Shown here: in pieces, positions 1-64,000 of the stretch
How positions within the stretch are numbered: the first letter of the stretch is position 1
How the letters are laid out: the number at the start of each line of letters is the position of its first letter
DNA from: Amphiscolops sp. MND2022
Taxonomy: Eukaryota
Direction: 5' to 3'
Length of the DNA stretch: 64,000 nucleotides
Assembly (NCBI GenBank): GCA_964187785.1
Contig: OZ076409.1
Coordinates: 14,386,001-14,450,000, forward strand
Position numbers and translations under genes: made by a program
The notes under the pieces: generated by a model
What the model was told of the DNA's origin: nothing
Database searches by the model: none
What the model saw: only the letters and a program-made list of their open reading frames with translations

Positions 1-1172
1 TTCTTTCTAGTCTAGTGTTCTTCATCAATCTGGTTGTTCACCGTAAGAGCCCCCAAGCTCTAAAAAAGTTTTTAATCGCCTGAAATGAACTGAAGACTTG
101 TAGTCTCAAATGGTAAGGAAAAGAAATTTTAGCTGACTTTGGTCGCAAAAAGGTTTTTACACAAGTTGACTGCCCAAACGAATTTTAACCGGCTGAAAAC
201 TGTAGCTCTCGAGCTGGTGCTAAAACCTCGTTCATGTTTTGTACGAATAGCTAGGCAGTAAGTTCTTTTTTTTTTCTCTCGTAAAAAAACTGCAAAGTCG
301 ACCAAAATTGTTGCCGAAAAACAAGGACTCGTCCTTGTTCCCCGATGTGTGGATGATGGTTCCCAGCAGTCACTGTGATGCAGTTCCCAGACGATCCAGA
401 CGCCGCTTGCCAGGGACGACAAGCCAGGAGCCTGGGGAGTGATGTAACGGCAAGCTCTGGTACAGCAACATCAACCGACATGTTTAGAAAATTTTGTCAA
501 AAATTCGTTCAAATTTGACGTGGCACTCAAACATGCTCAAGACGAAGTACCTGCCAGAAAAAGTACCCCAAAAAAGCAGAAATCGCCGCTCGCGACGAAC
601 AAGCACCGGAGACGACTACGAAGACGTCCCCAACGCATACAGAACACGGTATTGTGTCAATCTCTAGGAGATATCCATTACTACAGTAAAGGAAACCAGT
701 GTTCCAGATGTTCGCCTGAGTATCCCTGTGGTATCATGTGTGGCAACTAGCGCTAGCGCTGGGAACCTGAGGTCAATTCTCATCAAATGACTCTGAACTC
801 TTGATTTCTTGTTGTATTTTTCGATGTGGTAGATTAATATGCTCGAGAGATGTTGTTTAACATCTGTTTATTCAATTTGGCGATTTTATCAGATTCTCCA
901 ATATTACGGTTCAACCTTCATCGATTTTCAGCCCAATTTTTAAAGGCTAGTTGAGCAGTGGTCTTGAGTCTTGCAAGATGCCTGTTACTTTTAGCAGTTA
1001 CAGACTAGGACCAGGCCAGAGAGCGTCCTACGAGACGGTTCCCCCACCTTGGGACTGGCTCCTTCGGAGGAAAAATGAGCTAGGGCCGCGGAGATCTAGG
1101 TCCCAGATTATATTCGCTGTTCTAGTTCCTCCACTCTACGTTGCGGTTCAAGCGCCAGCGCTTATCGTTACA
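1..1172 (+). mobile_element. 3' end (3' UTR, PPT and 3' LTR) of a Ty3/Gypsy LTR retrotransposon related to the 19-kb element and to the solo LTR at 54059; the rest lies upstream of the window
   Basis: LTR 443-1172 has TGTAACG...CGTTACA termini and is preceded by purine-rich GGGGAGTGA. The motif TTGCCAGGGACGACAA (407-422) matches TTGCCGAGGACGACAA upstream of the PPT of the 19-kb element. Confidence 0.8.
443..1172 (+). repeat. 3' LTR (730 bp)
   Basis: Terminal inverted repeat TGTAACG/CGTTACA. Both ends align by eye to 54059-54856 (ctggtacagc...gacatgtt.agaaa.ttttgtcaaaa; gctagtt...gtggtctt...aagatgcc.gttact.ttagca; gttcctccac). Confidence 0.8.
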
Positions 1173-1307
1173 TACCTCAGTCACTTTTTGATTGTTTTGT
1201 ACCTAACAGGTAAGAATTTTTCGATCAAGTCTTCATCGCAAATTAGCAAACCTAATAATAGTGACAGGTAAATTAGCTTTTTTGATCAGATCCAATGAAG
1301 AGGAAGG

Positions 1308-2040
1308 AAAACAAACCGGGAACGGCCAATGTCGGCGCCCCGCTCAAGGTGCAAAAAATTAGAGTTCTTTAAGCATGTAAAAGGACACTATAAATAAAAG
1401 TTTTTTATTCTTACAGTGCAAAAAACCCGAAGTACTCGGAAACCACTTTTTGCCCAACTGGAAGCAATAAAACCCCCGAAAATGTTTTTTTTCTTCGGAA
1501 AATGTCACATAGAGCTCAAAACTTTAAGGAGTCTTCTGTGTTCGCAAAACGGTTCGTTTCTAGTAGAAATCGGAGGCTTCGATAAAATCAAATTAGGGAA
1601 AAGTCGTATAGTACCGGATATAGCGTGCTGGTTCACCTAATTTTAAGACGAAAAATAATCATGTTGAAAAATCTCACAATTCCGAAATGTGTAGAAAGGG
1701 GGCACTTTGGGCTTTTTGAAAATCCAGTTTGTTGCAAAATATCAAAAATTGAAGGGTGACTTTTGGAGACATTGAAAAAGTTTGGAAAAAATGTTTCACA
1801 ATGCCGAAAAAAATTGAAAGGGTCTCGTCCATTTAGCATTGTCCGGATTTGCAAATGCACCAAAAAGTTCCTGGCTGAAGCAGGGACTCGAACCGAAATC
1901 GCTGGGTATCCCCTAAACCGGTTTATCTCTGTACCAAAAAGTGGTGCATAGAGGGTGAGCTCTGTTGTCTGGAGGGGAAAAAAGAAAAAACTAACCACTG
2001 TAATCGTCGGGCTGTTTTATGAAAAAGCGCCGACTAAAAA
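1308..2040 (-). mobile_element. Non-autonomous Helentron-associated (HINE/DINE-1-like) element
   Basis: Subterminal inverted repeats GTCGGCGC (1331-1338) and GCGCCGAC (2027-2034). Imperfect hairpin at one end (gtcgggctgttttatgaaaaagcgccgac), short stem-loop at the other (ccgggaacgg), and T/A-run boundaries. Related ends recur at least four more times in the window. Confidence 0.65.
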
Positions 2041-3196
2041 TAGATTCTAATACCTAGCAATTGTTGATTCTCAAGGGCAAACCTATTTGAAGAGCTGATC
2101 AGCGCATTCTTCGTCCCAGTTGTTTGTCTTTGTTTGATACTTTTATTATTAACATACAATAGAATAAATAAATACTTCTTCTTTTCATGCTCGTGCAGGG
2201 CACTTTTTAGTTTAAAGATTTCTTGCAAAATGTGGTATGGAGCTGATTGTTTTGCTATTGAAGGTTGTGGATATTCATTGCGGTAAAAACACCCTAAAGA
2301 ATGGAAGCAACTTGCTCAAAATAGTCGCAGAATGAGTTTACAACCAAAACCCTACAATTTTTTTGTTTCAGTTCTAGGCACTTTCTTCACAAAACTCGGA
2401 AACTCTTGTTGATGCATGGTTCAATCCTTTTAAAAGGTTGAAATCCGTGGACGAAACGTGCGAACCATGTCAAAAAGCAAAAAAAGCATCACCTGCTAAG
2501 TAGTAACTTCTATCACATATGGTTTCACAAATAAAAAAGCTGAGAGAAACAATTGGAAGCAACGTTATTATCATGTCTCGTCGACTGGTCCTATAAATTA
2601 TAAAAAGTTCAATTTTTATCAGGAAACAACGATGAACAAAAAATTGGTGTTCCATTTTTTTTCAATCGCCAAGCGAAAATTAGGCTGAACGACTTGTGAA
2701 ATCACACTTGGTTAATTTTTGTACTAAGAAATTGTAAAGTGTTAGTTCGTTCATGCTTCCAAAAATTGTTTCCACTTGCTTGATGCTGAAATTTTCTGCG
2801 TAATAGGACGTATTCGAAAAAAATTGTCGATATGACATCACTACTACAACTGGCATTTTTGCTTCAAAGGAAATTGTTGGCAAAGCTAATTAATTTAGTG
2901 AGGCTGATTATCTTCAAGACACGTTGTCAAAACTCACGCTCCAATGTTTTTTGATTCTGAGTAATTTACTCATTGTTCGATTCCAAATAAATTTGTTAAA
3001 CTATTCGAATATAAAACATTTTGAAAATTTCTTGATTTCAATTAAATTTATCCTAGAAAGCAATTCTTTCAAATCGAGTACTGCAGCATCAAAACGTTTT
3101 CCCGCTCTGATACGAAACTAGTTGAGTTTTGCAAACTCTCGATTTATCATCAGAAGCTTACCCACAATGAGAATGAATTATATAGAATCAATCCGT

Positions 3197-3673
3197 CAGG
3201 AATGTTAAATATTGTATTGCAACATTAGGCCTATTGAAGGCCTACAATAAATATTTGAATATATTGTAGGATGAAAAACAATAATTGTTTCAAACAATAC
3301 AGTATTGTTCAAAAATTTATTGATACAAATATCAATTAGATTCATCAACAAAACGAGCTACAGTGAGTTCATTCCAGAATCGTTTGTCACACCTTAAGAA
3401 AACTTGGTGTTCCATGTTCAAAGGGTTTGTCTTTTTCCGATAATTCGGTAATGGCCGCTATTCGTATGCTACAATTAGTTACGCCGGCTAGTGGCCTATT
3501 GAGTAATTGGCTGGCCGCTCTTTGCTGCCAGTTAATTACTTGAAAGGCCGCTAATAATCCATATACAAATACAATAATTGTCTGGAAAAAATAAATAATT
3601 TTTATTCGTAAAGCCCCCAAAATCAATAATTGCAATATAAATTTTTCAATCAATTATTTATTGTACATCCCTG
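3197..3673. mobile_element. hAT-type MITE (477 bp)
   Basis: Imperfect 15-bp TIRs CAGGAATGTTAAATA / TATTGTACATCCCTG with a perfect 8-bp TSD CAATCCGT (3189-3196 and 3674-3681). Internal GGCCGCT motif is repeated. Confidence 0.85.
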
Positions 3674-3781
3674 CAATCCGTACATCCTTTTGGGGCTTTT
3701 CTTTCTCTTTGCGTCTCTTCCTGGATAGATGTTAGTCGGTCAAATGAACAAGGCTGCCGAAATGACAGTTGACTTCGATTT

Positions 3782-3863
3782 GCTAGTTAGTGGTAGTGGT
3801 TACAGTTTTGGCTTCCGAAGCGAAGGGTTGAAGTTCAATTCCCGCTAGGTTCCAATTTTTTTT
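3782..3863 (+). pseudogene. tRNA-derived sequence (tRNA pseudogene or SINE head, possibly Gly-TCC-like)
   Basis: A-box-like TAGTGGTAGTGG, CTTCCGA loop, B-box-like GTTCAATTCCC, then a T run. The cloverleaf is imperfect. Confidence 0.35.
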
Positions 3864-5914
3864 TCGCACCGACTTAGAGTTTTTCTCGGCTACTTTGATG
3901 CTACAGTAGTTACCTTTCCGAAGAGTTTGCTTCAACGTATATGGCTACCTTTGGCAGTGATTTCGACGTCAATAAGTAATAGCCTAATTTTGTACAATTG
4001 ACACAAATTCCATTTAAAATACCATGTAAAGGACATCGGGAAACCACGCGGTTGTTTTTGATAAAAAATAATCTCAGTCAGCTGCCTTGAGGTGCATTTA
4101 TTGTTATCATAATCTCAAAGTCGGAATATGTCAACAATTGGTAGCTGAGAATGAAATTTTTGATGATTATGAAGCTTTCTTTAAGAAACCGATAACTTAT
4201 TAAATATAACTCAATATCTGGCTGAAAGTCCTTGAACGTTTTACAAGTTTTTGAAGATTACCAGTCTAGTTTTACATGATTTGATGAAAATCTCAAGGAA
4301 ACTTTCATGCACTAAAACTTCACCGATTCAATTTGGTTTTATTCAAGTCCATATGGTTTTCAAAACTTTTCAATGTTTTTCTTGAGTTTCGATTCGCGCT
4401 AACGAGGATACGGAAAATGTCCAATTATTGTATCTCTGGAAGCTTTGACGTTATTTTGAAATCCGTTCAAAATTGGCTGAACTATTTTTCCTTCATTGGT
4501 ATCTGTAGTATTCATAGGTGTTTTGAATGTCCCATATTTGGGTCCATTTCATTTGCAACGCATATGCTTGCATCATTTTCAAAATATTCAGTTTTTGGCA
4601 GGCCGTTATTTGACTGAAACTTTCTATTCATTACACAAGAATGAACACGGTAGAAAGTTTCTTCCAGGAATAACACTTTTGTCATCTCGGTGTTTTTGTT
4701 TCAGCATTTTAACAGTTCGTATAAACGCCTCTTTTTGTCGAAAAAGTGTACCTTGGTTTGAATTTCGTGAAAGCTGAAAGCGTTGATTGAGCAGATAATC
4801 TAGGAAGCCCAGCCCTAATACTTTAGCATTTTATTTTTTATTAGTAACATTTCCAAAAGAGGGGATACACAGATATGGTATAAAAAACAAAAAAAATCAC
4901 TAGAAGTCAATTTTTAGCGAAACTGAATACACAGTCAGACTTTTACAACGACAATTTAATTCATCCATTATTTCCAAGAAACAAGTTCCCCATCCAATGT
5001 ACAGAAAATGAGAAAAAATGAGGCCCCGATTTTGAATTGGATTGAATGAGGTCATTTTGAAGCTATCATGAGGGAGTATTTTTGGAGGTTAATCGGTTGC
5101 TTTGTCTAAATCAGGCTAATTTCCATCTCGCTTTTTATCAATTGAAGCTTGTAAGACTGAAGGCATTTTGTAGCTCCAAATCTAATATCACAGATTCATA
5201 AAGAAACATATGACTGAATTACTTCATTCGGTTTCAACTTTCATGATATATATCTCTTTGTCCCTTTTCCGTATCATTTCTTCATTTCTTCGGTGTTCAC
5301 AGGTTGTTTATTGGAAATCGGACTGAATTTTTTCCTCTCAATCTCATTATTTTAGAAAAATTCATGACTGGTGCCTTGTGAGTTAGATAGACGAACAATA
5401 AAAAAATTCAGGTTGAAATCAATACTATTCATATTGAATTCAGCTTCGAAGCCCTTTTTGCTTTAATATTTTGATTCTCTCCCTTTTATAAACTTTTTTT
5501 ACGATTGTCAAATACAACGCAATGTCTTCGTTTAATGTATGAAATATAATAATTGGACTATGGTCACGAAAATGATTGATTTGAGTTGATTTAATCACCC
5601 ATCATCTGCAATCCATTTCAGCACTATTGCGCAAGAGTACGTACCGGTTTAGTTCAACAGATGAGAAAACAAGACGCCGGCTGAGCAGTGACATATTTTC
5701 CGCCCCAAACGGTTCTACAACGACATAAATTTGAGGCTCAATAATAGCCAATGCACTGTGAAAATGCAAAAGAATGCACTATGAAAAAGAAGTTCGAAAG
5801 AAAGTTTTGAATCATTGTAGCCCATTTTTAGAGCAAACACCTAATTTATAAACACGCTAAGAACCTATTGTTTTGTTTTTGAACTTTGTGGACACGAGTA
5901 CAGAACATACCAAA

Positions 5915-6773
5915 TTATCAGTCAGCGCTTTTCGTCAGAAAAGAGCGACTATATTCATGATTTTTCGTCAGTACTGTTTCCGATAACACCTAATCTACCA
6001 CCTAAACTTCTTCAACTTTTCAAGTGAATTCTCACTGTCAATTGACCTAGTAGTTAATGCGAATTTTCTGCAGTGTTAGAAGCAAGGCTACGTGGGTTCG
6101 AGTCTCGTACACAACCAAAAACGTTTCAATGTTGGAAAAGTTGAGGAAGACCAAAGGGTCCCCCTTTAAAATTTTTCGGGACTATGCGACTTTTTTCACA
6201 CTTTTTTTGCGAACATAAACTCTTTCCCTCATTTTTCAGCACAAACCACAGCGTTTTGCAAGCACAGCTGCTAGTTTTTATGGCACTGTGCGATTTATTG
6301 AGTTGGGATACTTTTTCAAAAAAATATTCGAAACGTTTCGAAACATGATTTTGCAGTTTTAGGTTTTTGAGTTTTCTGTGGGGGAAAATATGTATTTTTT
6401 TATGTTGCGCGTGTCTTGAGGGTGAACTTTTGTTGTTTTTTGATCGTTTGCTTATTGTCAAGTGATGAGTATTCTGTATGATTGTTGAAAATATCTCTTT
6501 CCAGCTTTTTTCGCCTCTGTGCGTCGTTCTAAAACACTCCTCACTTTCAAAGCTGAATTGGGCTGGAGAAAAAAAGGTTTTGCGAGCTGAAACTTTTTTC
6601 GGCACCATGGGAATCTCCCAAAAAAAAAATTAGAAAATAGATTTGGAAAAAACGGTTTTTGAATCTAAGCGGGGTGATTTTCGGCAGTGAGCAAAAAATA
6701 TAAAACTGAAACTAGTGTAATTTGCTTGTTTAAGAAATTTGAGCGGGGCGCTAATTTAGGCCGGTCCAGACTT
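5915..6773 (+). mobile_element. Diverged HINE/DINE-1-like element
   Basis: 5' end agtcagcgcttttcgtcagaaaagagcgact and 3' end tttgagcggggcgctaatttaggccggtccagactt match the family ends at 1308-2040. Confidence 0.55.
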
Positions 6774-7299
6774 AATGTAATATTGCACATAACGTCTCCA
6801 GAAGTGTCAAGAATTGGGAAAATTGTTATACTTGACATTTTTGGGGTCCATTTGACGAACGGTTCAAACATGGAACTGCAATGCTACTTGTAAAAAGCCT
6901 AAAATAAATCGAGTTAATTTGTTGTTGAATCGCCCACGCTTCTAAACCACAAAATAGGTCGAAAATGTTACAAGAAAGCATGCAACAAAACGTCAAAATG
7001 TTCTTAAATTTTGGGTCATTCTCAAGTTGTCTTCATACGTGGGGAAATGCAAAAACACTTGCTGGAAGGCGTACTCCATACCTAATGATTTTGCAAGCAG
7101 CTCTTTCAATATGAAATTTTTGACAGAAAAGTTTGCAAAACAATTTACGTTCTCAAGTAAAATTTTTCGGAAGTTGTACTAACAAACCAGTGCCAAAAAC
7201 TTACGGTAGCCACACGTTTCAATCCTGATTCTATGGACCTTCTGATTGAAGTATGTTTCCGGAAAGGGTCCAAAATTGAGACTATGTTGCCGAAAATTG

Positions 7300-8960
7300 A
7301 GAAAAGTTGGAAATTTTGGCACCTTTGTCGTCAAATTCGAGGAACTTTATCCCACTTTTTTTGATTGCGTTTTGAATACCCTCTTGTTTCAACGTTCATG
7401 TCAATGGATGTTTTGTTCTTCGAAATTTTTCGTGATTTGAACAAAAATTCGGAATAATTTGTCAACAAAAAAGTGCATTTTCACTTTTTTCGAGGTGTTT
7501 TGGGGTGCTTCTGAGGCCAAATCCAACAAAAAATTCCAGTTATATTTTTAAAACTGCCTGCTGTGTAATGGAATTGTAGCTGAGTTTTTTGAACAAGGTT
7601 ATTCAAGGAAGTTGCTCAAAAATGATACAAAAAAGTCCATCAAAAAAGGTCTCTTTGAAAAGCGAGCTGCGGACCTAGCTATACCATCTGAAGCTTTTTG
7701 AAGCTTTTATATCACCAATATTTTCTAGTCTCAAACAAAGAATCACTGAAAATGTCAGAAATGGGCAAAAGTTTAGACCTTTTCTACATTTTGTGGTCAA
7801 TTTTGATCCATTTTCCAACCAAAGTCTGCAATCGTGTCCCGAAAATGTTTACTGGATTTTAGTTCAAATGTTGTTGAATGTTTTCCAATCTTTGGACTCC
7901 AAAAAATTCGGAAAATTCACATAAGTTGCATAAAAAGCTGGAGATGTTGAAAATTTAGGACTCATTTTGAGTCTTTCTGAAGTGTTTATGAAGCAAAAAA
8001 TTGCAACGTTCTCGTCAAAAAGGTTACTGCATAGCTTGATCGTTCAATTGTGAACGTTTCGGAACGTCTAACTTTTGTAATGGCTCGGAAGTTGTACTGA
8101 AATTGCAATTAAAACGACAAAAACTTGAAAATTTTGGATTTTTCGACAGTTTCTGGATCAATTTGATGCATTTTTCCATTACAAATTGTTTGTCTTTCGA
8201 CAAAGGCATTCTTCCAGCAAACAACGAAATCTTATAGTGTTTAACAGTTTGAACCTTCTAATCCAATGAGGTCTATCGAAAATAAACAAAGAATGAATGA
8301 AAATTGTGGAAATCGGAAAATTGGAAAGTTTTTCTTTTCCGGTGTCAATCCGAGACATTAATCATTTGAAAAACCTTTTTTTAGATCTTCACTAAGCCTA
8401 CTGAACACTAAACTCATTCCTTGTTGACCCTTTTCAACATTCCAATCCACGAATTATGTCGACAATTGGACAAAAATTGCATGAAAGCTTTGAAAGTTGA
8501 AAAAATTGTTTTTTTTTTGTCATTTTGGTTGTCAATTTTTTTGTAATTCTCATTTAGAAAATCGAAATATCTCTTCGGAAATGCCTACTGGACAGTGAAC
8601 GTCTGTCTTGCTGAACGTTTTCAACATCTTTTTCCACAATCTCCATCGAAAGTTTGACAAAAATTGCATAAAAACGTTTAAAATCAAGAAGTTTTAAAAT
8701 TTTTCGTTATTTTCGGGGTCATTGTCATTTTTTTGGGTATCAATCATTTTGGGTCATTATGGGGCATATTCATCATTCCCAAAAAAGTCCAAAAATCTCT
8801 CGAAATACATATCGCACGAAGCTAATTCTATGCGAGTTGAATTCTGTGGGTGACACCCTTCTATTTATATATAAATTTGGTGCTTGGCAAATTTTGTAAA
8901 AGAAAACTGATTTAAATATTTTTCCCATATGGAATATGGGCGGGAAATTATAATTTATAC
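7300..8960 (+). repeat. Old dispersed repeat built from degenerate ~170-190-bp subunits; second copy at about 24900-26430
   Basis: Shared blocks ttctgaagtgttt..gaagcaaaaaa.tgcaac (~7975 and ~25163) and atataaatttgg.gcttggcaaattt (~8869 and ~26343). Recurring ttg.tgaa.gttttc and aaattgcat.aaaa motifs. Boundaries approximate. Confidence 0.45.
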
Positions 8961-9055
8961 AACCTTAAAGGCATCTAGATCTGATTGAAAAAATTTGATA
9001 AAACTTAGTTCCCTATCAGGGCATGGTCGAACATATAAGCGTTTTGCATTGAGCA

Positions 9056-9851
9056 TTTTTTCGACAAGCAAAGCTGTAAGAAAGACCCGACTATAGTTAT
9101 GACTAATTAATTTTCAATACATACGACAACTTACAGATTTATGAGTTATCATAATAAAAGAACTGTAGTAATGGGCGAATGAATCGGTGGATTAGTGCCA
9201 CAGAATATGAGACATCAGGTCGTGAGTTCGAAGCTTGCTACAGGCTGTGAACTTTGTTAAATAATTCTCTCATTCGAACATTGACTCAGGCAAATCAGCG
9301 ACGAAACAATTATGTCGTGGCATACTGATTTTTGAAAATACCCATATTTGCTTAATTTTGGTAAGTGTTAAAACGTTGGCCTTGTTGATGAAGAAATCTA
9401 ACGTTGAACTATGTGAATGCTAAATTAGTTCAGTTGAACAAAATTGCGCATCAATTTCCTTGACTATTTTTCCTGTCTCACGCTATATCGTTCTCTTTTC
9501 GTTCCATTTTTTCAGTCGTTTTATGTTGTCGTGCAGCAAGTTTAAAATGCGTCTAATAAGCTTTGAATCCATTTACGAGGCTAGACGGTACCAAAGGGGT
9601 TTTCGACAATGTGCTACTTTTTATCGAGTGTTTGTTTTTTCTCCTAACGGTCTCCCTTTGGCTTTTTTCGTTGGTTCCAATTAAGAAAAAGCTTTTACCA
9701 GCCTGAAAGATCCCGAATTCTAGTTTTTCCAGAGTCGTAAGATTCGACACAACTGAGAAAAATTCAGCTCTTTCGCTTTCTGAAAAAAAATAATACTTTG
9801 AGATTTTTGAGCCTCAGGCGAGGCGCCGACTTGGTCCGTTCCCGGCTTGTT
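9056..9851 (+). mobile_element. HINE/DINE-1-like element
   Basis: Well-preserved 3' end ggcgccgacttggtccgttcccggcttgtt and degenerate 5' end ...gaaagacccgactatagttatgact. Confidence 0.55.
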
Positions 9852-12626
9852 CGATTTTTCATTTTATGACATACGATTGGCGCCCTTAGGTCTAGACTTG
9901 ACTCTTAATGGGCGGTGAAACATTCATTATCGATAGCTATTGAAACATTTGTATGTCAGATTCACAAATCGAATTTTCATCTTTTCCAATGCTTTAATGT
10001 CGCCTTTTCCATGGTACATCAAGCTTGTCAAAATTGACAATTTGAATGTACTAATTTGAAGCTGTGAAAAAGCGAAATTGGAACAAATGATGAAAAAAGG
10101 ATACTTGAGCACAGCTCATCAAGAAGTTGTATATGATTTTATTTTTTTTGTCCATCGAAAGCTAGCATCAAAAAGAACTAACAGACAGACAGTGAAATGA
10201 AGTTCAAAACCGTACGTTTTCATCAATCATCCAAAAAGATACACGGTTGAATTGAGCAACAAAATGACATATTGTTGACCTACATAACCTAATTAGATCG
10301 GCTGAGTTGCTCATTTGTCTAGAAAAACGATGTCTGAAAGCTGTCTGTCTGAAAACAGGAATGTGAAAACCCATGTTCTACAAATTTTGAACAGGGTAAT
10401 TCATTTATGAATTATCAGACCAGAAAATTATTTTTTTTACGAGGAACCTTAAAAACTCCCTGAAATCCAAGAAACTTTTATTTCTGATGTTTTACAAAAT
10501 TCTCAACCGATTTCGAGAAAATCGAGCCTAAAGTCGCCCGGGGGACGTTTTCTTATTCACATTACTGTATTTCAAACTAAGTTTGCCTTTTTGCTTTTTT
10601 GAGATTGCAGGCGGTAATCATCGCTCTCTTATTTCATGAAATGTATGTCAAAAGTTGATGATTGAGTTGACCAACGGATTCGTTGAGGATTTGCGTTTCC
10701 GATTTAAAATGAACTTATTCGTCTTTGTTTCGTTGCGATTTAGGCATTCTGGCATTTGTTGTTGTTTGATTGATTTGTAATACCGAAGCTCAAGTCGTTA
10801 TTCAAAGGTAATTCAGTCTGTTTTTCTAAAATAAATTTAGTTTCAGAGCGTCACAATTGTTCCAACGTATGATTATTTTTACGAAAAAAAAAACGGATTA
10901 CCTCCGGCTAATTGGCCAAAGTTTTGTACAATCGGCTATGCATTTGAAACTTTAAATGATATTAAGAAATTATAATTATATTTTTGGTTATTTTTGTGAA
11001 GACCGCCCGCATTCCATTCGAATATACTTTACAATCAAACGACGTCAATTTGAGAAAAGTTTATACATTCTTGCAAAGCCGCTGTAGCCTTCGGACCTAT
11101 TCCCAGCATATAATCTTGCACATTAGGTAATGGGGTCGAATTCTAAAAATGCCAATAACATCGATTTTCTAATTTACATGTATCATTATAACATTACTGA
11201 AAAAAGCATCCTCATCTTTCTGCCAAGGGGTTTGAAAATTTTTCTTAATTCCGAAGACGTTGAGACTGAAAGAAGGAACAAAGAGAGATTGTAATTTCAC
11301 TTCCTCGGGCCGAATTAGACCGAGGTTCTCCGCGGATACAAAAATGATGAGACTGCACCCAACTATTTATGACGTCATCATATTATCTATCACCTGTAAC
11401 GGCAGTCAAGTTCAACTTGGAAGCTGTGTCGGTCGCAGACAAATATTTAACACCGCAATACCACTAGGAATCGCCGTCCAAACATCTACTGAAGGGCGAT
11501 ATTACAGAAGCCTCAAAAAGGCGGCATTTTCAAAGATGATGAAAAGTCAAGGGTGACTATATAACCTCGCAAGGGTGAAGGACTTTGTCATGCTAGGACT
11601 GTCTCAAGGTAATCATTATCAGCATTCAACTCCAAGTAACAAAGGAGCATGCTGACTTGTCAATCCACTGAATTGAAAAATTCACCGGTTCTAGTGAAAG
11701 AAAACCCGCACCTTTTTGGCGTATATAGAAACGGTACACACTGTTACGTATTCTACACAAGCATGAAATATGAATATTCCCAATTATGTCAAGCGCTTTC
11801 CGTCCGTCAAAATACCAGAATCTGTACCAGCTGAGATAAAACTAACGAGTTGGCCAATTGACAGGGAAAATGTACAGCATTGGCGCTTGGATATTTTTCG
11901 CCTAGTTGCAAAGATGGAAAAGTTAAAATGTGAAGAATCTCGGAGGAAATCTGACTTTGAAAAAATAAAATAAATAAGCTGTCGCTCCTCTGTATGTATA
12001 GCCTAAGCATTTGCATCAAATAGTAATTCCAGTATTCAATTTTCAAATCTCAATGGTTTAAAATAGTCATTTTGAAAGAAAACAGGTTTTAACCAGAGCT
12101 TTTCCGGTAACTTCTTTATGCTGAATCACAGCAGTCAATTTTGTTTTTGAGTAACTATAGTTGCAAACTAACCAGAGTGACCATTGGAAAACTTTTGAAA
12201 CAAATGGGGTGAAATAAAAAAACGTTGCCTGAAATTTTCAACATGTACTAAAATTCAAGAACTGCCGATTTAGCCCTAATCCGCGACGAAGAATCATGCA
12301 ACTATAAAACATTCCTTGAAACGGCTTTACCATTTGGCAAATCAAAATGCAAACAAATAGCACAGACCAGCACTTTAATACAGATTTTGGAGTAGAAGTT
12401 TCACATCTTAACATTCATATCAGCCGAGTCTAAATAATGAAGGTTTTGAGCGGCATTTAGAGGAACAATTTCAAGAGAGCAATACAGTTACTGAGAAAAT
12501 TCCAAATGCATCCTTTTTCCGTGTTTTTCATGCCAATAACTGTTGCAAAGCCGACGGAAACTTGAGATTTTTTGATGAAGGGAATCAAACGGGGTAATAT
12601 TCAAGTTCTCTAGAGTGTCATACTAG

Positions 12627-12876
12627 TGTTGAATGTCATTTGAACTAAATTGAATCTAAAAAAAAACTTGTTCATGCATCTCAAAGTTGCTAAGTCTCAA
12701 ATAATTTGTTCTGAACTATTCTGCCGCCGTTTTAATGTTTGTTCACAATTTGGTCTGAATTAATCTTTGAAACACGTTCTAGTTGAAATTTGACTTCCAC
12801 CCAAGCTTTGAGCTATCTAGCTATAGCACAAGTTAACAATTTAGCAGAGCTGTCTCGCCACAGCATACTACAAACA
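12627..12876 (+). repeat. Bel/Pao 5' LTR
   Basis: Direct repeat of 18840-19089. Confidence 0.97.
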
Positions 12877-12878
12877 TT

Positions 12879-12888
12879 TGGTGACCCG
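12879..12888 (+). promoter_or_regulatory. Primer-binding site (tRNA-Trp-like)
   Basis: TGGTGACCC lies 2 nt after the LTR and is complementary to a tRNA ending in ...GGGTCACCA, as in eukaryotic tRNA-Trp. Confidence 0.65.
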
Positions 12889-12937
12889 AAAGGACATTTT
12901 TCATCGAAACTGGTTAGATCGTTTCTTTTTTTCCTTC

Positions 12938-13528
12938 ATGGTACGAAAAAACATCTACCTGGACAACCATTCTGAAAATCTTATCTTGTCAGATTCGTTA
13001 TTGAAAGAATTTAAAACTCAATCTTTTAACATTTTATCAGTACCTGGCGCACGACCGGAGGATTTCTACTCGTTCTTACCTCCGTTTTCGAGATTTACTC
13101 GCATTGTACTTTTTGTTGGAGGTAACACTTTAGAGGATTTTACTACCAAAGGTGGTCTTCTCCGCCCTCGAAAAGATCCCATTGTTGTTGCACTTGAAAT
13201 AGTTGACTTAGCCTACACCCTCTCGCTACGATCAGACAGTGTTTTTGTTGTAGGCATTCCCCCACGTGGTTATAGTTGTTTACAATCGAAAGTATCTTCA
13301 TTGAATCGATATTTATCGCACTTTTTAGCAACTACAAGTATTACTTTTGTTGGTATTTCTCATTACCTTTATGATTTGAGTTACATTTCTGACGATTTGT
13401 GTCATTTTCTCCCCAGAGCGTTTGCGAAAATCCATAAACTCTTGAACAGAAAAGTTTTAAAAGAAAAGTTTCACCCATCGAAAGCAAAGAAAGGCAAGAT
13501 TATTAAATCTTGCAGCTATCCCTTTTAA
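12938..13528 (+). CDS. SGNH/GDSL-hydrolase (esterase)-like protein, 196 aa, accessory ORF of the Bel/Pao element
   Basis: Intact ORF from ATG 12938 with SGNH blocks in the correct order and spacing: ILSDSLLK (I), SVPGA (II), VLFVGGNTL (III), VFVVGIPPR, DDLCHF (V, DxxH). Confidence 0.8.
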   Translation: MVRKNIYLDNHSENLILSDSLLKEFKTQSFNILSVPGARPEDFYSFLPPFSRFTRIVLFVGGNTLEDFTTKGGLLRPRKDPIVVALEIVDLAYTLSLRSDSVFVVGIPPRGYSCLQSKVSSLNRYLSHFLATTSITFVGISHYLYDLSYISDDLCHFLPRAFAKIHKLLNRKVLKEKFHPSKAKKGKIIKSCSYPF

Positions 13529-13555
13529 AGTTAGTTTCTTATTCGCCTACGCCTG

Positions 13556-13649
13556 CCTGCCTGAAAAGGGCTGTGCAGCAATCTTTTGCGGTAACCTGCC
13601 TGAAAGGGGCTGTGTTGCTGTTTTATTTGCCTGCCTGAAAGGGGCTGAG
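13556..13649 (+). repeat. Three copies of CCTGCCTGAAARGGGCTGWG between the SGNH ORF and gag
   Basis: Copies at 13556-13575, 13595-13614 and 13630-13649. Confidence 0.9.
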
Positions 13650-13679
13650 CAATTTCAACAAATACTCGAATAGTGAGAC

Positions 13680-16600
13680 ATGACAGACACCGAGAGTGTT
13701 GAAAAACTAAAACGAGCTAAAGCCTCGCGAAAGGCTCATGTTGCGATAATTACTCGCAAACAAGCCACTTTTGAGCAAATTGCTGGCAAGACAACCCTGG
13801 AATCAACAGACGAGGATCGAAACACAGCTGAAACTCTTCTAGCGTCCCTCTCCGATAAAAACAAAGTTGTTGATAGCCTTAATCTTGAAATCCTCGATTT
13901 AACTGAAAACACAGATGACCAAATGGAAGCTGAAATTGTTCACCAAGACGAAATAGACATGAAATTGAAAAGTCTCATTCGTAAAATTGAATCGTGGTTG
14001 AGTGCCAATTTTACAGTACAAGAGAGTCCTCCTGAAGACTCGCTGTCGTCAGTCTCCTCTCATCGTGAGAAGAATATACGTCTTCCCCGGATAGAATTGC
14101 CAACTTTCGATGGTGCCTACAAGGATTGGGTACCATTCTATGACATGTTCAAGGGCACCGTTGACAATCATGCATCACTACCTGCAGTGCAAAAGCTATA
14201 TTACTTGAAAGGAGCTTTACGTGGAGAGGCCAAGAACTTACTAGCACATCTTCCCACAACTGACGCTAACTATTCAGTGGCATTGAATCTCCTCCAAGGA
14301 CGTTACGAGAATCAGTTTATGATAACTAAAGCTCATTTGACCAATATATTTAAGATTGGAGCTGTCAAACCTGATCACCCTGAAAGCCTTAGAAAACTGC
14401 TAAATTCGTTTACCGAGAACGAGATGGCGCTGAAGGCTCTTGGCCTCGGCTCGACAGAATGTGATTTTCTGTGGATTCATATTTTATCGGAAAAATTGGA
14501 TACAGTGTCAGCGCGTGAATGGCAATTGAGTAACAAAGATGGTAAAGTAAAGACTTTACAGGAATTTCGCCAATTTCTTGATCAACGTGCAACCGCCCTC
14601 GAAGCGGTTCAGAAGCTGCAATCTACAAGCGTTTCCCCGAAAGAAAGACCAAAAGAGACCAGCAACGGACAGAGTTATGCAACTACTTCAAAAGAATGTC
14701 CTGTTTGAAAGCAATCTCATCGCATCTACCTTTGTCCTAAGTTCACTTCCTCTGAGGTCTCTGTCCGGCGTGAAACAGCCAAAGAATTGCGCCTTTGCTT
14801 CAATTGCCTCCGCCACGGTCACGCAATCCGGAATTGTTCATCGAAAACAGTCTGCCGCACATGTGGTCAGAAACATCACACACTATTACATGACTCGAGT
14901 TTGAAAATACCTCGTCGCAGTGATACTTCAGAGTTTGCTGGTCATCAGAAAGACACCACCAAGCACACCCCATGCACCATGCTTTCGACAGCTATGGTAT
15001 CCATTAAAGATAGTTTCGGCAAGCTTGTTTCATGTCGCGCCTTACTCGATAGTGGCTCGCAGATGAGTTTCATAACACATACAATGGTTGAGAAGTTGAA
15101 GTTAAACAAAGAGATAACCCAATTGAGTCTCAGTGGAGTTGGTGGCATAACCACGAATAAATATACATCCCGTACAACACTCGACCTTGCCACGGATCAG
15201 GGGACCATCGAGGTCAAAGCCTATGTCCTGAAAACAATAACAGGTTGCATTCCTAGTAGACCATTGGATATTTCGAGATTACCCTCATTGAAGCAATACT
15301 ACTTGGCTGATCCGACTTTCAACACTTCTGCTTCTGTCGATCTCTTACTTGGTGCTGACATCTTCGAAAAATTGATAATGAATCAACGGGAGGAGATAAC
15401 CCCGGGTCTTTTCCTGCGCAAAACTATTTTCGGCTGGGTCTTTGTTGGCCAACAAGAGTCGCAGACATCGACGGTGGTCGTGAATTGTCATTTGTCGTTA
15501 GAAGAATCTGTCAGAAAATTCTGGGAGATTGAAAACTTTCCATCGCAAACGTTTCAAACCAAAGAAGAAATCGAATGTGAGGTTCATTTCCAAGAAACTA
15601 CTAGAATTGAAAATGATCGTTTTGTTGTAAAATTACCCTTCAAAAAGCATTCTTCTCTTGGTGAAAGCCTGCCTCAAGCCAAGCGACGCTTCGAATCACT
15701 TGAGCGGCGTTTAGACCAAAATCCTGAATTGAAAGAAAGGTACACAAGTTTCATTGATGAATTTCTTTGTCTTAAACATATGGAAGAAGTACCGGAAAAT
15801 GAAATTGTGAAATCATCATCAGAAGTATATTATCTACCGCATCACTGTGTACTCAAGGAAAGTTCAAAAACGACCAAACTTCGCGTTGTCTTCGACGGTT
15901 CAGCAAAAACCAGCAATGGATGCTCGTTAAACGACAACCTGCTGGTTGGTCCTGTTGTTCAAGATAATTTAATAGCCATCTTGACACGCTTTCGGTTCAA
16001 TGTTGTTGCCTTATCAGCAGACATATCTAAAATGTATCGACAAGTAGTTCTAGATAATCCGGAGAAGGACTTCCATAGAATTCTCTGGCGTGAAAGTAAA
16101 GATGGACCACTTCGCCACTTGCGAATGAAACGCGTGACATACGGAATAGCCTCTTCGGCTTTTCATTCTACCCGATGTTTAAAAGAGATAGCGAACCGCA
16201 CAGAAAACTCAATTGTGAGAGATTGTTTGAATAGATGCTTCTACGTCGACGATTTTCTTGGCGGAGCTCCAACAATTGATGATGCGAAATCTTTGTTAGA
16301 CAATCTTGTTAAAGAACTTCGACGTTATGGCTTCGATTTGAGAAAATGGGCGTCAAGTCATACTGAACTAATCTCTGAGCTGCCTGTCGAAATGAGAGAA
16401 AATGCTGACTCACTGGAACTGTTTTCGGAAGAATACAGAATCAAAGCTCTGGGTATTTCCTGGCATCCCAATACGGATATGTTTTTTTTTCAATGTAGAT
16501 CTGGAGGAAATCACGGAACCAACAAAACGAGCTCTTTTGTCAGACTCGTCAAAAATATTCGATCCTATGGGTTGGGTATCGCCTGTAATCATTCTTTTCA

Positions 16601-18783
16601 AAAGTCTTGTTCAGCGCACATGGGTGCAAGATTTGTCATGGGATGACAAACTTCCCGATGACCTGGTTGAGCAGTGGTACAGAATACGTAAGGAACTGGA
16701 GTATCTTAACACGATAAAAATTCCTCGTTGCGTTCGGCCTCCAAAAACAACCGCACTTGAGCTCCATGTCTTCTGTGATGCCTCAGAGATGGCTTATGCG
16801 GCAGTGGTCTACATAAGAGCTCGGGGTCCAACAGGTATTTCTTGTAAACTTTTGACTTCTAAGACTAAGGTTGCCCCTGTGAAAGCTCTGTCCATGCCTC
16901 GTCTTGAGTTGTGCGCTGCGACTCTGGGAGCCAATCTTACAAATTCTCTTCGTCAAACACTTGAAGTGTCTTTAGTAACTGCTTGGACCGACTCTACAAT
17001 CGTTCTTAATTGGCTTTCCAAGCTTCCCCGCACTTGGAATACGTTTGTTGCAAACAGAGTTGCAACTGTGCAGGAAGAAATTCCACGCAATCAGTGGAAG
17101 TACGTTCCAAGCAAGGATAATCCTGCTGACATGGCTTCACGTGGATTATTAGCCTCCGAGATCATAGAAAATGCGCTTTGGTGGAATGGACCGGAGTGGT
17201 TGTCAGTTGATGACGCTGAATGGCCTCTGACGCCCTCGACTGAAGAGACACTTCTAGAGAAACGATTGAATAAAAGCATATGCACCGTTGTTACACAGAT
17301 TCTGCCGTTGAATATTGAAAAATTCTCTTCTTTGCAGAAATTATTTCGAGTTTTCGGCTACGTTCTAAGGTTCATTGCGCAAGTGAAAGTGCGGTGCGGT
17401 TTTAAAATTCAATCTTCCGCACAAGTATCAGACAGCTTAACTGCTATTGAACTTGGAGACGCCTCTTATCTATTAGTGTCTTATGAACAACAAAAGCTAT
17501 TGAAGGAAGAATTTTCGTTACTTCAGCAGGGAGGCGAGCTTCCCAAAAACAGTCCCTACATCAGCCTATGTCCCTTCTTTGACAAAGACTTCAATGTGAT
17601 TCGAGTAGGTGGTCGCCTAGCGAACTCTGATTACGACTCTTTGAAAAAATTTCCTCTTCTCTTACCGAAAACCTCCTCTCTGGTTCCGCTAATCATTAGA
17701 TATTTTCATGAAGCAACGCTTCATGGCGGTGATAGTATGACTCTTGCGGCTCTCCGAGAAACATATTGGATCATAGGAGTCAGAATAATGATCAGAAAAA
17801 TCATCAAAAATTGTATCAAATGCTGTCGTTTTTCCCTGAAGTCAACAACGCAACAGATGGCAGATCTGCCACTTGAGCGGATAACACCATCCCGACCATT
17901 TTTGCAAAGTGGTTTAGATTTCGCAGGACCTTTGAAAGTCAAATGTTCCGGAAAAGTTTATATCGCTATTTTTGTTTGTTTGTCAACTAAAGCCGTGCAT
18001 ATGGAACTTGTCGGTAACTTATCAAAGGACGCTTGTATTCTGGCCTTGAAGCGTTTCTTTGCCCGAAGAGGCACACCGTCAAAAATTCTCAGTGATAATG
18101 GGACTAACTTCATTGGGGCAAGGAATGATCTTCTCAAGTTGAATGAAGTATTTGAATCAAAAAACAAAGATTCTGTTGTTTCCTTCGCTGAACAACGCGG
18201 AACGGAATGGGTAACAATTCCACCAAGAGCTCCTCATTTTGGCGGTATATGGGAAGCAGCAGTGAAAAGTATTAAACATCATCTTCGTCGTGTGGTCGGT
18301 ACACAAATTCTCCACTATGAAGAGCTTTCTACTATCTTATGTCAAATCGAAGCAGTCTTGAACTCCAGACCCTTAGTCCCGCTTTCTAGTGACCCAAATG
18401 ACTTGCAAGTGATTACACCGAATCATTTTTTAATTGGGGGATCGCCAAACGAACCCGATAGGCAAGAATCAAAAGTTCCACTCAACTGCCGCTACAGACT
18501 TCTCCAGCAGATCCAAAAGGACTTCTGGAAAATGTGGAAGAAAGATTATCTGGGCTCACTTCAGATAAGGAAAAAATGGGCACAGAGTTCCGCAAATCTC
18601 AAAATTGGAGACCTAGTTCTACTGGCAGACGATGATTGTCGTGCAATGCAATGGAAAATTGGTCGAATTAAAGAAGTATATACCGGAAATGATGGACTTG
18701 TACGAGTTGTTAAAGTGAAAACTCAGCAATGTGATTTAATCCGGCCAATAGTAAAACTTCGAAAACTCCCAATCTCTTGTTGA
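13680..18783 (+). pseudogene. gag-pol: Bel/Pao gag-pol polyprotein (Gag, Zn knuckles, protease, RT, RNase H, integrase) with two disablements
   Basis: Motifs: Gag LPRIELPTFDG, knuckle CFNCLRHGHAIRNC, PR ALLDSGSQ, RT FYVDD, RH FCDAS, IN GLDFAGP/SDNGTNF/GIWEAAVK. Lesions: in-frame TGA at 14706-14708 (CPV*KQSHRIYLC) and a +1 T in the T9 run at 16482-16490. Confidence 0.93.
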
Positions 18784-18825
18784 CTTTAACGCGCCCTCAC
18801 TTACAATTTTCTTAATCATACTGAT

Positions 18826-18839
18826 CAAGGGGTGCGGTA
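18826..18839 (+). promoter_or_regulatory. Polypurine tract of the Bel/Pao element
   Basis: CAAGGGGTGCGGTA immediately precedes the 3' LTR. Confidence 0.7.
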
Positions 18840-19089
18840 TGTTGAATGTCATTTGAACTAAATTGAATCTAAAAAAAAACTTGTTCATGCATCTCAAAGT
18901 TGCTCAGTCTCAAATAATTTGTTCTGAACTATTCTGCCGCCGTTTTAATGTTGGTTCACAATTTGGTCTGAATTAATCTTTGAAACACGTTCTAGTTGAA
19001 GTTTGACTTCCACCCAAGCTTTGAGCTATCTAGCTATAGCACAAGTTAACAATTTAGCAGAGCTGTCTCGCCACAGCATACTACAAACA
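18840..19089 (+). repeat. Bel/Pao 3' LTR
   Basis: Direct repeat of 12627-12876, followed by CTAG. Confidence 0.97.
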
Positions 19090-19120
19090 CTAGTACTTAT
19101 GAATATATGCTCCCTACGAA

Positions 19121-20405
19121 AATCAAGACGGGACCGGTCCAAGTCTGCGCCCCACTCAAGTTTCAAAAAGCCAAGTTCCTTGAATATGCAAAGGACACTA
19201 TTGTTAAATTTTCATCAATTTTTCATGGCCGATAACTACCCTAAGGGATACGTATAAGACTCGGAAACCACTTTTTCCCCAACTGGAAACACAAAAAAAA
19301 ATTAGGTATTTGATTTTTTTCCGCAAAAGTTGCATAGTGTCGAAAAAGGAGCTTTCAACTCGCAAACTACTTTCTTTTCGAGCCAAAATTAGCTTTGAAA
19401 GTGAGTGAGGGGAAATGAAAGTTTCGGAAAAAAAATGCATGTAGCCGAAGAAGAATCATATAAAAAGTCTTTTTCACAGCCATTGAAAACACTCATCAGG
19501 ATCAAAATCCACAGGACCAAAGAAGTTACCCTAGTTGAGACTGCAGTAACTTTTTACATGCTGCAGGCCTGCATGCAGGGTAATTTTTTATAAAACCTAG
19601 AAAATTCAGTGACATTTCAGGCGGTAAATCTTGTAGAATTACACTGCATTTTCCACTACTGCAATTAAATTTGAAAATAAATACAACATCATCACCGACA
19701 CGACCACTTTGTATTTACACTTTGTTTTCTCAACAACTCATCTGAAGTGATCACCGCTTTTTAAATAGGACGCTAAACATGACTCTACTTTGCAGTTTAT
19801 TACGTGACTAAAGTTATTTTGCATTAAAATGGCTGTTGAACTGAGAGCGATTTATTTGCTTTTAAAATTAGAACAGCTTCTTTAAGAAACCTGCGAAACT
19901 TCCAGGACTAAAATTGCCGCCAAAACTTTGATGAATCTTTCAAGCAGCTTGATAAAAGTCGAATACAACAGGTAAATATTTTCGCATTAAAATTTCCGTA
20001 AGAGTTTTAGAAAATCATAAATAAAAGTTGCTGGCAACATTAAAGTACATGCAAAAAGTTCAAGAAGTTTCAACCAGGGTACTCTCAAGACTGGGGAAAC
20101 AATTTTACTTCGCAGAAAGCCTCGAAAAACCAAAAACTTCTTTTGGCTCGGTAAGTCGCATAGTGCCGGAAAAACCTAAAGTGGACATCTTTGCTTGCAA
20201 AATGCTTTGCTTCAGCTGAAAATCGAGGGAGGGGTTTTAGATCTGAAAAAAATCTGAAAAAAAGACGCTTTGCCCCAAAAAAATCTAAAGGGGTACGCTA
20301 TGCTCTCCCCCTTACTTTTGTAAACCTAAAACGTTTTTGGTTTAGTGCATAACTCGAAGGCGTCGCCACCGGGAAAAGAAATCCGCGTTGACCACTAGGC
20401 CAAGT
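19121..20405 (-). mobile_element. HINE/DINE-1-like remnant(s), probably interrupted
   Basis: End aatcaagacgggaccggtccaagtctgcgcccc, with internal blocks shared with 1308-2040 (actcggaaaccactttttcccaactggaa) and 5915-6773. Right boundary approximate. Confidence 0.5.
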
Positions 20406-23400
20406 GGGAATCAGAAGTTACCAACTTTGCCAAAATCGAAAAACCTAATTTAGAGAACTATTTTGGCTTGTTTAAGCATATGGAAAAAAATTGAAACATT
20501 TGATGAAGTTTTAAAATGACCCTCAAAGCCACTGAACGACAAAAAATGGGAACATGTTTCCTATCATCCCCCCAAGCGGCTGCGAGGGAGGATAATAAAC
20601 AAGGTTCAAATACCATTATGTCGACATCGTTTGCGTTGAATTTTTAGTCCAATAAAATAATTGATTTCCACATAATCCTTTTATTTACAATAACTGCAAG
20701 TTAGAAGTTGCTCATAAATTTTATGGCGGAAAAATGCGTTGAAATATACGATTTCTTTCTATACGATTTTAGCTTATTCCTGACGTGAATTTTGGCTACT
20801 TTGGACAATAATATCAAACAAATATGGTCATTTTTCTGCTGGAAGTGTCAAAACAGCTGTAGAGACAATCCTCTGAGTACTTACGTTCATATAGTAGACT
20901 CTTCTTCGTGAAGTATTTTTCTTCAAGAATAAAATGCTGTTTTGTGCTTGGGGGATTCGAGATTCGAAACAAGTTGTACCTGGGGGAGGGGAAGAAACAT
21001 GGTTCAAAAAATCTTTTTTCTTTGTCATGGAAAAATGATTGACCTTGAGATCTGTCTAAATAAGAATGTGGGACGGCGAATCATTATTTTAAATGAAGAT
21101 CCAAAAAACTTATAAGGAACATTGAAGTGCTTCGGAAATTCTTCAAGCATAAAAAAGCGTGAATAAAACAAATAATCTTGAAATACTTTATTGATGTAGA
21201 GAATTTATCAACGATTCAATGCTGTTTTTTCCTAAGTTGCGAATTTCTCAAGATCTAACAATTTATGTGCACCTGCTCGCCTGGATTTGAAATTGCTGGC
21301 AAAGTCATAAGAGGTTTGGAGTTAGAGAAAGTTTGAAATCAACATCTTTATGACCCAATGATTAAACTTTTGACCTAAAATGCTTTTTCAAACAATCTTA
21401 GAACTTCTGTTCAAACAACTATTATCTGTGAATTACTTTAATCGTTCATGTTTTTCTCCAAGCTACAGTCAGTCGACATTCTGTCATGAAATAAGTAGGA
21501 AAAGTAGGATTAAAAAATCAAGATAAAGTTGATCAATATCTTTATTTTTAGTGACAGGAATTTCGATGGAAATGCAATGTTTCACTTAAAGAACACCCCA
21601 AAATTGGCTGTGCAGAAACGTGAATTACTTTCAGCTAAGTTGTTGTCAGGAACCTAGAGCCATGTAATCCGTTCAATCCTTTTCTTTTTCACAAAACGTG
21701 TAGACAGATAGACTGCCACTAATTCGCCCGTTATGAAATAAAATTCCATCTCAAAGCAAGTGCAATTTCAAGTACTGCACTGACTCAAAATGTGGTCGAA
21801 AAGCAAGATGTTTGAAAAACTTGTAGGCATTGCAAAAATTAGGTTTGAGTTGGCAGTTTAAAAAGAATCTGTAATCGGATACTAAGTTTTTGCAGTTTTC
21901 GCTCCAGCACTGCTCATAAATATAAATATTGAAAAACATTTCTTCTTTGGTAGTTGGAACTTTGATCCAAATGCAATGTTTTGTGCGTATGAACTGCCTG
22001 GTCTAGCAGACGGTCTTCATGTGTTTTTCTATTATTTACAACTACCTATGCGCATTTGTTGTTTGTCTGCAAATACATGCAGTATAGTACATTTCGGTTT
22101 CATTCTCTCTCTCTCAACTAGCAGCGAACCGTCTCTCCTTTCACGCCTGAGACGGAAATAATATCCCTGGTGATGTTAAGATGCATCACAATTAAGCGGA
22201 ATTTGATCCACGGGGTACTTATTAGATATAATGTACAAAACAATTCCCAACAGATTCTTCATAATGTCTAAGCAGTGGAAAATGCGAAAAAGTCTCCCAT
22301 TTGGAACAGATATTCCTGAACTTTTCATTTTTTGCGTATCTCGCCAATGGGAGAAATGAATTAACCCTAAATGGACAAGGAAATTTCCGAACATTTGCAA
22401 TTCAGTATGTTCCAAAACATACTACGGCCGCTTCGACCCAACCTTGATACAAGTAGGATAAAGTGGCCACAAAGGGTAACTGAAAAAAAAACGGCCCGGT
22501 TTCTTGATTTCAGAGACATCAAGTCAATATTCCGCGAAAAGGCGTGCAATGCTATGTAATATTGTCTGAAAATCTTATTCAAGAGTTTTCTTCACCTTAT
22601 TGTCAGCTAGTGCCTTCGGTAATTTGCCGACGCTAATTAGTACGAAATCTTACCATCTGCATTTAGGGTTTAAAAACATTCGTTAAAAACAAATACTCTC
22701 AGAAACAAGTTATGAATATTGCAGCTATAGCTCATGAGTGAATAAAGGAAGAATTGACTGCCGATCGAAGTTAAGGACAAGCGAAACTGTTTCGCCAAAG
22801 TAAAATACCAAGTTCGGAACCAAAAAATGCTAAAAATCTTTTTAAGGACGCTTTATGACGTTGAAAAAGCTTGTTTTGATTTGGGATTGAGCTTCACAGC
22901 TATTTCGAATCGTCTTGACAAAAAGTCAGATTCACGTTTCCGTTTGAATTCCGCTTCTTTCTGTGTAGCTTTAGGCTCTACACTGCTGTTATGCGCAGTT
23001 CTTTTAATTTTTTTTGGTGACTTGGAGCGATTCACCCGACTCTTAAAGCAGTTGACATTCACTCTATCAAGTTGAGCGTAATTTAACGAACTTCAACTGA
23101 CTTTAGAGACGTCAATGTCACACGAACACGTATTCAAAAGAGCTTGTTCAAACACTTCAGTTTGAAGTTGGAGCAAATTTTGACAGCTCAAGTCTTTCCA
23201 AGTTTTCCTGCTTCATCAGCAGTCATGTTCCTTGAAAGGATTCAGGGCTTCGGAAATGACAGCAGTTGCTATATCAGAGTTTTAAACGGAAAACTCTTTC
23301 AAATTTCTGAATGTTTTAAATGGAATTTTATGTTTCTTTGACAATTTGAGTTTGAAATTCAAATATTTTTGAAGAAAGTGTGAGAGCTAAGTTAATCTCA

Positions 23401-23495
23401 AACTCGACATCTAAACCTAATTAAAAACAGTTAGTTGTTGAAATTTATTTACAAATATTAAGATATCCAGCTTAAAAGATAGTAACAGACGGAAT

Positions 23496-23664
23496 GGATG
23501 TTGAAAAATCCCAAAGGGTCCTCCCGTTCAGTTTTTTTCGGCATTGTGAGACTTTTATTCAAAAAATTTTTTCATAAACGGTTTCAAATTCACCAATACT
23601 TTGACATTTTGAAATCCTTTTGCTATTTTTGAGCCTTAGATATGGCGCCGACTTGGGCCGGTCC
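23496..23664 (+). mobile_element. 3' fragment of a HINE/DINE-1-like element
   Basis: tttttgagccttagatatggcgccgacttgggccggtcc matches the family 3' end. Confidence 0.55.
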
Positions 23665-24899
23665 TTATCTGAGTTACTAGAACAGCTAACAAAACAACGC
23701 GATAAAATGGCGCTGCGAGATTAGAAAGACTCGGGCAGAAAGACAGCAACAAGTGGAACGTCAGCTTTGGCAACTCCTCAATAACTTCAATTAACTGAAA
23801 TACCAATATGATAAACTAATATGATTTATTTTATCTGAACTAATCGATCAGAAACATTGGCCGTTTCTAGTTAAAACATTTTGCAAGCAACGTCCCGACT
23901 ATTACAATGACTTGTGTTTTTTCGCCATATTGTCCATTTTTCGCGCTAAAAGCAGCCTAAAGATGCCCCTACTGACTATTTTAGCTTTTAGCCAGAAATT
24001 TGAAAATACATGTGAACAAAAGTTCTTTTTTGGTTTTGTTCCGGCACTGTTTGACTTTCTCGGAATATTTCAAATTTCTTTTCTTCGGTTTTTGAGTGAT
24101 TTCAAGCCCAATTTGGGGTCCAAACGTTTTTCTTTTGAACGTATTTGGTCTTCTGTGGTTTTTCCTAAACTTACTTTAATTGAGAACAAATGCAATCATG
24201 GGAGGCGCCTGGCATTTAAAACATTTCTTTAAAGATCTTGTAAGTAAATGTAATGTATCCATTGTAACAATATTACAAGGAAATGTTACCATAGTATGAT
24301 CTTTCGTGGTAACGCGTTGATCGCTAGATCATCTCAAGGAAAACCTTGGTTTAAAGATCTTGCAAGATTTTTTTCAAAATTTCCAAATAAAATGCCAAAT
24401 CCTGTGAGATCTTGAAAGTTTCTCGCTAGATCCTTGCCAGAAACGCGTTGTTTCCCAACCTGAATTTTTAAATTTTTATAGAAATGACTTGTTGGATGAG
24501 TGGGGCGCAGAATTTACACGTTCCCGTTGTAAAGTCATTTACTGTTTACCAGATAGTGTTGGTCTTTGTCCACATATAAAAATACATATTAGCAATTTTG
24601 TAGTCGATTCTACTGCCACGAAGACTCCTTGATTATCCCTTGATTATCCGGAAATCTTTGATCGTGTCGAACATCGTATATTTTAACGACAGTATGTATC
24701 AGGTCAAGAAGAACAGAGCGTCGTTGAAGATTTTTTGAAAAACTGAAAATTTCTCTAATTTCAGTGACATGAACAAAAAATGATTTGAAATTTGAAATAA
24801 AAAGTTTATAATTGGATTTGTCACTTATTTTAGGTCTTTCCGACGAACTTTTTTCATACATAATTGTTATTTTCTTTCTGAAAAAAAAACATCCTGCGT

Positions 24900-26430
24900 G
24901 CTTATTTCAAAAGATTAGAGTTTCCGAAGATTATTAAAAATTATTTTTCAAATTCAATAAAGTGCCAAACAACTGCCAAAACTTGTTTTTTTTTTATTAT
25001 TTTGGGGTCATTTGGAGGCTCTTCTCTGATGTGAAACTGCAATTGACCTTCGGAAGGCATATTGGATAACGCATTCAGTCATTGTTGAACGTTTTCATTC
25101 TTCTAACAATAGAAATTCAACCGAAAACTCTGAATTTGGCAAAAAAAGTTAAATTTGGATCATTTCTGAAGTGTTTTCGAAGCAAAAAACTGCAACACTC
25201 TCTCCTGCATATTGCATTGCTAGTTTGTTCGTTTTTGAGTGTTTTGAACTGTCTTAGTCACAAAAATTTCCAAAAATTGAAGACAAACTGCAAGAAAAAC
25301 GACAAACTGTAAAGATTTGGGTTTCCAATATTTTTTGGGGTAATTGAGGCTTACTTGTTATGATAACTTCTGTTCATTCTCTCAAATTATTAACTGGACT
25401 AATATTGAATCATTAAGGAAACGTTTCAAAGTTTTACTGTACAAAAATTTTCAAAATTTTGAAAAAAATGTGTTAGGAACTTTTGACTTCTTTTTTTTCT
25501 GGGATCATTTTCATGCTCTTTTTGTACATGAAACTGCAATTGATTTTCAAAAACTCTACTCTGTTTTGTGTTCGTTTTTGCTGTTGAATGTTTTCATTCT
25601 TCGAAAATACGGAATTCAAAAAAATTAGAACAAAATTCGTTTTTCGGAAATGTTTTGGATTTTCGAATCCTTTGGATCATTCTGAGATAATGTTTCACAT
25701 AGAAAACTACAAAGATTTTTTTTCAACAGGCGTAATGCATAGTCTGATAAATCGTCTGGAGATTTAGGACCATTTATTTCACAAAAATAATGGCAAATTT
25801 TCACTAAATGTGTCATAAATAGGAAACTTTTGATATTTTATACTTTGTTCAAATTGAGACATTTGCGAACACAAGCCAAGGAAATACCTCCCACAGAAGC
25901 CACCTGGATATCGAATGCATTTTTTATTGAATAATTCCATTATTAAAACCATCGGAACGTTCCGAAAAGGTCACAGTCTTTGAACAAAATCGTCTAAAAA
26001 TTTCAATTCTTCTACTTCTAGACTCAAAAATTCTCAAACTCTGTTTTCAATTAACATGAAGAACCTACATAAGTTGAAAATTTCTGAACTTCCGACAAAT
26101 TAAAGCACATTATTATCAGACAACTGCAGTTATTCCTTCAAAAAGCTTACTAAACAACGCATTCCGTTGTTTTTGAACAGTTTCAGAGTTCTAATCCACG
26201 AAATCTTTTAAAAATTTGACAAAAGTTGCATTAAAACGTGAAAAAAGAAATTTTGGAATTTTTGTCAATTTTTGTCTCAATTTGACACATATTTTCATTG
26301 AAAAATTGCCTTTAGTTCTTCGAAATAGCCTCTTGGATAACGATATAAATTTGGAGCTTGGCAAATTTCGTCGAAAAAACCGTTTGATTATAATATTTTA
26401 CTTTTCTATATAAAATATGGACGGAAAATA
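24900..26430 (+). repeat. Second copy of the degenerate subunit repeat at 7300-8960
   Basis: Same shared blocks in the same order. Boundaries approximate. Confidence 0.45.
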
Positions 26431-28934
26431 ATAAAATTTTTCTTGGAAACATGGCTCTCTTGATAAGATCTAACTATGACAAACTGAATACCATGGAAAG
26501 ATCTTCACAAGATCGTAGCCAAGATTGTTCCAAGGTCTTGTCATGATGTCTTCCCAGGATGTCTTACCAAGATATCAATGGAGGGTCAACCCGGGTCATC
26601 TGTTGCATCTGAGTTTGTGGAGATTTTGGATACCTGAAAAAAGTGATTAAAATTTCCAGAAACGTCTGAAGTGTCAAACTTTAATTGAAAAAACGTCGCC
26701 GATGCAAACTACGGAAGGAGTGGAAATTTCACTTCTATCCTAGTGACCTTTTTGGTGTAATAAGGCTGATGTAAACATTTCGTTTCTTGTTCCGTACACT
26801 GTGACGTACATATATTACTTTGAAGTGGATACATGTTTTCATCCGTTGTGTGTGTAAATTTTCCAGACATTTTCCAAAAGTACTTGATTGGCATCGTAAA
26901 CCTATTTCGTTTTCTTTCCTCTATGCATTTTTCATGAACATTTACTGTATTCCTTTTTGCAGGCAAAATTAAGTATTGGTTTTTTCCCTCGAGATTTTTT
27001 CCCTGATGAACATGACTCATTTTTTCATCCAAGCAGAAAAAGAAGCGCTTTCGCTTGTTCTACAAGTCCCTAAATGTTTCTTTTTCATTTACGCGCGTTG
27101 AATAAAGACGGCGGATTGAAATTGAACAGTTGAAAAACCTTTTTAATAGGAAATTTCAGCTTCTGTTAAACAAAGACAGGCACAAGTGAACCTCTGTTTT
27201 GATCAAGATGCTTGAAAAATCTTCACAGAATAGGCCAATTGCCGAAGTTTCTACCAAGTGCTAAATAACCTTCAAAGTGTGTCAGCTTCTTTGATTTTGT
27301 TTTGTCTTTAATGATTTCTATTACTTTAAAATGTATCCTAAAGCTATAGTGTGTTAGTGGTTACCAGTGTTTTAAAAATCAGAGATCTGTCTTTCATTAT
27401 TGTCGGGGCACTGTTTTGATGGGAAATAACAGCCATGCTAAAGAATAACGGCCATCGAGTAAACTAATGATGAAAGAAACGGATGAAGTTATTTTTCCGG
27501 TTTCTGAATGCATTCTTGCACAAAATATAAACATCTGACTACAGTAATAATTTCATGGCTCAAATTGAGAAAATTTTGTCAACTTATCACAGCGAAAACA
27601 AGAGTTATGAAAATCAGCGGTAATTTCTATGACAATTTATGATCGCGAAATCATCAATTTTTGATGAACAAGTTAACCAATTTTTTCTCATTCGCCTCTT
27701 TCACTCTCGTACTCTCTCGAACTCTGGTAGAAATGTTCCGGTTTAGTTGCTTTCGAGTCTGATTCAGTTGGTACTTCAATATCTTGAACCGAAAGAAGTA
27801 TCCCTACTAGCGTTCGTGGAAGATATATTAGATTCTTTTATTTGTTATTCGAGTAAAACAGTACAGGGCAGTAGCTATTTTGAAAAAGGTCAAGTTATTT
27901 TCGGCAACCGAAAACAAGCAGCGGTCTTCTCAATTTCACAAGGTATATCTGTCATTGATTTTATTACAGCTATCCATAGATGTGGGACTAAACAGCAGGA
28001 TGAATGAAAACGTTCTTTTGACACTTAATACCGCAAACATTGGCTTAGAGACAATGTAGGTCATTTTTCGAACGATTTTTTTGTACGACGTCTTTTTTCT
28101 TTATCATGGCAAACATAAGAGCTTTATTGTATTTCTGCCACGTTCAGTACATCTGAGGTCATTTATTACTAATGCGTTCGATTATGGATAATAGTAAGTG
28201 AAAAACAAACCGTTAAAAAGAAGCAAGTCAAAGCTGGATGTCATGTGAAATTAATTGGCTTTCATTAAAGCCTGGAAAACCAACTACCAATTGAAAATTC
28301 AAAGGTTCAGAATTAATACTGGCCTTGCATTTACGTGGCAATGTTTTTTACCGACATTCCAAATGCTAATGACAAATTACTCCTAAGCGGCATGGCCGGT
28401 TTTGCAAATTTTCGAAAATTTTGACTTAAATTTTTCAATTGTTAATATATCTAATCTCCGCAACTGCGCTCACCAGAAAAATGAAGTATCAAGCGTTTGA
28501 AAGGGTTAAAATTGGGCGTTAATTTTGAATTCTGATCTCCTGTAGGCTGGGGCCAAATTCTTCAGAAATTGAGTTTCTTTTTCCAGCACTTTCCATCCCA
28601 TTCCGAACTTTTTACCGGCCTTATAGTAACAGCAGCAAAATATTCGGTTTTGTTGCACAAGGTCTTGCTGTGGAAGAGTATGGGGTTGTCTTACTTCATA
28701 GGTCAAAAGAAAATTGACTTTGCCAAGAAGGGAACTTTGGAAAAATATGTCTCTGTTCGCACCAAAAACTCAATTTTCTCAGCGTTAGACTAGAATTTCT
28801 AAAGTTTGTGCCGTTCAAACCAAACACGGCACCATTAAATTGAGAAAAAAAACTGTGGTAAGGAATATGAGCAACAGGCAAAACGAATCAGAAGTTGGAA
28901 AAAGGGTATATATACCCAAAATATGTTCTTCTAC

Positions 28935-29647
28935 TGTAACGTCCACCAGTCAACACCAAATTTTCGATGAAAAATTCGATCAAGAACCAAAAAATGTGCG
29001 AATCAAAATGGCCGACCTGGCAGGTCCTTAAAGCCCATAAAAAATGAAAGAGAGAACACGTGAACAAGAAGAACGACAAGAGATGATAAAGAAGTAGGCG
29101 ACTGACGACATGAAGATCCACACGGGACAGAATTCGAAGAACGCTACCCGGTGCTATGTCATCCCTGGGAAAGCAGAGCCATTCTAGAACTACATGACTG
29201 GATCCCCGAAAATCTACAAACAGTAACTCTATTTCCACTCGGGGCTTATCCCCCTTTATTTTGTTAATTTATATCAGAGCGTTTTGTTATTTTTCCCATG
29301 CCTGACCTTCTAGGTCGGCATTTCATGCCCATAACTGTCGAAATGAGATTTTTCGGATAAACACCTTTTTGGACCTCGGAAGTATGTAGGGGATAGCAGG
29401 AACGCGCTAAAAACCTTAGGATACGTTTTTACAGGCTTGTGGGGCGTGTCCGGACTTTGAGAGTGCCGGCACGTCGCCTCGGAGCTCTAATTAGAGGAGT
29501 CTCCTTAGACGTTAGAAAAGTCCCCCATGGAGACCATTTTGGGATCAAAAACTAGTGTCTAGGTATGTAGTAAGACAACGGTCTCCTGTTTAAGCATCCT
29601 AGGCATTGTCCCTCTTCCTAGATGTGCGCCGCTAGCCGGACGTTACA
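28935..29647 (+). repeat. 5' LTR of the giant Gypsy element
   Basis: Direct repeat of 47320-48032 with a 10-bp terminal inverted repeat. Confidence 0.98.
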
Positions 29648-29663
29648 TCTGGAATAGTTTTTA

Positions 29664-29680
29664 TGGCGACCACAGAGGGA
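29664..29680 (+). promoter_or_regulatory. Primer-binding site (tRNA-Arg-like), 16 nt downstream of the LTR
   Basis: TGGCGACCACAGAGGGA closely resembles the reverse complement of the 3' end of animal tRNA-Arg(TCG) (TGGCGACCACGAAGGGA). It is identical in the inverted copy at 55864-55880. Confidence 0.75.
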
Positions 29681-32656
29681 TAATTTTCCTTACCGCGTCC
29701 TGCGAGGAGCAACTCCTGCTTTCCGGCCCTGAAAGGTCCGGATCTAGGAGAAGCTTTTGGGAGAGTCCTAGATTGTTTTTATTGCTTTATTCTAGCCCTT
29801 TGGGCCTTATATTAGTGTTTTTCCTGCGTTTCCTGCATGTTTCCGAGGTCCCTAGCCTGAAAAAGACAGTTTGAAACGGTGTACCCCCTTGTACCTTATC
29901 TGTACTCATTAAAAGAGCTATTCCGGCTTATCCGGAACGTGTTTTAACGGGTTTTCCAGCTTCTTTTCAGCTAATTAGCAATGTACAGGGACTGCGAGGA
30001 CGGTTTGTGAAGACCCGAACTAGCTGAGTGCAGGACTGCAGGTGCTTCACGTCATAGCCTCTTCCTCCCCACCTGGTGCCGATTCACCGAAAATAGCTGG
30101 GTTATTTCGTTCCCTTTACGTTTTCTAGCCCCAAATTAGTATTCCCAGGCCTGTTTTTGCATAAATTAACTGTGAATAATACCCACAGGGTATTTACATC
30201 AGTTATTTTAAGGACTTGAGCTCGAAAACGCCAAAAATGACACTAATAACAGCTCAAATATCGAAATTTCCCGTTTTGAAAGCCAAAATTTTATAGAATT
30301 GTTAACGGCCTGTGGGAATACCTGAAAAACGTTCCGTTGGACCTACCAGGTCGAGAACAAAAGTTTTTGTTGGGCTATTTTTCAAGAAAACATGAAAATT
30401 TCAGCGATTTTTGTTCAAAAATAGGCAAAATTGGCCATTTTGACCAATTTTGGTAAGGGCGAAGCCTTGGGCGTTTGTTCCCAAGCCTCTTAAAGGGCCC
30501 AAAAAATTCTGTTGTTGTGCTTGGTAGTACGCAATACTACTACCAAGACGGTTTTTGAACACCCCCAATATAAATTGAAGTTTTAACACCACTTTTCTTT
30601 CATTAAAATAGACCTGAGTAGAGGACCCCATAGACCTGAGAGCTATAACATCAAAAATAATAATTGAAAGAACCCCACTCCCCTAAATAAAGCAGTTACA
30701 CCTTCCTACTGTACTGTTGAAACCATCTCGAGCCTCTGGGAACCGAAGAATAAAAAGTTCCTAGGGAAAATACGTGTTTTTCATAGGTGTTCCCAGAGTG
30801 TCCAAGGTGTAACCTAAAACCAATTTCGAGAGACCCTATCTGGAACCTGCCAGGTTTCGCTCGCTTATTTTCTGTTAGTAGAGAGTACTAGATTACCAAC
30901 GCTGAAAACCGCGAGTGATTCCAACCAGTGGTTGCCGAGAAATAGCCAAAAACGTGTTATTTTTGTGACATTTTCGGAACACTAGAGTAGTGCTTCCAGT
31001 ACAGGTCGAAATCTCTCCTACCAGGAGTAGCCCAAAACGGATTGCACCATCGTGTAGCACGCAAAAAGTTACGTTAGTGGTGTAATTTTCGTAGTGCTAC
31101 CATTATTAGTGATCGAGAAATCTTAGCCGCAGTTTTGCTCAAAAATGATCCGAAAATGTCGAAAAAATTGAATTTTAGTTGAGCATAGTACAATACCTCG
31201 AAGGTACCCCAGTACTAAAATTCTTGCATTTTCGTGCCCACGGCATTAGATCACGACGATTTGTGCAATTTGAGCAGCCGGCTACTACCCAGCTTAAAGA
31301 AATTGACAATTTTGTGAATTTTAGCCCCTGAAAGTGGCATACAGGGTACATCATAGTTTTGTCGACTCGGATTGCGAAATATTGACCTGGGCACCCTGCT
31401 AACTTATTTTTCTGTTACGTGGGCATAATTCACGCTCGCATACAAAATTTCAGATAGCTAGGAGGCCTAGAAGGCGAGTTTGACCACTTTTTGCGAAATT
31501 CGCGACATAGCCAATTTCTTAGTGAACATTGTTAAGTGGCCGTGACACACGCAGAATCAATTTTAACGCAATCGGAAGCTCGTTCCCCACGATTCAGCTA
31601 GTGCACTAGGCGGTGTGAAATTTTCAGGTCGCTAGCACCACTAGAAGTGATTTTCACCTTCCCCGGAGGTACTGCTTGATGAGAAAAACAAGATTTTGAG
31701 TAAAAATTAATAGAAAACCCAAGCATTCCCAATCCTGATACACCCCATTCAGGGCTGAAACCACCTGTTTAACGCATCGAGCAAGTCCCACACGCCTTAC
31801 CGAACCTATAAAATCCATATAAAGCTAGCCCCAAGATCAACGATCTTCCACTAAACGCTCTACGAGACCAAAAGACGGTAACTCCAAAAATTGAAATTCA
31901 CTTCTTTCCCGCCGCTAAGGTCGCCTAGGTGCAATTTACTCGCCATAACCATCCCGACTCTACGCCTCGCATACCCTGAGGGTGCGAGAGTGCGCCTGAG
32001 AATATCAAAACAATTACAGACCAGGTTTGCGGAACGCGTAGAGAAACTAGAACAAGGACAGGGAAAATCATCCATATCGTTGTAACCCCTTCACCCACGA
32101 GCAATAAAGCCATAGACCAGGTCATCACTCGATACTTAAACCACGCACTCCCAATCAAACCCCAGATTATTTCCAATCCATTGTCCACCCATTGTCCCCA
32201 AATCAGCCCACCCATTGTTCCCAAACTCCTCAAAAAAAAAAAAAAAATTTTTGTTGAAGAAAGTCGAACCTTCTAGGTGAGGAGAAAACAGAGGAAATTT
32301 TAGTTAGCCACACCTGCGATAGTGTGCCTAGTGCACTCCACAGATGCAGGAAGCAATTCACGCCCATTTAGCAAATCTTTACCCCAATACAAGAAAGACA
32401 AGTGACAAGGCGCGCTAAATGGCCTAGTCAGTCAGCTACTCAGTGCAGTTTAGATAATAGCCTTTTGAGTTACTTAGTCAAAGCAAACCCTCCTCATTCC
32501 ATCATCTACCACTTGTTTCGTGGGGGAAGGAAGTAGAGAAAAGCAAAAAACAAAAAACAAAAAAACAAAAAAAAAATTTTTGTTACCTTTAATTTTGTCG
32601 ACTATATAGTGGAAGCTTCACACGCAGTGGAAGCTAAAATATTACATTTCGTGGCC

Positions 32657-35600
32657 ATGGAACAACGCGAGACTAACGCCACCATGAGCGACTTCCATGC
32701 CACCAACCCTTTCGGAAGAAGAGCGGAAACCACAACCGAAGAAAACGAATGTAGATTAGATTCAGCCATAGCAGACATAATTTCAGAAGCTATGTCTGAC
32801 TTCGTACCGAGCCAGGAACAAAACGCAGAGATAGCCGTTGCCACTAGCCAGCCTAACTCCTCGCGAGCCTCCCCCGATAGCACCAATCTACCGGATAATA
32901 CTGAGAACACCACGCAAAGAAATACATGGCCTCCGCTGGAAGTCACTGACTACAGCTTGGAAAACTGGCCAAACTCCAACCAAGGGCCCACCAGTGAGCC
33001 CAGCATTGTTGATACCCCCAACGAACAAAATGGCACTCCAATGACTCCACGGGCGGACCCACGGACGGCGGAAGTCGAAAGGAACCCCCTGGGTTCCCAG
33101 GAGATGATCAATAGCGTAGGCGGGAATCCCTTCCGAAGCGGATATGCGCTACCGGAAGCACCGGCGAAAACGTCGAACAGGCCAGTGGAGAACTCGAAGA
33201 CGGACATAACAGAGAATCCGTTAAGATATGTTTTTCGAACGCCACCCTCGGTGACGCCAAAGATTAACTATGCGAATGCAAGTCGAACATCTCATACGCC
33301 AGACTCTCAAGCTAGCGCCGACACCAATCTTGACTCAACAATAACCAAAGCAAGGAAGGAAATGCAAACAGTTCGGGAAGACTTTCAGAGTAGTCTGGCT
33401 CAGCTAGCTCAAGTCCAGACGAGGCTGGCGAGGGAAAACAACGAACATGAGATGCGCGCCGACATGATAATGAGGGACATGGACGAGCTACGAAAAGGTC
33501 TGTTGGAAATGCAAGCGGAAGGGCGACAAAATCAAGGTCGACTGGAAGCGTCAATGGCATCTCTCAATGATCTGATTAAACAGAGAGAAACTACAGCGGA
33601 CGCTCGCATGGCCGAGATGTCTGCAATAATGAGAGAAAGAGACCGCCAAGCGGATGAACGCATGAAAGCAATGACAAACACGATGCAGCGCCGCGACATA
33701 GACTCCAATGTCCGCATGACGGACTTGATGATGGCAATGCAAGATTTGACATTGGGAGTGAAAGCAATCGTGTCGCAAGCCCCCGCGCAGCAAGCACAAA
33801 CGGCGCCGCGGATTCCCCAAAAAAATCAACAGACCGAAATGCCATCTACAAGCGAAGCTCCCCAACCTCATTATAGGACGGTGGCACAGCACACAGTGGA
33901 GCCTCCTAGGCCTCCAAAACTAGTGCCACCCGCAACGTACAGGCGTGACCTGTCTAAAGCTAGCAAGATGGCTAAAGTAACCCACACGGAATCACGAGAC
34001 GCAGGTACGGACCCAATGACAGACCCGCCGTCGTTTGACCAGTACGCTCGCGGAACATCAACCTCCGGCAACTTTCATTCCGCCGCCGACGAAACGAACA
34101 CCCGCAGGACCAGCTACTATACGGCCGATTCCAGCGCAGCATTCCGCCCACCTGCGCGACCGCAGACGTTCAGAGATTTCGTTCCGCGGCCAGTGGCCAC
34201 CAGTACGCAGCGTAAGATGACAAACAAGCGGAATCTGGAACAAGGCAAAGGCGAACATAGCGATATTGAAGAAATGCCCTCAATGACAGAAGAGACCCCA
34301 GACACGCCAAGAACTACCCAACGACAAGCACTAGCGGAAGCAATATCTACGGCCATGTCTAAAGGCTTGGAGCCGTTGCTCGCCGCCAAGGAATCTAAAA
34401 ACAAGCCCACGAAATATAGAGGAACCCGAGACGGAAACGCAGATGGATGGATGATGTTGATGAAACGCCATTTGGAAAAAGCACACCCCAAGGCGACCCC
34501 CCTCGATAAAGCGTGGACAATAATTGAGTATCTAGAGCATGAAGCCAGAGATTACATCACAAATAAGTCCGAAGCCGAGAGGGACACTGACGAAAAAGTA
34601 TTCGCGTTGCTGGCGCGTCGCTTTGGAACAGGTTCCAGCAAAATCCACATCCAACAGCAATTTAGAACCCGCAACCAGAATAGCGAGGAGGACTACATGC
34701 AATACCTTGACGCCCTCGAAGGCCTGCGTAGTCAAGGTTACCCCAATGAAGAGGTGACAGTTCGTCGATACGAAATCATGCAAAGATTCATTGAGGGAGT
34801 ACGCAACTTCGAACTAAAAAGGAACCTCGCGCTAATGTATGCACCGGAACAATACGTGGAAACCCCGCCAACAGTGGAAGCCCTCCGCTTCACAGTACAA
34901 CAATACTTACGCATGCGAGGCTCAACTCGTTCGGACAACTACCCAATGATGCCCCCTCCACAACAACAAGCCAACATCCAACAACCAAATCAGTCTCCAG
35001 TAGCACCCGCGCCTGCCCAAAAAATGCAACAACAACAGCCTCCCCAACCAGCAGCATACCAACAACAACCCATGCCACCGGCAGCCTATCGACAGCAACC
35101 CCAAAGAGCGTGCTTCAACTGCGGAGACCCATCGCACTTCGTGGTGGACTGCCCCCTGAAAGACCGTGCACGGAAGCCGGTACAACAGCAAGTGAACTCC
35201 TGTCACACGAACCCGACAGGTAGTTGGGTGTGCCCCTCCCAGCCACATGGCTTGAACTATGATGTTTTCCCAGCATCCCTACCAACCCAAGGCACAGTTG
35301 CCTTCTGCATTAATTGCGGCCGTACTGAGCACTCGGCGTCAGAATGCATGGCCTCGGAGCAAATGAATCACGAAGAACAAATCCGTGCAGCGTGGTATGC
35401 TCCTTCACCAAGTCGATTCGATGGCCTGAGCCAAGACGACCAAGTCCGGGTAATATCAGTAGCGGAAGATGGGGGTCCCTCCCGACCTGTAGTAGTCACT
35501 TGTGGCGAGAAACAAGTACTCACCACACTAGAGGCACCCGCCCCAGATTGCACAGAGACACTTATCTCGATACACTTGCTTCTCTCGGCCGAACAAAAAA

Positions 35601-38600
35601 CGCGACCCACGCTGACGCTATCGCAACTAAAGGAGGAATTATGCAGAAACGTGAACTATACTATCGCAGCGCGACCGCTCCCACATTTCGCGAGAGAAGA
35701 CGAAACGAAACTGGCCCCAATACAGAAAGTTAAGACCGTTTCTCCGGTGCCGGTAGCCATTAACGTAGACGGTGTAGACATGAAATTTGACGCTATCGTA
35801 GTCTTAGAAGGTCACTTCCCTCAGGGATTGTACTTGGGCCGCCAGGAGTTACGATGTTATAACATCGGAGTGCAAGATGCCCAGGGGGAGGCTCGTATTG
35901 ACGAACGGGCATCCCTGGTGGTTGCCTTTGGCAACACGATCCAGGAACCAATACCCTTGTACGGGATGATAGACACCGGTTCCGGTGTCTCGATTCTCTC
36001 CCTCAAAGCCTATCAAAAAATTGCATCACCCCACGCATTAAGCCTCCTACCATATGACATCCAACTGTATGCCGCCAATGGTAAAACCATCAACACCATC
36101 GGAATTGCCGAAAATGTTAGCTTCCAGTTGGGCGGATATACCCTCCGAACCAATTTCATAGTCATTGCCGATCACCTAGGCGCGGAAGACTTCCTACTTG
36201 GCAGAAACTTCTTGCGCACTTACAACGTTCTCGTGGACTTGACGGCCATGAGGGTCACAATACGCGACACCAAAGCGCCACGCCACTTCAAACCCGTCCA
36301 TGAGGTAAGTGATCATGAGCCATCCCTAGTGATATCCACCGAAAAAGTAGTCCTAGGCCCTTACGAGCGTAAGCTAGTACGAGCCCAAGTTATTTCTCAA
36401 AAGCACAACGAGTACCTTTTCCGAAACGTAATGATTCGCCCCCAGGGGGTATATAAACGATCCCCCTTTGTTTCAGAAGATACATTGACGTCTGTTGGAG
36501 ATGAAGGCATTGTCTTCATAGCCCTACGAAACACTACCCCCTCTGAAAACGTAACCATTCAAACCAAAACTGTCCTCGGTAAGGCAGAACCTACAAACTT
36601 TGTGTTACTACCTGTGGCTGCCGACACGGCAACCGAAATTGATAAACCTTTGTTTGAACAAGTTAATAAAGTTTATACCGAAGAGTGGTTAAACGAAACG
36701 AGTTCCGAATATAGTTCTTTTGCTCAAAACTTCTTGTCCTCTACTGAGATATCTGAAGAAGGATTATCGGAAAGCGAGAAGCGTGCTCAGACTGACCCAC
36801 AGTTACTAAAACCTATACCAGGTCCAGACCTCTCCTCCATCCTTTCTTCATGGGGGGAGGGAGCGAGAGATCAACTAGCAAGCGTCCTGAGCGAATACGA
36901 TGACCTTTTTATGAAACATAAAGCTGACATAGGGAGATGCAAAATAGCGAAACATCGTATAGAACTAGAGCCAGAAGCTATCCCACATAGAGAAGGCGCT
37001 CGGCGCATGTCCCCAGATAAGGCAGCAAAGGCTAATCAAGAGGTGCGAAATCTACTGGCCCTTGGCCTAATTCAACCCTCCTATTCACCGTGGGCAAGCG
37101 GAATAGTCATGGTCAAAAAGAAAACAGGCGAACTTCGCTTCTGTTGCGACTTCCGACCGCTCAACGACGTAACGGTCAAGGACGCGTTCCCATTGCCCAG
37201 GATTGATGAAAGTCTATCCCGGATAGGCAATGCAAAAATTTTCACAAGTATTGACCTAGCGTGGGCCTTCTGGCAGATACCGCTAAAGAAGCGCGATAGA
37301 AGGAAAACAGCATTTGCCTGTGAACTGGGCTTGTTCGAATGGCGACGCATGCCCTTTGGGCTATGCAATGCATCGGCCACATTCCAGCGCTCCATTACAC
37401 GTGCCCTGCAACGGATCCAGCAACGACACGGGAGTGTCGTCATGGCTTACATCGACGACATAGTTATCGCCACGGAAACCATAGAAGACCACATCGTACG
37501 AATCAAGGAAGTATTCGAGTGTCTCCGAGAGGCTGGATTCAAGATGCGTGCCGAGAAATGTGACTTCATGCGCACGGAGACAAAGTACCTGGGGCGAGTG
37601 GTGTCCTCGGAAGGCATCAGACCAGACCCCGAAGCAATAGTCAAGATCCAAGAATGGATGCCCCCGAGAAACAAAGAGGAGCTTCAGAGCTTCCTAGGAT
37701 TCGCAAACTATTACCGAGACTTTGTACCATTCCATGCAGCCAAAGTACAACCCCTGCAGGAGTTGCTCAAGAAGAGTCAGCATTTCCACTGGGAAATAAA
37801 ACACCAAGAAGCCTTCGATGCAGTAAAGGAAGCACTAGCAAACGCGACCGCCTTGGCAGCCCCAAATGAAGACGGACGGTTCGTGCTCGACACCGATGCT
37901 AGTGCGGTAGCGATAGCTGGAATCCTGCACCAGGAACAGGAACACAATGGGAAAACCATTTTACGGCCAATAGTCTTCGGGAGCAAGTCCTTAACGAAGA
38001 CGCAGCTGAACTATGGAGCACCCAAGTTGGAAATGTACGCAGTATTTTACTTCATAGAGAAATTCCACTCATACCTCGCAGGCCGAGAGTTCACGCTCCG
38101 TGTGGACAATCAGGCCCTGTCATGGCTTAAAACGTACTCCATGGACCAAGCCATGATAGGTCGCTGGATAGCCCGTCTGGATCAATACAACTTCAAGACG
38201 ATCCACCGACCTCGCACACAGCATCGAAACGTGGACGGCCTCAGCAAACGGACCAACGACTATGTGCACCGAGAGAAAATCCTTGAGAAGTTACCGGAAG
38301 TGAGCGAAGGATTCAACTTCATGACCAAAGAAGACTATGAAGCACTCCCCACCGTGCCATACTTTGACAAACACGGACGCCCAATACCAAACCATCCAGA
38401 GCTCCCACCGGAAGCTCGAGCCCAACTCCCACTGCTGTATATCTTGGGAAAAAGGCCCAAAACGAGCTTGCAAGAACCCCCGGTGGATGATGCCCCATGG
38501 TACCCCCAAATACAATGGGAAGCGACTCCAACCACAGATGAGGATCACCGACCAAATCACATCCTCAGCATCACGACCGAAGTGCCACCGGCACGCCTAG

Positions 38601-41600
38601 ACACTGGAGAGCCTGATCCCATGCTTGAAGGGATGCCACCCGAATGCCAAAGACAAGCCCACGCCCTTAGAACAATCGGGACGGAGCTGCACGAACACTT
38701 TCTGACTAGACGTGGCCTCAAGGACCTGCACCTAGCACAAAATAGGGATGTACACCTCCTAGCGCTGAAGAAACTCATGAACGGCGAACCACTGGAAGAC
38801 ACAATGTTCCCCGAAGACGTACAGGACTTCGCGCGACGCTACTTCCATCAAAAAAAAGACCTCCTCTTCCTGAACCCAGACGACATCCTCTGTGTCAACT
38901 ATGTTCCGCAACAACGTGCGCTGCACGTGCGACCGTGTATGATAGTCATGCCACAACTATATCAACACGAGATTCTGTATAGGGCACACGACGAATCGGG
39001 ACATCAAGGCGTAGGGAAGGTGCTAGCAAGAGTACAAGAGCGGCACACCTGGCCGGGCATCAAGCGTGACATAGTCAATCACATCAAGCACTGCTTAACT
39101 TGCCAACAAACAAAACACCCCGCCGGGAACCCCTGCTACCCCTTGCAGAACATCAACAGCAGCAACTTCAACGACTTAGTACAATTCGACCACCTCAAAC
39201 TATGCAAGACCGAATCGGGGAACACCGGTCTCTTGGTCATGATAGACCACTTCACGAAATTCGCCGAGGCTATCCCGTGTGCCCACGACGAATATGATGC
39301 TCAAACCACAGCTAAGATCATCCTTAATAAATGGTTTGCCAGGCACGGCACCCCAGCACGCATGCAATCCGACAATGCCACGAATTTCACAGCTGAAATC
39401 GCACAGGAGCTAATGAAAGCCTCGCAAGTCACTAAAGTGACATCCACTCCAGCGCATCCTCGAGGGAATGGACTCGTGGAAAGGCAGAACCGAACGTTAC
39501 TCACACTGCTCAGAGTCTACACTTCGCGACGAATGCAGGATTGGGATGAGCACATTGATGGAATCCTCGGTGCGTACAATTCAACTAGACACGCAACCAC
39601 GGGATTCTCTCCCTATATGCTCCAACACGGAGCCGAGAAATCCATTCCCTTGTCATTCATCTACCCAGAATTTGCTGCGCGAGGATTCGATTCCAAAGAA
39701 GAATTTGTAGAACATCTTCTAGCCAGACAACAAGAAATCCATGAACTTGTCAGAAGAAATACACACCAAGCACAGCTACGGCAGAAGCTGAAGTTTGACC
39801 GCCACCTGAAGGCCAAAGCGCACGCCGTAGGCGATGCGGTGTGGGTATTCTGCCATATCATACCCAAGGGTGGCACCCGCAAGCTGATTCGCGCATGGCG
39901 CGGACCCCACAAGGTGACTGACGTGTTACAAGACGGACGATTATATGTGTTAGACACAGGCCAAAAGGTCCATTACGAAAGATTAAAAAAGCACGTGCCT
40001 GCCCCTTGGGACTGGGCCGCACACCAGCCCTTTGGGCCGGATCAAAACGTAGCCATCATTGCTGATCCGTACGTAGAAGAAAGCAATGAAGAGATAGCGT
40101 CCGACATCTCCCAAGATTCTTTCCTACCGGAACAACTTCCGGAAGCATCCTTCGAAATGGAGCCAACAGGATCGATTCCACCTCGTACCATTCAGACTCG
40201 TACCCAAACGGCACTCGAGCAAGGAATACCCCGAAGAAGATTCAGCCACTTCGGATACCCCTCTAACTCAGATTCCGAAAGAGAGGAAAATGAGCCGCCG
40301 GTCCAGAGCCCACCACCGCCAGTAGTGTTCCCCGACTTGGACGACCTAGAACCACTATACTCCGACCAGGAGGAAATTCAGCCAGCCGTACCTACAAGTC
40401 TGATACCATCACCCTCAGGGACCTCAGCCCCCCTACTATCCAATCCGTCCCTAACGGACACCCTGAGTAACTTTCCCTTGTTTGGCCCCCAATTGGAGGA
40501 CCCAATCGACCCGATAGAAATTAAACCAAAGTCAGAAACTGAGAACGAAGAAGAGATAACCTATCGCAGTCCAAGCCATTGCTCAACACAACCCGATACC
40601 ACGAATCGCAGAGGACGGCCTCGAGGCCGACCACCAGGTCGAGGACGACCCCGCGCTATACCATCCAGTAGAACCACGACATCGTCGCGAACTCAAACCG
40701 CACGATCCAGAAGAGGCCCTAGGACAAGAATGAGCACTCGTGCACCCCCTCGAAAACTAGACCGAGCGATGACTCTACCAGAAATACCCGAAAGCCAACA
40801 ACCACCAGATGTCCAGGACTCAGAACCGAGACCACCATCGCGAACATCACGATATCAACTGCGAGCTAATAGAGCACCACGATATAAGTGTGGAACCTGT
40901 GGTTCCCGCAACTGTAGTTGCGTCAAGCATCTAACTCGCGATTCACCGGACAACCGATTGGCCCGGGGAGCGGTAGTCCCTGCCAGGGATCTCTTGATGG
41001 CCAGGACACATTATCACCCACAACATGAGATCTTAACCGTGCAAGCCCAGCGAGAAAAATTGGAGACACCCCCGCTAGTACACCATTTGATCATCACGGT
41101 GGAAAAAACTTTCACTAGTGTGGAGCGAGAAGTGATACCACCGCTGGAAGAAACACTCAAAGCAATGCACGCGACATCTCCCTCCGACTGCCCGACTTAC
41201 CGATTCAAAGAATGGACACCATCCCATCGAGGCGGTCTAGAATTCACCCTACATGCCATCATACCGCCTTTGCCACCCTCGATGACGTTCGGCGAGCTAG
41301 CGAAAGAGGATAGTAGCCCGGAGATGATTCGCTGTATCACTGCACACCAACTGTGGGAGAAATATCACATTGCCTCCCCGCCGGGAGACATATATCAGCC
41401 CACCAATGGATGGTGGCTACTTGTCACCTCTCTAGACGCAACGACATTGGTATCTCCCACAACTTTACTGATGTGCTTAGAAAGCTTGCGTACGGTAACC
41501 GAACCTGAGAACACGCTTTGTTTCCACATGGCCGATATTTATCGTGGCAAGTTCCTAAGCCAACATTGGCTACAATTAATAGCGGTCGTCTTCTGCCGAC

Positions 41601-42325
41601 AGGCGAAGATACACTTCTTGGATCGACAATTTTATACACCGGAAAAACCCGTCACAGTTAGCGAAGCACTCTCGATAGTACACGATTGGTCATCTACAAA
41701 CTTGGGAGATAGACCTCTACGCCGAACCGTCTGGGAAGACCGAAAGGCAATCTTGCAGCATTTGGCACCCCGACCCACCGATGATCAGAGCAAAACCACC
41801 GGCAAATGGCTCATAACCCAGCCCAAAACCAGACCGAATTACTTACCTTGGATAAGTTATGACAATACAGATATCCTGCAGGCACCTGGCACTGTGATAC
41901 TATGCTGCCCTGCGGATTTGCTCTCTTACTCTGCCACAATCCGTTACGTCATTCGCGAATACGGTCAAGAAAACATATTTCGTCTAAGACCGTCAGTTGG
42001 CACCGCAATTCGCTTAACCCGCTCGCCAACTGCACCCTGGAATAACGAAATCTTCCTTCTATGTACCAGAGCATCGAACAAGCATCCACTCTTACATGAA
42101 GTACTCCATGCGTGTTTGACAAATTTGATAACCCAGCTCCATCGAAACCACATTACCAGAATCCACTTGCCCATCTATGATCCTGAGCGATCGATGAACC
42201 TCCTTCCAGCCTGGTACGCCACACTACGCGACCACTTTGCAGACCACAACATTACAATAATTTTGCACGATCGCGTCTATGTCACGATAGCATCGATTAC
42301 CTCTGCCAATTTTGGCGGTAGTTAA
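32657..42325 (+). CDS. gag-pol: Gag-Pol polyprotein (~3222 aa): coiled coil, capsid-like Gag, two CCHC knuckles, pseudo-protease plus protease, dUTPase-like fold, RT, RNase H, integrase, AT-hooks, macrodomain-like C-terminus
   Basis: Single open frame, ATG in GCCATGG context. Knuckles CFNCGDPSHFVVDC and CINCGRTEHSASEC; PR MIDTGSG...FLLGRNFL; RT SPWAS, FCCDFRPLN, MPFGL, AYIDD; RH LDTDAS; IN HDESGH...CLTC, QFDH, SDNATNF, NGLVERQN, WRGPH. Confidence 0.97.
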   Translation: MEQRETNATMSDFHATNPFGRRAETTTEENECRLDSAIADIISEAMSDFVPSQEQNAEIAVATSQPNSSRASPDSTNLPDNTENTTQRNTWPPLEVTDYSLENWPNSNQGPTSEPSIVDTPNEQNGTPMTPRADPRTAEVERNPLGSQEMINSVGGNPFRSGYALPEAPAKTSNRPVENSKTDITENPLRYVFRTPPSVTPKINYANASRTSHTPDSQASADTNLDSTITKARKEMQTVREDFQSSLAQLAQVQTRLARENNEHEMRADMIMRDMDELRKGLLEMQAEGRQNQGRLEASMASLNDLIKQRETTADARMAEMSAIMRERDRQADERMKAMTNTMQRRDIDSNVRMTDLMMAMQDLTLGVKAIVSQAPAQQAQTAPRIPQKNQQTEMPSTSEAPQPHYRTVAQHTVEPPRPPKLVPPATYRRDLSKASKMAKVTHTESRDAGTDPMTDPPSFDQYARGTSTSGNFHSAADETNTRRTSYYTADSSAAFRPPARPQTFRDFVPRPVATSTQRKMTNKRNLEQGKGEHSDIEEMPSMTEETPDTPRTTQRQALAEAISTAMSKGLEPLLAAKESKNKPTKYRGTRDGNADGWMMLMKRHLEKAHPKATPLDKAWTIIEYLEHEARDYITNKSEAERDTDEKVFALLARRFGTGSSKIHIQQQFRTRNQNSEEDYMQYLDALEGLRSQGYPNEEVTVRRYEIMQRFIEGVRNFELKRNLALMYAPEQYVETPPTVEALRFTVQQYLRMRGSTRSDNYPMMPPPQQQANIQQPNQSPVAPAPAQKMQQQQPPQPAAYQQQPMPPAAYRQQPQRACFNCGDPSHFVVDCPLKDRARKPVQQQVNSCHTNPTGSWVCPSQPHGLNYDVFPASLPTQGTVAFCINCGRTEHSASECMASEQMNHEEQIRAAWYAPSPSRFDGLSQDDQVRVISVAEDGGPSRPVVVTCGEKQVLTTLEAPAPDCTETLISIHLLLSAEQKTRPTLTLSQLKEELCRNVNYTIAARPLPHFAREDETKLAPIQKVKTVSPVPVAINVDGVDMKFDAIVVLEGHFPQGLYLGRQELRCYNIGVQDAQGEARIDERASLVVAFGNTIQEPIPLYGMIDTGSGVSILSLKAYQKIASPHALSLLPYDIQLYAANGKTINTIGIAENVSFQLGGYTLRTNFIVIADHLGAEDFLLGRNFLRTYNVLVDLTAMRVTIRDTKAPRHFKPVHEVSDHEPSLVISTEKVVLGPYERKLVRAQVISQKHNEYLFRNVMIRPQGVYKRSPFVSEDTLTSVGDEGIVFIALRNTTPSENVTIQTKTVLGKAEPTNFVLLPVAADTATEIDKPLFEQVNKVYTEEWLNETSSEYSSFAQNFLSSTEISEEGLSESEKRAQTDPQLLKPIPGPDLSSILSSWGEGARDQLASVLSEYDDLFMKHKADIGRCKIAKHRIELEPEAIPHREGARRMSPDKAAKANQEVRNLLALGLIQPSYSPWASGIVMVKKKTGELRFCCDFRPLNDVTVKDAFPLPRIDESLSRIGNAKIFTSIDLAWAFWQIPLKKRDRRKTAFACELGLFEWRRMPFGLCNASATFQRSITRALQRIQQRHGSVVMAYIDDIVIATETIEDHIVRIKEVFECLREAGFKMRAEKCDFMRTETKYLGRVVSSEGIRPDPEAIVKIQEWMPPRNKEELQSFLGFANYYRDFVPFHAAKVQPLQELLKKSQHFHWEIKHQEAFDAVKEALANATALAAPNEDGRFVLDTDASAVAIAGILHQEQEHNGKTILRPIVFGSKSLTKTQLNYGAPKLEMYAVFYFIEKFHSYLAGREFTLRVDNQALSWLKTYSMDQAMIGRWIARLDQYNFKTIHRPRTQHRNVDGLSKRTNDYVHREKILEKLPEVSEGFNFMTKEDYEALPTVPYFDKHGRPIPNHPELPPEARAQLPLLYILGKRPKTSLQEPPVDDAPWYPQIQWEATPTTDEDHRPNHILSITTEVPPARLDTGEPDPMLEGMPPECQRQAHALRTIGTELHEHFLTRRGLKDLHLAQNRDVHLLALKKLMNGEPLEDTMFPEDVQDFARRYFHQKKDLLFLNPDDILCVNYVPQQRALHVRPCMIVMPQLYQHEILYRAHDESGHQGVGKVLARVQERHTWPGIKRDIVNHIKHCLTCQQTKHPAGNPCYPLQNINSSNFNDLVQFDHLKLCKTESGNTGLLVMIDHFTKFAEAIPCAHDEYDAQTTAKIILNKWFARHGTPARMQSDNATNFTAEIAQELMKASQVTKVTSTPAHPRGNGLVERQNRTLLTLLRVYTSRRMQDWDEHIDGILGAYNSTRHATTGFSPYMLQHGAEKSIPLSFIYPEFAARGFDSKEEFVEHLLARQQEIHELVRRNTHQAQLRQKLKFDRHLKAKAHAVGDAVWVFCHIIPKGGTRKLIRAWRGPHKVTDVLQDGRLYVLDTGQKVHYERLKKHVPAPWDWAAHQPFGPDQNVAIIADPYVEESNEEIASDISQDSFLPEQLPEASFEMEPTGSIPPRTIQTRTQTALEQGIPRRRFSHFGYPSNSDSEREENEPPVQSPPPPVVFPDLDDLEPLYSDQEEIQPAVPTSLIPSPSGTSAPLLSNPSLTDTLSNFPLFGPQLEDPIDPIEIKPKSETENEEEITYRSPSHCSTQPDTTNRRGRPRGRPPGRGRPRAIPSSRTTTSSRTQTARSRRGPRTRMSTRAPPRKLDRAMTLPEIPESQQPPDVQDSEPRPPSRTSRYQLRANRAPRYKCGTCGSRNCSCVKHLTRDSPDNRLARGAVVPARDLLMARTHYHPQHEILTVQAQREKLETPPLVHHLIITVEKTFTSVEREVIPPLEETLKAMHATSPSDCPTYRFKEWTPSHRGGLEFTLHAIIPPLPPSMTFGELAKEDSSPEMIRCITAHQLWEKYHIASPPGDIYQPTNGWWLLVTSLDATTLVSPTTLLMCLESLRTVTEPENTLCFHMADIYRGKFLSQHWLQLIAVVFCRQAKIHFLDRQFYTPEKPVTVSEALSIVHDWSSTNLGDRPLRRTVWEDRKAILQHLAPRPTDDQSKTTGKWLITQPKTRPNYLPWISYDNTDILQAPGTVILCCPADLLSYSATIRYVIREYGQENIFRLRPSVGTAIRLTRSPTAPWNNEIFLLCTRASNKHPLLHEVLHACLTNLITQLHRNHITRIHLPIYDPERSMNLLPAWYATLRDHFADHNITIILHDRVYVTIASITSANFGGS

Positions 42326-42656
42326 GAGCACGTCTCGCTCTCTAATTGGCAGATCAGGCCACTGGCCTTTTGCATTGCCTTTACTAAATTCGAAGCACCT
42401 TAAAATTTCAACAAAGCCGCGCCGATAAGCGCAAATTTTAGTCCTGACCACTGGAAACTTTTTAACCTTATGTTTGTGTGTTCGTCCTAAAAAGTTTAAC
42501 TGCCCACCCGTCTATGTGATGTCTTATCTCCAACTGTGACCTGTTTTTCAGTTTTGTCCTGTTGCCTCGCCTCTGCGCGGCCCCCCTACTTATCACGCCA
42601 AATCAGTCTTGCCATCACAATCTTCGGTGCTAAACATTCCTTTATCATCGTTTCCA

Positions 42657-45600
42657 ATGGACCCATCTGCGCGACACCGCCTGCCTGCACCCCAGAACGC
42701 TGCGCGTGCCCAACCATCCGCAAGGAACGACCCACCTGCAATGATGAGCGAAATAGATGGTCGAGTCGACCAACTAGCTCTTGTCCAAGACACTCTACTA
42801 AACGGAGCGACACCCACAATGATCACTGGCTTCGCCATGATCATCGCCCAAACCCAAGCTCAAGCAGAGTACCCTGATGTTAGCTTCACTATCACCAGCC
42901 GAGTCGGCCCGATAGAACGCTCTGCCACTTTTCGCGACGGTACCTGGCAAGGGTATGACTTGACCCACAGCCTCATAGATCCTCGCTCCCACGTAGTCTA
43001 TGGAGAGCCTACTAGGCCCCCCATGGACCAAGAACGATCACTCCGTATTTCACAATCAGCACTACAGACGTTACAGACGCAAACTACGACACCGTTACCC
43101 TCTCCGCACCCGGTGCAGTTCAGCTGCACACTGCCAATCATGCCACCCCCAGTGCTGACACCGCCCATGCCCCTGGCATCGGAAGGCATTCGATTACTGA
43201 CCACCCCATCTTCTACCTTCATGCCTCCTTCTACCTTTCAGGGGGGAGGGGTGCAAGTAGACAATACAACAAGTGCTACCCTGAGCGAAGAACAACCCAG
43301 GAGAACGGTAACGTTCAAGGACTCATATGAAGAATTAACTCAGACGTCCTCCAGAGCTGAATCACAAGTCTCGGAACCTCTACAAGCCTCAGAACCAGCC
43401 AGCCTAGTAGGCTTCCAAATGGACCCACAATTCCGAGAACGTCAGCGAGAACAACAAAAAGCTGAAAGTAAGGCAGCCAACACTGTGGTAGACCTCAGGG
43501 AGAAAATAAAAGCTGGAAAGCGAGCCAGAGAGGCGACCATGCAAGGTAAACAATCGAGCTCGACCAGTGTCCCGCAACCCTCGTCTGCCTCACCCACACA
43601 ACCAGAAACAAGGAGACCGAGAATAACACACGAACTCCTAACACATTCAGAAAAACGGCAGCTGGATATCACTGCACGCGACGCACTGCGTCTGCAGCGG
43701 GAAATACCAACCACAACGTCACCAGAAGACCCTCTACGACAGAAATTCGAGACCGCAACGGGAACTGGGGACCTCGCCACAAGGCAGAAAATAGAGAAAG
43801 CCACAGTGGGAGTACTCTACAATCGCCCCGTCAAGAAACCAGTGTTCACTCGAGACGGATGCCCCCCATGGTTCAACCGCATGCGAGCAGAATTGGAGAG
43901 AGTAAACTCAACATACATGCGTGTTCCTGACAACTTCCTCCGACAGCGCCCTGGCCGCTTCGACGAAGATCGCTTGCGAACTAAAAACTATGCGAGGGAC
44001 CCCATTACAATCCTACCCATGGGAAAGGACCTTTTGCAGAAAACCAGAATAGCCTTCTTCGTCGACTCGACGATGAAGTCTTCATTCAACTCCCACAATA
44101 CCCTCATGGATGTCAGAATAATGAACATGCCCTGTACAACACTGAACGAAATGGCAGAGGTGACCGACAAAGTATTCACCCAAGCGGGAACAGAGACCAT
44201 CCCATTACCTCCGTTGCTGGTATATTCGAATGTGATAGATCACCTAGCTCTGCGAGGGACCCTGGAATTTTTCCGACCAGACCACGAAAGGTTTACTGAG
44301 GGGTTCGTCACCGACGAAGTAACCAACTACGTGGAGACAATGGCGAATATTGCCCAAACTATGCGCAGAAGGAAAGCTGTCACTGGAACGGTATTTATGT
44401 CACCTCCAGGCTACGTGCACCTTCCCCGGACCCTTCAGCAATTCTTGTACCTAGTAATGGAGGCAGCGTACGCAAGAGATCTGGCTTTCTACATTGTGGC
44501 CCCCAATTTACGCATCAGCAATAATAGCTGGCGCCCTTGTGAAGCCTCATACCCAGCCTTCATTGCTGAAGTCTCAAAGGCCCTTCAATCATACGTCGGT
44601 TACCGCGGAAACTCCCAAATGGTAGTAGATGAAGCAACAGCATTCGACTACGGGATGGAAATGGCTCGTCGATCATTGAACGAGCGTGGAGACCGAATCG
44701 TGAATGATCCAAATGAAGGTGAGCGCAACAACCTGGTGGATAACCTCTGGTTTGAACGCCGGGACGAATCGACCATAGACGAGAAAACACATGAACCCAA
44801 GTTTCACAAGGAACTCACGAATCTAATGAAAGAAACCGAAACGATTCAAGGTGATAGAAAGAATTCCTCCATCTTCCCCATAGCACAAATATCATTGGAT
44901 GCTGAACCTGGGCAAAGATCACCCACATTAGCCATGCTGTTGATACTGGCTCAAGACATTGTACAGAAGAATATTCAAGAGCCGACACACACGTACCAAA
45001 CATGGCACGATCAACTACGAGAACCTCTGGGCCAAGTCGCGGACCGACTGGGCATAACATTTCCCGTATTTCTCCACAACATCTCTCCCTTCTGGCTTCC
45101 TTCCCTAGTACAGGCCGAGTACGGCCTGGATGAGCAGCGAATGCGACTTTACATGGAGGCCAGGGAAAGAGCGACCATTAGTGAAATACTAGCGTATATG
45201 ATGGCTGTGGGGTTGACCATGATGTACAGAGGACCGTCAGCCCTCATACAAAAGTTCGTGCTCAACAAGGGAGGCTCAGCCCTGTTCAGCTTCCTAGTCT
45301 TTTCGCAGAATCAAAGAAGTTGGATATCTGCGCTCATTGAAACTCTGGACCCAGCGGGTTCCTTGAAATTAAAAGCGCAACTGGACTTAAACATCCAAGC
45401 ACTTCTAGTGTGGATTTATTCCACCTGGGTCAATGTCTCAGGCGTTATGCACCCTCTGGATGAGTGCCCAGCTATTAACCGAGACCCCAATCAACTTCCT
45501 GGGTTCCTGTTCCCTACACAAGTTGCAACGTTGATGCTCGTGGAAACAGAGGACCTAATACCCCTCATTGCTCCGGTAGTCTGGCCTATCTTCGGCGCAG

Positions 45601-46751
45601 TTATGGCCCTGCGCTATCCAACGCAGGCCCTGCGAGTGGCAGCGGTGAGCCCATCCCTCTCGATTCTACACTTCGTGACCTCTGATGGGCCCCTTCAGGG
45701 TCCCACCTATCAATCAGTGATACACAGCTTTGCCAACTTGCGACCTCCCATGGCATACACCGTAATCAAAGACCGCCAACAAGTGGAGCACAACTATCTC
45801 ACCTTGATCAAGGCGAGAGCACGTAGCTCGCTCCCTTTGCCAATGGAAATACATCCGGTAGTTTGGCTACATACCCCCATTGATCCAAATAATGGAGCAG
45901 TGGCGACATTTGAAGGGTGGGACGTGCCAGTTGTCCTGCGTATCTTGAGAACAATTATCCAAAGATTGGGTGGTCGTCGAAAAGGAGAAGAACCTACTAG
46001 GTTATTGTATCCCTATGCGTGTGACACTTCCAGAATATATTGTACAAGAACAGAACCCCGCGAGCATACCGCCAGAATCTTGAATACCATTACATGTTGG
46101 GCTCAGCCAGAGCTCGTGGACCTCGCTATACACCAGACCTTCCAACAGCTGCCAACAACCATTCCAACAGTAGCAAAAGAACCAAGCAAGAAAGATTTGC
46201 CCGTGAACACTGACGTTCCCAGCAACCCGCGTATGGCACTAGAGATATTCGTGCGTCTGCATGGTCTCCAGCGAGAACGTACTCGAGCCGTGGGCGAAGA
46301 ATACGCTAGGGGAATACGAACGTTCAGGCAGCTGTTCACCCAATATGGCCATCAAGAATTAGCGGACGGCCTGCCGAACTTGGAATCAGTCGAAGCCATC
46401 CCAGGGATTAGCGATTTGAGCGAAGCTGCCTCTGGCAGCTCTCGCACCGTCTTTCCCACACCCCACATCAGTCAAGACTCCAATGAAATATTGGTGGAAG
46501 GGGTACAAGATGATGTGCCAGGCGTCATGCCACCATCAGAGGAACCTATGACTGACAATAACTTCACGTTCTCTGATGCCACTACTCCTGTAAGAGACGA
46601 AGTGGAGACCAATATCTCGAACATGGAGGCAGCGGACATAGAGTCAGAACTCAATAACTTGCTGACCATAGATGAAGAATATCAGAATACGGTGGATGCC
46701 TTGGGCAACACCTCAGTCCAAGAAGCCCCACAGAACCAACTGTTGGAATAA
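42657..46751 (+). CDS. ORF2 of the giant Gypsy element, ~1364 aa, unknown function; contains a degenerate SGNH-like domain; not a recognisable env
   Basis: Uninterrupted 4.1-kb sense ORF between pol and the 3' LTR. No N-terminal signal peptide or Cys-rich ectodomain. SGNH-like pattern at about 44046-44585. Confidence 0.9.
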   Translation: MDPSARHRLPAPQNAARAQPSARNDPPAMMSEIDGRVDQLALVQDTLLNGATPTMITGFAMIIAQTQAQAEYPDVSFTITSRVGPIERSATFRDGTWQGYDLTHSLIDPRSHVVYGEPTRPPMDQERSLRISQSALQTLQTQTTTPLPSPHPVQFSCTLPIMPPPVLTPPMPLASEGIRLLTTPSSTFMPPSTFQGGGVQVDNTTSATLSEEQPRRTVTFKDSYEELTQTSSRAESQVSEPLQASEPASLVGFQMDPQFRERQREQQKAESKAANTVVDLREKIKAGKRAREATMQGKQSSSTSVPQPSSASPTQPETRRPRITHELLTHSEKRQLDITARDALRLQREIPTTTSPEDPLRQKFETATGTGDLATRQKIEKATVGVLYNRPVKKPVFTRDGCPPWFNRMRAELERVNSTYMRVPDNFLRQRPGRFDEDRLRTKNYARDPITILPMGKDLLQKTRIAFFVDSTMKSSFNSHNTLMDVRIMNMPCTTLNEMAEVTDKVFTQAGTETIPLPPLLVYSNVIDHLALRGTLEFFRPDHERFTEGFVTDEVTNYVETMANIAQTMRRRKAVTGTVFMSPPGYVHLPRTLQQFLYLVMEAAYARDLAFYIVAPNLRISNNSWRPCEASYPAFIAEVSKALQSYVGYRGNSQMVVDEATAFDYGMEMARRSLNERGDRIVNDPNEGERNNLVDNLWFERRDESTIDEKTHEPKFHKELTNLMKETETIQGDRKNSSIFPIAQISLDAEPGQRSPTLAMLLILAQDIVQKNIQEPTHTYQTWHDQLREPLGQVADRLGITFPVFLHNISPFWLPSLVQAEYGLDEQRMRLYMEARERATISEILAYMMAVGLTMMYRGPSALIQKFVLNKGGSALFSFLVFSQNQRSWISALIETLDPAGSLKLKAQLDLNIQALLVWIYSTWVNVSGVMHPLDECPAINRDPNQLPGFLFPTQVATLMLVETEDLIPLIAPVVWPIFGAVMALRYPTQALRVAAVSPSLSILHFVTSDGPLQGPTYQSVIHSFANLRPPMAYTVIKDRQQVEHNYLTLIKARARSSLPLPMEIHPVVWLHTPIDPNNGAVATFEGWDVPVVLRILRTIIQRLGGRRKGEEPTRLLYPYACDTSRIYCTRTEPREHTARILNTITCWAQPELVDLAIHQTFQQLPTTIPTVAKEPSKKDLPVNTDVPSNPRMALEIFVRLHGLQRERTRAVGEEYARGIRTFRQLFTQYGHQELADGLPNLESVEAIPGISDLSEAASGSSRTVFPTPHISQDSNEILVEGVQDDVPGVMPPSEEPMTDNNFTFSDATTPVRDEVETNISNMEAADIESELNNLLTIDEEYQNTVDALGNTSVQEAPQNQLLE

Positions 46752-47311
46752 AGGAGTCCTCTGGACCCCCAAGACTGTTAGAACACAATTGAGCATAAAG
46801 GACCCTATCATCAATGTACTGATGCCAATTCTTGATTTTAGTTGTGCTACACCATCTTGCTGGTGCTGAAAACTTTCAGTGCAATAAACCTTAATTCCTG
46901 AGTTTTGTTTGATGTATATTTTACTTTGCTACCAATGCAACAATGCAATATAGCTACATCCCCTGGGTGGGTCCCGGTTCGGTGCCCTCCCGTTTTGATT
47001 TGAATTTGAAACTTCTACCAAGCCCAAAAGTTGTTGTTACTCACTTGGCCGCGCAGGGGCCCAATTTTAGAAAAAGAAATTTTAACTTGAACTGAGTAAT
47101 TAGTGAAAAAACCTTTTTTTTTAGAAAAAATCCGACTGTATAGTTTTTAACCTAAAAATCAGTGCTTTTTAAATTCGATGGCTTTAGGGTGCTAGACATG
47201 CAGTACTGAAGCGAACAACATAGCTTTGATGTAAGACCTTTTCTGTGAATCTCAGAGTACCCTTTGGGTGCGAGCATCCTCTCGTTTGCCGAGGACGACA
47301 AACTACGGCCC

Positions 47312-47319
47312 GGGGAGGA
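47312..47319 (+). promoter_or_regulatory. Polypurine tract of the giant Gypsy element
   Basis: GGGGAGGA abuts the 3' LTR. Confidence 0.75.
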
Positions 47320-48032
47320 TGTAACGTCCACCAGTCAACACCAAATTTTCGATGAAAAATTCGATCAAGAACCAAAAAATGTGCGAATCAAAATGGCCGA
47401 CCTGGCAGGTCCTTAAAGCCCATAAAAAATGAAAGAGAGAACACGTGAACAAGAAGAACGACAAGAGATGATAAAGAAGTAGGCGACTGACGACATGAAG
47501 ATCCACACGTGACAGAATTCGAAGAACGCTACCCGGTGCTATGTCATCCCTGGGAAAGCAGAGCCATTCTAGAACTACATGACTGGATCCCCGAAAATCT
47601 ACAAACAGTAACTCTATTTCCACTCGGGGCTTATCCCCCTTTATTTTGTTAATTTATATCAGAGCGTTTTGTTATTTTTCCCATGCCTGACCTTCTAGGT
47701 CGGCATTTCATGCCCATAACTGTCGAAATGAGATTTTTCGGATAAACACCTTTTTGGACCTCGGAAGTATGTAGGGGATAGCAGGAACGCGCTAAAAACC
47801 TTAGGATACGTTTTTACAGGCTTGTGGGGCGTGTCCGGACTTTGAGAGTGCCGGCACGTCGCCTCGGAGCTCTAATTAGAGGAGTCTCCTTAGACGTTAG
47901 AAAAGTCCCCCATGGAGACCATTTTGGGATCAAAAACTAGTGTCTAGGTATGTAGTAAGACAACGGTCTCCTGTTTAAGCATCCTAGGCATTGTCCCTCT
48001 TCCTAGATGTGCGCCGCTAGCCGGACGTTACA
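47320..48032 (+). repeat. 3' LTR of the giant Gypsy element
   Basis: Direct repeat of 28935-29647. Confidence 0.98.
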
Positions 48033-50823
48033 TACAGAATTTAGCACCGAATCAATTTTGTTGGTAGCATTTGTTGTTCATAGTCTTTATGTATTAATTT
48101 GAGCTTGTTTGAGAAAAGTGCCAAGTTTTGTCATTTCGTTAATGGTTTGTAAGTTTTCAGAATGTTTTTCAGAAATAAGGCATCTCAAAATGGGAGTCAA
48201 AACGTGTCAAATGTTTTCCAGTTTTCAAAGGCTGTGTGCAATTTTTGAAAGTTTTCTTTGGAATAAGATTATTAACTACACTCGAGCGCTAACACATGTT
48301 GGCCCAAAATTATTCCAGGGCACAAAATATCCCGAAGCTCAGCTCAGCTGGCGTTGTTCCCTTGAATCTCGTTGGTTTTTGGTTTTACAGTTCTTGCAAG
48401 ACAGCACGGCGTGATGGTTTGAAGATTCGGCTCTTGTGAGAGGACAAAATCTCCGAACGCTCTTTATTACCTTCTTTTTGTTCGTATGTACCACTGCGGA
48501 GACAACTGGAAGTTTTATCTTGTATTTAGTGAACGCTTTCAAACGAAAAATCCAGGTATCATTGTGAATATTTTAGGATACACGTCATTGGACCGATTTG
48601 AGTTTTCTTCATAGAAAAACTGACCTATTTTATTCCATAATAACAGACGTCAAGTCGTTCGAAGCTTGCAGTAAGCCGGGAACTTTCTTTGTTATTTTGA
48701 TTTCATGAAAACGGTTTGGTTAGTTTTACTAATTGATGAATTTGTTCACTTTTTTGGTACTTGTAACCCTAACTTTTTGTCGGCACTTTGGAACTAAAAC
48801 TTAGCTATTATTGTGGCTTTTGGTCGTTTTTTTTCAATCCTGTTAAAGTAGCTGAAAATTTTCTACAGAAGACATAATATCTGATGAGGTCCAAAAAAAC
48901 TCAAAGCATCCGTCCTTCAATTTTTGACATATTCTTATTACAAATCTCTGTTAGTTTTTTTATAGCATTCAATGCAACTTTTTTTGGAAACATTCTTCAA
49001 GTTCACAAAAAGTTTCTCGGTTTGGCTTTTCAAAATATTGAGAAAAGTAGGAAAAATTTTTTCTAGCCCAAATGATCCTACTGTTTTCGGCACTGGACTG
49101 TGAGGTTTTGATAACATTTTCAAAATCAGTTCTTCGACGTTTTGACGTATTTAGCGCCTATTGAACCTTAAGCTGAGCTCTGGCTTATGTCGTTTTTGTA
49201 TTGGTTGTCGAAAACTATCAATCAGTGTTTTGGAGTTTCTCAGAGAGTCTTTTATGCTCAAAATGTCATCAGTTTGTTCCTAAATGTTGATGTTTTCAGT
49301 TGCATGTCTTGCAAACAGCACCAACAAAGATGAAGCTTTTCCTGGTTAAGGTAGATTCAAGGAAGATTTTTAGTCTATGCATATGCTGACTTGATTGCAA
49401 AAAATTATTTGCGCGTAATCGTTAGGCGACAATGTTTGACAAACAGTGTACAGATACGTGTACTTATAATCTGTTTTTAGAATCTTCAGTTTGATTAATT
49501 CCGGCTTAAAATCGACAGAACAAGCTTTTGCCCAATGAAAGTTGACTATTACATTGGTTACTTGAGACATTCACTTTCTTTATGATTCTATTTTGTCTTT
49601 TAGTTACTTAATTTTTAGGATTTGCACCAATTTGCAAAGTTGAATCGAACCCTAGTTTAATCTGCAAGAAAAATCCGCTTGTTCAATAAGGTTGCCAAGC
49701 ACTTTTAGCATGCTTTTAGGAGTTCCATCGAAAATCATTCGTGCTGAATAATTCCCTGATGCAAAGCTAATTCTTCAGGTGTTTTTTAGTATTTCTATAC
49801 AATGTGGCGAGGTCTGTGAGAAGCATCCAAAAAGTTCAAAACGAAATTTGCGCGAATTTTCGCTAACCTTTACGGTCAAAACCTCATGTTCTGCAAAGGA
49901 GACACTAATATTCAAAATATACAATTTTCTAGGTGTGCTAAACGGGATACAAAATAAAATTCGTAGTAAGAAAATGATTGGAAAAACTAGATAATTACAG
50001 TTTCAGCTTCATTTTAAAACAAACTTTTTTGAACCATATTTGTGAATCACTTTTTTGCTTTGTGTACTTACCATTTGAACCACTTTGTGCGGACTCCGTT
50101 TTCGATTTTTGCAACAAGCGTATTCGAAAACTCACGATCTGAATTTGACAGAAGGCATTGTTGCTTCCCAATTGCGAAACATTGTTTGCCAAACATTGAA
50201 AGTGTTTTTTCCTATATTTGAACTTGTGTTCGCCCATGTTGAGCTTTCCTTGAGAATCTGTACAGATCTGTGAGCCTTTTTTCCTTAAGGATCTGTAAAG
50301 ATCGTGCCACTGCTACGTAAGGACAACTGCAGATCTGCAAGGATCTTTAAGGATGTTCAAGGATTTTCTGTACAGATCGTTCAGGAAATTTTTTCGCGTA
50401 GCTTCTGGGAAACAATGTATTGCATTTTTGGGCTTCTTCAACAAGTACTTTTGCTGACCAAGGCTCAGTCAGTTAAAAATCTCCCACACTCAAAATTCTT
50501 GAGCAGGAAAACTTGTCCCCATCAAGGTAATTTTGGTGTCTGGGGAAAGTTTGGTATAGGTTTTGCACGGTAATTTATCTATTTCACTCGAACTTTCCAG
50601 AAGTTGCTGTTCAACTTTGAGCGGCTCGTTTGGTATATTGACTTCGATTTGACGGATGTAATTGTACATGTGGCTACCGTCTGGGTTGGCAGAGGCGTTG
50701 ATAAAGGAATGTGGTTGTAATATTTCGGGAACATGGTTAGCTGGAGTAGTTTTAGTAATTGCTGGAAACTTAGAATACATTATAGTAATTTATTGGTCAT
50801 TTTTGCATGGTTAACTTACGACC

Positions 50824-51030
50824 AATCCTGGAATATCTGTCAGGATCTGTACAGATCTGTACAGATTCGCACAGCAACTTTTTTTCAAAACTTTAACTAG
50901 GAGGCGTGTGTATCAGGTAGAGCACTTTTTATTCAACTAATTTCAAATTCAAAACTGTTTTTTGACTAGTCAATGTTCGAAAAATCCTGGAATATCTCTC
51001 AGGATCTGTACAGATCTGTACAGATTCGCA
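50824..51030 (+). repeat. ~46-bp direct repeat containing palindromic ATCTGTACAGAT units
   Basis: aatcctggaatatct.tcaggatctgtacagatctgtacagattcgca occurs at ~50824 and ~50983. Related GATCTG units occur at 50255-50380. Confidence 0.7.
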
Positions 51031-52889
51031 GGGAGTGCTCAACATGGGCGCTTCATATTTATCATGATTTTATTTTCCGTTTTTTGTCGCCAACAGTGGA
51101 AGTTTCAGCTCTTCCAAACAATTTTAGAAGAATCAGCGTTTCTAGCCCACTTACAATATTCACATGAAAGTTTTATATTTCGCGTTTTTCCGTTAGAAAA
51201 AAATCTGTTTCAAGGACTTTTTTCAAAAGTTCTGTGAATTGCATTGACTTTTTCCAACCTGCCGTGAATTGCTACCAGGGCATTTCGAGCAGCAGTATAT
51301 TTTTATAAGTTTGAATTTTATAATTTTATAACAAATCACCCAGTATACAGGCCTGAAGCATGTAAAAAAGCCCTTCCATTTCCGTTTAGGAAGCGTTTAA
51401 AGTTTTTTGAATATTCCAAACATGGTATCAATTTTGCCTTTACATAATTCTTCGTGGTATTCTCTGGGATTCAACATTCCAAAATCTCCCCCAAATAATT
51501 TCCACTTTCCGGTCGGCGTCTCTCTGGGTTGATCGTGGGTTGTTTAATCTCAAATTTCTTTGAAATTTACATCAATATTGATAGAAAGTTGATGTTTTGA
51601 AAACAAGTATTGGCTGCATTGAATCTCCTAGAACGATGTAGGGATAGAACCTAGAATTTGCTTTAGTCCTCTATTTTTTGCGAAGTTTTTTTTATTGCTT
51701 CTATGTTGACAAAGTTATAATCTCTAACACGGAGACCTAATTAGTTGCATCGGCTGCTCTCGGCTCGGGGAATGAGCTGACTTGAAAGAATGGCTAGTCA
51801 ATGAAGCAAGGACAGTTAATGGTTGGGATAGAATTATTCCACCCACAGAAAGTGACTGACGTGCGCTTGGGTCTGTCCCCTCCCACAAAGATTAATCCCA
51901 GGGGGTGTCCATCCTAGTCGAATTCCGCCTTCCCTGGTTGGGATTGCTTGAACTTTTTACAAGTTTTTGGTTACCAAGCTGATTTTTCATGATTTTATAA
52001 AATTCTCAAGGAAACGTCCATGCGTATATATTTCACTGATTCCATCAATTTTATCATGCTGCCTATAAAATGCATCCGAAATTTACCATTCTTCACCATC
52101 TCAAATAGGCAACAGCTCGTATCTGCTTTTTCACGGTAGTGAAATTCATCTTCCGCCGAAGAATCACTCAAGCAACTATGCGAATTGATGCAAAGCAGAA
52201 AGCAAACTAATCCTTTTCAATTATCCTGGGAAAAGAAGCTCCTAGATGAGTAACGATGGTGCTTGGGTATTTCTTGGTAGTTTCAAAAAAAGACGTTGTT
52301 TCTACCTGAAACACAGTACTTTTCAAACACACTAAAATGTAAACAGTGGATAATCAAATCAGGAAGCTTCACGCAAATTTGAGGGTACAATTGGGGCATT
52401 GGAAGTTTCTCAAGAGGGGAGTTATCGGCAAACTTCCGGACCCTAATCTCTAAAAAATCTTCAAGCTTCAGATATGACGTAACAAGTCAGATTACGCTTG
52501 CGATGTTTATTTACTTTCATACCATCATTGTAAACACGCGTTTTTAGGTCAAAACTTCCTATCGGAAATTGCTATCTGAAATCTTTTGACAGTTTATACA
52601 AGGTATGATTCTACAAATGAGCACATCCTAAATCTCTCTTGATAATTACAGCGTTGACTTTTTAGAGACAGGATGTATGAAATTTCATTTCCTGATGCAA
52701 TTCATCTACCGTTCTAAACGGAGGCAACATTCGCGCAACAAAATTGGGTTACAAGAGATCAATGTATAACGATGATTGAGAAGAGTTATTTGACAGGTCG
52801 TGTCTCCTGAACCTGTCACTTGGTGGTGACAAAATGATGTGCTAGAAACCAACCAATGCCCTTATAGTAACTATGGTGGTTTCCCAACT

Positions 52890-53147
52890 AACATAAGAGC
52901 AAATAATATAAAGAAAAAATTATTATCAAATAACATAAAATTGAAATAAGTTTCACTGAATATAAAAATAAAATTGTTCACGAGAAAGTTTTAGTGGTCA
53001 AAAGCATTCACACATCAAAAGTATCACTGAAAAAAAGTATGAAAATTCCAAATAAAATTTCGTGAGTTCGATTGTTTACGGGATATTCGGTTTTATTTTC
53101 ATGTTAAATGGGAATAATTTCGTTTTTATGTTATTTGCTCTTATGTT
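52890..53147. mobile_element. Foldback/MITE-like inverted repeat
   Basis: AACATAAGAGCAAATAA (52890) is the exact reverse complement of TTATTTGCTCTTATGTT (53131-53147). Imperfect pairing continues about 55 bp inward. Confidence 0.6.
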
Positions 53148-54058
53148 ATTTGCTACGTAATAGTAATTATTGTCAGCTGAAATAAACATATAGGCCATAC
53201 TAGAATGCAATCTTTGACGTAGTTTAATTTTCATGTTTTTGTGAAGATTTAATAGTTGGCGCTTGTTTTTTCCCGAGGTTTTTGTCCGTCTTAGTTGGTA
53301 TAAAATATACACGACTGAGTTTTAGTTTTCCTTCAGTTGAAAAACAGTCCAAAACATCTTAGAACTCTTGCAAAGATCTTGCATATTCTTACATATTCCC
53401 GTTCTTTACATATTCCTGAAGGCATTGATGAAATTGTGTTTATTCTTGGTTGACATAATCCCCTTAATTTCTTGAAATTTATTAAAAGAATTATATAAAA
53501 AGTGCCAAGAACATGAATATTATGCAGAACAAACAATTTTTTAAATTATAGCCATTATGTTACTATTCTCAGTACCAGCTACACACACTATCATTATCTG
53601 ACGTTTTGCTTGAACACCCAAACAAAAATTCAAATTTCCCGCTGTGATTGCTCAGTTGGTATCCTGAACATCTGTGGCATAAAAGGTACTCTGATCAAAT
53701 TTTAGTGCCGACTGTTTTCCTTTGTTTCGATGCCTTTTCATCGAAGGTTTTTCTTCAAACTTTCCGGAACATCTTGCAATGTATTGGGTGAAAATCCTGA
53801 AAAAATTAGTAGCCAGTGTTTCACGAAAAATTGCAAACTGCTGATCAAGAGTATACAGAAAACCGCTCCAGACAAACGCGCCCTGGTCAAAAACATTCGA
53901 AAATCACAGCGAAATGCATCCCAATCAGCCATGCCTCGAACAGAAATGTCTTACAAAACCTTGAGTTGTTGTTTTGTAGCACAGAATTCAATTCAAATGC
54001 ACATACACAAAACACATGAGCCCTGCTTTTGAATACCTAGGTGTAGAAAATGAGTCAG

Positions 54059-54856
54059 TGTAACGGGACCCCTGGTACAGCGATTTCGCAACTTCGACAT
54101 GTTCAGAAATTTTGTCAAAAATTCTAATTCGATGTGCGTTCTCGCTCGGTCTTGCTCGGTCCTCATTTTGCATTGAAAATGGCGAAAACAGCGAAAAGCA
54201 TGTGATTGCTCTTTTCGCTGTTTTCGCCATTTTCAATGCAAAACGAGGACCGAGCAAGACTGAGCGAAAACGCAGAGAACGAAAAAGCTTGGGGGCTTAG
54301 AAAAACTCTGAAAAAAGACTCTTTCTCAGGTGCTAACCCTGGTTTTCTTTGAATTTAGCATCATGCTAGCTTAAGTAGCGGAAACCAGCAAAATGAGTCC
54401 TGTAGCCTAATTATCCTTTTTTGGTGCTTGGAGTCCCTGCGCCCCAGCTTTTAGCTGTGTGGTTTGCCATATTCGTGCCTGTTCTGATGTATTTTCACTG
54501 GTTTTAACTAGCTCGATCGCTAGTTTTGGCAGGCTTAGACCTTATTCCCCATTTTAGAACTTATTTCCCATTTCACCCTTCAATTGGAAAATTACCTTAT
54601 TCTTGGCATTGTTTTTATGTGCTAGTTAACGGTGGTCTTTAGAGAGTCAGGAAGATGCCCGTTACTATTAGCAATCAAAGACTATGACCGGTTGTACAGT
54701 ATTCGTCGAAGCACCCACGGTCTCGGAACGTATTTGACCCCTGGAGGCAAAATGGATCTGTGGCGATGGGCGCCTCTCCCGAGCGATTTATCCATTTCTG
54801 CAGGTTCCTCCACCTCTGTTAGCGTGTCAAGCGACCGACAACAGCTTGCCGTTACA
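54059..54856 (+). mobile_element. Solo LTR (798 bp) of the same Gypsy lineage
   Basis: TGTAACGG...CCGTTACA termini, similarity to LTR 443-1172, CAG on both flanks, no adjacent PBS or PPT. Confidence 0.85.
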
Positions 54857-55699
54857 CAGCATTATAATTGAAGAGGCACTTTTCAGAAACCATCCGAATT
54901 TCTCGTTGGCAAAAATCATTGAAACTCAAAGTTTATTGAATTAATTGCGATCCAAGGTATAAAGGCCCTGGTCAAAAGCGTTTTTATACAGTCATTAACA
55001 CCCCAGTCGGAAAAACCCCAAAAAGAACCATCCCGCTAAAACTCAAGTTGGGTGCTGATTGTAGAACTTGATTCAATATCAATGCGAAAATCCTTCTTGA
55101 ACTGCCGAGTCACGTAATTGCATCTGTGTAAATCGAATCAATCTTTCGATTAAGTAGATGAGAAAAGTGTCAACCTTAATCACTGCTTTTTTCATCTGGG
55201 TCAAATTGCTCACCGCCAAAAACAGCGTGACCTGACACAAAATGTTGCAACGGCATGTAGCGTAATCATAAAATTTAAATGTTCGCTTGTCTAGAACGTC
55301 TGACAGTAGAAATAACGTTCTAGGCTTCGATAACCTTCAAATTATCGCGAGGTCGAATGAACAATTCAAACACAGCTGGATAACGCACAAAGTATATGAC
55401 AAATGCTGCGGAGAAAAGTGATCCATACGTTTCTTATCGAGACATGGAACAGCAAACAGCGGTCATTTCAAGGATAACCAGGAAAAAATATCCTGAAGAA
55501 AGTTTGTCTTATTTTCTAATACCCGACACTGTAGTTTCTTCAAAAAGGTTGCAAAGCTCAAGAATGAACAAAAATTCAGTGAAATTGCAAGAGCATTTGC
55601 CAGTTAACAGAATGTCCCAATTTGACTGACGTATATGTAATGAAAATGGAATCGATTTGCATTAGTTCAAAGGTATTACAAGGAATACTTCAACTTGTT

Positions 55700-56608
55700 C
55701 CCAGAAACATGTGGGAAACGTAGGAACGACACTAGTACAGAGCCCAGAGGGCTAAAAAAGCTATAAAAATATTCTACGACCCTCCCTTTAGCTCTTCCTA
55801 GATCCGGACCTAACAGGGTCGGAAAGCAGAAGTTGCTCCTACTTGTACGCAAAATGAAAAAAATCCCTCTGTGGTCGCCATAAAAACTATTCCAGATGTA
55901 ACGACCGGCTAGCGACGCACATCTAGGAAGAGGGACAATGCCTAGGATGCTTAAACAGGAGACCGTTGTCTTACTACATACCTAGACATTAGTTTTTGAT
56001 CCCAAAATGGTCTCCTAGGGGGACTTTTCTATCGTCTAAGGAGGCTTCTCTAGTTAGAGCTCCGAAGCGACGCGCCGGCACTCTCAAAGTCCGGACACGC
56101 CCCACAAGCTTGTAAAAACGTATCCTAAGATATCCAGCACGTTCCTACGACTTCCTACATACTTCTGAGGTCCAAAAAGGTGTCTAGCTTAAGGACATTG
56201 TAATTGATGAATAAGTTCTAAAATTGAGACCTAGTAGGTCCAACATCACCCAAATACTCAATAAATGACAACAAAATACGGGGATAAGCCCCAACAACAT
56301 TACAGTTTAGGGTTCTTCATCGACTTGGCCTCTGGGATCATTCTTCACTTTCGGGTGTCTTCTCGGAGAGATGGCACAACATTCCGATTGGGTTGATCTT
56401 TTCTTCTACTGGATTCTCTTTCGTTTCTCTCGCATTCTTCTTCTCGGTATTTTCTCACGTGCTTTCTTTTTTGCTCTGCTTTCGCGCACTTTTTTCTCTC
56501 GTTCACGTCTTGGTACCTGCTAGGTCGGCCATTTTGAATGTGCTGTTTTGATATCGCACATTTCGAAATTTCCATCGAAATTTTGTCATGCCGGCGGCTG
56601 ACGTTACA
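55700..56608 (-). mobile_element. Truncated sister-family copy of the giant Gypsy element: 5' LTR (55897-56608), PBS and ~200 bp of leader
   Basis: The reverse complement aligns closely to about 29360-29845. The LTR 5' half is diverged but keeps TGTAACGTC and TCAAAATGGCCGACCT. Confidence 0.92.
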
Positions 56609-58050
56609 CTCAAAAAGCTGATAAAACTTTGGCATTCCTGAGCATGAAAAAACAATGTTGCATTTACCCTCTTTGTTTTCTTGCGTCTTGTTGAATCAAA
56701 ATGAACAAAATTGCGCAAATGTTTTCTTTTTTCCTCATTACGAATGTTAGAGTTCTTAAATTTGACACCTTCTTAAATTTCGTTGTCTCCCACCTAAAAT
56801 CAGAACTATCCCCCCTACAAACGGATTGATGTTTCTGGGAAAATGACTTGAAGCTCTTCATTGAAAACTGTTCATGTAATTAGTATGGAATTCAAAAATT
56901 CATTGTCTTGGACTAAAGATCTGACCACTGAGCAAAAAAGCATTTTTTCCGAGATTTTTGATTGGCCTGAAGAATCAGCATTTTAATTTCAAAATATCAT
57001 TAAATAATCATAATTGACATCGCGCCCAGACGTTGGATTGTTTCGTGAGACGAAACAAAGAGATCAAACCTTGAGACACATTCGATTAATGTTTTTTTTT
57101 TTCACTTTCCATCTATTTGTGTGAAACAATGCACTTCTTTAACTGATCTACTTTCTCTACTTTGACTTTTTGAAAAACCATCATACTGAACAGTAACTTC
57201 TTTTGCTAGTTTACCAGCTTTGTAAGAAACACAATTGACAACTGACTTGCATTTTCATCATTTTCGATTCGATACAACTTTGACATGCAATTCAAATAAT
57301 TCTCGCACCCAGAAAAAACTATTTTTCACTTGAAAAAGATGGAAAACAGAAGAAACAAGAGAACCCAAAGACTCGATAGCACTTCACCAAAAAAGATGTG
57401 AGTACAATAGAAGCGAGGCCCCCAAGTCAAGGTGATGAACTTTTAGCTTACAATAATGATTGCATGCCAAGAAAGTTTAGATGAGAATGACATAACGTCG
57501 CATTAAACTGAATTATTGCTAGCCAAATTAGCAACGAGTTACAAGAAGTGTGGAGCCAAATCATCGAACAAAAGAATAATGAAAGGAATGGAAGAGCGAC
57601 AATTGAAAATTGAAATAGAAGACAAATTTGAAATCATAGTTGAATAGCTTGCATCGAATTAAGTCGGCATCCAAAAAGGAGCAGTGTAATAGAGTTTACG
57701 CATCGGGAAATGATAATATTGATTCAAAAATTGCATCTTTTCGCTCCAACCCTCAGAAAAAAGAGAATCAAGGCAACCTGAAACACCCGCATATCTGAAT
57801 AAACTGAATTTAGACGAAACATAAATCATGAACAACCCCCGCAAAAGGAATATTACATCAATCCTTCCCAAAAAATTCAAGTGTTTTAACACTGTTTGTT
57901 TTTTTTCAATCAGGGTTGAATTTAGACGTTTTTTGAATCAAAATTTCCTAATATTCTGCTCGAAAAAGCGTGAAACTTTTGCGAACTCCGAATTTCAAGA
58001 AAGCGGACCGATAATTCTTTCACGAAATATAGAAAAATTCAGGAGGTTTC

Positions 58051-58253
58051 TGTAGAGGTGAAAGTTACATAGTCTAGACAGACTTAATTGAACATTCAAG
58101 TACCTGCCTATGAACTATAAAGTACATCCTCATCATTTAGTAGTTGCCTTCGATGCTATATGGATAGATACTGATACTCTAGTACTCTTTGCTATAGAGA
58201 ACATTCTCTTCTTAATTTGAACTTCTTAATTCTATCTTTTCTGCGAGTCTACA
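58051..58253 (+). repeat. 5' LTR (203 bp)
   Basis: Matches 63811-64000 with one mismatch seen. Confidence 0.95.
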
Positions 58254-58256
58254 ACA

Positions 58257-58270
58257 TGGCGCAGTCAGCA
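58257..58270 (+). promoter_or_regulatory. Primer-binding site (tRNA-Ser-like)
   Basis: TGGCGCAGTCAGCA lies 3 nt after the LTR and resembles the complement of the tRNA-Ser 3' end. Confidence 0.65.
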
Positions 58271-58278
58271 ATTTGAAC

Positions 58279-61200
58279 ATGCTGGAAATCAACAACACCG
58301 AAACCAACAACACCGACCCCAACCCAATGGAAGGTGAGCCGATGACATCGGAACAGTCAACGAGAACAATAAACAACCAAACAATGGCCGAGAGAACCGA
58401 AAAAAGTAAGTACAAGATCCCAATCTTATCAGACAGAGATACCGATCTCACCAAGATTAATCCCAAGATGTGGTGGGAACGAATATCGGAGTATATCCAT
58501 CTGACTTACGACCGAAATCTAGACGAGATTACCGAAGAGGGGATCGAGTACATGGACCAACATACAGCGTACCACATAAAAGGCGACGTTATCTGGGCAC
58601 TGGGCCCAAAGGCCAAACATGAAATTATGAGAGGTCAATGGGGCCGAGAGTTAAAAGATGTCAGACTACCAGAACTGCTGACATTATTCAAAAAAACCTT
58701 CCTCCCAGCGAGAAATGTATTCCACAGCAGGGCACAATTTTTCAATATGAAACAGGAGGAAAACGAGACCCTGGATGAGTATTGGAAAAGACTGGTGGAC
58801 ATTGAAAGGAAGTGTGACTTCAACAACGTCACACCGGAAGAAATCATCACATACAAGTTTGCAGCCACCAAAAAGGACAAAAGAGCCCGTGATAAATTCA
58901 TAAAAGGCCCACTGAAAATACAATTGGTACTGGAAACCATAGAACTAGACAACTACAACAGAAAATACGGGGACAAAAAACCCAAAATCAAAAAAGTCAA
59001 AAGAAACTCCACAAGCAGCTCAACATCATCTGAACAAGTCGTCCATACTAATCAATTACGGAAGCGAAAAACACATTTCAACGAGAAACGGAAAATCTCA
59101 AACAAAAATTGCCGCTTTTGCGGGAAACCAAACTGGTCTATGGAACACGTTTGCCCAGCACGGAGATCACAATGCAAAAATTGCAAAAAGATGGGGCACT
59201 TTGCCAAAGTCTGCAAATCTAAGACCGTCAGCCGGATAACCGAAGCAGTATCCTCGGGCAGCAACACCGAATCATGGCCAGAAATTGATCACATTCAGTC
59301 CGTCAACGGTATTAATCGAGTAAATTTTTACAAAACAATTCTATTGGTCCAGGGACAACCAATAGAATTCATTATTGACACAGGCTCTCCAGTGACGATA
59401 ATCCCGCCAATTATCAATCCAAAAGAAATTAAAGCGACCTCAAAATGTTTCGTTGACATAAACAAAAATCCAATCAAATTCCAGGGGGAAGCGATGGTAG
59501 AAGTCAGAACGGAAAAAACAAAAACAATACTACCCATCCTAATTACGGAAAAGAAAAACACACAACCCCTTCTGGGATTGGACTGGCTAGACAAGCTGGA
59601 AATCGGATTACAAAGAAATCTGGAAACAAACATCATCCGAAACATAACCGCAAGTGAAAAAGGTGAGAAAATTTTCAAAGAATTTGAAAACCTTTTTAAA
59701 AACAACCACACAATAAAAGACCTGACAATAGACATTCAGTTGAAAAAAGACACAAAAACTATCCAACAAAAGGGGAGACCGGTACCCATACACTTTCAAA
59801 ACATTGTAAAAAACGAGCTAAAAAAATTAATTGAAAAAGGACACCTGGAAAAAGCCGATAAAACGACCGAAAATTGTTTCGTTTCACCCGCGGTTATAAC
59901 GATCAAAAAAGATAAATCAGTAAAAATCGCACTAGATTTAAGGAAACTAAACGAATCCTGCATAAAAAGAAAGGCAACAATGCCAAACATGGAAGAACTA
60001 ATCAACAAAATATCCGCAAAAATCACAAAAAACAACGGCGAGATATGGATGTCCAAAATCGACCTAGATTATGCTTATGGACAGGCAAAACTTTCTCCAG
60101 AAGCGTCACGACATTGCGTGTTTTCAATTATCGGCGGTGATTTTACCGGACTCTACCGATTTAAAAAGGGATTTTACGGACTATCGGATATTCCCACCGT
60201 GTTTCAAGAACATATCGATAAAGTCCTAGAATTCAAAACACCAGTCTGGCTAGATGACATCATTTGTGTCACCAACGGAACAATAGAAAAACACGAAGAA
60301 GAATTACGCAAAATACTGTCGAAACTACAAGAAAACAGTTACCGAGCGAGCGAGAAAAAGACAGAACTGTTTAAAAAAGAACTAACCTGGTTGCGGAACT
60401 AACCTGGATACGAAATAAACCAAAACGGAGTAAAACCAATTAAAGATAAAACAGAAGCGAAAACGAAATTGAAAGCACCCACAAACACCAAGGAACTGAA
60501 ATCATTTCTGGGCTCGATACAACACTTATCAAAATTTTTGAACAATCTATCCAAAAAACAGAAAGAATGAGAAGACTGCTGAAAAAGATACAAAATGGGA
60601 ATGGACAAAAGAAATAAATGACTATTTCAAACAATTAAAAAAGGAAATAACGGAAGCACCATGCTTAGCACACTTTGATCCAAAAAAAGATAATTTTATA
60701 ACAACTGATGCATGTAATACCGGATTAGGGGCAACCCTATGGCAATAAGAGGATGAAAACTTCAGGCCAATAGCCTTTGCCAGCAGATTTCTCACTGATT
60801 GTGAAAGAAAATACGCCATAAACGAACTGGAAATCCTAGGCGTCTTATGGGGCCTCGAATATTTCAGGTATTACGTATACGGAAAAAAAGTAAACCTCCT
60901 GACCGATCATCAAGCGTTAAAACCATTACTAAAGCGCAATCGAGCCCATAAACAATACAGTGCAAGACTCACACGGTGGTTAGACCGTCTGAGCCATTTC
61001 GATGTGAATGTGCAATACACCGCAGGCAAGAACATCCCACTAACGGACTACCTAAGCCGACATCCGATACTCACTGAACGCCAAGCGGAAACATCATGCG
61101 AGAACGAAGAAAAAGAAGCCGAAGAGGAATTCGTAATAAATCAGATATACGGCTTATTCGAGTTCAATCGCACGAACGGTAGTATTACGCAACACATCCA

Positions 61201-63663
61201 ACGACAGTCATCGGCAACAAAATCCGACCAATCACAACGCACAAAACAAACACGTGAACAAACCAACAACAGAGACTCAATCCAAACTTTCTCACCGCGA
61301 AACAGCATTGAACCGTCAAACAACACAAACTTTGAGAATAAAATACAGCGAATGTCAAAAATGGATAAAGTCAATGGAATTGACATCGAATTCATTTTCA
61401 AAAAACGGGGACATTCTCCATAAACAAACAAACTTCGCTCCGAAAGAAATAAAATCCTACAACCTAATCGCACCAGAATCGTAGGAAAAGGCAGCGAAAA
61501 CGAACGCATACAACAGTATCGTCCTTCGCAACAAGACAGGAAAGAAATCGAACGAATCAACATAATGATTTACAATCGATTCTTCAATTATTGCGAAAGC
61601 CTGGGGACTACACCCCTGAGAGAATTCAACGAAAACATTCACGAATCCTGGATTATTGTATCCTCCGACAACGAAAGCCAAATCAGCCACCTAAAAACGG
61701 AGAAATGCCCAACAAACATTTTGAAAAAATTCAAAAAACACGAAAGTGTCAACTTAATCCGACTAAAACAAACCGCCAAACGAAATACGCTGCCAGAAGA
61801 CAGAAATGAAAAAACGGCAGAGATGAATAAAAAGGCCGAAAGAGAATTCGCAAGGGATCTGCCAATGCTGGTTGAAGAAACGGCACAAGATACCAAGATA
61901 TTAGACGCTATTATCGCCCTAGAAACTGAGAATCGCGACGGCATCTTTTATCCATATCGCCCACACCGCGAACATCTTGAAACTCGCTTCGGATTACATT
62001 TTTACAATGACCGTATAGTTATCCCAGAAGCGATGAGACCGACGATTATCACCATGCTACACAACGGACATGTATCAACAAACAAGATGGACAAGTCCGC
62101 GGAGGCTTTCTGGTGGCCGGGCATCCACCGTGAGATTTGAGACAAAGCCGAGAATTGCCCCAGCTGCCGAATCGCAGGTAAGAACTTAAAAACACAAATA
62201 CCGCAATCGGAGATAAATAGACTCGAAATTTTAACTGAACCCGGACAAGAAATCCAGATGGACTTCGCCGGCCCGATAAGATCAAAATCACGCGGAAACG
62301 TCTATATTTTAGTTGCAATCGACCGTTTTAGCAAATGGCCAACGGCCCAAATTTGTAAAAACACGGACTCTCAAACCGTAATAAAGTTTTTAATAAAATA
62401 TTGTGCCGATAACGGAACGCCACAAACCATACGTACCGACAACGGTAGTTGCTTTAAAAGCAAAGAATTCAAAGACTACTGCAATGGCGAAAACATTACA
62501 AGAATACGGTGCACACCGAATTTACATACGGGAACCGGATTGGTCGAAAGAACTAGTTAAGTCGCAATTGTTAAGAACACAATTAAGTCGCTAACTAGAG
62601 CTAATTTAGAAGACAATTTAACTTTTGAAGAGAGTGTCAACAAGGCATTAAAACCATTAAGCAAACACAACACAGCACTCTGAAAATGACACCTTTCCAA
62701 TTACACTACGGGAGAAAACCACGCACGCCAATAACCAATCTGATTGGCCAACCAAATTGCCTATTAGCGAATTGGAAGAAAACACTAACAAATTACATTT
62801 TAGCCCAACCTGCCGAATTACAAGTCTTTACGATACACGACTCAGATGGAGAACTGGCCGATTACTTGATACTCAATGAGTCAAGAAAGAGGGGACGATC
62901 GGTAAGGGACAGTTTTAAAAATTACCAATTCTTCGAAAAGGAAAACAAACCCAATGCACTAAAATGTAGATTCAAAACGGATAAAATTTTAACTGCAGCC
63001 AGAGAGACCAAACATACCATAACAACTACGGATGATAAAATCATCCATAAGAAACTGGCATCTAACCCTTTAAAATATCAGCCACTGAAGAAAAACGAGG
63101 AGACCAGAAAACCGACCAAACGGTGCACAAGATGTGGACGATTCAGTAATGGAGAATTATGCGACACCCACAAAAGGATAAAATCAGAGCTACAAAGACA
63201 ATCGACCAGCTCGGAAACGTTCCCAATGATGCCCGCCAACCAGACCAAAAAAATCACGGATGTCACCATAATCTCCGATAGTCAGTCATCTCAAGCGGAA
63301 GAACCACCGCTCACGGACAATACCGACACTGAAATCACCGTCACGGCAGACATAAAGTACAATACCAGTAACACGGACGGGACAGTGGCCAAATCGAAGG
63401 AAAGCCAAACACCCGAAATCCTACCACCCATCAGTTGCAGTACGGAACTGGCACAACACCGTACCAACAAGGACCCTGACCAAACCCCAACTGGATCACC
63501 ACAAAAAGACTCAAATTCAGCAAATAAAGGTGTAGTAGAATTTAATATAGAGGTTGAGGAGAACAAGCCAAAAATCGTAGAGGGGGGAAAAGGGATCCGT
63601 AGATACAATAGAATCAAAAACGCAAAAAGAGTTAATAAAATGGGTGGCATAGAATATTTTTGA
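58279..63663 (+). pseudogene. gag-pol: Disrupted gag-pol of the Mag-like Gypsy element
   Basis: Motifs: double knuckle CRFCGK...HVCPA...CKNCKKMGHFAKVC, PR FIIDTGSP, RT WLDD, RH TTDACNTGLGA, IN QMDFAGP/TDNG/GLVER. Lesions: stops near 60746, 61421 and 62138, frameshifts near 60555 and 62650, and duplication-type insertions near 60395 and 62555. Confidence 0.92.
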
Positions 63664-63810
63664 CAACTCTCGAACTATTCTAGATCCAAAGCCAAAAAGA
63701 CAGAAGAAGATCGTACACGTCATCCGGAACACAGTCAACATACAGAAGGCCGGAAACAAGAACGCCTGAGACATTCAAGAATAGTTCCCACAATCCCGAA
63801 GAGGGGGGAA

Positions 63811-64000
63811 TGTAGAGGTGAAAGTTACATAGTCTAGACAGACTTAATTGAACATTTAAGTACCTGCCTATGAACTATAAAGTACATCCTCATCATTTAG
63901 TAGTTGCCTTCGATGCTATATGGATAGATACTGATACTCTAGTACTCTTTGCTATAGAGAACATTCTCTTCTTAATTTGAACTTCTTAATTCTATCTTTT
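63811..64000 (+). repeat. 3' LTR (partial)
   Basis: Direct repeat of 58051-58240. Confidence 0.95.

Follow-up and report, generated by a model that had tools for sequence, protein, structure and literature searches.

The 64-kb window (64,000 nt in full) that we analysed here carries, at 12627-19089, a complete Bel/Pao element that is 6463 nt long and has no env. Between its primer binding site (PBS)-like site and gag lies a free-standing ORF for an SGNH-type protein. The features of the element, in the order in which they occur, are as follows.

12627..12876 (+): 5' LTR, 250 nt, TG...CA, preceded by the target-site duplication CTAG
12879..12896 (+): PBS-like site by sequence, beginning TGG directly behind the 5' LTR
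12938..13528 (+): SGNH esterase ORF, free-standing, 196 aa
13548..13654 (+): 18-nt spacer motif in three copies, each a predicted hairpin
13680..18783 (+): gag-pol, with DUF1759 capsid, zinc knuckles, protease, RT, Peptidase_A17/RNase H region, integrase and DUF5641
18826..18839 (+): PPT-like purine-rich tract by sequence, ahead of the 3' LTR
18840..19089 (+): 3' LTR, 250 nt, followed by CTAG

The Bel/Pao element with the esterase ORF is young and complete; its two LTRs have 3 differences over 250 nt, and the 4-bp target duplication CTAG is found on both sides. Its long ORFs match the Pfam domains DUF1759, DUF1758/aspartic protease, RVT_1, Peptidase_A17, rve and DUF5641, which form the Bel/Pao set, and the class was assigned from this set together with the domain order and the layout. 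The Belpaoviridae have LTRs of 0.2-1.2 kb, an element length of 4.2-10 kb, a PBS and a PPT (PMC8742986), and the window element resembles them in LTR length, in its size of 6.46 kb, in PBS and PPT, and in the order of the gag-pol domains. The Bel/Pao identity given in a first-pass annotation of this DNA is thereby supported. The PBS of Belpaoviridae is complementary to tRNA-Arg or tRNA-Gly (PMC8742986); no tRNA genes were found in the 64-kb window to match against the PBS-like site. In gene content, the element departs from the Bel/Pao elements as described, which have gag, pol and, in some, env (PMC8742986; PMC3118150), by its extra esterase gene. The word "esterase" is absent from the main text, as far as available, of PMC8742986, PMC3118150 and PMC12440569. 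The ORF starts 59 nt past the first base of the PBS-like site and ends 151 nt ahead of the gag ATG at 13680. Two lesions interrupt gag-pol, and both were confirmed in this assembly: the zinc-knuckle region of gag has a stop (14706-14708), and pol changes frame at nine consecutive T (16482-16490), possibly through an error of sequencing or assembly.

Elsewhere in the window are two elements of the Ty3/gypsy type. One (28935-48032, +) spans 19 kb, looks intact and is bounded by LTRs of about 713 nt; its gag-pol is long-extended and measures 3222 aa, and its second ORF (42657-46751), of 1364 aa, has no Pfam match. Residues 462-710 of this second ORF had an SGNH-like look, for which hhalign gave no support (probability 0.2%). 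An inverted partial copy of the LTR of this element, about 91% identical, lies at 55754-56186 (-). The other element (58051-64000, +) has several broken frames, and its 3' LTR runs off the window.

As the first-pass annotation had described, the 196-aa ORF at 12938-13528 (+) is intact and carries the motifs SDS (Ser20), PGA (Gly37), GGNT (Asn63) and DLCH, the latter within DDLCH (Asp153, His156). The SGNH domain begins at about residue 11 and fills the whole ORF. The protein has a pI of 9.6 and a Lys-rich tail, with 10 K/R within the last 30 aa, and no signal or transmembrane segment is predicted in it. Alone, the window protein (P0001) matches none of the Pfam families at E<=1 and no PDB sequence. 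In the family, Lipase_GDSL_2 is matched at E<=0.1 by 24 of the 38 aligned members (best 1.5e-8). The profile search proposed earlier as a check thus gave no hit for the single protein, and hits at this threshold for part of its family. The proteins of three related loci introduced below (L001-L003) reach 20-28 bits against Pfam Lipase_GDSL/Lipase_GDSL_2, where the gathering cut-off is 32.9. Among PDB sequences, the family profile matches ZfL2-1 best (4c1b; E 2.6e-4 and 1.3e-4 in two runs), with a lead of only 1.4-2 bits over PAF-AH and PatB.

An AlphaFold model built on 38 sequences (pLDDT 90.9, pTM 0.88) replaced an earlier one from 19 close sequences, the last third of which was poor (pLDDT 71.6). 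Against SGNH hydrolases, the model reaches Z 17.9 with an rmsd of 2.5 A over 164 aligned residues, and its top-ranking matches are SGNH proteins throughout. Foldseek agrees on the SGNH fold (E 1.3e-7). A language-model search, taken as a lead only, returned GDSL clusters at 0.93, a label that about half or fewer of their members carry. Conservation was counted over 42 family members chosen as near full length. The Ser-Asp-His triad and the oxyanion Gly/Asn named in the first-pass annotation are all retained (S20 39/41, G37 40/42, N63 39/42, D153 39/41, H156 39/42; 93-95%), and all five occur together in 31 of the 42; the median column identity is 0.24. Ranked by conservation, the catalytic residues fall within the top eight columns of the family, and the five residues align with the active-site columns of ZfL2-1. 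The columns of ZfL2-1 H191 and S228, mapped by hand count on the alignment, are here Phe59 (F in 35/42, His in 0) and Val105 (Ser in 1/42). The window protein has Tyr149 at a column where 26/42 have His. From the family profile, the AlphaFold model and the five residues, which are conserved at 25-60% identity, the ORF product is an SGNH-fold protein under long-term constraint. With its full Ser-Asp-His triad, it is likely an active esterase or lipase.

The ORF was proposed to be a 5' accessory gene of its family, and the other copies bear this out. The 90%-identity cluster of the window protein has 20 members, on long contigs, and the 14 other listed copies of the ORF comprise nine of full length and five that are truncated or shifted. 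The intact ORF beside a lesioned gag-pol had also been offered as evidence of selection. This argument does not hold, because two lesions in 5.1 kb leave a 591-nt ORF clean at P=0.79, and the five damaged copies speak against it as well. Sister subfamilies of 23, 32 and 8 members are 54-62% identical to the window protein. The window clade has at least eight clusters (support 100/100), in which frame, length and triad are all kept, and the window protein is its longest branch (0.69). Relatives of the window protein number 18 at 50-98% identity and, among 50% representatives, 90 at E<=0.001, none of them named.

Translated flanks link the copies to the same position. In three of the 14 listed copies and in P0003, an N-terminal extension is the translation of the PBS-to-ATG stretch of the window, which indicates that these copies adjoin the same PBS. 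The 18-nt spacer motif appears in translation, twice each, in the read-through proteins P0055 and P0069 of the 54%-identical, 32-member subfamily, which therefore likely has the same leader. For the Bel/Pao lineage with the esterase behind the PBS, DNA was read for only one copy, and the sisters are linked to it by these flanks; judged from the sequences, the esterase ORF is a fixed multicopy accessory gene of this lineage. The esterase family also includes deeper multicopy subfamilies (P0082, P0106, P0122, P0123, P0100, P0211 and P0137). No longer fused forms were found among 8000 candidates, which is weak evidence, and a later search brought three longer SGNH proteins, taken as the tree outgroup.

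A metagenome scan yielded four loci (L001-L004) out of 137 candidate stretches. No relative was found in metagenome contigs with a close alignment as query, nor in viral contigs or prokaryote genomes. In the LINEs L001 (240-5018) and L003 (222-4061), the esterase is a separate first ORF, followed by an ORF1 of 283-312 aa and an APE-RT ORF2. L001 ends in (ACT)n, its esterase has a 90% cluster of 32 members, and L004 is a damaged copy of the same family with the same three-ORF order. Even the closest LINE copies share no more than about 30% identity with the window esterase. Kinship with LINE esterases, as suggested in the first-pass annotation, therefore stands in part: the nearest relatives with a known context are in retroelements, LINEs included, but there the esterase has an ORF to itself, ahead of a normal ORF1, and the family does not have the His/Ser pair that marks ORF1 esterases of LINEs. 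The N-terminal extension of P0142 and P0206 was considered as a translated PBS and dropped; it matches the 5' end of L001. Between esterase and ORF1 of L001, predicted stem-loops are repeated at 862-923 and 1038-1096 (z -3.6 and -3.0), in two copies with a conserved base and a variable top, and the same spacer of L003 (922-1071) has three predicted stem-loop copies 59 nt apart. Rfam gave no match for the spacers or loci, with one chance match at E 0.64.

The fourth locus, L002, is of another kind. It has a Bel/Pao integrase end (DUF5641, E 3.4e-8; 48% to that of the window), then TGTTGG at 171, an esterase ORF that runs from 865 to 1461, and, at 1541, a PBS-like site. This is the form expected of a collapsed LTR holding a gene, and the L002 esterase thus apparently lies inside the 1.37-kb LTR (171-1540) of another Bel/Pao family. 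Identity by codon position between the window and L002 ORFs is 0.41/0.55/0.32, which also speaks for constraint. In five clusters that are 56-67% identical to the L002 protein, 16 of the 39 listed members are on a contig of the same length as that of another member; such pairs are 96-100% identical, and twice both members are shortened to the same length. Elsewhere this pairing was seen for 4/59 in the window clade (91 and 94% identical) and 0/46 in the remaining clusters (Fisher P=1.2e-4, or 0.004 when restricted to the three full-length clusters). With equal size taken as the same contig, and counted among the up to 15 members listed per cluster, the pairing independently agrees with what an esterase in both LTRs of L002-like elements would give.

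In a tree of 48 rows, the LINE copies and the L002 group fall into one clade (100/99). The window clade lies outside this clade, joined to it at 94/86, a value that is not starred, and the smaller tree leaves the join unresolved. The placements point to two captures, or repeated exchange among retroelements, as the likely history. Because the window clade lies outside the clade that holds the LINE copies, the tree does not orient the capture, and the origin from a LINE or a host gene that the first-pass annotation had put forward is not borne out. A single clade for both Bel/Pao placements was mildly rejected (AU p=0.034; group picked post hoc, simple model). A short Cys-rich C-terminal motif occurs in 17 of the 42 members (P0073, P0074, L001, L002 and others), with none in the window clade, whose C-terminus is a Lys-rich tail instead; it is a possible candidate for a metal site or a lipidation site.

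The stretch between the esterase start and the next gene is nearly free of ATG. Relative to dinucleotide shuffles, the window has 1 ATG in 739 nt from the esterase start to gag (9.0 expected), L001 has 0 in 930 nt up to the next ORF (6.2) and L003 0 in 868 nt (5.8), while L002, counted to the first ATG behind the PBS, has 0 in 719 nt (6.5). In each of the four the depletion is significant (P<=0.002), ATG is the most depleted of the 64 trinucleotides in all four, and gag, pol, ORF1 and ORF2 show no ATG depletion. The 5' part of the L002 LTR is likewise ATG-poor (4 vs 13.3). Within the esterase coding region alone, the window has 1 ATG vs 6.3 expected (P=0.007). None of the four ORFs, including that of the window, has an internal Met, and internal Met makes up 0.48% across the esterase family vs 1.2-1.5% in the window gag-pol. 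Much of the depletion signal consists of these missing in-frame Met; taken by themselves, out-of-frame ATG show significant depletion in L003 (P=0.014) and L002 (P=0.001), and none in L001 (P=0.23) or the window (P=0.40; 1 vs 1.8).

The sole AUG between the esterase start and gag (13371..13379, +) belongs to an out-of-frame two-codon mini-ORF in a weak context. The esterase AUG itself has U at -3 and G at +4. A pyrimidine is found at -3 of 4/4 esterase AUGs and a purine at 3/3 identified downstream starts, the L002 gag start being excluded. Three predicted hairpins of -10 to -16 kcal/mol are on the scanning path in the window spacer and, like the ATG-poor 5' part of the L002 LTR, count against leaky scanning. 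The AUG depletion in four elements indicates that ribosomes likely reach gag by leaky scanning past the esterase, and suggests that the esterase ORF has long co-evolved with the element RNA. Leaky scanning through the AUG-free ORFs I and II is known from RTBV and badnaviruses (PMC5902531), which are similar in having about 700-900 nt without internal AUG, a sub-optimal upstream start and the main polyprotein downstream. They are, however, plant pararetroviruses in which scanning was shown by experiment, whereas the window element offers a sequence signature alone.

The same accessory gene could be combined with another route to gag: ribosomes might reinitiate after termination or enter internally at a site made up of the hairpins, or splicing might remove the esterase from the RNA. 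Predicted hairpins are indeed repeated between the esterase stop and the next start, three times in the window, three in L003 and two in L001, and non-LTR elements use a hairpin with termination-reinitiation (PMC5902531). None of these routes requires an AUG-free esterase coding region though, the window stop and start are 151 nt apart without overlap, and the spacer hairpins may perhaps be packaging signals. We consider another route unlikely.

Our preferred reading, with a probability of about 0.6, is that of a fixed Bel/Pao accessory gene encoding an SGNH-fold protein that is likely active and likely translated via leaky scanning. As a part of this whole explanation, one type of cistron would have been exchanged among unrelated retroelements, as the first ORF of LINEs, as an internal leader of Bel/Pao and within a Bel/Pao LTR. 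Part of the scanning ribosomes would initiate at the esterase AUG in its sub-optimal context, and the remaining ones would go on as far as the gag start, over 739 nt in which a single weak AUG occurs. Since leaky scanning would proceed from the 5' end of the genomic RNA, this single RNA would yield both the esterase and Gag-Pol. The small, basic, cytosolic product could then bind anionic membranes and hydrolyse acyl esters, in analogy to the ZfL2-1 LINE esterase, which slowly hydrolyses short p-nitrophenyl esters and binds anionic liposomes (PMC3905857). This analogy is imperfect, because the H191/S228 double mutation blocked activity in ZfL2-1 (PMC3905857) and those two positions are Phe59 and Val105 here. 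In the last and weakest step, the esterase might aid the assembly of particles or RNPs on membranes, or their movement with them, in an element without env.

Behind another route to gag, three further readings follow in this order: a deacylase directed against host defence, a binder without catalysis, and a passive passenger. In the first of these, the esterase would counter host defence or modify a host or element protein, for example by acetyl or palmitoyl removal, unrelated to membrane traffic. It is separate from Gag and ORF1p and hence need not be a particle component, it is common to elements with unrelated life cycles, and deacylation is named among the options in PMC3905857. Against it, no target protein is known. 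The ZfL2-1 esterase did not act as a histone deacetylase but bound liposomes (PMC3905857), and the basic tail of the window protein suits membrane or RNA binding, which leaves such a deacylase improbable. It is very unlikely that the SGNH fold serves without catalysis to bind RNA or lipid, in the manner of the Oskar OSK domain: the high pI, the missing H191/S228 pair and the presence of Oskar OSK among the structural matches (Z 13.3) would suit it, but catalytic residues among the best-kept columns are not expected of such a module. Least credible of all is a LINE 5' fragment or host retrocopy that landed in one element and now decays, since the truncated or shifted copies and the deviating composition (T 0.35 in the ORF vs 0.25-0.28 in gag-pol, GC 0.37 vs 0.43) are set against a clade that keeps frame, length and triad across at least eight clusters at 54-62% identity, the low identity to the closest LINE copies, flanks without LINE remains, poly(A) or duplication, and the fact that single-copy decay after insertion is expected for any element gene.

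SGNH proteins in transposons are known from CR1, L2, RTEX and Penelope-like elements (PMC3905857; PMC4120745; PMC13343379), and as ORF3 from LTR elements of rotifers (PMC5408684; also PMC6431247, PMC5718144). An esterase in an LTR retrotransposon thus has a precedent in Vesta ORF3 of rotifers (PMC5408684). Like the window element, Vesta, found in bdelloid rotifers, is an LTR retrotransposon with a stand-alone SGNH ORF and intact catalytic residues (PMC5408684). Its GDSL/SGNH ORF3 is common to the unrelated Athena Penelope-like elements and is described there without coiled coil or TM. Vesta differs in that ORF3 lies downstream of pol, is typically expressed from a spliced RNA and belongs to rotifer-specific lineages (PMC5408684), whereas, compared by description, the esterase here lies ahead of gag or in the LTR, in Bel/Pao, and with an AUG-free leader. 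No Bel/Pao element is named in the available text of PMC5408684.

ZfL2-1 ORF1p (PDB 4c1b), which represents the CR1/L2/RTEX/Penelope-like class, has the SGNH fold, the triad and the 5' position in common with the window esterase (PMC3905857). There, the esterase is ORF1p itself, behind a coiled coil and with the H191/S228 pair (PMC3905857), whereas the window esterase is a bare domain without coiled coil or that pair, in an LTR-type element. In the related LINEs L001 and L003, which are still non-LTR elements, the esterase stands ahead of a separate, ordinary ORF1. SGNH hydrolases are also accessory genes of Ngaro-like elements (Hydro-SGNH ORF, PMC9210276) and of Helitrons (texim, PMC4021074), which belong to other element classes; the ORF follows the recombinase in Ngaro, and texim is an intron-bearing captured gene. 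The finding is real and a variation on the known transposon-borne SGNH esterases, in places for which we found no earlier report. Plant Ty3/gypsy elements are known with additional ORFs in front of gag. The literature searched contained no report of an esterase that belongs to a Bel/Pao element, precedes gag, lies within an LTR or forms a separate ORF before a LINE ORF1; Repbase or supplements could hold one.

A more far-reaching idea, which we regard as doubtful, is that an AUG-purged plug-in esterase cistron circulates among the LINEs and Bel/Pao elements of one animal lineage, and could precede whichever structural gene follows and still leave it unblocked. It would have entered Bel/Pao twice, behind the PBS and into the LTR, and would let retroelements that have no envelope reach membranes, and pass from cell to cell, by remodelling lipids.

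Ever since SGNH esterases were described in LINE ORF1, it has been an open question why unrelated transposons repeatedly capture them. In LINEs whose ORF1 protein is itself the esterase, what the enzyme does can hardly be told apart from RNP assembly. Here the gene codes for 196 aa, stands free and accompanies an ordinary gag or ORF1, and with three such architectures a role of the enzyme itself can be tested directly. The element in the window extends the gene content of Bel/Pao, and its relative in L002 is a likely case of a protein gene within an LTR. The AUG-free upstream cistron, finally, is a signature by which genuine 5' accessory genes of retroelements can be recognised.

Follow-up and report, generated by a model that had tools for sequence, protein, structure and literature searches.

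In a 64,000-nucleotide stretch of contig OZ076409.1 from Amphiscolops sp. MND2022 (the window), two insertions are each flanked by an exact 3-bp target-site duplication (TSD). The intact element B lies between two copies of TAC (TTCTAC-TGTAACG...CGTTACA-TACAGA, with the hyphens marking long terminal repeat [LTR] boundaries), and the solo LTR C lies between two copies of CAG (AGTCAG-TGTAACG...CGTTACA-CAGCAT). The short duplication at both sites is real, as a sequence-only reading of this DNA had claimed. We consider it likely that B and C are insertions of a lineage of giant Gypsy elements with an integrase that cuts at a stagger of 3 bp, a trait acquired separately from Troyka, in which such duplications are already known. 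The features are collected in Table 1.

We compared the two flanks of each insertion at lengths (k) of 2 to 8. Matching positions were 0/2, 3/3, 0/4, 2/5, 2/6, 1/7, and 2/8 at B and 0/2, 3/3, 0/4, 0/5, 2/6, 2/7, and 0/8 at C. No 4- to 8-bp match was found at either site, and the 4- to 6-bp TSD typical of Metaviridae (Ty3/Gypsy) is absent from both. By these counts, neither duplication is a decayed 4- to 6-bp TSD. B is also too young for such decay, since its LTRs are identical at 712 of 713 positions.

A 4- or 5-bp TSD could mimic 3 bp if the ends had been placed one or two bases off. The trap is a real one, as we saw at a locus outside the B clade (L083), where an LTR alignment running one base past the CA turns TGAC/TGAC into an apparent GAC/GAC. 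When each end was shifted by −3 to +3 (49 shifts, each at k = 3 to 8), however, the unshifted 3-mer was the sole match at B and at C; the 48 shifted registers gave no exact match, which refutes misplacement by up to 3 bp. The ends of B are also fixed independently by its internal junctions (GA-TGT and ACA-TC). These read GA-TGTAACGTCC on the polypurine tract (PPT) side and GGACGTTACA-TC on the primer-binding site side, and together they make up an inverted repeat that is perfect over 12 bp, with each CA extended by 2 nt. We find misplaced ends scarcely credible.

Using 10^6 random pairs drawn from the 29,510 window bases outside elements, we found that a 3-mer matches by chance at a rate of 0.023 per site (about 1/43), not the roughly 1/64 assumed earlier. 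The chance of a 3-mer match at both sites is 5.3e-4, and that of a match at both of any equal length from 3 to 6 bp is 5.8e-4. When TGT..ACA segments with inverted ends were scanned blind, 24 of 1,512 had a 3-bp match, which is the chance rate; C was among them. The earlier statement that both testable sites show 3 bp holds (2/2), with the qualification that TSDs are testable at two of the four lineage insertions (A, B, C, and D).

Table 1. Coordinates of insertions and their parts in the window
Feature	Position	Strand	Remarks
3' LTR A	443..1172	+	730 bp; right flank TAC; element begins before the window
BEL/Pao element (internal control)	12627..19089	+	TG..CA ends; CTAG/CTAG
Left TAC copy, 3-bp duplication of B	28932..28934	+	
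5' LTR of B	28935..29647	+	713 bp; TGTAACG...CGTTACA
TC past the CA end, followed by TGG and the candidate primer-binding site	29648..29673	+	
gag-pol frame of B	32537..42325	+	Intact; 3262 aa; first ATG 32657
Integrase of B	38951..40006	+	HHCC; D2218-D2279-E2315; co-linear with Ty3 integrase
gag-pol C-terminal region, macrodomain-like	41714..42322	+	
Second frame of B	42540..46751	+	1403 codons; 1364 aa from ATG 42657
PPT of B	47312..47319	+	GGGGAG plus 2-nt GA before the 3' LTR
3' LTR of B	47320..48032	+	
Right TAC copy, 3-bp duplication of B	48033..48035	+	
Left CAG copy, 3-bp duplication of C	54056..54058	+	
Solo LTR C	54059..54856	+	798 bp; end-to-end homology with LTR A
Right CAG copy, 3-bp duplication of C	54857..54859	+	
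Truncated element D	55704..56608	−	712-bp 5' LTR and roughly 190 bp of leader

Element B spans 28935-48032 (19.1 kb). Its LTRs, which differ by a single mismatch at LTR position 191, are spaced 18,385 bp apart and enclose an interior of 17,672 bp (29648-47319). Beyond the 5' LTR, TGG stands at +3 and TGGCGACCAC at +17 (29664-29673, 16 nt from the LTR). The latter is a candidate primer-binding site, and the identical sequence follows LTR D. Self-priming of B was rejected, the longest complement being 9 nt and AT-rich. Two further terminus-like motifs were set aside: the CGTTACA at 43069 falls within the second frame of B, and TGTAACG at 11395 is without LTR homology. No host gene was identified in the window. 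The TG..CA LTRs and the PPT of B are traits of Metaviridae (Ty3/Gypsy), a family delimited by its reverse transcriptase (RT) phylogeny and the order of its domains rather than by TSD.

The gag-pol of B encodes a zinc knuckle (aa 857-873), a weakly matching protease (aa 1143-1225; E = 0.007), RT (aa 1526-1686), RNase H (aa 1752-1884), and integrase (from aa 2139). The order protease-RT-RNase H-integrase, without a tether, fits Metaviridae. The best solved match for RT-RNase H-integrase was Ty3 Gag-Pol, with Ty3 matches at E = 9e-105 and 2e-73, the next entry at 2e-48, and a spumaviral-type Pol at 1e-31. Ty3 was likewise best in the integrase profile (E = 5e-34). The RT appears to have Ty3/Gypsy affinity, as judged by similarity, the clade tree being without a named Gypsy reference set. 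The zinc knuckle is CX2CX4HX4C, present in 6 of 9 listed relatives, with no match in the other 3. The integrase has an intact D-D(35)-E and a GPY/F-like motif, WRGPH (aa 2454-2458); WRGPH, WRGPF, or FKGPF occurs in 8/9 proteins and 3/4 loci examined, with His in B and Phe in several relatives. Judged by sequence, B is an intact Gypsy element, and its domain order, Ty3 best match, and WRGPH/WRGPF motif support our reading. Thr2282, which we take to be the Ser119/Ala188-equivalent position by alignment to HIV numbering, is an ordinary small residue. The integrase sequence offered no obvious cause of a short stagger, which weighs against the same reading.

The gag-pol tail of B is probably a degenerate OARD1/TARG1-like macrodomain. 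The family profile matches OARD1 (E = 1e-17), as does a relative, L002 (E = 3e-26); the window copy by itself had no Pfam match, and its alignment with L002 stands at 23% (E = 0.001). The second frame matched no protein family, gave no evidence of an envelope, and had no Atlas match of at least 0.9; one 19-aa hydrophobic stretch exceeded the threshold. Both AlphaFold models were too poor for use (mean pLDDT, 50.5 and 43.1).

All five lineage LTRs in the window share TGTAACG..CGTTACA ends and range from 712 to 798 bp. There is no primer-binding site or PPT beside solo LTR C. As blastn gave no alignment between the C and B LTRs, we assign C to a family other than that of B; their direct similarity is weak, its score being reached by 7 and 11 of 300 shuffles. 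Similarity between C and LTR A without the termini scored 108, reached by none of 100 shuffles, and the end of the A 3' untranslated region with its PPT is homologous to that of B (score 37, reached by none of 300). These comparisons place B and C in different families, with LTR A as the indirect link between them (chain C-A-B), so the two insertions are independent events. The assignment of both to one Gypsy lineage in the sequence-only reading thus stands through this chain but not by direct LTR alignment. Two points weigh against our reading, namely that A is the sole link from C to B and that C is known from an LTR alone; so does a sample of two chosen post hoc from one window. Element D is 87% alike to B over 486 bp, with an outer flank of GAG on the element strand.

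An imprecise integrase would leave mixed duplications, for example of 3 and 4 bp, with both TSDs real and 3 bp being one class. Two sites are compatible with a sizeable 4-bp class. Mixed lengths are described for RSV/ASLV (RSV, 5 and 6 bp) and IS481EU, and one Troyka insertion has a 4-bp TSD (PMC12440569); these cases weigh against a fixed 3-bp stagger. However, 3 bp was found at both sites and in two different families, and we consider an imprecise integrase unlikely.

Ordinary 4- to 6-bp TSDs could instead have been lost at B and C through inter-copy recombination, small deletions, or mis-assembly, leaving 3-mers that match by chance, aided by target preference. In maize, whose elements normally have 5 bp, 3-bp look-alikes were seen at 108 of the 43,226 intact copies and attributed to recombination or mutation (10.1101/137141). 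The B family has a high copy number (clusters of 633 and 342 members), so recombination and collapse would be favored. All four visible triplets (TAC, CAG, TAC, and GAG) share a central A (P about 0.01, post hoc), and such a preference would raise chance matching; selection among about 250,000 windows also lets rare coincidences surface. However, loss would require two independent losses plus two matches, the matches alone having a chance of 5e-4, and B has both long frames open besides its near-identical LTRs. At the maize rate, a plant rate borrowed as the null, two 3-bp cases would have a probability of about 6e-6. We regard loss as quite improbable. A 3-bp stagger is further supported by the exact 3-bp match at two of two sites, neither of which offers another register, and by the BEL/Pao control in the same window, with its 4-bp TSD.

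The 2025 Troyka survey (Kojima 2025, PMC12440569) describes 3-bp TSDs in Troyka and 4- to 6-bp TSDs in other LTR retrotransposons, making 3 bp with CG ends a Troyka marker. By showing that an LTR integrase can work with a 3-bp stagger, Troyka supports our reading. The sequence-only reading had overlooked this precedent; its proposal of an unusually short integrase stagger survives the boundary, decay, and chance tests at n = 2. B and Troyka share the 3-bp TSD (2/2 sites in B and C, a small sample), a single gag-pol ordered protease-RT-RNase H-integrase without a tether, and an envelope that was not found. B might have inherited its TSD length, either as a giant and divergent member of Troyka or as a Gypsy that captured a Troyka integrase; some of its relatives lie in marine-labelled contigs, and Troyka is described as aquatic. 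However, the described Troyka LTRs end in CG..CG (CGCCA..TGGCG) and are 100 to 400 bp long, whereas those here end in TGTAACG..CGTTACA and all exceed 700 bp. The Troyka interior is 1,553 to 7,691 bp against 17,672 bp in B, its Gag zinc finger is CX2CX8-10HX4C against CX2CX4HX4C, and its integrase lacks the GPF/Y motif that B carries as WRGPH. The macrodomain-like tail and 1364-aa second frame of B go beyond Troyka. With five tested traits failing against the published description, we rejected Troyka membership, and with Ty3 as the best integrase profile, inheritance from Troyka is very improbable. Because B fails these traits, its 3-bp stagger probably arose independently.

B resembles Ty3 in RT-RNase H-integrase similarity, co-linear integrase, TG..CA ends, PPT, and domain order. 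Ty3 makes a 5-bp TSD on a target bent by about 90 degrees (10.1101/2021.07.27.453949), whereas B, at 19 kb and with extra domains, apparently makes 3 bp. Retroviral intasomes are like B, as read from its sequence, in CA-3'OH ends, staggered strand transfer, and a small residue at the Thr2282 position. Their staggers are 4 bp (PFV and MLV), 5 bp (HIV-1), and 6 bp (MMTV, MVV, and HTLV-1), in contrast to the apparent 3 bp of B (PMC9410886). Bacterial IS3 elements have integrase-related DDE enzymes and 3-bp TSDs in most subgroups (PMC10045372, PMC2836005), but they are DNA transposons without RT or LTRs. Our literature search, with Repbase outside it, did not turn up any Gypsy family that combines TG..CA ends with 3-bp TSDs.

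By the known chemistry of retroviral integration, the B-lineage integrase would trim 2 nt to leave CA-3'OH and, by staggered strand transfer, join both cDNA ends to phosphates of the target that lie 3 bp from each other. Gap filling and repair would then leave a 3-bp duplication. The shorter stagger may reflect an intasome whose active sites lie nearer to each other or one that bends the target more sharply. C would have arisen by LTR-LTR recombination with its TSD kept.

The RT clade around B (support, 0.996) holds 38 of 135 sequences. It includes 13- to 24-kb contigs with pol frames of 2150 to 2725 aa, downstream frames of 1340 to 1900 aa, and, in some, an OARD1-like macrodomain. The metagenome scan returned 80 loci and the prokaryote-genome scan 32; searches of viral contigs returned 0, 1 distant, and 0 matches. 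None of the 10 clade loci of at least 5 kb had an LTR pair, so the 3-bp TSD is without outside replication. One genome (G001) contains clade fragments, with LTR-end patterns no commoner than in reversed controls, and a blind scan of the window plus 123 loci gave no new 3-bp site exceeding chance. We only tentatively suggest, with more doubt than confidence, that the whole clade is an undescribed giant Gypsy lineage sharing a 3-bp stagger evolved apart from Troyka and systematically missed by structure-based LTR finders.

LTRharvest has a default maximum distance of 15 kb, which the LTR spacing of B exceeds, and the common setting -mintsd 4 would discard the B family. The earlier claim that TSD-filtered pipelines miss the family is correct for LTRharvest as set in published use (-mintsd 4 -maxtsd 6), although LTR_retriever itself reported 3-bp cases (10.1101/137141). 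With hundreds of coding copies in public assemblies, the 3-bp trait is easy to test.

The part that may be new is a 3-bp TSD in a TG..CA, GPY/F-type Gypsy. Such an element would uncouple the 3-bp TSD from CG ends and would show that the short stagger arose twice. B would also be a near relative of Ty3 in which to compare structures at a stagger shorter than 4 bp, the least among the cited retroviral intasomes. If the whole clade shares the trait, its Ty3-like integrase would allow one to ask what limits how short the intasome stagger can become.

The heptamers TGTAACG and CGTTACA each occur six times in the window. Ten of the twelve form the termini of five LTRs, and the remaining two are strays. 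These LTRs belong to four related Gypsy insertions: the 3′ LTR end of A, the full element B, the solo LTR C, and the truncated D.

LTRs bounded by the heptamers
Feature	Coordinates	Strand
LTR A	443-1172	
5′ LTR of B	28935-29647	
3′ LTR of B	47320-48032	
LTR C	54059-54856	
LTR D	55897-56608	minus

With the slash marking the element boundary, the junctions read TTCTAC/TGT..ACA/TACAGA at B and AGTCAG/TGT..ACA/CAGCAT at C. The sequence-only reading had reported TAC on both sides of B and CAG on both sides of C with no extension to 4 to 6 bp, and both observations held. When k = 2 to 8 was compared, the flanks matched in full at k = 3 only. At 4, 5, and 6 bp, matches were 0/4, 2/5, and 2/6 for B and 0/4, 0/5, and 2/6 for C. 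These poor scores imply that the 3-bp matches are not decayed longer duplications, and loss of original target-site duplications (TSDs) of 4 to 6 bp leaving coincidental matches is improbable. Misplaced element ends could also produce a false footprint: at L083, a locus outside the RT clade around B, a 4-bp TSD mimics 3 bp when the LTR alignment runs one base over. The end-shift test is important for this reason. Displacing either end by as much as 3 bp gave no alternative exact match of 3 to 8 bp at B or C, and we give misplacement almost no credence. The termini of B were also set independently, by GA/TGTAACGTCC past the polypurine tract (PPT) and GGACGTTACA/TC past the 5′ LTR; together they make up an inverted repeat of 12 bp, and 2 nt lie outside each CA. 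Because the left end of A lies beyond the window and D is truncated, the 3-bp TSD is counted at two of two testable insertions (two of all four). That the lineage makes TSDs of mixed lengths is unlikely. In all four visible target triplets (TAC twice, CAG, and GAG; 1173-1175, 28932-28934, 54056-54058, and 56609-56611) the last base is C or G and the middle base is A, the latter possibly reflecting a preference in target choice (P about 0.01, post hoc).

Among 10^6 flank pairs drawn at random from the 29,510 window bases outside elements, 2.3% matched over 3 bp, which replaces the earlier per-site estimate of roughly 1/64 and gives P = 5.3e-4 for both sites. A blind scan of the window and 123 loci found a 3-bp match in 24 of 1,512 inverted-ended segments, C among them, in agreement with the random-draw rate. 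In maize, 43,226 intact elements were reported to include 108 with spurious 3-bp TSDs (10.1101/137141). Squared, this gives 6e-6 for two sites, a large margin despite the plant origin of the rate and the post hoc choice of the pair. A BEL/Pao element (12627-19089; 250-bp LTRs with three mismatches between them, reading frames broken) has a 4-bp CTAG duplication at TG..CA termini, at a palindromic site (ACTAGT) where shifting the ends allows other registers. A third, unrelated Gypsy-type element (58051-64000) has short LTRs, a broken pol, and left flank GTTTC, its right end lying beyond the window. Inverted or dispersed repeats at 50231-51050, 6097-6297/20152-20358, and 4218-4332/51934-52045 resemble decayed DNA-transposon ends.

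C aligned with A end to end (score reached by 0/100 shuffles), which indicates that C is a true LTR. The 3′ UTR end and PPT of A matched those of B (0/300 shuffles), and direct B-C similarity was weak (7/300 and 11/300). Strong C-A and A-B but weak B-C similarity argues that B and C are independent insertions of different families, joined into a single lineage by way of A and by the 7-bp ends that they have in common. Within C lies a hairpin (54135-54274) with 64-bp arms, 95% complementary.

Element B is 19,098 bp long, with LTRs identical at 712/713 positions and two open frames of 3,262 and 1,403 codons. The first has the Gypsy order of knuckle, protease, RT, RNase H, and integrase, and Ty3 is the best of its solved relatives (E 9e-105). 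When aligned with Ty3 integrase, a profile built from 25 integrase sequences is co-linear (E 5e-34); catalytic residues D2218, D2279, and E2315 are conserved, and a GPY/F-like WRGPH lies downstream. At what we take to be the Ser119/Ala188 position, B has Thr and its relatives Pro, Thr, or Lys. The B integrase sequence held no tell-tale change for a short stagger. The C-terminal end of gag-pol (41714-42322) is a probable OARD1/TARG1-like macrodomain, degenerate in B and clear in a relative (L002:10840-11514, E 3e-26; family profile E 1e-17). The second frame (42540-46751, 1,364 aa) matched no known family; relatives have downstream frames of similar large size, two with a weak IBR match, and a GDSL/SGNH-like domain lies elsewhere in clade proteins P0067 and P0106. 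The best primer-binding site candidate, TGGCGACCAC, is 16 nt from the LTR end in B (29648-29673) and D (55871-55896), and TC-TGG directly follows CA in both. The leader of B (29674-32656, about 3 kb) has no plus-strand ATG frame above 60 aa.

ENA-sourced contigs are rich in the B family (clusters of 633 first-frame and 342 second-frame members). An RT-RNase H tree (FastTree, midpoint root, without named Gypsy references), built from matches covering >300 aa plus 34 chosen proteins, placed B inside a clade of 38/135 sequences (support 0.996), in whose longer members the pol and downstream frames are likewise very long. LTR pairs were found at 0/10 long clade loci, and G001, a genome with clade fragments, and viral contigs gave no usable further insertion sites; the 3-bp TSD is without replication outside the window. 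Eukaryotic retrotransposon contigs within prokaryote genome bins (L082, L114, L115, and L120 in G001; L083-L113) are probably binning contamination. The out-of-clade L062:2125-14231 has 1.9-kb LTRs with TG..TA termini, and the flanks at its aligned ends do not match.

Taken together, we consider it likely that the B-lineage integrase integrates with a 3-bp stagger and that C is an LTR-LTR recombination product. The ends, enzyme, and footprints are direct observations. By analogy with the trimming and strand-transfer chemistry of retroviral integration (PMC9410886), the integrase would remove 2 nt, exposing CA-3′OH, and join the cDNA ends across the stagger; repair would then duplicate 3 bp. 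C would have lost its interior by recombination while retaining the footprint. Closer active sites or sharper bending might cause the short stagger. The proposal of such a stagger gains from the footprint at both testable sites (n = 2), but 3 bp is not unique, given the Troyka precedent.

According to the accessible part of Kojima 2025 (PMC12440569), Troyka retrotransposons have 3-bp TSDs and CG..CG ends, and other LTR retrotransposons have 4- to 6-bp TSDs. B shares the 3-bp TSD but differs in its TG..CA ends, LTR length, interior length, zinc knuckle spacing, and WRGPH, GPF/Y being absent in Troyka. A Troyka origin is thus very improbable, and on that description B is set apart from Troyka and belongs in Ty3/Gypsy. 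The literature covered, judged mostly from listings and including accessible parts of PMC2836005, PMC11673190, and 10.1101/2021.07.27.453949 and the listing for PMC5408684, showed no Gypsy family that combines TG..CA ends with 3-bp TSDs; Repbase or subscription papers may record one. The accessible parts of PMC10309623, PMC7084138, PMC9911081, and PMC6451197 held no TSD data.

The weight of a 3-bp Gypsy is limited by n = 2 and the Troyka precedent. The whole clade of giant elements may share the trait, although we hold this only tentatively and lean against it. B itself, a giant canonical Gypsy, probably came to its 3-bp stagger by a route separate from that of Troyka.

Follow-up and report, generated by a model that had tools for sequence, protein, structure and literature searches.

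A conserved env-position gene with a predicted SGNH-fold domain in a 19.1-kb LTR retrotransposon of Amphiscolops

ORF2, the accessory gene in the env position of a 19.1-kb Ty3/Gypsy-type LTR retrotransposon of Amphiscolops sp. MND2022, is a conserved gene under purifying selection and is not env. An SGNH fold is predicted, beyond chance, for one domain of its product. The sequence suggests that the catalytic His of this domain is likely lost, and that ORF2 likely works inside the cell, binding rather than cutting. The element lies within the 64,000 nucleotides of OZ076409.1 that were analysed (the window). A sequence-only reading had described there a 1364-aa ORF at 42657-46751 in the env position; this ORF and all eight peptides quoted from it were confirmed. 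The SGNH gene in the env position that it noticed is indeed seen, but the reading missed a precedent already published for rotifer Vesta (available text of PMC5408684). The SGNH ORF3s known from rotifer LTR elements have intact catalytic residues and do not share this architecture. Ever since SGNH domains turned up in the CR1/L2 esterases and in the rotifer ORF3s, it has been asked what they do for retrotransposons. Since the ORF2 domain is selected almost as strongly as integrase yet apparently lacks the catalytic His, it separates binding from catalysis, and ORF2 constitutes a natural experiment offering a defined pocket to test. It adds a helical region of about 480 aa with no recognised fold.

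Organization and selection of ORF2

ORF2 begins 331 nt past the gag-pol stop and ends 568 nt before the 3' LTR. Its features, all on the + strand, are the following:

42544..42551, +: putative splice acceptor TTTTTCAG, 113 nt upstream of the ORF2 ATG, proposed from sequence
42657..46751, +: ORF2, the env-position accessory gene; 1364 aa counted from the first ATG, within an open frame of 1403 codons
42729..43046, +: conserved N-terminal domain, aa ~25-130, from alignment and tblastn
43518..43529, +: KRAR, a single basic NLS-like motif in a low-complexity linker
44019..44621, +: SGNH-fold domain, aa 455-655, from predicted structure
44901..46346, +: all-helical region, aa ~749-1230, modelled at low confidence and without a recognised fold
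45555..45611, +: most hydrophobic segment, aa 967-985, with a conserved PxFG motif, from hydropathy and alignment
46347..46748, +: tail of low conservation, acidic (28 D/E, 2 K/R)

The acceptor-like TTTTTCAG is aligned in 5/5 nearer families, and TTTTTAG is found at -22 in all three distant-family copies. The N-terminus had been read as disordered, but the first ~130 aa form a conserved domain that reaches distant families in tblastn (E 1e-9 to 1e-15), with a similar N-terminus in P0163. We take KRAR in the linker to belong to the NLS-like motif class. One KRAR or RKR motif occurs in 10/10 related family representatives and in 5-24% of shuffles, and no such motif is evident in P0163, the most distant relative. 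The stretch just before the SGNH domain (aa 401-454) is basic, with a pI of 10.2, and the tail is not acidic in distant families.

The measures of selection support a real gene under selection, with dN/dS far below 1, as the sequence-only reading had supposed. The dN/dS ratio was 0.01-0.11 for the SGNH domain (10/12 pairs estimable) and 0.05-0.25 for the helical region (11/12 pairs), as compared with 0.03-0.05 for the integrase control in eight of the ten listed pairs. Shared variants in the window's own family gave a pN/pS of 0.08 for ORF2, and an open frame of 1386-1412 codons is kept in ~99 of 125 scored copies. ORF2 is retained in families down to ~27% identity and follows gag-pol in the three distant-family copies whose surroundings were read; all genomic contexts read for it are retroelements. 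Between families, ORF2 identity is 29-31%, versus 67-70% for integrase. Distant relatives (P0163, P0162, P0123 and others) are 26-39% identical to the nearest sampled copy, and P0123 searched against this genome gave at best 36-37%. No related locus was found among viral and metagenome contigs. One protein, P0100, is labelled as coming from a bacterial MAG; it lies on an 816-bp contig and is probably contamination.

The hallmarks of env were not found in ORF2: there is no signal peptide or hydrophobic N-terminus, no furin site (RxK/RR) and no C-terminal membrane anchor. The protein has 8 Cys in all, without a conserved Cys pattern, and one internal hydrophobic segment. Of the three hydrophobic helices noted previously, one passes the usual transmembrane threshold (Kyte-Doolittle 2.18), but the others (1.32 and 1.28) do not. 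The segment at aa 967-985, which may be a buried helix or, doubtfully, a single membrane anchor, scores 1.8-2.4 in 10/11 representatives; it has a Glu inside in the distant relatives P0163 and P0122, and three prolines in the window copy. The helical region around it was modelled with a mean pLDDT of 60 and a pTM of 0.40, and searches of PDB and viral structure libraries with this low-confidence model returned nothing at E <= 0.001 (best Z 6.4 over 64 residues), which does not amount to a new fold. The ESM Atlas returned mixed HEAT-repeat families for it, flagged as probably wrong. Three outcomes had been named that would speak against the sequence-only reading, namely a failure to predict an SGNH fold, a match to a fusogen or captured host gene, and a dN/dS of about 1. 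On checking, the fold was found, no fusogen or host gene was matched in Pfam, PDB and viral structure searches, and dN/dS was far below 1.

The predicted SGNH domain and its active-site positions

Five SGNH-like blocks start at 44046, 44121, 44214, 44388 and 44529 (aa 464, 489, 520, 578 and 625). The AlphaFold2 model of aa 432-768, based on a 61-sequence alignment, reaches pLDDT 75-97 per ten-residue block over model residues 31-220 and shows a five-strand alpha/beta order, as in the flavodoxin-like alpha/beta/alpha sandwich of five parallel strands by which an SGNH fold is recognised. VIA-align against 48,161 chains gave a best Z of 12.4 with the PAF-acetylhydrolase 1bwp (170 aligned residues, 3.3 A), in agreement with the fold proposed from sequence. 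The GDSL lipase 3p94 (178 aligned, 3.9 A) and CgnD (Z 12.2) also matched, and the titles of nearly all of the best 50 rows name an esterase, GDSL protein, acetyltransferase or OSK. In Foldseek nothing reached E <= 0.001 for the SGNH model, though SGNH proteins again filled its top rows; the ORF1 esterase of ZfL2-1 stood twelfth (rank 12, E 0.056). Pfam assigned 0 families to ORF2 and no SGNH family among the 61 aligned members, and PDB profile searches returned nothing or a designed PPR protein at E 0.3. In the ESM Atlas the SGNH region led to unnamed haptophyte clusters; at rank 12 Lipase_GDSL_2, carried by 15% of members, offered a lead. This region is the best-conserved part of ORF2 (47/201 columns invariant in 8 representatives), and its pI is 6.9, which is not basic, and 6.2-9.3 in six diverse relatives.

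Residue states were counted over the homologues covering each site, the register of the G, N and H positions being set by motifs and secondary structure, not by residue-level superposition. The Asp-Ser of block I is kept (Asp470 126/133; Ser471, codon 44067-44069, 127/133). The oxyanion Gly of block II, placed by its motif, is found in 4/152 homologues and is retained in the distant P0163/P0284 group, the window copy having Cys493. Block III reads N-V-I-D, with Asn525 in 145/156, Asp528 in 144/157 and His529 in 142/155; its Asn position, placed by secondary structure, is hydrophobic (Ile/Met/Leu/Phe/Val) in 152/157. At the His position of block V stands Arg626 (44532-44534), which is Arg in 107/121 and His in 3/121, and the homologue alignment shows no conserved acid three residues before it. 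With regard to the signature of active SGNH hydrolases, the nucleophile Asp-Ser is therefore present, and the oxyanion Gly, the Gly-x-Asn-Asp and the Asp-x-x-His are not. The reported loss of the canonical triad thus stands, with the oxyanion Gly/Asn mostly gone and Arg usually at the His position. The term "degenerate" understates the domain: hardly any variation is seen at the Ser, at Asn525 and Asp528, or at the Arg that occupies the His position, a pattern not shared by the OSK of Oskar, which has Asp for Ser (PMC10792757, in part). With a retained Ser, a mostly missing oxyanion Gly/Asn and an Arg in place of the His, the pocket is likely remodelled rather than decayed. His529 was also considered as an invariant relocated base; this proposal is weakened because P0163/P0284 have Asp there and P0065 has Tyr.

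Possible roles of ORF2 and related systems

The closest arrangement is that of ORF3 in bdelloid rotifer Vesta, an SGNH gene with no known function that replaces env downstream of pol; Vesta is an LTR element of retrovirus-like make-up (Rodriguez et al. 2017, PMC5408684). As far as the available text of that paper goes, the Vesta ORF3s are ~1.3 kb long, keep invariant catalytic residues and, compared within the genome, do not clearly deviate from neutral evolution. Compared by description, ORF2 is instead a 4.1-kb, multi-domain gene with a conserved Arg for His and strong purifying selection. The same text presents the Athena-L Penelope-like GDSL derivatives, which we also compared by description, as a retroelement SGNH fold without catalytic residues; they belong to a different retroelement class and group with PC-esterases. 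The ORF1p esterase of ZfL2-1, of the CR1 / L2 / RTEX type (Schneider et al. 2013, PMC3905857, available text; PDB 4c1b), is likewise an SGNH domain in a retrotransposon protein. It differs in its active triad, pI of 10.8, gag-like position after a coiled coil and non-LTR context, and was not among the best 50 matches of the wide structural search, which held one chain per cluster. Drosophila Oskar OSK (PDB 5a4a; Z 8.9, 156 residues, 3.8 A) also has the fold without the triad, but it carries Asp for Ser and comes from a host gene with a LOTUS domain (PMC10792757 and PMC5785220, in part), whereas ORF2 keeps the Ser and has no LOTUS match in Pfam, and in these respects is not OSK-like. CERV of C. 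elegans Cer1 is a large LTR-element accessory protein made from spliced mRNA and needed for genomic RNA export, according to the accessible text of PMC10309623. ORF2 would resemble it by functional analogy, with splicing and nuclear location that are presumed.

We favour, with a probability of roughly 0.4, the reading of ORF2 as a soluble accessory protein, translated from spliced mRNA, whose task would be to manage the RNA of its own element on the way between nucleus and cytoplasm. Its mRNA would be sub-genomic and spliced at 42551, and the protein would enter the nucleus via KRAR. Since Arg replaces the general base and the oxyanion Gly/Asn are mostly gone, the Ser/Arg pocket could hold a phosphate or carboxylate, so that an anionic ligand would be bound with no ester hydrolysis; the helical domain could provide a protein scaffold. 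ORF2 might thereby act in export, protection or localisation of the unspliced ~18-kb genomic RNA, in a Rev/CERV- or Oskar-like manner. Consistent with this are the predicted fold, the residue states kept, the purifying selection in both SGNH and helical regions, the place after gag-pol in distant copies, the conserved acceptor-like site and NLS-like motif, and a protein of 8 Cys with neither a signal peptide-like start nor a furin site. Precedents exist in CERV, which exports genomic RNA (PMC10309623), and in OSK, whose SGNH fold is catalytically dead yet binds RNA (PMC5785220, both as far as available). However, the argument draws on sequence and models, the likeness to CERV is one of proposed function, and OSK ranks 47th, below active esterases. 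The NLS-like motif is matched in up to 24% of shuffles and escapes notice in P0163. RNA binding had previously been proposed by analogy, and a domain that is not basic is weak for direct RNA binding. Finally, a retained Ser would also be expected of an enzyme.

A rewired active enzyme, in which Ser471 would act as nucleophile aided by His529 or Arg626 and which could slowly remove or transfer acyl groups on a target in host defence or in chromatin, nevertheless appears unlikely. The conservation of Ser471, His529 and Asn525 within the most conserved region would suit it, rearranged and chimeric triads occur in the SGNH fold (PMC10792757, available part) and the CgnD match is a slow hydrolase (PMC10070186, available part), but His529 varies among the distant groups, no acid is conserved before the block V position and the oxyanion residues are mostly lost. 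More room is left for a cytoplasmic lipid or membrane adaptor, a possible reading by analogy with the ZfL2-1 esterase: the Ser/Arg pocket would hold the head of a phospholipid or the carboxylate of a fatty acid, while RNP or virus-like particles would be tethered to membranes inside the cell by the helical region, helix 967-985 included; such a role has been proposed for that esterase. The latter appears among the Foldseek rows and, in the text available (PMC3905857), binds anionic phospholipids as well as liposomes, does so even when its active site is mutated, and holds liposomes mainly through surface charge. The strong score of segment 967-985 and the basic stretch at aa 401-454 would fit, but the domain pI of 6.9 against 10.8, the lack of a signal peptide and the Glu and prolines in the segment do not, and they equally weaken the membrane binding that had been put forward by analogy. 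An envelope substitute giving a particle route between cells or into the germline, again an earlier analogy, is very unlikely, and no support was found for cell-to-cell transfer. The env position, an env-like acceptor site, the hydrophobic segment and the very high copy number would agree with it, and Rodriguez et al. formally left it open for GDSL ORF3s (PMC5408684, available text); signal peptide, furin site and conserved Cys pattern are nevertheless lacking, and no fusion-protein fold was recognised, the helical region being without PDB or viral match at E <= 0.001, which counts for little given its low-confidence model. That ORF2 is a functionless passenger, whether a piece of a captured host gene or an esterase in decay, is hardly credible: it diverges faster than integrase between families, but the low dN/dS and pN/pS, the open copies and the constant retroelement context contradict decay. 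A broader proposal, which we regard as quite improbable, combines an undescribed giant LTR lineage having its own integration geometry (3-bp TSD, TG...CA) with a captured SGNH esterase and TARG1 macrodomain turned into binding modules, the SGNH protein being an Oskar-like factor that brings the element's RNA to the germ plasm or protects it against silencing. If true, this would explain the mass expansion of the element without env.

The host element and its 3-bp target-site duplications

The element has the PR-RT-RH-IN order, CCHC gag, TG...CA LTRs, PBS and PPT of Ty3/Gypsy (Metaviridae-type) elements, and the best PDB match of its RT-RNase H is 4ol8 / Ty3 Gag-Pol 7q5b (E 2e-76 to 5e-76). Outside ORF2 it is composed as follows:

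28932..28934, +: left TSD copy TAC, 3 bp (LTR pair L077/L076)
28935..29647, +: 5' LTR, 713 bp, TG...CA, 1 mismatch to the 3' LTR
29648..32656, +: 3-kb ATG-depleted leader, no sense ORF >50 aa
29664..29679, +: PBS-like motif TGGCGACCACAGAGGG, 16 nt past the 5' LTR
32657..42325, +: gag-pol, single ORF with CCHC knuckles, protease, RT, RNase H, integrase and a long C-terminal extension, from Pfam and motifs
41864..42268, +: putative degenerate TARG1/OARD1-like macrodomain closing Pol, from profile similarity
47312..47319, +: polypurine tract GGGGAGGA
47320..48032, +: 3' LTR, 713 bp
48033..48035, +: right TSD copy TAC, 3 bp

The leader contains 11 ATGs, gag start included, versus 48 expected from base composition, and TGGCGACCACAGAGGG also lies 3' of the 5' LTR in two distant-family copies. 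The LTR pairs of the family are 99.4-100% identical and its copy number is very high (3138 first-look candidates); the family is young, abundant and recently active. A 6.8-kb LTR pair, considered as a reverse-transcribed spliced RNA, was rejected as an internal deletion with other breakpoints.

A 3-bp TSD with TG...CA ends was clear in 15/16 insertions, the 16th having a rearranged end, and in both readable distant-family copies; as a control, a BEL/Pao element within the window gave a 4-bp TSD. The element thus falls outside the 4-6 bp expected of Ty3/Gypsy. A 3-bp TSD is reported as a hallmark of Troyka (Kojima 2025, PMC12440569; PMC11673190) and is shared with Troyka / Kuafuorterviruses. 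However, the available text of these sources gives Troyka CG...CG ends and knuckles of the form CX2CX8-10HX4C; it lacks a GPY/F motif, its LTRs measure 100-400 bp and its internal part reaches at most 7.7 kb. This element has TG...CA ends, CX2CX4HX4C knuckles twice and RGPH (GPH motif) after the integrase, and its LTRs of 713 bp enclose 17.7 kb of internal sequence. Since termini, knuckle spacing, GPH motif and lengths differ, Troyka membership was rejected. In the literature outside Repbase, subscription papers and supplements, no paper was found that describes this retroelement lineage, reports a macrodomain in a Gypsy element or assigns 3-bp TSDs to LTR elements other than Troyka, although those sources may contain one. 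The element represents a second LTR lineage with 3-bp TSDs, and annotation tools expecting 4-6 bp would miss such elements.

The Pol tail had no direct Pfam or PDB match. In hhalign it aligned to the macrodomains of this genome's other LTR elements (prob 69%, E 4.4e-5, 128 columns), which themselves match human OARD1 at E 2e-42, and hmmsearch gave E 1e-5 among 20 chosen sequences. The dN/dS of this region was 0.06-0.18.

A predicted SGNH fold with an altered active site

ORF2 belongs to a complete LTR retroelement bounded by two 713-bp LTRs with 1 mismatch between them, and carrying a PBS-like motif and a polypurine tract. Its gag-pol is a single 3222-codon ORF in which Pfam recognises CCHC, protease, RT, RNase H and integrase in Gypsy order, followed by ORF2; the closest PDB relative of the RT is Ty3.

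Features of the element (window positions) and of ORF2
28935-48032: complete LTR retroelement, 19.1 kb
29648-32656: 3-kb leader, strongly ATG-depleted
42657-46751: ORF2, 1364 aa
ORF2 aa ~25-130: conserved N-terminal domain
ORF2 aa 455-655: SGNH domain
ORF2 C-terminus: variable tail

The ORF coordinates and motifs of the sequence-only reading are exact on the window sequence. The SGNH fold that it proposed is invisible to Pfam and PDB profile searches. Homologue searches yielded 161 proteins, and 61 sequences spanning the domain were aligned and folded. The predicted model has the SGNH order of strands and helices, with pLDDT of 75-97 per block across aa 462-651. A wide structural search with it reached Z 12.4 (PAF-acetylhydrolase 1bwp, GDSL lipase 3p94), with 63 chains at Z >= 8. 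The rows listed are almost all esterases, GDSL lipases and acetyltransferases, Oskar's OSK domain among them at Z 8.9. Foldseek again ranked SGNH proteins at the top, but without significance (best SGNH rows, E 0.03). Given the model, the wide search and the Foldseek ranks, the fold is well supported as a prediction.

Though an SGNH-fold member, ORF2 failed three of four catalytic-block tests. Across 191 profile matches from 290 proteins, which are not independent since close copies and decayed fragments are numerous among them, conservation is high in block I (Asp470 126/133, Ser471 127/133, Thr472 122/133), block III (Asn525 145/156, Asp528 144/157, His529 142/155) and block V (Arg626 107/121, Pro627 106/122). 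Five residues, Asn525, His529, Arg626, Pro627 and Tyr632, never vary across 74 long genomic frames from families down to 27% identity. In the most distant protein group (P0163/P0284, about 26% identical), Asp replaces His529 and Arg is still found at the His position; the canonical block II Gly (MPGST) is kept, which backs the earlier block assignment. Since they persist even in this group, the nucleophile position and the Arg at the base position are probably the oldest conserved pair, in an inferred residue register. From known SGNH chemistry, an Arg next to Ser at the oxyanion site would fit phosphate or carboxylate binding better than general-base catalysis.

Age and selection of ORF2

The SGNH region gave 3138 first-look candidates in the 1.07-Gb genome. 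All 125 scored copies, a sample biased towards best matches, are 96-100% identical, and ~99 of them have a 1386-1412-codon frame. The family is young, as 13 LTR pairs are 99.4-100% identical. In the distant families, too, a leader of similar length lies between LTR and gag.

Nei-Gojobori codon comparisons used the 74 of 89 loci with frames of 900+ codons. Between families, the SGNH domain has a dN/dS of 0.01-0.11 in the 10 of 12 pairs that could be estimated, the other two being saturated; aa 761-1230 reach 0.05-0.25 in 11 of 12 pairs. For integrase, 8 of the 10 pairs listed fall at 0.03-0.05 and two near-saturated ones at 0.16-0.18. Within the window's family, the ratio is 0.08 for shared variants versus 0.26 for single-copy variants. 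ORF2 identity follows integrase identity (Spearman 0.89, 28 non-independent pairs) and ORF2 comes after gag-pol in all three distant-family copies read, indicating that ORF2 is an old part of the lineage, kept vertically. P0068 and similar 30%-identity proteins originate from this same genome. Other organisms likely have the family too, because P0123, whose best match here is only 36-37%, apparently comes from elsewhere and P0163-type proteins, located on short ENA contigs, show 26-28% identity to any sampled copy.

The window's element and copy L114 share 96% in integrase and 59% in ORF2, while copies L112 and L114 share 96% and 85%; recombination between families or unequal rates could account for this unevenness.

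Relation to known elements

The element has the features of Gypsy except for the length of its target-site duplication. Duplications of 3 bp with TG...CA LTR ends are clear in 15 of 16 insertions (window 28932-48035; copies L076-L105), comprising 12 pairs, one also compatible with 5 bp (ATATA), and 3 solo LTRs; the 16th has a rearranged end. Two distant-family copies (L054/L056, L057/L059) share the 3-bp duplication, and a neighbouring BEL element measured identically has 4 bp. In the consulted sections of Kojima 2025 (PMC12440569), 3 bp is a Troyka hallmark, and 4-6 bp is stated for other LTR elements. Despite this likeness, Troyka membership was rejected, as termini, zinc knuckle, GPY/F-like motif and size differ. 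We found no description of the lineage in the open literature that was searched.

ORF2 resembles the class of accessory ORF3 genes that LTR elements carry. The sections consulted of PMC5408684 describe SGNH ORF3s with intact catalytic residues in rotifer Vesta elements, and dead GDSL derivatives in Athena-L. Identity with OSK was rejected, since ORF2 keeps the Ser and has no LOTUS hit in Pfam.

Proposed role and neighbouring elements

ORF2 is a real gene, with well-supported predicted structure and selection; that it is a mere passenger is very improbable. It occupies the place of env and is under selection as an accessory gene, yet lacks env features: inspection of the sequence revealed neither a signal peptide-like start nor a furin site, which bears out the earlier 'not env' and led us to reject env identity. 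That ORF2 nevertheless substitutes for env is improbable.

We favour, at a probability of about 0.4, a soluble protein made from a spliced mRNA and handling the element's unspliced RNA. A conserved TTTTTCAG 113 nt upstream of the ORF2 ATG suggests such splicing. The element would make two RNAs, an unspliced ~18-kb RNA and the spliced ORF2 mRNA, and the protein would enter the nucleus or RNA granules, aiding export, protection or localisation of the unspliced RNA. The SGNH pocket may hold an anionic ligand; a rewired enzyme, in keeping with the retained Ser, is rather unlikely given the failed block tests. The all-helical region (model pLDDT 60, highest over aa ~750-930) may bind proteins; its model is of low confidence, and searches of PDB, a viral structure library and ESM Atlas brought up no recognised fold. 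One KRAR/RKR motif occurs in the low-complexity linker of 10/10 representatives.

A membrane adaptor is a doubtful but somewhat stronger candidate than the enzyme. Of the three hydrophobic helices noted earlier, only aa 967-985 reaches transmembrane hydropathy, the other two falling below. This segment is conserved but proline-rich, and two distant relatives have a Glu that interrupts it, which makes a buried helix more likely than a single anchor. Simple membrane binding and simple RNA binding are both weakened by the neutral pI of the SGNH domain.

Pol of the ORF2 element likely ends (window 41864-42268) in a selected, degenerate TARG1-type macrodomain; by eye, the preceding 200 aa are a candidate second, more decayed copy. 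TARG1/OARD1-like macrodomains also occur in Pol of four or more further Gypsy-type families in this genome (L127-L143), placed either after integrase or between it and RNase H. The window opens (1-1330; loci L052/L053) inside the 3' part of a relative from a distant family, which lies just upstream and has an about 30% identical ORF2, a 1439-codon frame and interrupted LTRs. The BEL/Pao element (12627-19089) has 250-bp LTRs, the duplication CTAG and broken frames. At 55754-56186, an inverted LTR fragment with adjoining leader is 92% identical to the LTR of the ORF2 element family, and 58051-64000 holds a further Gypsy element, itself broken, whose integrase is followed by a Cys/His motif (CTRCGRFSNGELCDTH).
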